From Octopus vulgaris (lineage: Eukaryota): DNA of 64,000 bases. The stretch covers positions 66,340,001-66,404,000 of the forward strand of contig OX597816.1 of assembly GCA_951406725.2 (NCBI GenBank), read 5' to 3'. Below the pieces are notes generated by a model. The model saw only the letters and a list, made by a program, of their open reading frames with translations, made no database searches and was not told the DNA's origin. This document shows, in pieces, positions 1-64,000 of this stretch (its first letter is position 1; the number at the start of each line of letters is the position of its first letter). The position numbers were made by a program, and so were the translations under genes.

Positions 1-1106
1 CTTTTCTTGACAATGTGTTGACATGTCATAGTTTCCGACGTACAACACTGATGTTGCTGAAAAATCACTCTTGATAATCCAATCCATGAAAGATAGGCAA
101 TGTTTATGCATTGCACAAATGTTTGTTTCATTGCATTGCAATGTATAAATATCAAAGTCCATTGTCCACAAATTGGCACTTGAAAGTATTCCAATGTACC
201 TTACCTAAAAGACTGCTATCTCCTGTATTAAAATCAAAAGGGATAATTTTCCATTGATGGATTTCTCTGATTAGAAAACAGCCAAGCAATTATTCTCTCA
301 GATGTCATCACATTATTTGGGATTTGCATCATTTCTCTATACTGAATCAAGTTGAATGTTACCAACAGAATTGCCTGTGTAATTCCTCATTTTATTTTCC
401 CATTCACAGCTTAGAGAGTGAATACACGAGTTATTCAGCACTTGTGATTTCCACTTTTTATATCAGAACTTTTCCAGATTATATAACAGCTGAAACATCT
501 AAAGGTGAAGGTGTGTGGCTTGATGGTTAAGGTACTTCACTCTCAATTGGAAGATTGTGGTTTGATTTCTGGACTGGTGATGCATTATGTTCTTGAACAA
601 AACATTTCATTTCCTGTTGCTCCAGTCCATGGTTCAGTAACAACAGAGAAGTTAACCCTGCGATAGACAGTGATGAAGGTTGCAATTTCAGTTACTTGTA
701 TACTATGAAAACAGGTTTCCACTTCAACTTTATGAGACCAAGGGCTCATGACAAAAGAATAGATAAGATCCCGAAATGGTCCTTCAATTCATTCCATGTC
801 TCCTTTAAATGCTAGAGAACTTAGATTAATGTCACCCATGCAATAAAAGGATGATTCAGCAGCTTTAGTGGCAAAAATCATGCTAGAATAATGAAACTGC
901 AGCAATAATTTGTTACTGAATCCAGTTTGAGACATCAATATCTTGAGAGCAATCACAGCTAGTCTTTCTCAACAAAATAGAGAAGGCAAGCATAAGATGG
1001 TGATGACTTTTCATTTTCAATTTAACACACAATTGATGACTGTAGCTTTGAATTAATCCTGTGAATCAAAATTAAAAGATATGAAATAAATGTAGTGAAG
1101 ACTTAC

Positions 1107-1273
1107 TGTTTTCTGAATATCAGAAATATGTAAAACTCTGACAGGTCCATCCATGAGAACTGTGACACTAATGAAACCAGAACCGGGTCGTTGTTTCTGA
1201 CGAGAAATTTGCATGTGAAATGGGACACTCTTCAATGTTGGAGAAGGTATTGGGCCAAGTAGAGTTATAGCAT
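1107..1273 (-). CDS. VPS13D: VPS13D exon (AITLLGP..QKQRPGSGFISVTVLMDGPVRVLHISDIQKT)
   Basis: aag acceptor, gtaag donor, phase 1->0. Confidence 0.9.
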
Positions 1274-4200
1274 CTTTAAAAAAGAAATTTAAGAGTGGGA
1301 TTTATTAGATTTTTTAAGGAAATGACCAGAAACAATTGAATGAAATATTTTCAATAAGTAAATATACACAACAAGTAGCTATGTCAGGCCTTGTCAAGGT
1401 TTATTAATGCCTAAAATAAATATAATCACTTTGATCATTATATTTATTATTTTTAAAGATATTATTTGAAGACACTGGCTGTCTCAAGTTGATACAAGAA
1501 TACTGATTCACTCAGAATTGCTGTATCAAAGTAATTCAGAAGATAGTTTTTAAAAAATTTAGAACCTAAAATAAAATTTTAAGCTTAAATATTTTTTCTT
1601 TTCTAAAGAAACAAGCTTTAGAAAAAAATATTATAGTAATTTACCTATTTCGTTCTAAATGAATTAGTTTTCTATTCAATAATTTTTTTAAGAATTAGGA
1701 AGTATACAATATGCCTAGTTTTTTCTGTCCGGAACTAAAAAGAACAAATTTCAGAAAATAAGCCACATAGCTTTTGACCTTCTCCTTAAACAGATGTACT
1801 TCTAAGCAGAATTGTGGCCCACAACTTGGAAAATACAATCATTCAACTTTTATACATTAAGATTCTGAGATACATTTAAAATATTTCTATAAAAATCTAC
1901 AAGTGTCCATTCATTCGAAGGGATTAAATCTCACTGATAAAATACCAAATGGTATGGAGAGGTGAAAGGAGGAGATTTTTCCAGGTCAATATGGCTGTTA
2001 AATTAATATGGATGACAGTAACAATAAAGAAACTTTAGTTGTCTTTATCTAGTTAGTTATAATGTTGTCAGTCTTTTGTAACTTATCACAATTTTTTCCA
2101 GCTTTAACATTAAATATTATCTCTTCTGACAGATCAAAATCATTTGTTCTCCACTTTTGTAATACTTTTGGCAACAGGTGGGGGTTGGCGTCAGGAAGGG
2201 CATCCAGCCATAGAAAACTTGCTACATGCATAGCGCTGCGCATGTATGCATACATTTTTATTGTAGGCGCGGGCATGGCTGTGTGGTTAGGGAGCTTGCT
2301 TCCTAGCTACATGGTTTTGGGTGTCTTCTACTATAGCCCCGAGCCGACTGGAGCTTTGTGATTAAATTCGGTAGGCAGAAGTTACTGCCATGTGTGTATG
2401 TGTGCGTATAGCTGCTCAGTGCCTCTCCGAGAGAGAAAGAGAGAGAGAATATATTGTGGAAATATAGAAATAATACCAATACAATTTTCAAAATTACAAT
2501 ACCTCAATAAGTTCTCTTGAAAACTCATAAAATTAAATGCCACAAGGAAACTTATTAGAAACAAAAATATTTTATTTTGCTCACTTTGGCAACTGAGTTA
2601 GCAGTGGAGGGGGATGCACTGAAAGTGTAGTTACTAAAATAAGAATGGGTTGAGCAAAGTTCAGAGAGCTTTGTTAGTAAGAAAGGGCTCCTCCCTCAGA
2701 GTGAATGGCAGATTGTATGATGCCTGTGTTCAGACAGTTATGCGACAGGCAGAGAAATGTTGCCTGTGACAGTAGAGGACATGTGTAGGCTCAAAAGAAA
2801 TGAAGCCAGCATGCTCTGCTGGATGTGCAATGTTAGTTTGCACGTATAAGAGAGTGTAAGCATTTTAAAAGAAAAATTGGGTATAAGAGGCATCAGATGC
2901 AGTGAGCAAGAGAGAAGACAGTGCTGGTATGGTCATGTGATGTGTATGGATGAAGACAGCTACATAAGGAACAGCTGACCTCTAATGTGGAGGGAACATG
3001 TGGAAGAAGTAGACCCAAAAAGACATGGAACTAAGTGGTGAAAAATGATCATAGGATGTTGAGCCTCAAAGAGGAGACAACAAAGGATTGAAACTTCTAG
3101 CACAAAGCCACTTCCTGTAGTTCCACTCCTTCTTCCAGTTGAGAAGTCTTCACCCCACAAGTTACTTGGTGATCCAACTGGTGCCGATGCCATGTGAAAA
3201 TGTTAAATAAGGATGATGTTTCAATACATTACGTATCTGAAGCTCACAAGCTATGTTAGATGAGAGGTAACTGAGATATATATTAACATAATTTCGTTTC
3301 TAAAGTGTTCCTTTCAACAGTGCCTCTTTAAAAGCATCCAGTACACTTTGTTAAGTGGTTGGCAGTAGGAAGGACATCCAGCTACAGACACCATGCCAAA
3401 ACAGAGAAAATGGAGTCAGAGCAGCTCTCCAGCTACTGTCAAACAGTTTAACCCATGCCAACATGGAGAGCAGGCATAGAATGATGGTGATTAGATATTT
3501 TCAGATGGCCTGTTATCTCATACTTTCACATAAAGACAAAACTCACAAAATATGGAAAAATCAAAATAAGAAAGTTTGACTTACCATGTTGTAGTGCATT
3601 GGTATCAACAGCTTGCACACACATTGTTCCATTGGCACATGTTAACAAACCATTCTAAAATAATAATAATAAAAAAACAAATCCTAAATTTTTTGTTATG
3701 TGCTTCCACCAATGTACAAAACAAGTTACTAAATGCAACAGGATATTTAGCAAAAAAGACTCTATTCAAACAAAGACTAATAAAGTATGACAATTTTTTT
3801 GTCAAAAGAAATGGAACTTTGGCATTCTGGCTCAACTGATGTTATCTTAAATTGAACACTTCACAATTTCTTGTTAGTTTTCTTTTTCTTGAGTTAATAG
3901 CTACACAGTTCTTTAATTTATTTGGCCATCACAACCAAATCTATACTACAACATCAAAATATATAGATTTTAAAAAATCTTTCTGACTTTAACCCTTTCG
4001 TTACTGTATTTATTTTGAGATTCTCTGTGTTTCTTTCAATTATTTTAAATATAACATATAAGTAAAATAACTTAGTTATCATTAAGCTAGTGTTAGGAAC
4101 ATAAATTGCAACTAAGGTTTGGTGGTATATTTTAATGCAAAACTTATGGAAACAAGACATTTGTACTACAGAGCCAGAGTCGGTTTTGGCCGGGTTGGTA

Positions 4201-7200
4201 ACAAAAAGGTTAAACAATTTCAGTACTCTATAAAATGGCATTCATCAATTTTTCCATCAATTATAGTTAAAAACAAATCTGTCTTTGTGACAAGAAATAT
4301 CTATTAAAAAAAACACTTCAATATTTTCACCAACATAATCTGTTGATCTTTTATCCTCATCATTTAACATCATAACTAACAGCAAAAAAATTGTACAAAG
4401 AGTAGAAAGGGAAAATAAATGTATTTGAAAAGGAAAGAAAACTCAAAATAAACAGGATGAGAGTCAGGGAAGCTTCTGTTCCTTGGAGTTGACTGGGCTT
4501 ATGCTTCTCCTCATAACTGTTGTTCTGTCCCCACTACCCCCATCATGCCTTACAACTAAACATTAAGCTTGGTCTTTCTCTCCCGGAACATTGGCTCTCT
4601 GAAATGCTTTATCTTATTCATATGAACTCTGAAATTTTTCCCCTGTTTAAGTACTGGAGCCACTTAAAGAGCACTTGTGCCAGTGCTGTGCAAACACACC
4701 TGTGCCAGTGGCATGTAAAATGCACCCAGAACACTGTTAAGTTGTTGACATTAGGCAGAACATCCAGCGCATAGAAACCATGCCACAACAAACAGTTGGA
4801 ATCTGGACAGCTCCCTGCTAGCAAGCTCCATGCCAAAATGGAAAGTGGACATTAAACAATGACGATGTTTGTATTCTTCTTGCATATATTTACTTACAAT
4901 AGTCAGAAAGGAAAATTAATGGTATCCTATTTCTTTACTGCCCACAAGGGGCTAAATACAGAGAGGACAAACAAGGACAGACAAACGGATTAAGTCCTTG
5001 TTTGTCCCCTTGTGCGCAATAAAGAAATAAGAGGTATGTTATAAGATGTGCTATAATGAAGACAACTTACACGAGTGAACTTCCATAATTGTGTTGTTCG
5101 TCTGCGCTCATCAGGTTTTCTAAGGATGAGTGGTACACATTTACCAGGTTGAGGGGCAATGTCAGATATGTCCAAAACAAGCCCTAATACATTGCCAGTT
5201 ACTTTCCCAGGCTCCTGAGGAGGGGCTGAACCTTCATTCTCTAGCATTCCTTCACCTGTCATACGCCATAGTTGAGATCGTTTGCCAAGTTCCTTAAGGT
5301 AAGAAGAAGAAAATGTTAAAGCATAAAAGAAAATTTAGAGCAAAAAGAAAATAGCAGCCAAATCACTCCTATTGTTCTTTTTAAAAAAGGAAGGGTAGAT
5401 TAGATAAAATATTCCTAGATGATATGTCTGAAAGTCAAAAGACAGGATGGTCATGGTTGGAATGTCTTTGATCATAGATCCTTAAAAGCATTTGCCCAAA
5501 ACTTCATAAAAATTTCCAAATTTCTATTTGAAAATAATAAAAGCAAATACAAAACATCAATTTTTTGGTTAACATATTTCTATTGAAATACACTACTTTT
5601 ACTTCAATTTATTTTGAAAATTATGAAGAATTCATTGAAATAATAACTTTGTCAATATAGTGTTTGGTCCATATAGAATTTTCATGAAAGGTTTTCATTC
5701 AGATCACTTTAAATTAGAAAGCTTGTATCAGAGAACCAAAGGCAGTCTCAGATGAGTTGGTATCCAAAAGATTAAAGTCTCAAAATTATTCAACAAAATA
5801 TAACTCCTAGTTTAAGTGTTATTAAACTAATTAATTTAATCAGGAAATAGTAATAAAACAAAAGAGCAAATTCTTTTCATAAAAAGATAGCAATGCAGTA
5901 AAGACTTTAAGCACTTTTAGAATATTCAAACAACCCTCAAAATCTTATCTAGGCTAAACAGAAACACTCAAAATCTTATCAAACAAACTTTACTCTATGT
6001 GGCAAAATCAAAATGCTTTTAATATACACCCACTCTATTTCATACATCCACCACACGGTTTAAGCCTTATTGCAGCACAGCGACTTGTGTGCCTCACATA
6101 CCAACAGAACACAAGCTTCTGATAGGGCCACCAATGCTGCATGCTGGACTGGTGAAAAGATAAAGGACCAACTAGTCATTCATGCTGAATAGGTCAAAAG
6201 ACAGAAGCTAGACTAATATGCACTACCTTTACCCAAAGGTAAAAGTGGATTTGTGTAGGGTGAACATCCCTGCTTAGAAAAAAGTGAAGTTATGGAAGTA
6301 TCAATGACAATTTAAAACCAACAAAACTTGAGAGAGGAGAGAAGCAGAAAAGACAGTTCAGAGTTGAGAACAGTGGAGAAACGTCATCAATGGCCTTTGC
6401 TCCATAAGGAGTGAAGAGCTCGAGTAAGCTATGGCCACAGGAATAAGATAACAGCTTGTAAATTTATATCCTGCAGTGGATATTTTGTTATTCCTTGGTA
6501 ATACACTGCCTCAGTTGACAAAGCTGGGAAACACAAGGTATTTGTGAGATAGTTATCTGTAACACATTTAGAATGTTATCCAAGAGGGAGTTTGTTTCTC
6601 ACCTGTTTCATTATACAAAAAGTACAGATTATTGCTGGTCTGCTGAGTCCAGGTGTCACGAGAAAATTAATTAAAATCTCCTTTAATTCACTATTTAAAC
6701 AATTTACAATGAGGATATCAGTTTTCAGTTGAAATTGTAAAAGATTCAAGCAAGGTCGTTGCCAGTGCCGCCTGACTGGCCCCATGCCGGTGGCACATAA
6801 AAGCACCTCCTACACTCTCGGAGTGGTTGGCGGCGTTAAGAAGGGCATCCAGCTGTAGAAACTCTGCCAGATCAAGATTGAAGCCTGGTGCAGCCATCTG
6901 GTTCACCAGCCCTCAGTCATACATCCAACCCATGCTAGCATGGAAAGCGGACGTTAAACGATGATGATGATGATAATGATTTTTGGTAGTTATTACAAAG
7001 ACATTCCAGAAGATATGGACTTGCAAAGTTATAAATTAATTACACTTAATAAAGGAATAAAATGAAGGGAAAAAAATGTAAAAAAAGAAGCTCATTAAAA
7101 GAAAATCAACTAACTTTTCTCTTGAACACTATCCGAGTGCTAATAGCATCGAGAACTAACTCTCTGTTGTTGCAATCAGGATGACTGGTTGGACTCTTGA

Positions 7201-10200
7201 GATGGACATCTCTGGAAATAGAATTGTAAATACAATAAAGGCACATTATGACAAAACAGTGATGAAAGCCATACTTGTATACGGATACAGCTTTTGTGAT
7301 CATCTAATACATATACATCAAAATATATTTAAACTCATCTATCAAAGCAGTATGCATGTGAATTAGTTGTAGAAATAACCATGTTGTGTCTTTTAAATAG
7401 CTTAAACCATCAAATGGTTCATGTCATGCATAAAACTCCAAATAATCAACTTACCCATTGAATGTAGAGGTAGCAGCTAAGAAGATGAAGTTCTGATAAC
7501 AAAGCTGTTCTCCTTCACCAGGTTTGTTCATGTTATATGTTGCACTTGTTCCTCCGGAGATTCCAAGAGTAATATATGGATTTAGAATAGGTTCATCCCA
7601 TGCATAAGGCACTATGGATGCAGAAAGACAAAAAGCAATGACAAGAATAAGGTTTGCAATGAAGCGAATCTGAAATACCATAAAATCCTGTTACTCAATA
7701 ATTCTGTCATTCATCATCATCATTTAACGTCCGTTTTCCGTGCTAGCATGGGTTGGACGGTTCGACCGGGGTCTGGAAAGCCAGGAGGCTGGACCAGGTT
7801 CCAGTTTGATCTGGCAGTATTTCTACAGCTGGATGCCCTTCCTAACGCCAACCACTCCGTGAGTGTAGTGGGTGCCTTTTATGTGCCAGAGGAGGCTGGC
7901 AGCAGCCACGATTGGTTGGTGCTTTTTACGTGCCACCGGCACAGAAGCCAGTCAAGGCGGCGCTGGCATCGTCCACATTCAGATGGTGCTTTTTACGTGC
8001 CACCGGCACAGTCCACATTCAGATGGTGCTTTTTACGTGCCACTGGCACAGGTATCACAACTACAATTTCCATTTGATATTTATTTTGATGTTGATGTAC
8101 TTGACTCAATAGGTCTCCTCAAGCACAGCCGGTCATGTGCCACATTTTAAAATTATCATCCTCTATTAAATAACAATGTCAAACTACACTCAGTCTTTTA
8201 AATTACTTTTGATTAATATTGTTTTCTATTTACCTCTACAAAAAGAAAGAATTACTGAATGCAATTAAATTCTCTTTTAGCATCACAAGGAGTGTAACTT
8301 ACATGATGTTATTGGTTTAATGTATTGCTTTAGTAATGGATTGGTAACTCCAGCTTGCTGATACTGCACTGGAATCTGTTAATGTCAATGTTAATATATG
8401 ATAGCAAAAAGAGAATGTAGAAGAGGAGAGAGAGAGAGAAAAAAAAAGAAAACCAACCTTATATTAACTAAAATGCTGAAGCTTTATAAATTAAGAAAGA
8501 AACAGATCCTGTTAATCTCCATGGTAAATCTGCCATAGATAACCCACACTGGATTGGTGGGGTGTCATGGAAAACTCATTTCAACCACAGGTCAGCCCTG
8601 ATCAAGAAGACCTGTGATCTTCTTGTGGCCATTGTCTTTTGTTCAAACAATACATTATCCAATATATGCTTCCATTGTTTAAGATGAGTTGAGGGAGATT
8701 TAGCTGGTATTTCTAGCAAGTCAAAATAACTACAAATCTAATTCAGTTAGTAGAGCATCAAATTTTCTTTTTCTCTTTTCCCCATACTAATCTAGGAATA
8801 CCAACCATACAGCCATTTCTGGCTTCACCAGGATAAGAAGTTTGCTTTGTTACTCATGGCTTTAGATCTGCTCCACTGAATGGCACCCTGACAGAATATC
8901 TTCCAACATAGCCTTGAGTTGGCCAAAACATTGCAAGTGAAATTTAGCAGATGGAAATCATGGAAACCAGTCAAAAGGACCGTTCCTGTTGTTGGGTGAT
9001 GATAGACTTAATCCATTGCCTAAGTGTAACACCACCAGTTGGTCCTTGGGTTCCTGTAGCAGAGTCTACTCTAAAGTATTCAGTCTAGATCTCTATGCTG
9101 AAGATGATATCCTCCTTTCTAGTCTTGGAGGCCTTTCTTCTTTGAATAAGCCAGAAAAAATACTCGCAGTTTATCCATGTATCAAAGCAAACAAACCATC
9201 AACAAATATACAGTGCACCAGTCCCTAATATGCTGTATCTCCTATGGAACTCCTTTATAAAAGGAGTTTCAATGTTGTGCAACATCAGTGCTAGTATGAA
9301 CAAAATAAATAAATAAAACCACAGAATGGGCGGAAGGCTAATACCCATTGAATCAACTTCTTGTAGTTCATATATTTGTCATACATATGGATGTCATACA
9401 TACGGATGACATTATTAGCTGAGTTAATAATTACTGAGAACACATTTATATATTAAGGAAGAAACATTTAAGTGATATTTCAAGCTGAGTGGGGAAAAAG
9501 ATTTGTATACTGAGAATAGGCGTAGAATTTTGTAAAAGAAAAATGATGCTGAAGGTAGTTATATTTTACAAATAGAAAAAAATTTGATAAGGACTTACTA
9601 ATGAGTAATTATCAATCCGGAAAGGAGGTGGCATGTCATCAGAGTTGTAGAACAGCACATGAAGTGTAGGCCCTAAAAGAATGACTTCTACTTTCAGCAG
9701 TAAGGAATTGCCCTGTTCATCTCTAGAACAAAAGTCAATAGCAGGATATTAATCAAAGAAATACAACTTATGGAACAGAGAATATTTAGACATATCAATA
9801 AATAATCATCAATGACTATTCTTTATGCAAGGGTTAAAAGTTAATGGATTAAACACTGGAAGTTGTCTCTCTCTCTCTTTTTTTTTTTACCTTTTTAAAA
9901 TTTTATTTTATAGAATGAAAGGTGAACAAGAAGTTTTTACCTTATGTTAATATGAAAGGAATCCACTTTATCAATCCTAAAACCTCCAGACCAGCAAAAG
10001 ACCTTAGAGTCATCAAGAACTTTCACACAAAGAAGCGGATCAAAATCAACACGAGGCCAATGAAATGGCATTGAACTCTTTGGGGGAGCAATCAAAGAAT
10101 GTTTCAGCTGTTGTTTTGGGTCCTGGAAAAAGAAATAAAATTCCTTATTTCGATGATCATTCCAATACTCCTGCCTCACCCATTACTTTTCTTCTTTACA

Positions 10201-10246
10201 GCATTTATTTACTCTAATTTTGTAATGGAAATATGGTTATTCTTAT

Positions 10247-10281
<35 letters not shown>

Positions 10282-13200
10282 CATCATCATCATCATCATC
10301 ATCGTTTAGCGTCCGTTTTCCATGCTAGCATGGGTTGGACGGTTCTACTGGGGTCTGTGAAGCCAGAAGGCTTCATCAGGCCCAGTCAAATCTGGCAGTG
10401 TTTCTACGGCTGGATGCCCTTCCTAACGCCAACCACTCCGTGAGTGTAGTGGGTGCTTTTTACGTGCCACCCGCACTGGTGCCAGACAGAGCTGGCAAAC
10501 GGCCACGAACGGATGGTGCTTTTTATGTGCCACCGGCACGAGGGCCAGGCGAGGCTGGCAACGGACACGAAACGGGGCGGTGCTGGCAACGGTTGCGAAA
10601 CGGAAAGTTCTCTTACATGCCACCGGCACTGGTAACACATCTGCAATTTCCATTGATCGATTTCCATTGATCGATTACGATTCTGATCCTCACTTGCCTC
10701 AACGGGTCTTCACAAGCAGAGTTTTGACATGCCACCGGCACTGGTAGCACATCCGCAATTTCCATTGATCGATTTCGATTCTGATCCTCACTTGCCTCAA
10801 CACGTCTTCACAAGTAGAGTTTTGTGTCCCAAGAAGGGAAGGTATGCATACGTAGGCCGGCTCCATCCCATGTAGAAGGCCACGGGTTATGGACTCACTT
10901 GTCCTGCCGGGTCTTCTCGCGCACAGCACACTTCCAGAGGTCTCGGTCTCTAGTCATTTCCTCAGTGAGACCTAAAGTTCGAAGGTCGTGCTTCACCACC
11001 TCGTCCCAGGTTTTCCTGGGTCTGCCTCTTCCACAGGTTCCCTCAACCGCTAGGGTGTGGCACTTTTTCACACAACTATCTTCATCCATTCTCGCCACAT
11101 GACCATACCAGCGCAAACGTCTCTCTTGCACACCACAACTGATGCTTCTTAGGTCCAGCTTTTCTCTCAAGGTACTTACACTCTGCCGAGTGTGAGTACC
11201 GGCATTACACATCCATCGGAGCATACTGGCTTCATTTCTAGCGAGCTTACGCATATCCTCAGAAGTCACGGCCCATGTTTCACTGCCATATAGCCTGGCT
11301 GTTCGTACACACGCATCATAGTCTGCCTTTCACTCTGTGCGAGAGGCCTTTTGTCACCAGCAGAGGTAAGAGCTCTCTGAACTTTGCCCAAGCTATTCTT
11401 ACTCTAGCAGTTACACTTTCAGCACACCCGCCCCCGCTGCTGACTTGGTCACCTAGGTAACGGAAACTATCAACTATTTCTAGTTTTTCTCCCTGGAAAG
11501 TGACGGAAGTTGGTCTCAGAGCATTTTCAGTGTTTATTGTTCCTGAGCATCTGCCACATACAAAAACCATCTTCCTAGTTAGCCTTCCTTTGACATTGCT
11601 GCATCTCTTATGTGTCCATAGCTTACACTTGGTGCATCTTATAGAGTTTCTACCTACACCTTTTCTACAGATCGAGCAGGGCCATCTACCTGAAGGTGTT
11701 TGTGATTTGTCTACCTTCCTACTGATTACGACTTTGGTTTTAGCTAGATTGACTCTGAGGCCCTTCGATTCTAATCCTTGTTTCCACACCTGAAACTTCT
11801 CCTCCAGTTCTGATAGCGACTCAGCAATTAGAGCAAGGTCATCAGCATAGAGGAGCTCCCAAGGGCATCCTGTCTTGAATTCCTCCGTTATTGCCTGGAG
11901 GACTATGATAAATAGGAGGGGGCTGAGTACTGAGCCTTGGTGGACTCCTACCTCTACCCGGAATTCTTCACTGTACACATTTCCAACCCTCACCCTACTA
12001 GCGGCGTCCCTATACATGGCCCGCACAGCTCTCACTAACCATTCATCTATCCCTAGTTTCCTCATTGCCCACCAGATAAGGGATCGGGGGACCCTGTCGA
12101 AGGCTTTCTCCATGTCAACAAAAGCCAGGTACAGGGGCTTATCTTTGGCTAGGTATTTCTCCTGCAGCTGCCTTAGCAGGAATATAGCATCAGTAGTACT
12201 TTTCCCTGGCACAAACCCAAACTGCATCTCATCTAAACTAACTCTCTCTCTAATTAGTTGGGCTATGACCCTCTCCGTAACCTTCATCACCTGGTCCAAC
12301 AGCTTGATACCTCTGTAGTTATTTGTATCTAGGGCATCACCTTTACCTTTGTAGCAGTTGACTATTATACTGCTACACCAGTCATTGGGTATGACCCCTT
12401 TGTGTATCACCTGATTAACTATACGGGTGACTAGGCTATAGCCGACACTACCAGACATTTTGAGCATCTCTGCAGTGATTCCTGATGGGCCTGGTGCTTT
12501 CCCTGTCTTCATGCTTCTAATTGCCTTAGCTACCACGGAACTATCAACTCGGATAGCTGGTCCCTCTGTTGGGTCAACATTCGGCAGACTCTCTTTATCC
12601 CATTCATTTTCTTCATTCAGCAACCTTTCATAGTGGCATCTCCAAACCTCTCTCTTTGCATCCTCATTTAGCGCAAGTGAACCATCTTCCATGCGAACAC
12701 ACTTCTCTCCTACCACATCACGATTCTCTCTCACACACTGTCTTGCAACACGAAACACCTCCAGTCTTTGGTCCTCACGGCGCAGAACATTGGCAAATTT
12801 TTTCTTATCTGCTTCCCCTCTGGCTAAATAAACCTGTCTCCTAGCTTCTCTTTTGGCAGTCTGATACAATCCCCTGCTACCCCCATTTTTCCAGACCTTC
12901 CAAGCCTGTCTCTTTTCTCTAATAGCCCTGTCTACAATATTGTTCCACCACCACGTTATTCTAGGTCGAGAGGGGACTTTGCACCAGCCACAGATCTGGT
13001 CAGTGGCTCTCAGCAGGTTGTCCCTTAGAAACGTCCAGCTGTCTTCTACCCCCTGTGATGCTCTATCCCCTTCTACTTCGTCAGAGGCTTCAAGTAATAT
13101 GTCCCTAAATCTCTGTCCATTTGTAGGATCTTTAAGCTTCCAGATCCTTCTTCTCCATATTTGTCGTCTTCTGGTTGTCCTCCTAGTCCTGAATTCACCA

Positions 13201-16200
13201 GAAATTTATATTTATTCTAATTTACTTAAAACGAGAATATAATTTACTGAAAAAATTTCAATTCTGTAACATTTTAATTTTAATTCCAAGAAAATTTTTC
13301 ATTTAATTTTGATTTCAATTCCAAGAAAATTTTAATCACACACTAAATATTCATATTTTCAATCCACAGGTTTTGTCAGATGTTTGAATGAATCACCTCA
13401 AAATAAGAAAAAAAAAAGTGTTTTGTTATCTGAGTATTAAAAAATTTAATTTTGATCTGGATAATTATATATACAGAGAAGGAATGTTTCACAAATAGTG
13501 GTAAAAGAAAATAAACTACTTGGATAATTAGAGATAGAAAAAAATATTTCAAGGATAAATATGCAGATAGATTATATATTTCTTTGTTTTATGTCCTGAT
13601 TAAATTTTGAAGGATTTCATTAGATAATTGTCATACATTGAATATGATTGTATATAAACATGCACACGTATATGTATCTGTGTAAGTAGACACACAACAA
13701 AATTTTGTGGAAAGACATAACTATAGGTTTCCCAAGTAACATAATGAGGTATAAAGAATATCCCAAATATTAGTAGTAAAATATTAGTGTAAATACATGT
13801 ATTTAAAAATAGGAAAATTAGAAAATTGATAATTAAAGTGAAGTTACTTACTATTTCTGTAGCAAAATGTTGCTGGATAATTGACAGTTTATACTGAGAC
13901 TGGTTATCAATACAGTACCGAGGAGCAAAAGTGACTATGTTGGTATCACAGTACATACCACAACCTTGTTTCACTTCTATACCAATGGTAAAAACTCTAA
14001 ATTTAAGAAGAATAAATGACCAAAATATGCAAAACAGATATATTGATTTCAGTTTAATAGCTAGCAACAAGACACTCTCCCTTCAAATAACCAAATGAAG
14101 GAGCCATTCAATGACCAAATTTTCATCAAATCATATCTTGACATCTCAAAACAGAGGACATATTAAACAAAGCCATCCTATATAAACTAGGCCTGATAAA
14201 AAAAAACCCCACAAAGATGAGATTTTCAATAAAAAATAGATTTCCTTTTAATCGGTAAATTAATTTAGTTAGATCTCAAAACTATTTCCCCTTTTCTTTT
14301 CTGGTTTGAGAGCCATTCCAAGTTGCTTTGGATACCTCATACCCTCTTACTAAATTTACTAACTTGATAGCATTGGTTCCAATGTTGAGTTTCACAGAGG
14401 CGATGACAAGTCACTGAAACAGTTGGCAATTTGCTGTGCCTAACAAGACACATCAAGTTCAGTGAAACCATAGTTGTGGCCAGTGCTGGTGTCATGTAAA
14501 AGGCACTCATGCCAGTGACACATTTAAGCCACCTGTGCCAGTGACACGTTAACCCATTAAGTCCCAGAGTACTTAAATTTCTGAATATTACTTTTTAATT
14601 TTTACAGATCATTGAAAATAGGTTAAAATGAAAAAAATAATTATTAAAACTCCTTTACTTCAAGTAGAAATGGAAATACTCGGTGTCCTATAAAATAGGA
14701 CACTGAGACAATGTGATATAGCTTATTTAATGTTCTCATTTAGTGTCCTATTATAGGACAGTGAGACTTAATGCCAGTGATACATTAAAAACACCTGGTA
14801 CACTCTGTGGAGTGGTTGGCATTAAAAGAAGTATCCACCCATGGAAACCAAGACAGACTGGAGCCTGGTGCAGCTCTCCAGCTTACCAGTTCTAATCAAA
14901 CCACCTAACTCATGCCAGGATGGAAAATGGATGACGATGAAAAGGTCTTAGAAATCCTACACAAACAGGGTTATCATGGCTGGATTGCCTTTGATCATCA
15001 TCATCATTTAGCGTCCGCTTTCCATGCTAGCATGGGTTGGACGGTTCGACTGGGTTCTGGGAAGCCAGAAGGCTGCGCCAGGCCCATTAAGTATTAAGTA
15101 AATGCTAACAAATAAAAAAGAGGCTCTTACCTATTTGGACTATTTGTTGCCTTAGAAGTAATGTGCACTTGGCGTGTACCAATGCCACTGTCTAATGTAA
15201 AACGAGGACACCTGAAATTAAAATTTATTATCATTTATCACAAAACTACTATCATAGCATAGCTGTGTGGCTATGAATAAATATGTATACAGAAATCATA
15301 CACAATATGCTTAATAAAGATATATTTTGTCACACTGTGAAAATATAGCCTATGAACAAACCAAAAGAGCTTCAGTAGCTAAGTGATAAGAATATGCTAC
15401 AAGTTTTAGATATTCTTCTAAATCCAGCAATTGAAACAGTTAGTAAGCGATCCCTGATGAGGGATTAATATATACAAAACTAGTCAGACACTCATCTCTT
15501 TTAGCTACCAAAGTCCTTATGGTTTGTACAACAACATTAAGTTTAATATATTGGATATAATTTCCACACACATACATGCATGTGTGTGTTTATATTAGTA
15601 TGTGTTTCAAAATTCAATATTTGCATATTGCTGAATAAACCATTTTCATAATGAAAATTACTATAAAGTGGGAATGTGTGGCATAGAAGTCTTATATTAA
15701 AATATATACAAGAAGCTTCTGGGTTAAAATAGCAATACTATATAATGATTAAATTATTTTTTTCCTCTATCATCATCATCATCGTTTAGCGTCCGCTTTC
15801 CATGCTAGCATGGGTTAGACGGGTCAACTGGGGTCTGTGAAGCTGGAAGGCTTCGTCAGGCCCAGTCAGATCTGGCAGTGTTTCTACGGCTGGATGCCCT
15901 TCCTAATGCCAACCACTCCGAGAGTGTAGTGGGTGTTTTTACGTGCCACCTGCACAGGTGCCAGACAGAGCTGGCGAACGGCCACAAACGGATGGTGCTT
16001 TTACGTGTCACCGGCACGGGGCCAGGCGATGCTGGCAACGGACACAAACGGATGGTGCTTTTACGTGCCACCGACACGGGGCCAGACAGAGCTGGCAAAC
16101 GGCCACGAACGGACGGTGCTTTTACGTGTCACCGGCACGGGGGCCAGCCGAGGCTGGCAACGGACACGAACGGATGGTGCTTTTACGTGCCACCAACACG

Positions 16201-19200
16201 GGGCCAGACAGAGAGCTGGCAAATGGCCACGAACGGATGGTGCTTTTACGTGCCACCGACACGGGGCCAGACAGAGCTGGCAAACGGCCACGAACGGACG
16301 GTGCTTTTACGTGTCACTGGCACGGGGCCAGGCGAGGCTGGCAACGAACACGAACGGATGGTGCTTTACGTGCCACCGACACGGGGGCCAGGCAGAGCTG
16401 GCAAACGGTCACGAGCGAATGGTGCTTTTACGTATCACCGGCACGGGTGCCAGACGAGGCTGACAGCGGACACGAACGGATGGGTCACTTAACCCCTGCT
16501 TTCTGATATATGATTTGATTTTGATTGTTCTCACTGGTCTTGCCGGGTCTTCTCACACACAGCATACTTCCATAGGTCTCGGTCTCTGGTCATTTCCTTG
16601 GTGAGACCTAGAGTTCGAAGGTCGTGCTTCACCACCTCGACCCAGGTTTTCCTGGGTCTACCTCTTCCACAGGTCCCCTCAACTGCCAGGGTGTGGCACT
16701 TTTTCACACACCTATCTTCATCCATTCTCACCACATGACCATACCAGCGCAATCGTCTCTCTTGCACACAACATCTGATTCCTCTTAGGTCCAACTTTTC
16801 TCTCAAGGTACTTACACTCTGTCGACTATGAACACTGACATTACACATCCAACGGAGCATACTAGCTTCATTTCTCGCGAGCTTACGCATGTCCTCAGCA
16901 GTCACGGCCCATGTTTCACTGCCATGTAGCATGGCTGTTCGTACACATGCATCATACAGTCTGCCTTTTACTCTGAGCGAGAGGCCTTTAGTCACCAACA
17001 GAGGTAAGAGCTCCCTAAACTTTGCCCAGGCTATTCTTACTCTAGCCGTTACACTTTCAGCACACCCACCCCCACTACTGACTTGGTCACCAAGATAACG
17101 GAAGCTATCAACTACTTCTAGTTTTTCCCCTGGAAAGTGACGGAAGTTGTTTTCTGCAGATTTTCAGAGGTTAATGCTCCCGAGCATCTGCCACATACAA
17201 AAACCATCTTCCTAGTTAGCCTTCCTATGACATTGCTGCACCTCTTATGTGTCCATAGCTTACACTTGGTGCATCTTATAGAGTTTCTACCTACACATTT
17301 TCTACAGATCTATAAATTTATGAAATGGAGTAGTGGTTCTTAATATTTCTTAGAGACAGAATTTGGAAAAAGATAGAAAAATAATAACTTGTGTTTTTGA
17401 AAAATTCTGTTAAAAAAAATTTGGTTCTGCACAGAAATTTCAAATGATTCAATATGCAATGTGACGTAACATTTTTGGTAGAACTAAGGCAACAAATCAG
17501 TAGAGTCATTAGCATGCTGGGTAAAATGCTTAGCAGTATTTTGGCCGTCTTTACATTTTGAGTTAAAGTTCTTCCAAGGTGGACTTTGCCTTTCATCCTT
17601 TTGGGATTGATAAAATAAGCACCAGTTGAGCGCTGGGATCAATGAGATTGACTTACCCCTCCCCTGAACTTGCTGGCCTCATGCCAAAACTTGAAACCAA
17701 TATTTCTGGTAGAACTGTTCCTTTATGAAAAGTAACATTATAATCAAGTGATATACAAGAATTTTCTTACCACTGAAGAAGTACACTCTCTGCTGCTACA
17801 GTTTGTCTCCCAGCTCTCATAGAACATCTGAGAAAGAAAGAAAATTATGTGATATACAAAGAGACACATACATGTTCGCACGTATGACAGTGAACATGAG
17901 AGAGTGTATGTATGTTTGCTAAAAAGAATAGCCAAATTTCACAAGGGATTAATTCCAACAGAAAGTTTAAGAATCAAGAAAATTTAAGTCTCTTTAAAAA
18001 GAAGCATTATTCATTTAGATTGCAATTCTGAAATAGTGAGGTTTATAAACAACTAGATTACCTATGACCTGTTGGGTCACCAATAGTTCAAGATAGCCGA
18101 AAATAGCACGTATCTCTGGAACCCATGGTCCAATTTACATGAAACTTGTCTTATTCCATTTGTATTCCCATTTCAAGGGCACTTTACTTTCAGAGTACTT
18201 TCCCATTATGTGCCAGTTTGGCTGTATTAAATTACAGACACACACACAAGCAAGCACGCAAACAAAACTATCCAGGTGTTCACAGTAAAGGGCAATAACT
18301 CCAGGTTTCACTGCTTAAATTTGTGGAACCCCCCCCACTGCATCTCGGGAATCCATCGTCCGATTTACACGAAACTTGTTTTATTCTGTTTGTATTCATA
18401 TTTCAGGGGTACCTTACTTTCAGAGTATTTTCCCATTATGCACTAGTTTGACTGTATTAAATGAGAGACAAGCATGCAAGCAAACAATCACAGACTTTTA
18501 GTACTATATAGATAAATAATTTTGACTCTGGTATTCCTAATCAGCTTCTGTAGCTATATAAATGTAGATATCAACATTTCTGATGGTAACCTAGTGTCAT
18601 ACAGACAAAAATGAGAGAGCAATCTTTTTTCACAAATTAAGCTTATGGATAGAGAATCTTTCAAGTAACAACTAATAATAATAAACTGTCATCATCGTTT
18701 AACGTCCGTTGCCTGTGCTAGCATGGGTTGGCCGGTTCGACCAGGGTCTGGGAAGCCAGGAGGCTGCACCAGGCTCCTGTCTGATCTGACAGTGTTTCTG
18801 GATGCCCTTCCTAACGCCAACCACTCCGTGAGTGTAGTGGGTGCTTTTCATGTGTCACCGGCACAGGTGCCGGGGGGGTTGGCAGCGGCCACGATCAGTT
18901 GGTGCTTTTTACGTGCCACCAATAACACCATTACAAAGCAAATTATCTTCTGGCATCTAATAGTTTTCTTTACACAAAAGGTACATTGGCTTTCTTTTGA
19001 GTTAGTAACTCTTAGTTACTTTTAGCTCAGTCTAGAGAACCGAGTTTCATCTTCAAAGTCTAAGAGTGAAACAGATATTGAAAGTGAAGCAGCAAATGAG
19101 AAAGATGCTTACAACAGGTTGTTGATAGACTGGGGAATAAAGAATGGAGAAGTTAAAAATAAAGTGTGTCTGTGCTTTTGTGTATGCACAAGTGTAACAT

Positions 19201-22200
19201 GAAAAGACATTTGAGTGTATGTCACCACAGACAGAAAGATGTGACCTCTGTGTAGTTACTTGAACTGCTTAAAATAGCATGCCCTACTGTTTTAAGCAAG
19301 TAAAGGAAATAATGGAGTTCTGCATATTAGAAACACAAGATGATCACAGCTGGAATGCCGAAGATCAATAATTAAATACCAAAAAATTCATTCAGAAAAA
19401 AGAATACAATACATACCTGGTTGGACACTCTTTGTCAGTAAAACTGAAAAGTAAAGGTGTGACACTTTTTGCTCTTTCGTGGTCTTCTGATTGACCTGCA
19501 GCTTCTAGTCTGGTGCCATCTTGTTTAAAAATTAATGGGATGCCGGATTTGTTGACAAGCCAATAGGGAGCTGAGATTTGGAGCTACCAATAAAAAACAA
19601 AATATGATAACTATTATTGTTTTACAAGCAATTGATAACATTCCAGTGAACTGAGATGGAATTTGGTCTCAGTTTTTGAGTCAAGTTACTTCTTTGCTTT
19701 CAATCATCATCATCATTTAACGTCCGTTTTCCATGCTAGCATGGATTGGACGGTTCGACTGGGGTCTGGGAAGCCAGAAGGCTGCACCAGGCTCCAGTCT
19801 GATCTGGCAGTGTTACCACAGCTGGATGCCCTTTCTAACGCCAACCACTCTGGTGTTAGGAAGAGCATCCAGCTGTAGAAACACTGCCAGATCAGACTGG
19901 AGCCTAGTGCAGCCTTCTGGCTTCCCAGCTTTGGGAAAGCACAAAGATCAAAACATTTCATTCCTATTTCATAAAATATAGTGTAGGGATTTCAGCCAGG
20001 TCAAACCATTACTAATGTTTTACAAAAGAGCAAATTTTTAGAGTTTGTTTGAAGTCATGAGATTAGAGATAACAAATTGGACGTATTTATAGACGATAAA
20101 TCTATCATTCAGAAATAAATATGAGATTATGAGAGGAGCCTGATGTTGCTAAATGTTATGTAAAAATGACCAGTGTGTACAAACACTGCTTTCAACAAGA
20201 AATACAGAGTGACCAATTGCCAAAGCATACGCATAACTCCTACTTGTATAATCTATCTCCTCTTTTATGATGAAAATTTATTCTGATATTGACTAAAACA
20301 CAAGCTAAAATACAAAATATATATGAATAAATGAAATGAAATAAAAAGAAGAGCCATTATATCACTTAATAAACATGTAATTAAACAAATCTTCATTAAG
20401 AGTTCTAAAAGTAAATCAAAACACATACATAATATAAAGATACGTGTATGTAAAAGAAAGGTATTGTCAAATGAATCAATCTCAGTATACCATTGGTAGT
20501 TATTTATCATTTATTAAATCCAGAGGGATTAATTTATAGAATAAAGGAGCATTTATTAACTATGGCATACATACATGAGTGTGTGTGTGCTGTATATGTT
20601 CTGTTGCCTAGATACTACAATGGTTGTAAATGAGCATCATCGTCAAATAAGTGAGGTTGTTTGTTTGCAGTCTTCTGTGAAAAGATGGCTAGCTATGGGG
20701 AAATAATATCTTGCTTGGAAATAGGTAAGGGTTGGTGACAAGAAGGGCATTCAGCCATTGAAAATCTGCCTCAGCAAATTTCGTCTGACCCATGCAAGCA
20801 TGGAAAAGGGGGTGTTAAATGATAAGAAGTGACTCAGCAAAATATTCCTTTTACTTCTCTACAACGATAATATGCTCCAACAGTGTTTGCGATGCCTTGC
20901 CTCATGCTGAATGACAAATTTCACGATAGGGTTTCCTTTTGCAGTCACTTACAGATCTTTGTGACAGAAGTATGCTGACAGAACAAGCTAATACTAAAAT
21001 GAATGATGACTGAAAAATATAAAGAACTAGCTGAATTACCCGGTAATACCCGGAAAAACAGGGATTATTTCCCATTCCCATTACACTGTTTCATGTCCTG
21101 TTCAGTTTCCATTTTAGTTCTGCTCCCATTCCTATCCCCAGTCCTATGCCAATATATAAATTTTAGAATCAGTTAGGTGTAATTGAGCCATTAAATATTT
21201 TATTAACCTTCATGGTAACAGTTTATTGCTAAAAACAGGTATTACAAACAATTAATGATTAGTGGGTGAATATGGAATGTCCCTGTATTATTTTAACAAA
21301 CAAAAATGCATCTGAGTAAAATAAATGAGTTGACCAGTAATACTGAGAAAGCGGGAGTTATCCCCAATTCCCATTACACTGTTCCATGTCCTATCCAGTC
21401 TCCTGTTCAGTTTCTGTCTCTCTACCCAATCTGTCGTTTATGGTAATAGTTTATTGCTAAAAATAGGTATTACAAACTATTAGTTCAATTAGTGGGTGAA
21501 TAAGGAATGTCCCTATATTATTTAAACAAACAAATATGCATCTGAGTAAAATATATTAGAGAAAATAGGGAGATTTACAAATACATTGACAGTTTGCATA
21601 TTGTAGCTGGCTTTCTCACATTGTAGCTGATTTGTAAACATGCTACAGCAACCCCCCCCCCCCAAGGGGACTCATTGTAGATTTTTATTGAAATCCAGTT
21701 TGTCTATAATTCAACTGGATGTTAGAAACAAATAAATAACAAAATTGGATTTAACATGGAAAATTATTTCAATATACCAAATTTGAAAATATTGATGTAA
21801 TTTTAGAATCTCACAATATGTGACAGCAACAGGGAAGACCCTACAAAAGTGGAGAGACAGACAGTTATAGGACATCACACACACGCAAATTTACAAACAT
21901 GCACACAGGTAATCATGAGTTTAAAATGGTGTATAGTAGACATATGTATGTCTGTGAGTGTTTCTTTGTGATGGACAGCACAAAAGCCACCTATCCCCTC
22001 TCTCCTTAAAGCTGTATTCCTCACACTCACCTTTCTCTGGGTATGTGTGTATGTTGTATCAATATATTTATGAAAGTATGCATGCAGCATCGTGTGTATA
22101 CGACAGCTTATTAACGTTAACATCCCATTGCCACCACTGTTCTCGCCTTCACTGATATAAGTCACCCTCTCTCTGCTACTACCTTTCCCTCCGACTAATA

Positions 22201-25200
22201 TTTTTGTAACTTTCTCATTTTATCATATAATTCACCCAACACCCCTGGGAGGGAGGCACATTATAGATTTTTATTGAAATCCAATTAGCCTATTATTGAA
22301 CTGGATTTTAGTGCAACATGTATGCTAAGTTTCGTGAATATTGGTTAGCTGGTTTAGGCACTAAGATGGTAACAGACAGACAGAAATTGCCATTAATATA
22401 TTAGATTAATGCAATATATTTTCTAACCAAAGAATTTCAGAAAATATAAGGATTCTCATACTGAACTAGACAAAATAATGTTCCAGTTGTTTGATACTAT
22501 AGAACTACCTATTCATTGTAATATAGCAGAAGTGGCTGATTACTCTACAGATCTGTGTATACTTCATGAAATTTAAAACAGAATCAGTGCGATAGAATGT
22601 GTGACAAGGATGACCTTCACAAATCCCAGGAACATTTCATTTAATGTATTTCAAGACAGCTATGTCAAGTCAATTTAACTCACAAAGATAACCAGCCCTT
22701 CTCTAATATCCTTTCTTCTATAGACACAAGGCCTTAAATTTTGGGGAGGGGCTAGTTGATTACATCAACCCCGGTGCTCAACTGGTATTTATTTCATTCA
22801 CCCCAAAATGATGAAAGCCAAAGTCAATTTTGGCAGCATTTGAATTCAGAACAAAGACAGATGAAATGCCGCTAAGCATTTTGCCCAGTGTGCTAACAAT
22901 TCTGTCACCTTTCTCATTGACTCTGAAGCATTTCTTTGGATATTAGAAATGGGTAAGTCAGTGACTTACCTTGAGTGCTCCTCCTTTGCGTGAAATGATG
23001 CGTACAGTCAACGCCAACATTCTGTCGTCACTGTCGTATAGTTCAAACCTAGCTTTATAATTGATAGTTCCTGGAGGGATCATCAACTCATTACAATCTC
23101 GGAAATTTTCCAGCTGGATTCCGAGTTCAAGATGCTGGCTCATGTCAGCCTGAATGTAGAAAAAAGTGGGGAGAAACATTATAACAAGAAGAACTATGAA
23201 GAGATGGAATTAAAAGAAAACAAAGTGTTCAATATAAAAATAAAAAATGTTCAAAGCTCTTTTACCTGATAGAGTGGCTCCTGTTTTCCAGCATCAATTT
23301 GACCCTTCATTGAGGTATTCTTGAAGTAGTAAGACATCTCAATTGGTAGCAGATTGCAAAGAGTGACTGGTGGATGAAGAGTAATTATGTGACCAGGAAT
23401 ACTGTATTCTCGAGCATGTATTCTATGTAGCTGAGTTTCCTCGGGATACTTTCCACGTCTTACAGACACACAAAACCTGGTGACAAACAATAGTAAGTCA
23501 TGAAAGAACTAGAAATGACAAGAATGTTTTGTGCTGTCACAAGACCACAAATCTGTAGGGAATGAGAGTAACTGATAAAACTGTCCTGGGAAATGAAAGG
23601 CAAAGCTAACTATAGTAGGGTTTACTCTTATGACAATATTACACATACACTTCAAGATGGCCACAGCTGGAATGCTTTGAGCATAAGTCTGCTCAATCAG
23701 AGCTGAAGTAAAATGGGACTAAACAATAATAATTCTTAAGTAGCATACTTCACCCAACAGAAAATAGTTACAAGATAGGAATAACTCATACAGTAGGCAG
23801 AAGCAGTACTGTAAAATCAACAGATGGGTCACTAGCTGGCAGTACGGTGGTCAATTCTGCTTGTGGATAATATACAAATAAGTTGGATAAATTTGTTCAA
23901 ATACAGCCCACTCTTTTTATAAATAACACCAAGACCAATTGAACTTCCTTAACACTCATGACTTCATATATGCTATTAGATCATTTGTCTATGCTACACT
24001 TTAAAGAATTATATTATGCATTGATTTAATTCCAAAATCCTCTATCTTATTTGTTAAATTATAATTGCAAGCTTCTTCTATAGTATGAAGGAGAGAAATG
24101 GTGAAGTGGATTTTGAAAGGATATTAATGTCAGATGCAAAATCACCAAATATAGTAAATGCATAGAGTTGTTAGAACTCAGAGAAATTGTTTGGATTCAT
24201 TTATGTATGAAAAAGTCGACAGAAGTTCTAACCATTTTGAAAAATGTTTTCATCAGTGCTCAAAAATTTAAATGTACAAAAATATTTTTAAAGCCCTGCT
24301 ATTACATGTCATGAAGTAACACAATTCATAAAAAGGTTGAAGAGAAATAAAAGCGGTCACTTAAAATGCAATGTATGTCTGAATTATAATTAAGAAATTA
24401 GTGAGAGATATGACATGATATAAAATCATTGAAAAAAAAAAAAAAAGTCTCCCAAAAAGTTGAAACTTGAATATTTTACCCATCATTTCAAATAATTTCA
24501 TCCAGAAAATGTCATTCTTGCTATGCACAACCCCACCAGGAAAATATTTACTAACATTGTACTTAAAAAAATACTGATATAGGCTTAGGAGTGGTTGTGT
24601 GGTAAGTAGCTTGCTTACCAACCACATGGTTCCGGGTTCAGTCCTACTGCATGGCCCCTGGGCAAGTGTCTTCTACTATAGCCTCGGGCCAACCAAAGCC
24701 TTGTGAGTGGATTTGGAAGACGGAAACTGAAAGAAGCCAGTCGTATATATGTGTGTGTGTGGTTTTGTGTGTATATAGTTTTGTGTGTCTGTGTTTGTCC
24801 CCCACAACATCGCTTAACAACCAATGGTGGTGTGTTTACATCTCCATAACTTAGCAGTTCAACAAAAGAGACCAATAGAATAAGCACTAGGCTTACAAAG
24901 AATAAGTCTGGGGTCGATTTACTCGACTAAAGGCGGTGTTCCAGCATAGCCACAGTCAAATGTCTGAAACAAGTAAAAAGGTATATCCCTAACAGAAATT
25001 ACATTAAAAGATGATACATTACATGTGGAAGACATGTAATTAAAAGCCCAAAGTCCAAAAGAAGAACAGAAAGTTCTGAGAGTGGTACATTCTTTTTTCA
25101 AGTAAGTATAGTCAATCAATCAGAGAAAAATAATTTGTTTTGGAGTGTAGCAAACACTGTGGCAGGAATATTTGCAAAAGGCTGCCCATAAATTTCTTCC

Positions 25201-28200
25201 AGATTAGTCATTATCCTAAACTAACAAACCAAAGCTATTCCGATTTGAAAGAGATTGAGAAACAATATAATTACCTGAAACACTCTTTATTTGGTTTGAT
25301 AGGCCGACAGACCCGATGGTAATCAAGGACGTCATCCATTTTACGAACTCTGTCCCAATAGAGTGGTTCACCACATTCTTCCACAGGGAGATCAGCAGGG
25401 CGAGCACAAAGGGATGCAGAAGTGTAAAGAATGGGTACAGGAGACTGGCTATTTGGTTGGATTAATTGCTTCTCTTTCAACATGGTGCATCCTGAATAAG
25501 AGAAACAGAAATGGACTTATTAAAAAATAATTATGCAAAATCAGAAAAAGTTTTGGTACACGGAATAAAAGTTTGTTAATTCATTTAAAACCGAACCTTC
25601 ACTCCATTGCAGCTGGGAGCTTTCTGTCCTGAAGAACATACAAGAAACAGGGAACTTAAGAGTAGCTAAAGAGTGAATACTTGATACTCTGAATGAATTA
25701 ATAAATGCACGCACGCACGCACACACACACATGCACACACACACACACACACAGAGTAAAACTGTGTTTCCAGAAACAGGGGGGGAAAAAAAACACTCAA
25801 ATATGGTTTAGTTAACAAGTTACATAACAAAGACTGTATTTTTTGAAACAGAAAAATAAATTTAAAAAATTAAAACATAAGCCTGTCATAACTAATCAAA
25901 TGTTAATTAAAATATCCATATCTTACCTAGTCCAGTAAAAGGGTACATGACAACCTCAACAGGCATGTGCAGTTTATTAACAATTGTCAAGGCTGATCTT
26001 ACAGTGATCATCTTGCGTGCACTTCCTTCTTGTGTGACATCAAATACAAAACGAGCCACTTGCTGACGCATTGTTTGCTACAAGACAGCAGATTGAGCAC
26101 AGATTTATAGAGGGAACAATAACATAGCACACACTACTCAAGAACAATTAATTAAAATACACATCAATTAATTACTCATGTAAATTGATATGAAAATACA
26201 TAGTCTAGTTACTGAAGCAAATGAGTAGCTAATACCAGTTGATAACAAAATATTGCATAAACAGGAATGTTAATTACAAAAGACATTGTTATCTACGAAA
26301 GATATTTAAAATATCTTTATTTTTATGGATGTAAGGAAGACTTGTCTTCTACATCTTAATATTATAAATTGGTTCAATTAAACTGTACAAAATTAACAAT
26401 CATATTTGCTTTCATTACATAAATTACTATTAACACATTTCAGTCATTCATTTAAAAATTTTACAGACAACTTATCATAGCCCATTTTGTCACAAATATA
26501 AATAATGATAGATTCAAAATCTAAAAACCGGCCACAAACCAAGAATCCGTTAATGTGACAGTGTGAGTTGGGCAAAAAATAAGATCCAATGCTTGTACAG
26601 AACAAAAACATCAAAAGATCAATTACAGATAATTAAAAGAAACAAATCTTCAAGTGGACTGATTTTGCATACTACCAATCATTAATAATTTCATAATTAT
26701 GCCTTGCTAACATGCTCAAAATACAATTAGTAATAAAATTAATCATAGTTAGCCTAGGTTCTCATTTCTTATTCTTTTATCCTAATTTTAGTCATTGGGC
26801 TGTAGTCATGAAGGACCACCACATTCATGGACTTTAATTAAATCTACCCCAGAACTTTTGGTAGTTATTTTGTCAGCTGTGGAAAAAAGAATGGCATTAT
26901 TGACCTGAATGTACAGGGACATAACCAAATACCACAATGTATCTCTCTCTCTCTATCTCTCTCACACACACACACACACACGCACACACACATGCACACA
27001 CACACACACACATTCATATCTTCAGATGCTGGGCTTCACAGAGGAAAAGACAAGAGACTGGGAGTTGTGATGATTTGCTGTACTTTAGAAGCTGCGTCAA
27101 GCTAAGTAAATCATGGCCATTCATACATACAGGTATGTCCTTTACAGGTGCTGGCGCACATTACATGCACCTGTGCCGGTGCAGCGTAAACACAGCCATG
27201 TTGGTGGCATATAAAAAGCACTTGGCACACTCTGGAAAGTGGTTAGCATTAGGAAGGACATCCAGCTAAGGAAACCATGTCACAACAGACAACCAGAGTC
27301 CGGACAGCTCCCTAGCGGGCCAGCTCCTGTCAAACTGTCCAACCCATGCCAGCATAGACAATGGATGTTAAACAATGAAGATGATAAATATTCATCTGAA
27401 GAGTTTCTGCACAAGCTCTACCAGTAAAATTTCACAATCAAAGCTTCAGTCAATGTAAAGCTTACCCAAGGTGCTGTTCAGTGAGACTGAACTCAGAAGT
27501 ACATGGTTGTGAAGGTAATTTGTTTCACCACACAACTGCCTGCACCTTTTATGTGAATGAATTTTTTTAAACAAGTAAACTTATATGTAAAAAGCAACTA
27601 ATTCATGAATATACATAACACTATTATTGAAATTCCAGTTTAAAAAGAAATGTCTCTTATAGAAAATAAAGTTTAAACTTTCTCAAATGGTAAATTACCA
27701 ATACAAATTAATGGCCCAATCATTGAAAAATATTACAGTGTTACTTTCAACATAACTAAAAAATGTTTTAGAATTAAGTTAGAAGTGGAGGGAGAACTTC
27801 CCATGATATTGTAAATCTTCTCAGAGGTCAATGCAGTTGGTGTTCAGACAGAAACTTCTGTAGGCTGATACCTGTAGGGCAAAATGTGGCTTGCAGTTCT
27901 AGGTAGGAAGGGATGGGCAAAATATTTAGAGTAAGATTTCAATGGAAACAAAATAGAGGTGATGAGTAGAGGAAAGGTAAGTGTGATGCGTAGCTTACTA
28001 GTTCACAGTCATCAAAAAAGCCCTGTAAAAGCAACTGAAGGTTCAGGCCAAGGAACAGAGTGCTAATTGTCTGGTAATTTTAGAGCATTGTTAAATGAGT
28101 ATTTTCCAATCAACCAAACAACTTTGTTTTGGATGCATCCTAGAGTATTTGTGAATGTATATGTAGCAATAGCACCATTCTAGGTATGTGAGCCTTACTG

Positions 28201-31200
28201 GTGCTTTGTAGGTGGGTGGGTGGGTGGGTGGGGGTCAGCAATTGATTAGGGCTGAAGTTTTCCATGGCCCTGAAGAGAAAACTTATGCTTTTAGAATACA
28301 GTTCTGACAATGATATAGCTGTATGGTCTCCAGTAGAGGTGATTCTATGGGAACTATAGTGAAAGCCACCAAGAGAAAAAAGGGACTTGAGGCAATAAAG
28401 TATATTGTTTGTTGCTAACAACTGTTTCCATCAATGTTGATAATGTTCAAAGTGTGTGTGGTAGATTTATAATTGGTAGCCTGAGAGAGTGCTCCTTTTT
28501 GGAGACAAGATACATTGTTCTGTTTTCTACAGGATAGGTGAGAGAAAGATTGAAGAATTTAGTTACCCAAAAAGATTACTAGAGAGTGAGAGGACTTTTG
28601 TAGCTAGTTTAGAGGATTTAAGTGTTTTTCTTAAGTAGGAAGGATGTAGGGAGAGTGTGATGTAAGATTATTTCTTTGATGACTTATTTATAGTGTTCAG
28701 GAGAAATGTTGAAGGAATTAAACTGTTATGTTCTAACAGGAGAACACAACAATCTTAGTTTTCAAGGTCTCTCTTCATGGGAGAAGTGCAAATGTGGCAT
28801 GAAGTACCATGTTGTTATGCAAATAAAATATTCATTAAGAAGGCTGAGAAGGGTGAAGTGTAGAATATCTGGATAAGAATGTATGTTATAAGAATTGGCA
28901 TTGAAAAGAACATTGATATTAGATAACGTGGAAGATATAATTGATATGCCTCAGCCAAACCAAAGTTGATGGAATGTGGGATAAAGAGAGAATCACATTG
29001 ACAAATGCTGCAGGAGAGCATTCTGAAAGAAAACTATAATCCATGAGATGAAATACAGAAAGTTCTCAGGTGAAATTCAATGAAAAGTATTGGTAATGTT
29101 AAAGGCAATAGCATTACTTTTGCTGAAGTTCTCAAAAGTAACAACAAAACTTTTTATGGGAAAAAGTGGGCACATACAACATTGAACTCTAAACACAGGT
29201 AACATTCTAAGAATACAGTTATGTGTTTGATTTCTTCCTCTTTCCTTCTACAAATTGTAAGTGATTTTTCTAAATATTTATATATATATATATATAAACA
29301 GTAGAGGAGAGTTAATTGCCCAGCAATATAACACAGCAGTCTCTAACATTACACTTCTCGTAAATTCTGAACAATAAATGAAACTAGGGATTAAAGTTAA
29401 CAATCCAACAACAAGATGTTAATAACAATACATGCAACATCCATGTACTACTGACTACTGTGTAACCAAGCATTGAGAATTAGGAAGGATATGCTCTTTA
29501 GCAAAATTACTCACATGCAAAGCTAACTATATCAAACACCAAGGCTATTAACAAAAGATAGCTATATAACAAGATAATACAGTTCTGTGCTAAAGATTAT
29601 TATTACTGAAATATAATAAAAAAGAGAATAAATACAGTAAGAAAGCTGTTTTAAATTTCTTTGTATTTTCCTTTCTCACAAAAGATCCTACTTTAAATGT
29701 TAGAACTGTCTTCTTATTATAAACTTATATTTGCCAAACATCATTCATAATTTTTTCTCATTTTGCTTGTGTTATAATCAGTGCTTAGATTTTGATTTCA
29801 ATACTGATAAGAGTTGGGTGAGCTTACAGTGGAACATATCTTCAGTACCGTCAAATGCTTTCTCATCTCTGTAAGGTTCAGTAACATTCTCAGAGCTAAT
29901 CTAACTACCCCTGTGTTCATGCATATGTGTGTGTGTTTCCAAGCATACATGTTCTTCGGATACCATGGTAGATATACATCATTACTCTCCCTAATACGAC
30001 TGAGACAAGAACCAAAAAAACAAGGCACTATTAACAAATATTTAACAAAAATAAAACAAATTCAACATAAACAATAATTGAATAAAAAGTTCTAAAAAAG
30101 AAAAGGAAAAATTAACTAGGATTATTTAACTAAATTTTAAAACAAAAACTTTTTTCCTAAAACAATTTCCACCTATAATTTTCAAATATATCTTAGAAAT
30201 TTTCTCGACTCAATTTATAATCTACTCCAGTCGCTACAGAAGTAGTTAGTAGTAAAACTGACTAATACTGAGAAAAGAGACAGAGATAGCAGAAGAGAAA
30301 CATAGATTGTTGGTAAATAGGGGAAGTATTATGCAAGCCAGGCATTCTTTAGTATGAGAACATAGCACTAACACCAAGATACCTCATGTGGAAGAGAATC
30401 CCCATCCCTGGTAAGATTAGAATCACCCGAACGGTATCTGGCAGTATAGTTCAGCACGCCGCCGGAAATGGGTTCAAAAGATACCTGCGTGCGGATCACT
30501 TTCTCATCGGGTTGAGCATCACGGAAGTAGATTCCAACTTTATCTACGGTCACAGCAGAAAGTTTCTGCCAGCCATCAGCTTTGACCACAAGTTGATTGA
30601 CACGAAGTTCATGAGTTTCCTGGAAAACAGGTAAAGAAAAACCTTTCTTACAAGAACATAGAATTATAAAACATACTGTAATGCCTATATTTGTATAATA
30701 ATTGTTTGTAACATAGGCTAAAGGTTAATGATTATACTGACCATAGTACTTAATTACTACTTTATTTTATTGAGCTTGAACAGATCAAAGGCAAAACTAC
30801 CAATGCTTACAGTACTAAGATATATTTGTTTGGCCAAACATTCAAAGTAGTTGTGTGACCTGCTAGAAATACCACCAAAAATCAGTCTTAGAAATGAAGA
30901 GACGTTAAATGATGTAGTCTTAGATATACTACATGAAAAAAAGACAGTCTGATTATGGCTTGGACACCTTTGATCATTAACTTGCTCAAACAGAATTAAC
31001 CTAAGACTAATCAACAATAACCTAGCTGTTGAGCATTCAAATATCTTGGTTGCAGTAGCACTAGCAACAAGATGTGAGCTGCTGATCCTTTAAATTAGAT
31101 ATAGGCTTTGCAAAATACATTTTTGTTTTTTAAATAAATATCTACCTTGTGTCGAATTTTCTCCCTCCTTTGGAAGAAAAATGGGACTTCTTCATTTGGT

Positions 31201-34200
31201 TCAACCTGCTTCCACTCTGTAGCTTTGATATAAGCATCAGTGAAATTTTCCAACAATCCACGCTTTGTGTCAACTCCAGAGACACTTGAAAAATAGAAGT
31301 TTGAATGGAAAGCATAAGTAATGATTAATTTTACATAGAATGACATTTAAAAAAAAAAAAAGGATAACATTAGGAAGGGCATCCAGCTGAAGAAACCATG
31401 CCAAGGCTGACATGGAGCATTATGATCCAGTCAAACCATCCAATCCAAAACTGCATAGAAAAACAAATGGTAAGTAATGATAACCACTTGAGGCAAACAA
31501 TAAATTTTGCTTGAAGAAAATGTTTAATTTTGCTTTTTTTTTTCTCTTCATAAAATGTCAAGGAAAGATGGGCAGTTTCCTTGATCTTTGCAAGCCTTCC
31601 TATTCAATTAAATATCAGATGGAAAAACATGGATAGGTATGAAATTACAGATGTAGTTCTCGGAAGGAAAATTAAATAAAGTTTTTACTGTGGACCACAG
31701 AAGAAGAGATAAAGAACAGGTGACAAGATGAGAAAAGACAGGCCTTGGTGGAGAGGGTATATGATTAGGTACTTCAGAAAAGGATAAATCATTGTAGCAG
31801 TAATAGAAGAGACAAAGAGAAAAAAACAGCATGTATACAAGTGAGTGGTTGAAGCACGTTGACAGCTGAAGTATGTTGTCAATCATTCATATGATGTTCT
31901 TTTGGATTTGGTTGAGGATGTTTGTGCAATCACAGCATCATCTCATAAATATGAGTAGAATATGTTGCAGAAATTATGAGCCCACTGAGAATTAATCAAT
32001 CCAAATTTCTGCTTCAGGATTCTGAATTTATAACCTGCTTGCATCAACAGTAGAACCAGTAATTCTACAGGGAATTAGCCTTTTACCTTCATAAAATACA
32101 AAATAAAAATGGAACATTGGTGCTGCCCTTGACTTCAGTAAAGCATTTTTAGCATAAATGTGTGATTTTCTGATATTCAATTACAAACGTACATAAAAAG
32201 CATTTGTGCTGGTGTCATGTTAAAAGCATGCAGTTGGCATTAGGAAGGGCATCCAGCTGCAGAAACCTTTTCAAAACAGACAATCGGAGCCTGGAGTAGC
32301 TCTCTGGCTTATCAAGCTGCCCAGCCTATGCCAGCATGGAAAATGAATGTTAAATGATGATACAAGATTATTCTTGCTAATACAGAATGTGAGTTGAGGA
32401 AGGTTCAGCTACAATTTATGATAAATTGACCAACCAGGTAGTGGCTGCCTTTTGTTGTTTGTAATATGCCAAAGCAACTTTAATGAATATGTTTCATTTT
32501 ATGCATGACTTTACTGGATCTGATCTTAATCCTATTGTGAATGAGAACAAAAACAGTTAACAAACCCTTTTTTTTGCAAAATAGAATTCATAAAAACATT
32601 CCTTCAACAAATGCAAACGTATTGTTTGATTAATTTGATTGAAAAATATGAATTACATTTATTTACAGCTCTAAATAAACATGGTCAAATATATATCAAG
32701 TACAATTATATGAGTGGAAATGTATGGCTTAATGGTGAGGGTGTTAGCATCATGATCATAAGATTGTGGTTTCGATTCCTGGACCAGGCAACGCATTGTG
32801 TTCTTCCTTTCACATTGCTCCAGTCCACTCAGCTGGCAAAAATGAGCAACGCTGCAGTGGACTGGTGTCCCATCCAGCTGGGGAACACATACGCCATAGA
32901 AACCGGGAAACTGGGCCCATGAGCCTGGCTAGGCTTTAAAAGGGTGCATTTATTTATTATTTTACAATTATAGGAATAAATGTGGCATGTGGAACGAAAT
33001 TTTCTATTGCAACAGGTTTGAATTTGGCAAAAGACATTTAAGTACAACATATAGGTATTGGTATACAGTCAACTCACCAGGCAGGGGTGGTGGTTACAGT
33101 CAAAAAATGGAATGGCAATCCTGTGTGATTTCGTATGACAAAAGGCACAAATGGGATACGTTTTTGTAGACCAAATTTCTTGGCGACTGTTTGAGATAAC
33201 TTTGTTGATGAATCCTTGCTGGTGTTTCTGAAATGCGACCAAATGCATTCCATTGAAATTCAATCATTGGGAAAGAAGATGTATGTATGTATGTATGTAT
33301 GTATGTGTGTGTGTGTGTCTTGACAATGAATATTCTAGATGTTTGATCACCTAAACTATTTACACATTCAATCAGCATGTGGGTGAGAATTCCATAATGT
33401 GTGTGCTCTTAATATACACCTATATGCACATTCTCTCTCTCTCTTTCAATATATATATCAGGGACGTGCTGCCTAGGTAGGCAAAGTAGGCAGTGCTTAC
33501 TTTAAATAAAATAGATCGATAGCAACATTTTACTTTTATGGCAAAATATGCACCTAATTCAATAAAATTATGAAGTTTACTCTGATTACAATGCTTAAAA
33601 TGCAAAATATATGTTTTTGTTGTTGATTAGGTAGGCATAATTTGCCCCTGCCTTTCAATCTCAGTATTTAATTTACACATAGTACTGCCGTAGCACACAT
33701 GCTGCATACATTCCTACAACGTTTTCTTTATGTGCTGTAAAGGCAGATGTAAATTTACCTTCAACTCAGTCATGTGGCTGTGTTTTACTACATAAGTGCC
33801 ACCAACTGCCTTGCCTGAGTAATTACTGATGCCATGTGCCTGATATATATATATATATATATATTGATAAAACGATAAGATAACAAAAGAAAGAAAGAGA
33901 CCTCAATATTATGTAAATAGAGGAAATTTATCTATACAATATGTTACATTACTCGGTAGTCAAGATAAAACTCTGAGTTTCAGATGCCGAAGTGGAAATC
34001 CACAACACCATCTCTTCGGTTATCTGGCTATTTGAAAACGTTATGAAAAAATACCGTTAAAAATGAAGGGAAATTACTCTGTTATAACTCTGCTTTGTCC
34101 TGCGTACTTATACATCGCTCGCATTTTTCGTCATAAAAATTGTATAAAAAAATACATAAAAATATATAAAAATATATAAAATCTTCTTGGGACATAACAC

Positions 34201-35721
34201 AGAAAGCATGTTCTATCCGTTTTCTTTAGGGGACCAAAAACGTAACAGAAATTTAGTCACATGTGGGCATGATCCGAAAAGCTCTGTCCTTGTATTTAGA
34301 CATGTGGTAGGGTCTAAGCTGCTTTTCCAGATAAGCCATCTCTCCATGTCGCATAAACCGCACCTTCCGCTGCCGTTAGTATAGGGCTTACATCTGGCCA
34401 AAATCTTCCATTGTATGTTATAATCGACACCTTTATCTCTTAAAGACCAAATATGATTGGATAATTGTGTCGCTTTTCTTTTGTTCCAGTGCCTAAAGCT
34501 CAAAGTGTGGTTATTGAACCTGGCCTTGAAATTACCCTCTGTCAGGCCCACGTATTTCTTCGTCGAAACGGTGTCTTTAGTGGTTATAGAGTTTACGGTA
34601 GCTTCATATATGATGGTCTTGGACATGCAAGCTCCATTTAGCGGGCACAATTCTTTATTCCTGCATGAACAGCTGTTTTCTTCTTGTATTTTTTGTATGT
34701 TATGATTGATTATGTTTTTAAAATTGGTAGTTGAACTAAAACTAATTTTTAAATTGTGTCTATTGAAGAGTTTCCTATAAGCATGGTTAACTGGAAAATG
34801 TCTATCTATCAGTGCTAGGAAATATTTACCTATATTGAAGGCCACCTCACCCGAGGTGGCCTTCAATATAGGTAAATATAGGAAACTCTTCAATAGACAC
34901 AATTTAAAAATTAGTTTTAGTTCAACTACCAATTTTAAAAACATAATCAATCATAACATACAAAAAACACAAGAAGAAAACAGCTGTTCATGCAGGAATA
35001 AAGAATTGTGCCCGCTAAATGGAGCTTGCATGTCCAAGACCATCATATATGAAGCTACCGTAAACTCTATAACCACTAAAGACACCGTTTCGACGAAGAA
35101 ATACGTGGGCCTGACAGAGGGTAATTTCAAGGCCAGGTTCAATAACCACACTTTGAGCTTTAGGCACTGGAACAAAAGAAAAGCGACACAATTATCCAAT
35201 CATATTTGGTCTTTAAGAGATAAAGGTGTCGATTATAACATACAATGGAAGATTTTGGCCAGATGTAAGCCCAATACTAACGGCAGCGGAAGGTGCGGTT
35301 TATGCGACATGGAGAGATGGCTTATCTGGAAAAGCAGCTTAGACCCTACCACATGTCTAAATACAAGGACAGAGCTTTTCGGATCATGCCCACATGTGAC
35401 TAAATTTCTGTTACGTTTTTGGTCCCCTAAAGAAAACGGATAGAACATGCTTTCTGTGTTATGTCCCAAGAAGATTTTATATATTTTTATATATTTTTAT
35501 GTATTTTTTTATACAATTTTTATGACGAAAAATGCGAGCGATGTATAAGTACGCAGGCAAAGCAGAGTTATAACAGAGTAATTTCCCTTCATTTTTAACG
35601 GTATTTTTTCATAACATTTTCAAATAGCCAGATAACCGAAGAGATGGTGTTGTGGATTTCCACTTCGGCATCTGAAACTCAGAGTTTTATCTTGACTACC
35701 GAGTAATGTAACATATTGTAT

Positions 35722-35756
<35 letters not shown>

Positions 35757-36019
35757 AGTTTTATTCGAACACATAAGACAGCTATTATGCTTACTCCCCA
35801 CAAAAACCACCATGTGGATTCTGTTGAGACCAGTAAGAAACAATTATGAACATTTTTTATTACACTTAACTTTTTAAAATATTTTTGATGAGGTTCGTTT
35901 TATCAAGAAGAACCGAAACATGTAAAATTTCTAAGAAAATTAAAATTTATCGTATATAGTGGCGTTTTCAAACTTCTTTTTTATAAATATATACCCACTT
36001 GTATACGACCTACACTTAT

Positions 36020-36058
<39 letters not shown>

Positions 36059-36065
36059 ATGTATG

Positions 36066-36099
<34 letters not shown>

Positions 36100-39000
36100 G
36101 TATATATATATATAGTATGTATGAAGGCAGCATGTAGGCAGAATAATCGATGTGCTGGACAAAGTGCTTAGTAGCATTTCTTCCACTTGTTTATGTTCCA
36201 AGTTCAAATACTGCCAAGGTCAACCTTACTTTTCATTCTTTTGAGATTGATAAAATAAAGTATCAATCATTTACTGGGGGTTGATATAATTGACTAACAC
36301 CACCCCTCAAAATTACTAGCCTTGTGCCAAATATCGAAACAATTTTTATTATTATTATTTATCATAAATTTTATACACAGACATGAAAAGGAATTGTTGG
36401 ATACAAATTATTATCATCATTATTTGTATTAAGAAATCATTAACTTTGTGTTTCTTTAGTGGTGTCCCACTGGATTAATTGTAAGATATCCCCTTAATGT
36501 AGAAGTCATCTACTATATATCTGGTTCATCAGATCTAACTGAGAAAAATATCAAAGAAAAGTATAATGATGGTGCCAATACTGACACTAAGACAGATATA
36601 TACCTGTTTTCTTCAGTATTTTTGTAATAATCTTCTGTCCACTTGAGTCGTGTCTTAGTGTACTGGTCAATGAAGGCACTGGTCAAATTAATGTTAAGGC
36701 AATCCATGGCTGTAGCAAAGAAAATTTTAAGATAATCTGATACATATGTATAAGATAAAATTGATGAAAGAAATACTAGAAAGACCTTATATGGCTGCTT
36801 GACCTTCTAAACATAGTAACCAGATCTCCCTCAAATCACATCCTGCTGTCTTAAATAGAGAAAAATACATTAGATAATGTAGTTCTAGATATTACTAAAA
36901 AAGTAGGCTGATCATGGCTGAACAAGTAAGAACAAAATAAGCAGCTATATCTAAAATAAAGAACAATCATAGGAGATAATGTTGTACCCTACTGTATTTT
37001 GAAAGTTGAATGAAATATCATTGAACTTAGGTAAATGGAGAGTGACTTGACACGAAATAGCAACAACACAACCACAAACAAAACTCCTCACCATGACCAT
37101 CAGCAAAACTGATACAACCAAGATCACTACCTTTTGAATAGTCAATTGGCAACAACAGTAAAAGTATAAGCATGATAGCAATGTCTGTAGCTACATATGT
37201 TGGATGTCAACACAACTGTGTGTGCATGTGTGAATAGAATGTGTCATTTTACAGCAGTGCAAGAGATGAGGTGCCCATGAACCTGGTAACCCTTTAATCA
37301 ACTTTAATTGTACGGTACTTCCTCCTATCTCACTCCTTCACCCTTTCATCTTCTCATTTCTATAGGAAAAGAAGGCAATAATTTTCTGCCTTCATACAAC
37401 AGTTCTTTCCTGGTGCTGTTTTTTCTTTACTACATATCTGTTGTGGATAATTGTTGATTGCTGTTGGTTTCACCTACAATTCAAGATGTCAGGAAGGAAG
37501 ACATCAAGTGGAACTGAATACAGTGGTGTGGAAAAGAACTGTAAGAGGATTATACTGAATTTTAAATTTGAGGTTTTAAAAAGACTTGAGATGGAAGGAA
37601 TAAAAAATCAAAATGTAAAACAGTAAAGCTTGCAACATCTACAATGGGAATACATACCAATAGACAGAAAATTAAGCACTGAAGAAGTTAGTTAACTGCT
37701 TGGACTATTTTTTCATTGATGTAAGTTGATGAATGTGATGTTTAAAATGAAATGGCTCTTCAGCTTATGGATCAAAGAGCAAACTCAACATAATATGCCA
37801 CTAAGCATGATGGTAATTAAAAAGAAATCAATACACAAAACTACCCAGTGAATGTAAATGATATTTCCTATAATGTCAGTCAGCAAGTAGAATATATCCA
37901 GTTAATGGATCAAGGTGTGATACTTCTAAGCACATTACCTGAAAACTTTCAAACAACTTATGAAAGCAACTGACAGGGAGGATAATCCTACAGTTAGAGA
38001 TTTCAGAAAGAATTTCAACACAATGCAGGCTATGAATAACATAAATAGGTAGTAGTATGAAGTAAAAGCCTTATCTTTAAAAAGCACTTTGAAAAATATA
38101 TAGTCAAACTGTATCCATGACTTCACAAGTTTTCTGCAAGCAGAAAGTCTGCATCAAATTCAGAAAGATTTTGTGACACCTGCAAATGATATAGGATTTG
38201 AAGAAGTCATAGGGGATGATGTGGCTGAGATGCTAGTGTGTCACAGACCAAGTTTATCAAATGAGGAGCTGATACTGTTAGAACAAGAGCAAGCTGATAA
38301 TACAGAAATACTATCAAATCCACTTCAATTGAGAATATGGCTAAAGGGCTGGCACTTAAGAGAGGAGGGTCTGCAAGTTTTTGCTGATAACAACCCTAAT
38401 CATAAACATAACAAACATTGCAGGAGGAGTTTACAATGAGTTTAGTTCCTACACTGCACAATAGAAAGGAATGATTCACCGTAAATAACAAACAACTATA
38501 TTTATATAAATAGTTTAACTTACAGTCTATCTTTAATTCTAATTTTCTCTCAGCTTCTTCTATGTACTCCCAGTTGATATTGCACCTTAGCAAAAAGAAA
38601 AAAAAATTGCAGTACTAACTGAAAAAGTAAACATCAAGTGATTCATTATTACATGTATAAATTCAATATTATTAATGTATTTTCTGGAATACAAGTCGAA
38701 TTTTTCAGACCAAAATTTACAACCAAAAGATGTAGATCAACTTACACACCCAGATGACTTTGATGGACAAACAATTTCAAGTGAAATGCTGCAGAATTTG
38801 GAAAGATAGTAACAATGGTTGAATGTCTATGCTATAAACTATGTCAACATGCATGTCAGAAAATACGGTATTGAATTCATACAGATCAATAAATTCATTA
38901 CATTTATGGATTCAATATTATTTCTACTCTTCAATACAATAAGAACACTAAAATATAGCTATAACAGTTTAAGATCATAAAAGGAAACAGGAACAGATTT

Positions 39001-40760
39001 CTAAGTAGGGAAATTAGTAAATTTATTTATAGGGAGTGGAAAAGAAAAAGAAGTTGTGATACATATGCCTTTATCAGGGACTTATGTAGTGTAAGTAAAA
39101 CCAGTTGATGTTTTTTGTTTTTTTTTATTGTGTACTGATGACATCAAAGAATGGACTGAAATCAAAAGGTTGACCGAATGTATGCATGCAACACAACACA
39201 GAAAGAACTGGCTAGTCTTGGCAAGCTGAAACCTGGACACAGGGAGGGCAACCAGCAGATGGCTGAGTTGGGAGGAAGAATGGTTTCTATGATTCTTTAC
39301 AAGGCTTCCAAGACCTGTAAAAGAGAAGGAAAGAGGATGGTATCCTCAAACCATAGTCTTAGCATGAATGCTCACAATAGAAAAGACTCCACTAAAAGCA
39401 CCCAAGGACCAGACTGTAATGTCAAAATGGGTGAGAGCTTAAATCTACTATTCACATAGGACACAGCAACACTGGACATCAGAACACAAAGAGCTGGAAT
39501 CAACTCTGCAAGGCATCACATCTGACATACTAATGATTCTACCAATTTGCTACTCATGACTGAGAATGTTTTTTACTGACCCTGGAAAGATCTGAACTGG
39601 GTCAGATTTGAACTCAGAATGGAAGATTCTGGAATAAATACTGCCATGTATTTCAGCCAATGCATTAGTCATCATCACCGTCTTCAGCATCCAATGTTTC
39701 TTTTTCCATGCTGGCATAGGTTGGACAGCTCAACAGGAACTGGTGGGCACAAGACGGTACCAAGCCCAATGTCGGCTTTGGAATAATTTCTGAAGCTTGC
39801 TCTTTCAAATGCCAACCACTTTAGAGTGTACTGGGTGCTTTTTTCTTGCCACCAGTGAGGTCACCAAGTACTCACAAGGCCCCTCAGTTGAATGGGGTGT
39901 AGTAGTAAGGGATGTGAAAGTATGATAAAGGAACATATTCTCCCAATTTGATTCCTAGTTATTACTTAGGACATGGATTGGATTAGATTGTCTATGTTCA
40001 GTCCACTGCAGGATGAAGGCCTCAGCATGTTCTCTCCACCAACCATGGTTTGATGTGGAGGCCATGAATTTGAGCTTGAGATCATACTGGTTTGATGAGC
40101 CTATTCTGCCATACTGGCTTGACAGAGGAATGCCATTTTTATACTCTTACCCAAGAGTAGTTAAGTCAGTTATGTCGACCCTAGTGCCCTACTGGTACTT
40201 AGGACTTTAAACTAGGTTATTTACCTAAATGTTACTTCTGATTTCATTGTTCTTGCTATGTTCAGATAAAAACTTATTAGTACTCTTACACTCTGTAAAC
40301 TTTGCTTGATTGAACAAGTTGAAAAAATTTTAAAGAGAACTTTCCCTTTTTGTTTTTTTAACTTACTTCCAAACTTCAATAAATGGTTCCCAACCAGACA
40401 GTTTGCGGTTGTAATAGTCTCCAAGTAATTTGAACATACCTCGACCCACTTTCTTGGGGAGGAGCTGTTGGTGAAGTTCTAAATCTGAAATATTGCAAAA
40501 CCAAATATTAGTTAGATGATCAGTGGTAAGAAATAAAAATTTATAAAAAAAAGGAAACAAAAGAAAAAGTTAAAATGACATTTTAAGATATTTGACAAGA
40601 AGCTGGATAACTTACAGTTGAATGAAATTTCTGCAAGTGGTACATCAGCATCTTTACAATCATCAATGAGACAAATACAAATTGACGAGGCTTTTATCTA
40701 GAATGGAATAAAAAAAATTAGCATCAAAATCAAGAAAACAAAGTTACAAATTTCCAATGT

Positions 40761-40808
<48 letters not shown>

Positions 40809-43800
40809 GATAGAGAGAGAGAGAGAGAGAGAGGTCACTAAATATTTTAAAGACACTGTCTTTTTGATTTATAAATCCATCCCCAAAACCTCATATCTGT
40901 TAAAAGGCATGGCATGTAGAACAGCAGATTGCATAAAATGATGGGATATATAAAGGAAACTATCTAGTTTGTTATTACAGGGGTTTTATACTGCTAAACA
41001 ATGAGGAATCCTCTGTAGAGGCTCTCATTCTGCTACAAGGAGCAACCAAATCTCCCTCAATTCATACAAGACAATCTTGAAAATAAGAAAGGACACAATG
41101 GACATTGACTTGAATATACAGAATGTTGAGATATCACGGCAGGAACACTTTTGATCATCAGTCTGCTTGATTACAGTTGACCTGAGCTTAAACAACGAGA
41201 GTTCTAGCAGAAAATTCCAGCAGACTGATAATGAAGAACAGTATAGTACATTTTGTAATTTTTAAATACCTTAAATGTACCGTATCCGAATTCAGTGAAA
41301 TCCAGTGTTCTCTGGTTTTCCTTTTACATTGTCATTGGTGCCTTCAGTTTTATGTTTCAATTAGCACAATGGAAAGCAGAGGGGAATTCATTTGAAACAT
41401 TAACCCTTTTGTTACCAACCCAGCTGAAACCGGCTCTGGTTCTAAGTACAAATGTCTTGTTTTCATAAGTTTTGAATTAAAATCTTCCACCAAACTTTAG
41501 TCACAATTTTTATGTTCCTAACACTAGCTTAATGATAACTAAGTTATTTTACTAAATTCTTTGTTATATTTGAAGTAATTGAAGTAATTTCAAAATAAAT
41601 TACAGTAATGTAAGGGTTAAGGTAGAAAATAACTTAGCTACATCTAACAATGATAGCATTACAAATTTTGATTTCCAATTATAAACTATATAGGCACGGA
41701 GATAACTGTACAGTTAAAAAGCTTGCTTTGCAATCACATGATTTTCAGTTCAGTCCCACTGTGTGACACCTTGGGTAACACTGCTCCAAGTCGATCAAAG
41801 CCTAGTAAATGAATTTGGTAGATGAAAACTGTAAACACATACATTATATATGCCATTATATATGCCAGCTCCAGAATAAATTTCTGTCCATGCTAGTATG
41901 GAAAAATGGACATTCCAAGAGATCTAAAACAGTTTCTTGAGAAAAACTAAGACTAGAATTTTTTTTTTAGTGCTTTTGATAAATTCTGAAATAAACGTGT
42001 ATAAATTGTTAATTCTTTTTTACCTCAATACCCGTTAAAAACCAAGAATTTTGTTCAATATTGGAAGCTCTTCGAGATGATGAATATTGAGTTTGATAAC
42101 TATGTTCACTAAAACTGCTCCTGGCAGAAGAGCAATTTAGGCCAGGCAGTGCATCAACTGAGCTCTCCCCAAGAGGTAACATTTCAACTTCCTGTACAGC
42201 TGGAGCTGAAAAAAATAAAAGGAAAATAAATGACATTTGGGTTACTTAGATTAAAACAGTGATTAGGAATTAGAGTAATGTGCATCAACAGACCTGTGCT
42301 TTTAAAATGGATGTTCTGGGCAGTTCTAGCCTTTGTAGCTTGTTCAGGTAAAGAGTCAGTGATGGCAATAAACATCTTTAAGTCATTGTAAGACAAACGA
42401 ATGTTTAAAAGATTGAGTGTCATCTGTATAATAAAAGAAACAAACATGACCATAGAAGAAAATCAGATAAATGCAGCACAAGAAACAAATATAAACAGAA
42501 TTTCAGCATGAATTTTCATGCTATGTATAAGCATATTTTATGACTTAGAAAAGGAAAGACTGTCTCTATGGCCCTTTCAAGAACCTCCAAGACTGATGGT
42601 AGGAAAAGATGTTATCTTTAGACCAGAGACCCAATCGGTTTAGACTCTGTTAATGATGTCTTAAGGTTAAATTATTAACCATCGTGCCAACAACCACCTT
42701 GAGCTTCATGTGTCTGACACATGTGGGCATGCCTACAAAGTCAGAAAACAGCACAGCTCCCATGACTTTCAGAAACAATTTTTCACACTGAGTTGCTGAA
42801 GCATGGAACAAACTACCTGCATCACTTGTTAGCTGCTGAGACATTACATCCTTTAAAACCTCCATGCTTCCTGAAATTCACCAACACTACACCTGATATC
42901 CTCTCCCTCCATGCACATGCACACATGTATATCATGGCTCATACACTGTTCACTTTCCTGACATTTGTACATAATTCTATGTACTGTACATGCACCTTTG
43001 ATGAGTTGTAGTGCACCTGAGCATTATACTTAATAATTTCATTATTATTATAAATGGCAGCATTAAACTAGATGACAAAATAATACCCTGCATTTTTGAG
43101 CAAAAGAAGGGTTTTTTACAAAGTCATACAACCTGCTGAAAATAACAGTCAAACATCTTTGAATCACATTTTATAACCTTAAAAAAGGGAATATTTGATA
43201 ATGTAGTATCAAAAACACTGCAAAAATATGAAATGTTTTTGGAAAATACATATTTGACTATAGGTCTGGGAGTAGTTGATTATATCATACCTTAATTGTC
43301 ATTTTATTAAGCCCCAAGAAGGATGAAAGGCAAAGTTGACTGAAGCAAGACTTAAATTCAAAACATGTTAGAATACAAAAATCATTTCATCAGACACTCT
43401 ACAAATTCTGTCAAATAACTGTAATGTCCAACAGTAACAATAATTATAATCAACTTACTTCAAGAACTAGAGGATTTTCCACAGCTTGAGCATCTAGCAA
43501 GCCAGTAACACGTGAAGTTGAGCGATCTGGCAATGGGTTGGCATTAATTTCTATGGTAATGCTGGTTGGATCAATAATTGAAAGGGCAGTTTCCTCTTCT
43601 TCCATTAGGAAACAGGAAAATACTTCTAGGCTCTGCAAACTGCATGACAGTGGTAAGTCTTGTGCTTTCGGACGATACCGTAGCACAGCAGTGCACTGTA
43701 GATAAAGACAAACAAACAAGCAATAAAGAAAACTTTTATACGTATATTTTCAGAGATAGAAACATGATAGAGAATCTCACTGGACAGTTGACTTAACATT

Positions 43801-46800
43801 TCTTTCCCGTTTTTGTTCTTGTTTAACCCTTTTGTTACCAACCCGGCTGAAACCAGCTCTGGCTCTGTAGTACAAATGTCTTGTTTTCATAAGTTTGGAA
43901 TTAAAATTTTCCACCAAACCTTAGTCACAATCTATCTTTCTAACACTAGCTGAATGATAACTAAGTTATTTTACTAAATTCTTTGTTATATTTAAAGTAA
44001 TTGAAAGAAACACAGAGAATCTCAAAATAAATACAGTAACAAAAGGGTTAATAAAACACAACATAATGAAATGCATAATCTATGTTCACTATCTGATACC
44101 ATGTATAGCAATATGTACTGAAGCTGTGATTGCACTTACAAACCTTTACTTCATACAGGGTGGTTCCAATTCTTTCTTTTTATTCACTATGTCACTGACA
44201 AATAGTACAAATATATGTCAATATCCACCTAGATCCTCCCTCTGAAATAACTGTCCATAAAGATCCTCTCTTAAATCAATATATCTCAAATAATTATGGA
44301 GATGTACTTGCATAGCGAGTGACTTGATCTGAGATCGTGTGCTGGAACGAAAACAATTGCAGCGTGGAAGGTGTTTATAAGCCATTTAAGAAACACACAA
44401 AAATCGTTAGATTCACTTCAACATTTAAATTTAATTTGTCAAAATATTTTCGGCGCTTTGAGACCACAATGCAGCACAAAGTTTTGTCAGTGAACAGGTT
44501 GCGGTCTCAAAGCGCCGAAAATATTTTGACAAATTAAATTTAACTGATGAAGTGAATCCAATGGTTTTTGTGTGTTTCTTAAATGGCTTATAAACAACTT
44601 CCATGCTGCAATTGTTCTCTAATAATTATCCATAACATATGGGAATTGTGTGTAAAAATGGTTTGTAAATTCAATGCCAGTTTTGGCACCTGAAGAAAAG
44701 ATATCAAATCATTAAAAATGGGATTTATTGAAAAGCAGAAAAAATTAAATTAGCAGCCCAGAAAGTAATTTTTCCATCTATCATTAAAGAAAACTAACAA
44801 ATCAATGGCATCTTAAAAAAAAATAATAATAATAATAGCACACACACACACACACACAGGATTGAAGTGTTCAAACATTTACAGAGAAATGTGTAGATCC
44901 TAAAATATGTATATTTTAGTAAGTATAAATACCATTAAATTTATACCCCAATTCTGCAGCAGAATCCATATGGATAATAATGGCTTTGATTTTAGGGACA
45001 TCAACCTCAGTACACGATTGGTACTTAATTTTATTGACCCCAAAGGGATGAAATGGTAAATCTGACCTCAGCAGAATTTGAACTTAGAACATAATGAATT
45101 GGAAGAAATGTTGCTACCAGCTCACCACCTAATTTATATGGATAATTTACATGGTTAATAATCCCCAATAGATATTTCGGTGAAATCAAGTTAAGGATTT
45201 AATAATATAATTACCAAAATATAGCACATGTACACACTGTGAGTATAGGCAAGAATGTTTGAACATTTACATACTAGAGTTCCTATCTTCAGTTTGATGC
45301 TCTCCAAATCTCTGACCATTGTAAACAAGCCTTCCAGGTATATAGGAATAAGCAGAGTAATGTGCCTTTTCTAGGGTCACCTAAGAATGGTCACTATAAA
45401 TTTGAATTTGTAGTGGATCTTGCAAGCATGAAGTGGATTCGATCCACCATAGCCAAATTTAAATTAACACTGCAACAGAACTTTTTCCATGGTGGAACAA
45501 TGGTTTTTCTTTGACAGCAGTTTTGAATTTTCCAGATGCCTTTAGCTAGGCCGAAATAATGTCTTCACCACTTGACCCTTTTAACCTCTTCTACTTCATC
45601 AAAAGCTAGAATAGAGATAACAAGACTACCAACTAAATCTGTTGTTCTCAATGATATATCTATCCTTCTGGATAGTTATAAAAGCAAGAACACTCCAAGC
45701 AAAAATCAGTCTGTGACGACTCAACGAGTTACTCACTTCAGTGACAACGAAGTCTGACTGACCAACTAGAACCTTGGTCAGAGGGAGAAATGAAGTTTAC
45801 TGTCAGCAACTGTGAGACAACGTCCCACACCCTACAACTCTCACTAGCTCAAAATTCTGTTCTGTTACGTCATCATTCTATCTCTCTCTGTAATTACTAC
45901 TAAACAACGAAGAGGACATAAACACAAACTTTACTTCGCATGCTTTTTGATTTATCATAACCTGCCCGTCGAGAAAAGGTATTGTAACATAACGGTAAAT
46001 AGATATTTCCTTAAAACTTCATGCATTGTTCATCTTTCACATTCTACAACATGCAATTATAACAACAAATTTTTATCGTTACAAATTTAATTGATCATAA
46101 ACATAATATAAACTGAGGAACTAAGATGGCACATCCAATATAAAAGACTTCACAATAGGATATCAAACTATAAAAATCAGATTTATATTGAATCACACAG
46201 GCATATTAAAAGCACAGACCTTTTCCTGTTAATAAATTAAAACTTTTGTCTTGAAAGTAACATCTAATACTAATATTGATATTTACCTTCAGAATAGCTG
46301 CTTCCGTGTCCCATGTAGACATGTCAGCAACAACCACAAACTGCGTATTTCTGACATTGACTTTCAGCTCAAATGGCACCTCAGTCTGGAAAAGTGAATC
46401 AACAGGTACGGTGAACAGGAGAAGGGCAAGTGATACTGAATATTTAAGCAGAGCTAGTTAAATCAACATAAACAGACATACTATGAGTTGAGTCAAAATC
46501 AACAGATATAGAAGGTGTAATTACATGAAAAAGGGGGAGGAGAGAGAGAGAGAGAGAGAGAGATAGTGTCAGTGTTAAGAGAAAACAAGAACTGCTATAA
46601 ATGCTCATTAATCCAACAAAACTAAAAAGTATTATATATACTCATTTATCTCAAATTACAATCATATGTTAATAATAATAAGCATTCTACATATTACATA
46701 TTTAAACAATAATTAATACTAAATACATACTAGCTTTTTGATGGGTTTTATTTCTGCTTCAAGCCTTGCTCCATTTTCTTGTAGAGTTTAATTTTGTCAT

Positions 46801-47191
46801 CTTTCAGTCATTCTTACTCTTCTTACCTCCACTCACTTCCCTTCAGGATTCTCACTCACACCATTATTTTTCTTCCTCCCACTATATGTATTTCTTACAT
46901 TTTCCTACTTTCTATTAAAAATCTGCCCCCACCTCTTCTCTTCATTTCCTGATGCTTTTTTCTACACTCACAAAAACACCAATATCAATCTCTTTGTCTC
47001 TCATTTGTTTACTTTATAACTATTTCATCACACTGACTCTATAATTACCCCTTCTTTTTGTAGAGTTCAATGTTTCTTCTTTCCACCTGTTCCCTCTTTT
47101 TGTGCTATTCTTTCTTCTCTCTTTCCTATCCCTCTCTATATTTTTAACTGCCAAATGTTGGCTGTTATTGCATGATGCATATATTTATACA

Positions 47192-47226
<35 letters not shown>

Positions 47227-49728
47227 TTCTCTTAACATTGTGTGATAGTTGTAAATGAGTGTCACACAGGTAGTGTCATCCATTTTCAGTATTCTGTGAA
47301 AATATGTCTGGCCAAGGGGAAATATTACCTTGCTTGGAAACAAGTGAAAGTTGGTGACAAATTCTATCCAATCATGCGAAAGGGGAAATTAATACAATAA
47401 AAAATACACACACACACACACACACATACACACACACACATGCATACTTACTTGTTCAACAACATGACATCGTCTAGTCACTATTCCTTGAGATCTGTTG
47501 AGAGGACTGCGTGGCCTCAAAATAGGTGTGGAACTTTCAGAGGGGTTTCTGATCTTCACAGTTTCAAATTTGACCTCTGGCTTTTTATCCATATCTGATT
47601 TAAAAAACAAAAAAAAGCCATCAGTTTAATATTTAGATATCCAAGTGATAATTATAAACTATTTCCACAGTAACTTTTAGCCTAAACAATTCTTGCTACA
47701 TATTAAATCACACCTAGGTACATCAACAAAGTACAAGAATGCAACTACAAAATCATTCTGATAACACTGCCCTGTCCAATCAATACTAACAAGCTAAAAA
47801 AATAATTTACTTTTCCCTGAGCCCTAGGACTCTCATAAGGCTGTTTACCTGAATTCTGTGGTATATAAGAGACCAAGACCACAACATTCCCTCTAAATGC
47901 GAACCCAAGTTCCATTGCAGAGTTCAAAACCAGCACTTTTGGGGAGAGGAAATAAGTTAATAATATGCAACCAAGTACTTGACTTGTATTTTATGTTATT
48001 GATCCGGAAAGGATGAAAGGCAAAGATGACATCAGTAGAATTTGAACTCAGAAATGTGTCGGAACAATTATTGTGATTAATAATAAATTCTTGTATGTTC
48101 CATCTTCTGTCTTTCATTTGTTATATATATATATATATATAGGGAGAGTTTACGAAAAAAACAAAAGACGAAGACAGGTGGTGTACAAAACAAACAGATG
48201 TATTAGTATAACGCTCAGGAATACAAAAAGCCTTTTACGTTTCGAGCCTACGCTCTTCTACAAAAAGGGACACAGAAAAAACAAGGAGAGAAAAAAAATG
48301 CGTGTAGTGGCTAACGATCTATCATGGCGTCATATATATATATATATATATATATTCACACACACACACACACACACACATACACACACACACACACACA
48401 AAGATATTTGCAACATTAATTACCTCACAAGCTGCCAGATACAAGGGTTGTTAATTATCAGAAAAACTTACAGAAGAATAATAGCTGTCATGCTGTGCCC
48501 AAGTTCCCCTTGTTCATGTCTGCATTAGACCACCACTAAAACTTCTAGACATACAAGTAGTCTGGAAGAAACACAGCATGTCAAAACTACCTCACTGCAC
48601 CCTACATGATAGACCACTGCATATTAGCTTGTGTGGGTCAGTCTTCAGTAAAGTTTTTGTTTCATGGGTTGCTATCTATGTGTCCTAGATCTACTTCAGC
48701 AAGGTTGAGCAAGAGCTACACAAATAATACAGCTTCTGAAAACATGGACCAAGGAGCACAATTAAGCAAGAGGTTAGCAGTTCATATTCTGGCCCTAGTC
48801 CTGTATTATGTTGTGTCTTGTTTGTTGTCAAGCTGGCTGAATCCACCTAGGTATAATGTGGTAGGGTTCAGTCACAAATAGCAGCAACAGTCCAATGTTG
48901 ATTTCAATTATGCTCGGAGAGAAAAAATTACATTTTCCAAGAAATGAAATGGGTAGGAACCAGCAACACTGTTATAAAAATTAAAATGCTTTGGAAGCCA
49001 AAAAACACAGAAATTTGTATCTCAGCACAGTGCTGAGTGTGGAATTTCTACTAACTCCCTTACAAAATTCACACAGATGAACATTGTACAGTAAACTAAA
49101 CATTGCCTTTTGATCAAAGTCTAATACTTACCTAAAAATGGGTCCTCAATATCAGTGGTGAGAAAGTTATTGACGGCTAGCAACCAGTCAAAGATGCACA
49201 TCAGCCGCATGTTATTCAACAAGACAGTAAACAGCTTCACTTGATTGGTGAATTGAAAATATAGCTCCATTTGCAACTTGCTACAGGTATCTACTTGTTT
49301 TGATGGTTGCAAGATGTTACTAAACACATTTGGAGCTTTCCCAGGTGGAAGATCTGTATTTTGAAATGAATGATTAAAATAATTTATTAAAATAATAAAA
49401 ATTTTATTTTTTAACTCATCTATTTGGTAATATACTGGGTACAAAAATGCATATGAAATTAAAGAAATGAAAAAGTGTGAAAGGAAAGAAAAAAAACAGT
49501 ACCTTTATATCTAGTGTCAACTGCTCGTATTTCATGAGAAACCAGATCAACATCTTTGGTTCCATTGGAGCGTGTTTTCACCAGAAGATTAGAATGAATG
49601 AAATCAAATCTTGCCAAAGAATCTTGGGATGTGTTTTGCCAGTCAAATAATAATTCTACAGTGATGTTTCTTAAGTCAATTTCCATGAGCATATTTGTCC
49701 ACACTGAACCAGATGGAGGAGCCTAGTA

Positions 49729-49761
<33 letters not shown>

Positions 49762-50902
49762 GGTTGTATATAAAGGTCATATATACAACATATCAAAGGT
49801 GATAGAGGCCTTATACAGCTAGAAAGCTATTACAAAATAACCACCATAGGACTACAGAAATACCTACTTTAGAAGCAAGGAAAACTAATACAAATAGCCA
49901 CAAAATATGAACAAAACAAAAAAAAACTGTTGTCTGTCTTTAAGGAAGCTGACAAAAACAAAAAAGCAGTCATAGTACCAAACAACTATGAAGAAAAAGA
50001 AGAAACAACTAAAGCTGTAAAACAACTGAAATCCAAACTAAAACTGGAACAGTAATGTATCATGATAAAATGATGGCAAGAAAAGCCCCTACATGGCAAA
50101 TATTGGGTTAAGCTAAGCAGAAAAGAAATAGACAAAGCAAAACCCTAACAATGGCTGAGAAGCTCAGGACTCAAAGCAAAAGCTGAAGGATTTTTAAGTG
50201 CAGCACAAGATCAAAGCAAATCACCAAAAACATGTAATGACAAGAAATACAAGTAACTGCAGAATATGTGGTGATGGAGAAGAAACAATAAATATTATTG
50301 CCTTTGGCTGCCCCGTCCTGATGAAGAAAGAATATATTCACAAACATGACAGAGTTGGGACCTATAGACACTGGAAGCTATGCCAACACTATGGAATAAT
50401 AACAGAAAAAAGATGGTATAGGCACACCTGACAAAAGGTCACAGAAAATGAGAAAGCAACCATATTCTGAGATATGCAGACAGAGAAATTAAGGCCAATA
50501 AGGCCGGATTTAGTTGTCAGAGATCACCAAGAAAAAATGCATTCACTGTATGAATACCAACAGGTGACATTTCTCTAAAAGTAATAAAAAAACTTTCAAA
50601 ATACAAAGATCTGCAAATAGAGGTAACTTGAATGTGAAGCCTAAAAACAGAAACAGTAAACAGAAAATAGTAGGTGCATTAGGTATGATAAAAAAAAACA
50701 TTCAGACAAATACATAACAAAAACACCAGGACTTACAAGTATATATAACATAGAGAAAATAGCACCACTACACACATCCTACATAAAACACTTTCAATAC
50801 AGTGAAAATAAGAGCACCACAACAAACCACAGCACATGCCCAAGGCAAACAGAGCTGCACTCGGTAGTACAGAGAAAGCATGTGATAAAAATAAGACTAC
50901 TA

Positions 50903-50938
<36 letters not shown>

Positions 50939-51457
50939 GTTACGGGTGCTTGGTACAAACATACACCAGAAAAGGTAATGGACAAAAAGGGAAAGCAAAA
51001 ATCCTCTGGGACTTTGATTTCCAGACAAACAAGGTGTTAGAGCACCACAGGCCGGATATAGTAACCTTTAGGAGGGACAAACAAGAGTGCCTAATAATTG
51101 ACGTGGCAGTGCCAGGAGATCAACATACCATCATGAAAGAGAAAAGGTTGATAAATACGGAGACCTGAAAATTGAGATTGCTAAGATGTGGCAGCTACGA
51201 GAGTCAAACATAAAGCTATCCCTATTATCATCGAAGCATTGGGTTCAATAACACCTAATCTGAAAAAACAAAAACTTTAGAAATACCCTACAATCTAGAA
51301 TTATTGTAAAAGTCGGCATTACTTGGAACTGCATGCACATTGCATGAAAAAACGGTCTGTTTGAGGTCCTTGTTGAGACTTGACAAACAGTACAAACCCC
51401 CAGTAGGTACAATATCTTCAATCAACAAACCCATTATATTGTATACTGTGCGACATC

Positions 51458-51515
<58 letters not shown>

Positions 51516-54500
51516 GCTTCAAATTTTAACACAAGTCAACAGTTTTTGAGGGGATGGTTAAGTACCAGTGTTCAACTGGCACTTATTGGTTCCAAAAGCA
51601 TGAAAGGTTTATTTGAACACAGAAAATTTTTAAAAAAACTGTAAGAACTGCAGCTAAATGTATTGTTTGGTGCTGATTCTACCAGCTCATTGCCATAATA
51701 GTATTTTCTAATTTTAGAATAAAGCCAGCAGTGTTGAGGGGAGGGGAAGTGAATTCCATCAACCCTAGCACTTGAAAGGTACTTTTTTTTATCCATCCTG
51801 AAAGGATAAAAAGGTAAAGATGACCTTCGTGGGATTTGAACTTAGAAAATTAAGAGCCAAAAGAAATGCTAAGCATTTTGCTCCAACACAAACAATTCTA
51901 ATAATAATAAATATCATTATCATCATTAATGGCGTTAGGAAGGGCATCCAGCCATAGAAACCATGCCAAATCAGACTGAAATTTGGTGCAGCTCTCCAGT
52001 TTAACAGTTCCAGTCAAACCCATACCAGCATGGAAAGCAGACGCTAAATGATGATGACTATCATTGTTGTTGTTATTTCAACTACATAAGGCGGCGAGCT
52101 GGCAGAAACGTTAGCACACCGGGCGAAATACATAGCAGTATTTCGTCTGCCGTTACATTCTGAGTTCAAATTCCACCAAGGTCGACTTTGCCTTTCATCC
52201 TTTCGGGGTCGATAAATAAAGTACCAGTTACACACTGGGGTCGATGTAATCAACTTAATGCCTTTGTCTATCCTTGTTTGTCCCCTCAATGTTTATCCCC
52301 CTGTGGGCAATAAAGAAATAGGTATTTCATCTGCTGTTCAAATTCTGAGTTCTGAGTTCAAATTCCGCCAAGGTCGACTTTGCCTTTCATCCTTTCGGGG
52401 TCGATAAAGTAAGTACCAGTTACGTACTGGGGTCGATGTAATTGACTTAATTTGTCCTTGTTTGTCCCTTCAATGTTTAGCCCCTTGTGGGCAATAAAGA
52501 AATAAGAATTGTTACTGTGCTGGACAAACTGCTTAGTGGCATTTTCTGACTTTACATTCTGAGTTCAAATGCTGCTTGGAGTCAACTTTGCCTTTCATCC
52601 TTTCAGGGTTGATAAAATAAGTACCAGTGAGTACTGGGGTTGATGTAATCAACTAGCTTCTGCTCCACAAATTTCAGGCATTGTGCCTATAGTAGAAAGG
52701 ATTGTTATTTCTACTATAGACACAAAGGCCTGAAATTTTGGGATAGTGGCACTACTTGATTACACTGACCCCAGTACCTAATACATGTTTTTCCATGCTG
52801 GCACAGGTTAAATAAGTGTTTTCCAGCAGAGCATCTCACCACTTTTGGTAGTCTAGTGTCTAGTTCCATGGAGATCAATATAGCAAGTGAAAATTAAATA
52901 AAACTAGATCTCATGTAAATTTGAATTGTTTTTATATTCTTATTATCAATAATTGCTGGGAAACGATAAAAAATATAACGATTCCCTTTTTAAATTACTT
53001 CCACAGAATATGGATGCCATGTAAAAAGTACTGATGTGGGTGCTGGGGCCACGTAAAAAGCACCCAGTATACACTGTAGAGTGGTTGGCATTGGGAAGGG
53101 CATCCAGCCAAAACAGATGTTTAATATTAATGATGATGAAACTAGACATACCTTATTTTGTGGCTCTTTCAAATGTGTCATAAATGGTCGCTGGAAGTCT
53201 GGCAATGTTTCACCAATATTATGAGCAAGAATACCCCGCAATAGTTTGAACTGTTTCAGAGTAATTAAAGCATGAATGGAAGACAGCTTGCCAGTCATAT
53301 GAATGTTTGGAGCAGAATGGCTAAGTCCCCGATCAAGATTCCGTTCCACTTGCAGATGTAATGCACATTTTTCTTTGAAGATTTTACCAGTCTGCAAATA
53401 AAGAATTTCAAATGTGTTATACTGAATATTAAGTTGTCACACAAATTTCAGAAATGAATATACAATTTTAAAATATAATCTCTACATAATGTGATAGGAA
53501 CCTTCTCTCCTATGACAGCATCTGAGGATGATGTAGCTAATACTTTTAAAAAGTTAAGTTATTATTTAATCAAACTTTAAATGACTTGATATAAATTTTC
53601 AGATAAATACGATAAAACTCAGTAAAATTTATCCTAAAACTCAACATCATACCACTGTCCCAAATACTATTATGCTGATTTTTATCTCCTAATAATTCAA
53701 ATATACATTGCACAGTAAAATTAAATTTTCCAGGAAAATAATTTTACATAAATTTTTCCACTAAAATAGTTTACAGATTATTAATCTTGTGTTTAGAGAA
53801 TATATTCACAATATTTAGAGTATTTTTCAATATTTTATTCCAGACAGATTAGAACTAGTACTCAAGTGGTTAGTCTAGATATGTATCTGGGAATAAGACA
53901 CATAATGACAATTGAAGATCAAACTGAATGGAATATGGTGGTGAAATATTTACAATATTAGCTCTCCTTATAGGTGACAAACCCGATTCAGGTATCTTTG
54001 AATTAACCCTCTTGATACCAATCTACCGAGACAGCCTCAGGTCCTACGAAACAAGCTTCTTGTTTTTAAGTGATATAAATTAATTTATATACCAAACATC
54101 AGCTTAATAGTGACCAAGTTATTTTACTGAATTATTATTTAAAAAATTAATTGAGACAAAGGTAGTGTACTTAAATAAAAATATAATATTAAAAGTTTTA
54201 AATCAAATTTTCAAACTGTCAGTTTGTTTTTAACAATTAACTTTCTTAGGCTGAAAATAATTTTCAAATATTTTTTATACCATAAGAAGATAAAATACAG
54301 AAAGTGTTTTGTCCAGAAAAATACTAAAGTTGCAACTGAAGTTGTCATCAATGAATAACATGAATAACAGTTTTTGGAGCTGAAATCATTATGAAATAAG
54401 AGTGGACCCTGGCCAGTATTTATTTCTGACATGGGCAAATTAGATATAAAAAATGAATGCTGTTTTTTGTTTTTTTATGAGTTATAACCAACATTATTAG

Positions 54501-56386
54501 GCTATAACATAGTTTAATAATTTAATATTAATTTTCTCCCGTTAAAGTGGACAACTGAAGTAAAAACGTTTAGATGACTGTATGGCAAAATGAAATATGT
54601 AAAAACTAACTTACATCTCTTTCAATTGAATAAATCGGTCCATCAGATGTATCAACTTTAACCAACTCAGCTGAATACAAATCCATATCAGTCAATGTTA
54701 CTGACATTACATCTAGCAGACAGATGTGCTTCATGGGGTCACACTGAGCATAAGCCATGCTCTGCTGAACAGACAACGTGAAAGGGTTTATAGTCTTTTT
54801 TTCCTGGGCAAGCAATGGTGCTGACAGTTTCTTACAGAATTTACTACTCTGTGGAGAGGAGAGTTTGTCAGAGCTGCTATCAGACAACACGCGGCTGTCC
54901 AGTACTGAAAAGTTGCATGGAGACAAGCACTCCAATGTTGACAGTACAACAGTCTCTTCTGCAGAAACATTCTCAGTGGGGTCAAAAATATCAGAAGATT
55001 TTGATTCACTCATGGATGACGCTTCAAGTTCCCCATCTCTGATGTCATGTTCAAGACTACCATAAATGCTTTGGTTCATCAGATCAACATCAATTTTAGG
55101 AATAACTAGTGCAGGCTTTTCATTTTCTTTTGGCAAACTCTGATGGAAAACACTTTGAGTCATTGGTGTGTAACTACTCACAGAATTGGAGGATAGTTTG
55201 TCATCAGAGTGAGTAGAGTTGGCTGAATTGTACTGTCTACCTTTGATGGTTCCAATGGAACCATCTAAAAGGAACTGGTTGGTAACACTAAGCCGTCCAA
55301 GTTCAGCAACGAGTAGGCCTGTTGTTTTATAACTGTAAGGAAGCAAAATCACAGGACTGTCTGCTTCAATGTTCATCTTAATGCGAGCATTACGTATCAT
55401 ACTTGCTGAGATCTGATAAAAAGAGACAAAGGAAAAAATAAGATTAGAGAAAAATATGCACAAAAGTCAATAGTTCTTACATGCAAACATCTTCATGTAT
55501 ACTTGATTTTGTTTGTTTTTTACTTCTATGTAAATCCTTGCTATGTAATAATTTTCAAAAGCAAATTTATTTTAATTATAAAATCAGATTAATAATAACT
55601 GTTTTTGTTTTATTTATTATAGCAATTATAATATAATAGTAGTAATTATTTTAATTACAATAGCAAGTTAACCACTATAGTATCTAGTTTAAAATAATAA
55701 ATTGAGACTAAGTGTCAGAATGTCAATGAAAGACTTAGCAACATTTGCATACATGTCTGGGAAATGCAAAACAATGGAGTAAACAAATAATAAATGGTCT
55801 CGTGGATCAGGTTAACCTCTTCGGCAATTGTCAAAGGGATGTATGAGAAATCTTCCCTATGTGCACATACTATTTTTATCTGATGTGCATAGTCCTTTTT
55901 AAAAACACATATGCATACACACACACACACATATATATATAAAGTATATCAACACTCCTATGCAAATGATATTACTTTTCATCCCTCTTCAACTAAAATG
56001 GTCTCTCAAATAACTGTTTTAGTTTACAGTTCAGATACTTACTAATCAGACCTTGCATAAATATTTGCATTTATGTACATTTTGGTATATTCTACTGACG
56101 AAAGTAAAGTAATTTTTATATTACTAAACCACAAATTGTTTGATCTAGAATTAGAATCATTTGACATCTATTTCTAGTGTGTAGGTGCTGTTTCTCAGTA
56201 TCCTTAATTATATCTGTATAATGATATATATATATATATTTCTCTCCTTTTTTTTTCTGTGTCCCTTTCTGTAGAAGAGCATAGGCTCGAAACGTAAAAG
56301 GCTTTTTCTATTCCTGAGCATTATGCTAATACATCTGTTTGCTTTGTACACCACCTGTCTTCGTCTTTTGTTTTTTCGGAAACTTT

Positions 56387-56451
<65 letters not shown>

Positions 56452-59400
56452 ACTTCGTGTGTTGCAAATAGAATTTTTTTAAATAACAGAAACCAAAGGG
56501 TTGACTATATTTGCCTTACCTTTTTACCAATGGATGCAGCACGAATCCGACCCATTCTGTCATGTAATTGCAGAAAATGCATACAGAATGCTGTTACTTC
56601 ACTCTGGAATCTATCTGTATACGTGTATTGCACAGTTGCCATATGTAGTTTAACACACAAATCATATGCCCTCTGCATTCCTGGATCATCCCCAGCATAT
56701 CTGAAAAACACACACACACAATCAATTGAGATGTTAAACTGAACTGTCAACATGTTGATTTCAATCATTCTTCCTACAACACACATATAAATATACATGC
56801 TACATCCTTGGGATAATGTAGCTATGCTTTGCTTTGTCATAAGCCCTCAACTCTTAATGAAGCTGTAGATGTGTTGTGACATGTTAAAATCCTGGTGGAG
56901 TCCCTACCTTTCTATGTATGATCACAAGTAATCTTTTGGTGGGAGAGAGAGGGGGAGAGATGGGGAGAGAGAGAGAGAAGAATTAACCCAGTACAAAACT
57001 AGAGTTTTATCTCTAACCTGAAAGGATGGAAGCAAAGCTGACTTTGGCAGTATTTGAACTCGGAGTGATAAGAGTCAAGATGAATATTGCAAAGCAATCT
57101 GCATTATGCTCTAACAACTCTGCCAACTTTTCCCCACCACTATAAAACTACAGTGAGCGCTATGTATATTGTCCTCCTCAGGATCATTTATTGACAAATA
57201 CCAACACCTCTGGTCAAGGAAGACATAAAGAAGACAATTTTCTTCTACCTTTTTCTTTACTATCCACAAGGGGCTAAATACAGAGAGGACAAACAAGGAC
57301 AGACAAACGGATTAAGTCAATTATAATGACCCCAGTGCGTAACTGGTACTTATTTAATTGACCCCAAAAGGATGAAAGGCAAAGTCGACCTCGGCGGAAT
57401 TTGAACTCAGAACGCAGCGGCAGACGAAATACCACAAAGCATTTCGCCCGGCGTGCTAACAATTCTGCCAGCTTGCCGCTTTTAAAAGAAGACAATTTTC
57501 TTCTACCTAAAAAATCACCAGCTGAGCAAAAGGTTTGTAGTGTTTCTGCTAGGATCTGTTGGTACACTCAAACAGTTTAGTTATAAATGAAAAATTATTT
57601 TCCATCATCCAGGGAACCAACACATTTCAATTACAAGACTTGAATTTTATATCTAATAGCAATTGCAATTCTAATAGAAAACAATTTGATAAAGATTTAA
57701 TGAAGGATTTGGAAGGAGAAGCTGATAAAGGGTAGAGATACAAGTATATCAGGTAGGCTTGAATAGGCAGAAGCAGGCGGATAATAATCAAATACAGAAA
57801 TCCCTCGCTATATCGCAGTTCACTCATTACGGTTTATTATTTAAGCTTATGTCGATTCCTCCATGGTGTTGTTTTGCATTTATAATAAAATAAAAATATA
57901 CAAATTATAAAAATAATTTTAAAAATATGCAGTACAGTACTGTTTCTACTTTGCAGATTTTCAACTATTATGCGACGTTTTGGAATATAATACCTGTAAT
58001 AGTCGAGGGATTACTGTAGTTCAAAGGAGCAGAGGCTTTACATTTAGTTACTACAGGAATGTAGTGTGTGTGTGTGTGCATGCAGATGTATACTTATGAA
58101 TTTTATGGTACAAAGTATATGCTTACTTGAATATATCAAATGTAAGGGCTTGATCTCCAACACTAATGAATTTTTCTCGGAAATTGAGGCCATATGGTGA
58201 CTGGTCAAGCACAGAGATACTGCCAAGTTGACCAACAACATGTGTGTTGCCGTCATGCAGGGACAAATTGGCTTTCAGATTGGACACTGTGGCTCGAGCC
58301 AGTTCATACTCTGGTTTATTCATAATTAGAGTGAGGCTTTCGATATTCATGTGAAACTTTGAGTTAACAACTTCTTCACTTTGAATAGAGTTATCTAAAA
58401 GACATAACAGAAGATTTTGATAAAAATTATACACATGCACACACTCGTTCAACATAGAACATGTAAATGAAAACATCATACTCTGGTTGAAACAAAAAAA
58501 AAATCTTGAAATGAGAGTAAATGTGAAAGACTGAATTAAACACATTTCCTATGCTGGTGCCATGTATAAAGCACAGAGTGCATTCTGTAAAGTGTTTGGT
58601 GTAAGGAAGGACATCCAGAAGTAGAAACAATATCAAAACAGACAACTGGAGCTTGGTGCAGCTCTCCAGCTTGCCAACTTCAGTCAAACCATTCAACCCA
58701 TGCCAGCATGGGAAACAGACATTAAATAATGATGATGATGATGATGATGATGAATAACATTTACATGAATTCAATGATGCAAAAACAAAAAGAGAACAAT
58801 TTCAATTTACAAAATGGGAAAACTGGATAGTAAAATGTTAATGTTATATAGTTTCTGCGATGTCAAGTAGATGAGGGATAAGATACTAGCTTTGATGACA
58901 ACTAACTTTTACATCCACAAGAAGAAAATGAACTCAACACTGCAAGTCAAAAGAAGTAGTCATCAAGTACACAGTGATCCCACTGTTTACAACACTGAAT
59001 TACGCTACTTCCTGCTGAGAGACAAGATAACTTAGTTACAGACAGTAGAGTGTCTTAGCTAGACACACAAAATGGTGTGATGATAGCATATGAACTGCTG
59101 ACCACTTTGTTGGTTGTCCAGGGTCATACAAGAAAGCTGACACATCTTGAGAAAATAAATTCATGGAATGGGTTAACTTGGGTGATTATCGTTCCCTGTT
59201 TGAGAAGTGTAACAATGATTTCTAATATAGTCACTAAGCCACAAATGGTATTACCATCAATGAAATTGACCCCAGTGGTAAGCCTAATACACCACCATCT
59301 GGTACTTTATTGCCTTTAGTGGAGTATAATCCTGGTTACACTCCACCCAAAGTTTTCCTCTATATATTGACAGGATGAACATTAATTACATCGATCTCAC

Positions 59401-60921
59401 CAGACTGTGAAGATTTGCAAAATTAAGAGCACTGCCTGTCCTCTCCTAACTTACCAGAAAGATGAAAAACTAGTTTGGCTTCCATAGGATTTGATCACAG
59501 GGTGCAAGGGAACACAACTAAATATTGCAAGACATTCTGTCATCTACTGCCATAAAATAAAAGAGACTAAAACAAAATGAAAATAAATGAATAAAAAAAA
59601 AGGCCACCTTCAGTGTCCAACGAGGAGTCTTGACTGGTTGAGAAAACATTTGGTGACTGGGCTCCAGCTTCTTTAAATGTAGCCCCAAGACCCAGGAAAT
59701 CAAGTAATACGACCCAAGTCTGCAGATTAATGGTTGTATCCAAACTGCTAAACTGAATATCAATGGAGCGATTGATCTATTGAAAGACAAAGAAACAAGG
59801 ACAATTATTTCATCATAAGCAAGACATTTTTTCTTTCTTTTTTTTTACATTTGAAAACCTACCTTTTATCTTTCATGTTTCAGTTATTGGGCTGTGGTCA
59901 TGCTGGGGCAGTGCCTTGAGTTCTTCTTTGAACAAATCAACTCCAGTGCTTATGTCTTTTTTTAAGTCTCATACTTACTATATTGGTCTTTAAAGTCATG
60001 GGGATATTAACAAACCAACACAGGTTGTCAAGCAGTGGGGAAAGGGCACAAACACAGATGCACACATACACACACAGTATGTATGGATGTACATATGTAC
60101 ATACATATGATGAGCTGCTTTCAATTTCATGTACCAAATCCATTCACAAGGCTTTGGTTGGCCCAGGCTGCAGAAGAAGAAACTTGTCCAAAGTGCTGTG
60201 CAGTGGGACTGAACCAGAAACGATGTAGTAACAAAGCAAGCTTCTTAACCACTCAACTATACCTATACCTACAGCAGCTATTCTGGTAAACTTGGTGTAA
60301 ATAGCAGTAGCAGCAATTAATCTTTCAATCAAATTGGCGGAAACAGTTTCCATTGATTTGATTGGATTCCATCCAGCTATAAGACAACTGCTTTTCTAGC
60401 TGGGTGCTCCTCTTAATGCTAATCAATGCTATAACCATTATCATTATTATCGTCATTGTTAAGGTGGCAAACTGGCAGAGTCATTAGCAAGCTGGACAAA
60501 ATGATTAGTAGTATTTCACTCATCACTACACTCTGAGTTCAAATTCCACTGAGGTCGACTTTGCCTTTCATCCTTTCAGGGTTGATAAATTAAGTACCAG
60601 TGAAATTCTGGGGTCAATGTAATAGACTAGTCCCCTCCTCCAAAACTTCGGGCTTTGTGCCTATAATAGAAAGGATTATCATCATCATTGTTACCAATAG
60701 GCGCAGGAGTGGCTGTGTGGTAAGTAGCTTGCTTACCAACCACATGGTTCTGGGTTCATTCCCACTGCGTGGCACCTTGGGCAAGTGTCTTCTACTATAG
60801 TCTCGGGCCGACCAAACCCTTGTGAGTGGATTTGGTAGACCGGAAACTGAAAGAAGCCCGTCATATATATATAACCCATGCTAGCATGGAGAACGGACGT
60901 TAAACGATGATGATGATGATG

Positions 60922-60952
<31 letters not shown>

Positions 60953-61922
60953 ACTCGTGGCCGTGGCACGTAAAATACTCCAATGCGACCGTACGACAGG
61001 CACCCATGCCAACCCCCTTTGCTTGTGAAGACATGTTGGGGCAAGCGAAATCGATATCGAAATGAACCAGCCAGGATCCCTGGTCTGGTGGTACGTAAAA
61101 AGCACTATCCGACTCGTGGCCGATGCCAGCACCGCCTCGACTGGCTTCCGTGCCGGTGGCACATAAAATACACCAATCTGACCGTGGCCGTTGCCAGCCC
61201 CGCCTGGCACCTGTGCAGGTGGCACGTAAAAAGCACCCACTACACTCACGGAGTGGTTGGCGTTAGGAAGGGCATCCAGCTGTAGAAACATTGCCAGATT
61301 AGACTGGAGCCTGGTGCAGCCTTCTGGCTTCCCAGAACCCCGGTCGAACCGTCCAACCCATGCTAGCATGGAGAACGGACGTTAAACGACGATGATGATG
61401 ATGATGATATATAATATGTATGTATGTGTGTATGTCTTTGCATCTGTGTTTGTCCCCCCAACATCGCTTGACAATCGATGCTGGTGTGTTTACATCCCCA
61501 TAAAAGAAACCAATAGAATAAGTATGAGGCTTACAAAGAATAAGTCCTGGAGTCAATTTGCTCGACTAAAGGCAGTGCTCCAGCATGGCCACAGTCAAAT
61601 GACTGAAACAAATAAAAGAGTAATGTTATGGATAAATGAACTAAATAGTATCTCTTCTGATATCTAAATCATTCAATAATAAAATAACATCAATAATAAA
61701 AAAAAACATCTATAATGCTTAGAATGAGATTACTATTTCTATGATATTTATGTTTAAAAAAAAACAAAAAACATTGTTTTCACCTGTTTATAGGTTTCTT
61801 GAAACTGAGGACACTTGCTATCAACTAGGAATATACTAATGTGAACCAGAGGTCCACTGTTAGTCACTTGTTCCATTGAACCCATAGGAGAAGGTGGTGG
61901 TGTACAGGGGTAGCATCCCTCA
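1107..61922 (-). CDS. VPS13D: Vacuolar protein sorting 13D orthologue (bridge-like lipid transfer protein), internal part: 36 coding exons, both gene ends outside window
   Basis: Spliced translation is colinear with VPS13D as I recall it (NRSIDIQFSSLD..QTWVVLLDFLG, LSYND, IDDCKDADVPLAE, GDYYNRKLSGWEPFIE, PFVPFVIRNHTG, EGSARKMITVRSAL, SAPYWLVNKSG, FHWPR, YAWDEP, KRSQLWRMTG, QKQRPGSG..DGPVRVL). All 35 junctions are GT-AG with matching phase. Confidence 0.95.
2580..3200 (+). mobile_element. Degraded 3' fragment of an RTE LINE, opposite orientation to the two younger copies
   Basis: Disrupted frames resemble the RTE ORF end (SSGGGCTESV, KRNEASMLCWMCNVS, WYGHVM); boundaries approximate. Confidence 0.8.
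3585..3654 (-). CDS. VPS13D: VPS13D exon (NGLLTCANGTMCVQAVDTNALQH)
   Basis: tag acceptor, gtaag donor, phase 0->1. Confidence 0.85.
3989..4213. mobile_element. piggyBac-type MITE (~220 bp)
   Basis: TTAA at both ends, TIR CCCTTT(C/T)GTTAC; same family at 41400 and 43823. Confidence 0.8.
5071..5292 (-). CDS. VPS13D: VPS13D exon (ELGKRSQLWRMTGEG..RKPDERRRTTQLWKFTR), QxW ricin-lectin-like region
   Basis: aag acceptor, gtaag donor, phase 0->0. Confidence 0.92.
6750..6978 (+). mobile_element. SINE or short fragment sharing the RTE LINE 3' tail, ending in (ATG)n
   Basis: GAGTGGTTGGC..GAAGGGCATCCAGC..AACCCATGCTAGCATGG..GACGTTAAACG(ATG)n matches the RTE 3' end. Confidence 0.8.
7115..7211 (-). CDS. 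VPS13D: VPS13D exon (DVHLK..ELVLDAISTRIVFKRK)
   Basis: cag acceptor, gttag donor, phase 2->0. Confidence 0.88.
7455..7611 (-). CDS. VPS13D: VPS13D exon (PYAWDEPILNPYITL..QNFIFLAATSTFN)
   Basis: tag acceptor, gtaag donor, phase 1->2. Confidence 0.92.
7712..8070 (-). mobile_element. RTE-tail SINE, opposite orientation to the 6750 copy
   Basis: (CAT)n followed by the reverse complement of the same tail. Confidence 0.8.
8303..8375 (-). CDS. VPS13D: VPS13D exon (IPVQYQQAGVTNPLLKQYIKPITS)
   Basis: cag acceptor, gtaag donor, phase 0->1. Confidence 0.88.
9599..9722 (-). CDS. VPS13D: VPS13D exon (DEQGNSLLLKVEV..DDMPPPFRIDNYSL)
   Basis: tag acceptor, gtaag donor, phase 2->0. Confidence 0.92.
9941..10122 (-). 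CDS. VPS13D: VPS13D exon (DPKQQ..FHWPRVDFDPLLCV..WSGGF..SFHINI)
   Basis: cag acceptor, gtaaa donor, phase 0->2. Confidence 0.93.
10281..13195 (-). mobile_element. 5'-truncated RTE-clade LINE: reverse transcriptase, C4HC3 finger, 3' UTR, (ATG)n tail
   Basis: 517-aa ORF with KGD..NYRGIKL, QFGF, FVDMEKAFD, GVHQGSVLSP, YADD, YLG; C-terminal RLRWYGHV..GRGRPRKTW; 2-bp deletion near 11320 relative to the 16 kb copy splits the ORF. Confidence 0.95.
13852..13996 (-). CDS. VPS13D: VPS13D exon (VFTIGIEVKQG..FAPRYCIDN..FATEI)
   Basis: tag acceptor, gtaag donor, phase 2->0. Confidence 0.92.
15131..15211 (-). CDS. VPS13D: VPS13D exon (CPRFTLDSGIGTRQVHITSKATNSPN)
   Basis: cag acceptor, gtaag donor, phase 2->2. 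Confidence 0.88.
15766..17310 (-). mobile_element. Second, more 5'-truncated RTE LINE copy
   Basis: ORF 16531-16998 is nearly identical to the C-terminus of the first copy; same tail. Confidence 0.93.
15932..16482. repeat. ~60-bp tandem minisatellite (~9 units, two roughly alternating variants) in the RTE 3' UTR
   Basis: Repeated GGATGGTGCTTTTACGTGCCACCGGCACGGGGCCAG..CTGGCAA..CACGAAC. Confidence 0.9.
17771..17827 (-). CDS. VPS13D: VPS13D exon (CSMRAGRQTVAAESVLLQ)
   Basis: cag acceptor, gtaag donor, phase 2->2. Confidence 0.85.
18053..18512 (-). mobile_element. Non-autonomous Helitron-like element with an internal ~140-bp direct repeat
   Basis: Minus strand starts A|TCTATATAG and ends with a TGACC/GGTCA hairpin plus CTAG|T. 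Confidence 0.6.
19417..19583 (-). CDS. VPS13D: VPS13D exon (LQISAPYWLVNKSGIPLIFKQD..AAGQSEDHERAKSVTPLLFSF)
   Basis: tag acceptor, gtatg donor, phase 0->2. Confidence 0.93.
21027..22405 (-). mobile_element. Non-autonomous Helitron-like element with internal direct duplications
   Basis: Minus strand starts A|TCTAATATATTAA..(CTGT)n and ends with a CCGG..CCGG hairpin plus CTAG|T; duplicated blocks ~21060-21340 and ~21355-21560. Confidence 0.65.
22970..23149 (-). CDS. VPS13D: VPS13D exon (ADMSQHLELGIQLENF..GGALK)
   Basis: cag acceptor, gtaag donor, phase 0->0. Confidence 0.93.
23266..23476 (-). CDS. VPS13D: VPS13D exon (FCVSVRR..PGHIITLHPPVTLCNLLP..PLYQ)
   Basis: cag acceptor, gtaaa donor, phase 2->0. 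Confidence 0.93.
24581..24980 (+). mobile_element. tRNA-derived SINE (family A); related copies near 2264, 41693, 60035 (-), 60699 and 62018
   Basis: A-box-like TGGTTGTGTGG, B-box-like GGTTCAGTCC, conserved body, internal TA/TG microsatellite. Confidence 0.75.
25275..25491 (-). CDS. VPS13D: VPS13D exon (CTMLKEKQ..ARP..PLYW..NKECF)
   Basis: cag acceptor, gtaat donor, phase 1->2. Confidence 0.9.
25927..26077 (-). CDS. VPS13D: VPS13D exon (QTMRQQVARFVFDVTQEGSARKMITVRSAL..)
   Basis: tag acceptor, gtaag donor, phase 0->1. Confidence 0.92.
30485..30619 (-). CDS. VPS13D: VPS13D exon (ETHELRVNQLVVKADGWQ..VDKVGIYFR..); may extend in frame to a second donor at 30383
   Basis: cag acceptor; two phase-0 donors (CAG|gtatct and GAG|gtatct). 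Confidence 0.85.
31146..31284 (-). CDS. VPS13D: VPS13D exon (VSGVDTK..EWKQVEPNEEVPF..KIRHK)
   Basis: aag acceptor, gtaga donor, phase 2->0. Confidence 0.88.
33078..33227 (-). CDS. VPS13D: VPS13D exon (NTSKDS..KRIPFVPFVIRNHTGLPFHFLTVTTTPA)
   Basis: cag acceptor, gtgag donor, phase 2->2; this frame is not in the ORF track. Confidence 0.9.
33963..34025 (-). ncRNA. Hammerhead-ribozyme-like motif in the PLE 3' region (left arm)
   Basis: Reverse complement of 35630-35692. Confidence 0.55.
35630..35692 (+). ncRNA. Hammerhead-ribozyme-like motif in the PLE 3' region (right arm)
   Basis: AGATAA-CCGAAGA-GATG..CATC-T-GAAA-CTCAGAG-TT-TTATCT. Confidence 0.55.
35881..35928 (+). ncRNA. Minimal type I hammerhead-like motif in a ~270-bp (TA)n-flanked element (35753-36025)
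   Basis: ATTT-TTGATGA-GGTTC..GAACC-GAAA-CATG-TA-AAAT. Confidence 0.55.
36604..36709 (-). CDS. VPS13D: VPS13D exon (MDCLNINLTSAFIDQY..WTEDYY..)
   Basis: cag acceptor, gtata donor, phase 1->2. Confidence 0.9.
37480..38440 (+). mobile_element. Degraded Tigger/pogo (CENP-B-like) transposase remnant
   Basis: Fragments KRIILNFKFEVLKRLE, SLWIKEQTQHNMPLS, QLMDQGVI, GFEEV..DDVAEML..LSNEEL; many stops and frameshifts. Confidence 0.75.
38524..38585 (-). CDS. VPS13D: VPS13D exon (CNINWEYIEEAERKLELKID)
   Basis: aag acceptor, gtaag donor; supplies the required phase 2->1 bridge. Confidence 0.85.
40367..40484 (-). CDS. VPS13D: VPS13D exon (LELHQQ..GDYYNRKLSGWEPFIEVW)
   Basis: cag acceptor, gtaag donor, phase 1->2; VPS13 WEP motif. 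Confidence 0.93.
40616..40697 (-). CDS. VPS13D: VPS13D exon (IKASSICICLIDDCKDADVPLAEISFN)
   Basis: tag acceptor, gtaag donor, phase 0->1. Confidence 0.92.
41400..41620. mobile_element. piggyBac-type MITE
   Basis: TTAACCCT..AGGGTTAA, homologous to the 3989 copy in reverse orientation. Confidence 0.8.
42024..42205 (-). CDS. VPS13D: VPS13D exon (PAVQEVEMLPLG..WFLTGIE)
   Basis: cag acceptor, GAG|gtaaa donor, phase 1->0. Confidence 0.85.
42294..42423 (-). CDS. VPS13D: VPS13D exon (MTLNLLNIRLSYNDLKMF..PEQA..)
   Basis: cag acceptor, gtctg donor, phase 0->1. Confidence 0.9.
42640..43052 (+). mobile_element. CR1-clade LINE 3' remnant
   Basis: FRNNFS..VAEAWNKLPASLV..SFK, typical of a CR1 ORF2 end, with an (ATT)n tail. 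Confidence 0.65.
43459..43695 (-). CDS. VPS13D: VPS13D exon (CTAVLRY..LEVFSC..EEETALSIIDP..PLVLE)
   Basis: cag acceptor, gtaag donor, phase 0->0. Confidence 0.92.
43823..44051. mobile_element. piggyBac-type MITE
   Basis: TTAA-CCCTTTTGTTAC..GTAACAAAAGGG-TTAA perfect TIR. Confidence 0.85.
44296..44616. mobile_element. Fold-back short element (arms 44352-44469 and 44499-44616), likely Penelope-derived
   Basis: ~118-bp inverted arms; similar CTC(A/T)AATAATTAT flanks (possible TSD); contains a hammerhead-like motif. Confidence 0.65.
44483..44533 (+). ncRNA. Hammerhead-like motif with a compensatory G3:C8 core
   Basis: TTTGTCA-GTGAACA-GGTTGC..GCGCC-GAAA-ATAT-TT-TGACAAA. Confidence 0.55.
46287..46385 (-). 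CDS. VPS13D: VPS13D exon (TEVPFELKVNVRNTQFVVVADMSTWDTEAAILK)
   Basis: cag acceptor, gtaaa donor, phase 0->0. Confidence 0.92.
47452..47594 (-). CDS. VPS13D: VPS13D exon (MDKKPEV..GIVTRRCHVVEQ)
   Basis: cag acceptor, gtaag donor, phase 1->0. Confidence 0.88.
48140..48332 (-). mobile_element. ~190-bp (TA)n-flanked element with a hammerhead-like motif (48231-48268, minus strand)
   Basis: Homologous, in opposite orientation, to 56238-56390. Confidence 0.7.
49132..49353 (-). CDS. VPS13D: VPS13D exon (LPPGKAPNVFSNILQP..LNNMRLMCIFDWLL..)
   Basis: cag acceptor, gtaag donor, phase 1->1. Confidence 0.92.
49503..49722 (-). CDS. VPS13D: VPS13D exon (APPSGSVWTN..SLARFDF..DTRYK)
   Basis: tag acceptor, gtact donor, phase 0->1. 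Confidence 0.92.
49762..50900 (+). mobile_element. Degraded R4/Dong-clade non-LTR retrotransposon 3' part (CCHC finger plus restriction-like endonuclease)
   Basis: KPLHG, EGF..AAQDQ, CRICG..ETI..I..GC, HDRV, RPDLVV, KYKDL, VGALG; (TAA)n on both sides. Confidence 0.82.
50937..51460 (+). mobile_element. Second, different R4/Dong 3' fragment
   Basis: ILWDFDFQT..HHRPDIV..LIIDVAVPGD, KYGDL, ALG, KSALLGT; followed by a long (TAA)n. Confidence 0.82.
52089..52705 (+). mobile_element. Three tandem copies of tRNA-like SINE family B; other copies near 17480, 22720 (-), 36135, 57254 (-) and 60461
   Basis: Repeated CTGAGTTCAAATTCC..GTCGACTTTGCCTTTCATCCTTTCGGGGTCGATAAA..AAGTACCAGT. Confidence 0.8.
53152..53391 (-). 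CDS. VPS13D: VPS13D exon (TGKIFKEKC..VERNLD..LRGILAHNIGE..)
   Basis: cag acceptor, gtatg donor, phase 0->0. Confidence 0.93.
54615..55412 (-). CDS. VPS13D: VPS13D large 798-bp exon (ISASMIRNARI..LVAELGRLSVTNQF..Ser-rich linker..CLLDVMSVTLTDMDLYSAE..)
   Basis: cag acceptor, gtaag donor, phase 0->0; lies within the 285-aa ORF. Confidence 0.93.
56238..56390 (+). mobile_element. (TA)n-flanked short element with a hammerhead-like motif (56264-56301)
   Basis: CCTTT-CTGTAGA-A-GAGC-ATAG-GCTC-GAAA-CG-TA-AAAGG. Confidence 0.7.
56520..56700 (-). CDS. VPS13D: VPS13D exon (YAGDDP..VQYTYTDRFQSEVTAF..RAASIGKK)
   Basis: cag acceptor, gtaag donor, phase 2->0. Confidence 0.93.
57795..58016. mobile_element. 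Tc1/mariner (Tigger-like) MITE
   Basis: TA-CAGAAATCCCTCG..CGAGGGATTACTG-TA. Confidence 0.7.
58127..58394 (-). CDS. VPS13D: VPS13D exon (NSIQSEE..NKPEYELARATVS..GDQALTFDIF)
   Basis: tag acceptor, gtaag donor, phase 1->2. Confidence 0.93.
59608..59776 (-). CDS. VPS13D: VPS13D exon (INRSIDIQFSSLDTTINLQTWVVLLDFLGLG..)
   Basis: tag acceptor, gtggc donor, phase 0->1; this frame is not in the ORF track. Confidence 0.9.
60699..61620 (+). mobile_element. Family A SINE interrupted by nested RTE-tail elements (60873-61408)
   Basis: SINE head 60699-60872; body resumes near 61411 as in the intact 24581 copy. Confidence 0.75.
61784..61922 (-). CDS. VPS13D: VPS13D exon (EGCYPCTPPPSP..LVHISIFLVDSKCPQFQETYKQ)
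   Basis: cag acceptor, gtgaa donor, phase 2->0. Confidence 0.9.
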
Positions 61923-62133
61923 CTGAAAGATAAGGGTCAAAATAATAAAATACAACAAATACTTGAAAGTTTACAGCAGAGACAAAAAAATTATACATGG
62001 TATATATAAAATAAACAGGCCCAGACTTGGCTGCATGGTTGAAAAGCTTACTTCTCAATCATGTGGTCTCAGGTTCTGTTCTACTGCATGGCTTTGTGAG
62101 TGGATTTAGTAAATGGAAACTGAAAGAAGCCTG

Positions 62134-62170
<37 letters not shown>

Positions 62171-63786
62171 TTTGTAATTACCCTGCCTTAACATCATGTG
62201 ATGTTTGTAAATAAATATACAAGTAATGTTATTGGTTTCCATACTTCTATGAAAATATATCTTGCCACAGGGAAATATTACTTTGCTTGGAAACAAGTGA
62301 GGATTGGTCATGAAAATTTACCTCAAACAAATTTCATCTAACCTGTACAACCATCGATGCTAAGTGGCAACTACAACGATGATAATGTATTTATTCAAAA
62401 TCTATTCGCACTTCAACAATTCAATTAATATTACTGCTGCATATGCAGCAAATATGTGAAATAACTTGCAAGGCAAAACTGCTGCTAATAACCTGTTATT
62501 AGTATTTCACAACAAAGTCTGCAACTAGGTTTCAGTTTCCATTTGAAACTATACTTCAAATGCAATAAGAGTGCAGCAGGTATTTTTAGGTAAGCTAACT
62601 AACTTATGCAGAGCAATATGCCTTAGCTATGCCCTACTTTAATTATATAAAAAAATTCTAAGGAATGAAGGCCACCATACACTGACTGAGATCACCTTAC
62701 CAGCTCACACAGTAGTCATCACAGAAATTTTCAGCCACACTAAATGAAGTTAGACAACAGATTTGATGAAACATAAAAAGCCTGTCAAACTAAATGTTCA
62801 TGCTGTAACAGCATGAACATTTGCAGCTTGGTTTCAGAAGAGAATGAAGTGAGACATATTAAGTGTACAGAACTTATCAGTTAAATCCAAACAGTTGATA
62901 AGCTTTCAATATTGTATGACTGTTGAAGCAGAGTTGGTAATTTTTTGTTTTAATTCTTAATTATCATTACTTTGGTTTGGAGGAAGCGGCTGTGGCCATA
63001 GCCTTTGCAGGCTCTTCCAAACATTTATATTATTTGGTTTGGCATGATTTCTATGGTCAAATGCCCTTCCTAATGCCAACCACTTCATAGTGTGTACTAG
63101 GTACTTTTTATGTAGCACCAGCACTAGTGAGGTTGCCATACAGTAGAGAGAGTTACAGTACGAGACAAGGGGCCAGAACAGAACTGGGTTCTTGAAGAGA
63201 AGCTACACACACACACATACATATGACGGGCTTCTTTTGGTTTCCATCTTCGCTCAGAGTGTAGTAAGCAGGCAATTTCAGGAGAGATATCTACAAGGAG
63301 GAAATTTCTAAGGGACAACATTTTGGGAAGAAAGGAATGGATATCGTGTTTAGTGTGGAACCTTTGACAAAGTAAACACAACATGACAGATGGAAAGAGA
63401 AGAGACACATGAATTTAGAGTACCTGAGTGGAGACAGCATGATAGTAGCCACCTCTGAAGAGAAGAGGTCATTGTAGTAGAAAAGACAGAGAGCGGGTAC
63501 AGCACATTTATGGGCCAGATGTGGGAGTATTTCTAGATGCGGTTACTTTAGCAACAGTTAAATATCATATAGGTGGAAAGTTAGAACTTTACACCATGAA
63601 GTAAGTAACTCAACAGCCTATCATGTTAACATCCACTTTTCCATGCTTGCAAGGGTTGGAAAGAGTTTATTGAAGAGGATTTTTTTTTATAGCCAGATGC
63701 CATTTCTTTCACCAACCCCAATCTATTTCCAAGCAAGGCAGTAGCTCTCTTTGGCTAGACATTTTTCTGTAGAATATTGCAAATAA

Positions 63787-63961
63787 AAAGCACCCACTAC
63801 ACTCGCAGAGTGGTTGGCGTTAGGAAGGGCATCCAGCTGTAGAAACACTGCCAGATCAGACTGGAGCCTGGAGCAGCCCCTGGCTCCCCAGACCCCAGTC
63901 GAACCATCCAACCCGTGCTAGCGCGGAAAATGGACGTTAAACGATGATGATGATGATGATG
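63787..63961 (+). mobile_element. RTE-tail SINE with (ATG)n
   Basis: Same tail as the 6750 copy and the RTE 3' end. Confidence 0.8.
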
Positions 63962-64000
63962 AATAACACTACTTGTATGACAGTGATGCTCATTTACAAC

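Follow-up and report, generated by a model that had tools for sequence, protein, structure and literature searches.

Minimal hammerhead ribozymes are known from the pseudo-LTRs of metazoan Penelope-like elements (PLEs), where they occur mostly in single truncated copies and show low activity as dimers (PMC4209133). The hammerhead of the anole element Poseidon is accompanied by a tail and cleaves with the assistance of protein, and reverse transcription of this element was found in vitro to start inside the RNA just past the hammerhead (PMC11167929). An internal promoter with an initiator has also been described in a PLE (PMC2377424). Insertion in vitro proceeded despite catalytic mutations (PMC11167929), and the reason for which PLEs retain a hammerhead is an open question.

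We examined a 64,000-nucleotide stretch of Octopus vulgaris DNA (the window), in which a sequence-only reading had proposed that five otherwise unrelated sequences fit one hammerhead layout and belong to a network of non-autonomous, retrozyme-like mini-elements. Four of these motifs (at 33963/35630, 35881, 44483 and 48231/56264; families B, C, D and E, respectively) are very probably minimal type I hammerheads in the pseudo-LTRs of four coding PLE families, with the short copies as likely dead-end products. The features of the window, including the fifth motif (A), are as follows.

15454..15485, plus strand: motif A, a decayed relic of a hammerhead with a canonical core (CUGAUGA ... AAAA CUAGU C)
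33859..34848, minus strand: left arm of family B, a head-to-head inverted, 5′-truncated insertion (end of the GIY-YIG frame, 3′ UTR, hammerhead)
33859-33925: optional tail of family B, in the left arm only
33963..34025, minus strand: hammerhead of the left arm, core CCGAAGA (U4C), stem III ACUC-a-GAGU
34877..35729, plus strand: right arm of family B (GIY-YIG frame to 35443, 3′ UTR, hammerhead), terminating in (TA)n
35630..35692, plus strand: hammerhead of the right arm, stem I AGAUAA/UUAUCU, core CCGAAGA at 35636-35642
35753..36022, plus strand: solo 3′ end or pseudo-LTR of family C, flanked by two (TA)n runs
35881..35928, plus strand: family C hammerhead, window core UUGAUGA, stem III ACAUGU, H17 = A35924
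44296..44467, minus strand: inverted left arm of family D with tail, truncated within stem II and lacking a core
44469..44619, plus strand: solo pseudo-LTR of family D, starting ~20 nt upstream of the core, which is the family's preferred 5′ end
44483..44533, plus strand: family D hammerhead, stem I UUUGUCA/UGACAAA, core GUGAACA at 44490-44496 (G3-C8 swap)
48141..48332, minus strand: solo pseudo-LTR of family E in (TA)n, hammerhead at 48231-48268, core UUGUAGA
56240..56389, plus strand: 5′-truncated pseudo-LTR of family E in (TA)n, hammerhead at 56264-56301, core CUGUAGA (A6U)

A relaxed type I hammerhead descriptor, drafted after the motifs had been seen and tolerating one core deviation, matches the window at exactly 35630-35692 (+), 33963-34025 (-), 35881-35928 (+), 44483-44533 (+) and 56264-56301 (+). 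Among order-3 Markov resamples of the window, 58 of 60 contain no match (mean 0.05 versus 5 observed), and 600 kb of evenly spaced genome stretches hold 18 matches versus 0-1 by chance. These counts make it highly improbable that the motifs are chance fits within AT-rich, palindrome-rich repeats, even though the descriptor was loosened after the data were seen, the stems of C and D are short and AT-rich, and motif A does not match. Every motif also occupies the location established for PLE hammerheads. Those of C, D and E carry an extra nucleotide after A9 together with a G10.1-C11.1 pair, both of which are known features of PLE hammerheads.

The single layout proposed for five sequences therefore stands, far above chance, for four families but not for 15452, where GAAA reads AAAA at 15476-15479 (G12 is lost) and stem I is unclosed. 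Searches for relatives of motif A gave one distant sequence at the DNA level, two places for the exact pattern and 20 diverse motifs for a gapped pattern, and no PLE protein match lies within 1.5 kb of it. The copy of family E at 48231 is visible by eye, but its two deviations (U3·G8 plus U6) place it outside the descriptor. As had been proposed, the families are mutually unrelated at the DNA level, the best pair being no better than an E value of 0.005, and three of the five (B, C and E) are flanked by (TA)n within the window.

Families B-E share the layout of the minimal PLE type I hammerhead: stems I and II, GAAA, a palindromic stem III, UH and G10.1-C11.1. All four retain G5, A9, G12-A14, U16.1 and a non-G H17, which is A or U and never G in 78 aligned copies. 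Family B departs from the minimal layout in that its unpaired base sits on the opposite (3′) side of stem II. A core reading CUGANGA, or differing from it by a Watson-Crick swap of the 3-8 pair, is present in C (U3-A8) and D (G3-C8), but not in E (U6) or in young members of B (C4). The core letters and stem III palindromes originally listed are correct for the window; the exception at family level is 35881, where the core is UUGAUAA (with a U3-A8 pair) in 96 of the first 100 among 546 matches, and the G8 of the window copy (UUGAUGA) is a minority variant found in 3 of the same 100.

Two recommended searches gave different outcomes, with the relaxed descriptor finding five motifs and an Rfam scan of the window finding no hammerhead at E values up to 10. 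A true retrozyme-type array is present elsewhere in this genome (a 359-bp tandem, L228), and its canonical hammerheads, used as a control, were likewise missed by Rfam; the null result in the window is therefore uninformative. Conservation of the motif exceeds that of the flanks only slightly, at 0.94-0.98 versus 0.90-0.93, and says little about selection because the aligned copies were chosen by similarity. Minimum-energy folding does not produce the hammerhead of C or E and pairs A9 of B with the extra U, while in minimum-energy folds of dimers the palindromes pair between copies in B, C and A and not in D or E.

In some copies of every intact family, an RT and/or GIY-YIG frame precedes the motif at a distance of about 0.2-1 kb. 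The single ORF with RT and C-terminal GIY-YIG that marks EN+ PLEs is seen in B, D and E, is broken in C, and was not found for A. Structural traits of PLEs are also present, including tandems in B and E, head-to-head inverted pairs in B, C and D, and two fixed 3′ ends (with and without the tail) in B and D. By their motifs, C and E are presumably Neptune-like (Cx(2-5)CxxC linker and C-terminal GIY-YIG) and D presumably Nematis-like (reduced CxxC linker and YIGETSR motif).

The supposed mini-element at 33963/35630 is really an 850-bp inverted repeat bearing a GIY-YIG frame, and its left arm is 98.8% identical to the full-length copy L156. The coding frame of family B spans 717 codons, with RWK, DKT, CxCx5C, CxxC and CxH motifs in all five copies examined; the full-length protein has no Pfam match, and a fragment gives a weak match to GIY-YIG. 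Direct motif-ORF-motif tandems of ~2.6 kb (motif spacing 2,578-2,590 bp) occur alongside inverted copies and the tail, and the 5′ ends of 30 copies form a continuous spread that begins 19 nt before the core and reaches >1,600 nt. In the right-arm hammerhead, stem II carries an unpaired U on its 3′ side and is followed by GAAA and ACUCAGAGU; H17 is U35686, and the predicted cut follows it. The family core CCGAnGA has 3,524 exact family-pattern matches, with C3-C4 in all of the first 100, whereas older relatives in L164 and L213 carry U4 in place of the C4 of the young subfamily.

The window copy of family C is 93% identical to the ORF-bearing copy L227, and upstream of the motif in L226 and L227 are RT and GIY-YIG (CxxxxCxxC) frames, both broken; no intact frame was seen. 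Inverted pairs of this family were found and direct motif-ORF-motif tandems were not. An apparent clustering of its 5′ ends was dropped as confounded by the choice of reference.

Family D has coding copies L288-L291, with frames of 839 and 1,025 codons, a YVDD motif and a Pfam GIY-YIG match (1.8e-5), and a young haplotype is common to coding and solo copies. It shows inverted pairs and two fixed 3′ ends (with and without the tail), with no direct motif-ORF-motif tandem in the four long copies examined, and (TA)n is common at its ends elsewhere in the genome. The core GUGAACA has 6,514 exact family-pattern matches. Beyond this core, the window hammerhead comprises an extra G, stem II, GAAA, AAUAUU and H17 = U44526; its stem II is damaged relative to the family state, GTCGC/GCGAC. 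No alternative letters reach a 15% share in the D core in four sequencing runs from other organisms, three of which cover the core thinly.

Family E is the most abundant, with 21,395 exact family-pattern matches to its core CUGUnGA. Hand counts in the first 100 of these give U at position 6 in 94, and A 26, C 18, G 15 and U 41 at position 7, a contrast that we read as constraint on the core. Coding copies (L437, L443-L445) have frames of 751-1,047 codons with YIDD and YIGQT motifs and a Pfam RVT_1 match (1.3e-7). The motif is present at 24 of 30 ORF loci, U6 is kept in 23 of these 24, and position 7 is U, C or A; one motif-ORF-motif tandem, in L445, has a spacing of 4,567 bp. The hammerhead at 56264-56301 comprises an extra A, GAGC/GCUC, GAAA, ACGU and H17 = A56296.

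The proposal of Penelope-type minimal hammerheads with family-specific cores was therefore correct, and all four intact families trace to PLEs. The proposed network of non-autonomous, retrozyme-like elements is not supported: each intact family runs upstream into an RT and/or GIY-YIG frame, and the haplotypes of short copies are also found in coding copies. Most copies of D and E are indeed discrete units of 150-250 bp with a preferred 5′ end, as the term mini-element implies, and are best read as solo pseudo-LTRs. A downstream anchor was used to pick 30 loci each of D and E; none showed a direct short tandem, and the core pattern was recognised in 25 and 15 of them, respectively. The head-to-tail units of 150-450 bp typical of retrozymes were thus not seen in these loci, the families are coding, and the tandem period of B is ~2.6 kb; because no short tandem units were seen, we conclude that the short copies are not retrozymes.

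That the short units multiply by themselves, as RNA circles or SINE-like transcripts with PLE proteins supplied in trans, is accordingly improbable, although several observations favour it. The units of D and E are sharply delimited on both the 5′ and the 3′ side, and most copies are solo; PLE promoters are internal, which would allow transcription of a solo copy; true retrozyme-type arrays share this genome (the 359-bp tandem of L228); and retrozymes have been proposed to descend from pseudo-LTRs (10.64898/2026.07.22.740005). Against this, the motif haplotypes recur, in each of the four families, in members that carry an ORF, no direct short tandem was seen in the 60 anchor-picked loci, the motifs are of the minimal PLE type rather than the canonical retrozyme type, and the insertion RNA of the anole element reaches beyond the RT start, a part that solo copies would lack. 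Upstream patterns, which differ in length from the core patterns, have 514 matches in D and 104 in E versus 6,514 and 21,395 for the core patterns. Since solo copies are thus much commoner than long ones, part of them may have multiplied independently.

The origin of solo pseudo-LTRs from coding PLEs can be pictured as follows. The upstream pseudo-LTR would contain an internal promoter from which transcripts start ~22 nt (D) or ~80 nt (E) before the core. The element protein would nick AT-rich DNA and begin to reverse-transcribe the RNA from an internal position a short way beyond the hammerhead. Copying from this internal start to the RNA 5′ end would yield a solo pseudo-LTR of 150-250 bp. 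Copying that begins in the downstream pseudo-LTR would leave an ORF-bearing copy truncated to a variable extent.

When D copies were selected solely by an anchor lying downstream, 18 of the 29 that could be mapped (30 sampled, one unmapped) start at -19 to -28 and none farther up. Of 30 E copies, 12 start at -72 to -83 and two near -104. Of 31 D copies that start at AGATG without long upstream sequence, 20 have a preceding G (p 9e-8 versus 20%), which matches what a copied cap would give, although part may be junction microhomology; no such signal is present in E (1 of 14). The D junction site also resembles a splice acceptor. A spliced 5′ exon was considered as the source of the GAG|ATG junctions and rejected, with no matching donor visible by eye in L289; because of this, and because the base preceding the G varies, a copied cap fits better than splicing.

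Stem III is predicted to close only between two RNA copies, so that the RNA would be cut, if at all, slowly and as a dimer, probably with help from protein. Cores with U3-A8 (C) or G3-C8 (D) keep the 3-8 pair and probably cut weakly, and those with U6 (E), or with C4 and a shifted bulge (B), are probably slower still. A substantial possibility, although one we consider somewhat less than even, is that the elements are PLEs as described and the variant cores are dead or nearly so, with the fold kept for protein binding, RT positioning or the dimerising of two RNAs while core letters drift. This agrees with our main explanation on the identity of the elements and differs on function only. Insertion in vitro was unaffected by catalytic mutations in the anole element, whose cut site also yielded no RNA ends (PMC11167929); A6C drops the hammerhead rate below 0.1 per min (PMC3088659), yet the U6 family is the most abundant here; and 5′ ends of D and E copies show no enrichment at the predicted cut site. 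However, the 3-8 pair, on which catalysis depends, has changed to fixed Watson-Crick combinations, U-A in C and G-C in D, and the core nucleotides listed above, including a non-G H17, persist in every one of the four families.

About 213 D copies carry an unpaired G3·G8, ~11-fold over background, which also favours loss of catalysis. An origin as one older D subfamily was rejected, as G3·G8 is found on several haplotype backgrounds and partner copies differ in four of six distinct paired loci; no C3-G8 copy is present among the first 100 of 220 matches. More speculatively, this genome may be a natural mutational scan of the PLE hammerhead, in which a recently mobile family fixed for G3-C8 and another fixed for U6 would both retain cleavage as dimers helped by protein, and G3·G8 RNAs would be cut in trans. 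Dead G3·G8 RNAs cut by an intact dimer partner would be free to spread. If the variant-core families all still cut, cleavage would be selected in vivo although dispensable in vitro.

Family B fits the Hydra clade of PLEs, which Craig et al. 2021 (PMC8557442) define by the protein motifs RWK, DKT, CxCx5C linker, CxxC and CxH, all present in B. As described there, these elements are also <3 kb with a single ORF, target (TA)n, and have tandem and inverted copies and a tail, as does B; their hammerheads are reported as canonical, from which the young B subfamily differs by C4.

The window families match the minimal hammerheads of metazoan PLEs (Cervera and de la Peña 2014, PMC4209133) in pseudo-LTR position and in layout (CUGANGA-H, G..C stem II, GAAA, palindrome, UH), and likewise occur mostly as single truncated copies, with some opposite-strand pairs and several families per genome. 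The family C core, UUGAUAA with U3-A8, is already published as that of Schistosoma Sm3, and family E resembles the Acropora Neptune motif (PMC4209133). The G3-C8 core of D, the U6 of E and the C4 with 3′-side stem II bulge of B are, on our reading, absent from the 56 motifs in Fig. S3 of that study, whose descriptor would have missed them. Within our 600-kb sample, 8 of 11 dispersed matches have a non-canonical core, bearing out the prediction that a strict CUGAnGA search would miss such variants; CUGANGA descriptors, and Rfam, would therefore undercount hammerheads in such genomes. The literature searched, to which further published alignments may add, contains no natural G3-C8 or U6 hammerhead, and G3-C8 was found in print only as a laboratory mutant.

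Non-LTR retrozymes (Cervera and de la Peña 2020, PMC7229834; Li et al. 2026 preprint) are alike in their type I hammerhead, short repeat and PLE link. They are, however, non-coding tandems of 150-450 bp with canonical hammerheads and circular RNAs, whereas the window families are PLEs that encode protein, and their short copies occur singly or in inverted orientation. Families with G3-C8, U3-A8, U6 and C4 cores and long open frames offer natural substrates for asking whether catalysis or only the fold is selected. In Anolis Poseidon (Frangieh et al. 2024, PMC11167929), which shares the preference for AT-rich targets, internal RT starts account for two 3′ ends and the tail. There, C3G/G8C partly rescues the hammerhead as an engineered mutant; here, the same pair is the family state in more than 6,500 copies, including ones with long open frames.

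A relaxed type I hammerhead descriptor, composed only after the motifs had been seen, finds five matches within the 64-kb window, and a further family E copy departs from its core at two positions.

Hammerhead motifs of families B to E in the window
33963-34025, - strand, family B match to the relaxed descriptor
35630-35692, + strand, family B match to the relaxed descriptor
35881-35928, + strand, family C match to the relaxed descriptor
44483-44533, + strand, family D match to the relaxed descriptor
56264-56301, + strand, family E match to the relaxed descriptor
48231-48268, - strand, copy of family E deviating from the core at two positions

The sequence-only reading had placed five sequences in one layout. 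The descriptor upholds this for 33963/35630, 35881, 44483 and 56264, but the family A motif at 15452 fails, having lost G12 and the closure of stem I. Chance fits are an exceedingly improbable source of these matches, as resampled windows gave a mean of 0.05 (zero in 58 of 60), and 60 evenly spaced 10-kb stretches of this 2.8-Gb animal genome held 18 matches against 0-1 in eight resamples. Seven of the 18 lie in a single retrozyme-type array and 11 are dispersed; eight of the latter have non-canonical cores, which a strict CUGAnGA search would indeed miss. Rfam reports no hammerheads in the window, but equally misses a canonical control, a 359-bp tandem array elsewhere in the genome (L228:2745-4763; G000:C1:20002745-20004763). 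That array comprises 5.6 units, 98% alike and each with a CUGACGA hammerhead, plus two units on the opposite strand, and looks like a true non-LTR retrozyme.

DNA comparison reveals no clear similarity between families A to E. Their proposed Penelope-type nature is confirmed for B, C, D and E by linked reverse transcriptase (RT) and GIY-YIG frames. Very probably, the motifs are pseudo-LTR hammerheads of four autonomous Penelope-like element (PLE) families, and the short copies are by-products.

The window copy of family B is an 850-bp head-to-head inverted repeat bearing the terminal part of a GIY-YIG frame. A protein search with B scored 150 copies, 149 of them, besides the window's own, at 99%. 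Each of five fetched copies contains a 717-codon frame, and two form motif-ORF-motif tandems of 2,578-2,590 bp. The protein has the RWK, DKT, CxCx5C, CxxC and CxH motifs, by which the Hydra clade is defined (PMC8557442, section 11). In sequencing runs labelled as six other organisms (X8, X13, X16-X20), 0.76-0.86 of sampled words of the B 3′ region are present, and B is therefore nearly identical across these organisms.

Three of 30 family C copies reach at least 1 kb farther upstream, where they show broken RT and GIY-YIG frames and a linker of Neptune type. The GUGAACA motif of D lies ~1 kb past the stop of RT and GIY-YIG frames of 733-1,025 codons. Frames of E span 751-1,047 codons; the motif is within 1.5 kb at 24 of 30 ORF loci, and a single direct tandem measures 4,567 bp. 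For one element protein the nearest named relative, at 58%, is labelled Octopus vulgaris. Family A yielded a single distant relative and 20 diverse CUGAUGA...GAAACUAGUC motifs, and a search of these relatives and pattern matches found no protein link.

Other features surround these elements. An open frame at 54609-55466 (-) weakly matches VPS13 (Pfam VPS13_M 5e-6, below cut-off; VPS13C 7e-5), and the elements probably lie inside introns of a minus-strand VPS13-like gene. At 33859-36022 a C copy abuts a B insertion inside one (TA)n tract, showing shared targeting. LINE pieces occur at 11319-13205 (-) and 16534-17163 (-), the RT being interrupted by a PHD-like finger. An abundant SINE-like repeat with a (GAT)n end and an internal 61-bp tandem array (15932-16483) has many copies (for example 7704-7926, 19697-19928 and 61191-61407), one with a 78-bp hairpin scoring below cut-off in miRNA models.

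For 5′-end mapping, D and E copies were chosen solely through an anchor lying 3′ of the motif, and both families show a preferred 5′ end. In D, 18 of 29 mapped copies start at -19 to -28 and none farther upstream; in E, 12 of 30 start at -72 to -83 and two near -104. The boundaries, TC-AGATG in D and TC-AGTC or TC-AGAC in E, are both initiator-like. Upstream of the D boundary, the sequence has a likeness to a branch point followed by a splice acceptor as well. In D copies starting at the boundary A without long upstream sequence, a G precedes it in 20 of 31 (p 9e-8 versus 20%), possibly a copied cap; in E this holds for only 1 of 14. The window D copy has its boundary at 44468-44470, and the preceding G is absent from long copies. 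In 30 B copies the 5′ ends form a continuum, lying anywhere between 19 and >1,600 nt ahead of the core. D 3′ ends fall at two fixed positions 55 nt apart, and in the inverted B and D copies of the window the tail, an optional 3′ extension, is present on a single arm. These features of B, D and E fit published PLE biology, which includes an internal pseudo-LTR promoter (PMC2377424) and reverse transcription from two internal start sites that delimit the tail (PMC11167929). Solo copies, short units without an ORF, would be made by copying from the RT start as far as the RNA 5′ end.

The motifs had instead been proposed to mark non-autonomous mini-elements in a retrozyme-like network. Solo copies are roughly ten- to fifty-fold or more commoner than long ones, which speaks for such a network, and some may have been re-amplified independently. 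However, B, C, D and E have coding frames, solo and coding copies have common haplotypes, and no direct short tandem occurs in 30 D and 30 E loci (core pattern recognized in 25 and 15, respectively). These observations set the short units apart from non-LTR retrozymes as defined in PMC7229834 and a 2026 preprint (10.64898/2026.07.22.740005), and leave a retrozyme network quite improbable. Elsewhere, dispersed ~150-bp units (L333, L334, L335, L336, L338, L340 and L343, ~1440-1600) with TA-rich flanks, termini resembling CTGACAG...CTGTCAG and a canonical hammerhead of variable stem II are candidates for real non-autonomous hammerhead monomers.

Within the PLE families, cores do vary as originally described, except that the UUGAUGA listed for C is a minority variant: among the matches listed, 96 of 100 (546 in all) are UUGAUAA. 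The B pattern has 3,524 exact matches; in the first 100 listed, all have C3-C4, and 94 have A at position 7, the other six U. C4 looks derived, because older B relatives carry U4, some with a C before GAAA. The E pattern has 21,395 matches, and among the 100 listed, position 6 is U in 94 and position 7, counted by hand, is A in 26, C in 18, G in 15 and U in 41; U6 recurs in 23 of 24 motifs behind ORFs. That variation falls on the free positions 7 and 17 argues for constraint on the motif. The sampled 10-kb stretches add a UUGAAAA (U3-A8) PLE-type family with four matches (L247, L256, L278, L285) and an E relative having both CCGACGA and CUGACGA cores (L269, L287).

D has 6,514 exact G3-C8 matches. 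Counted in one pattern frame, those 6,514 have C at position 8, against ~213 with G and 164 with U or A (U:A ~72 to 28). An alignment of 71 copies puts the background at 2.0% for C>T, 0.74% for C>A and 0.28% for C>G. G8 (3.3%) stands ~11-fold above it, whereas U8, A8 and position 3 changes (190, with C in 10 of 100 among the matches listed) are at background. Among G8 matches listed (100 of 220), 97 have G3, three U3 and none C3. G8 is found on more than one haplotype background, several in all, and at four of six distinct paired loci the partner copies disagree. The excess reflects either copying of unpaired G3·G8 source elements or misreading during reverse transcription; copying would argue against a strict need for cis catalysis, or fit trans cleavage within a dimer.

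By precedent, cleavage of pseudo-LTR hammerheads would be dimeric, slow and protein-assisted. The A6C change is known to be slow (PMC3088659). A structural role, in which variant cores would cut little or not at all, is somewhat less likely than not; it implies the same element identity and is compatible with PLE pseudo-LTRs.

The kind of motif is already known. In the literature covered (including PMC3884650, PMC8495972 and PMC3846280), which excludes the most relevant survey, Lünse et al. 2017, and in Cervera's Fig. S3 with its 56 motifs (PMC4209133), we found no G3-C8 family state, U6, or C4 with shifted bulge. The UUGAUAA core of family C is the U3-A8 covariant known from Schistosoma (PMC4209133; see also PMC3088659), whereas G3-C8, the family state of D, has its counterpart in the laboratory C3G/G8C mutant, which partly restores activity, in a PLE hammerhead included (PMC8495972, PMC11167929).
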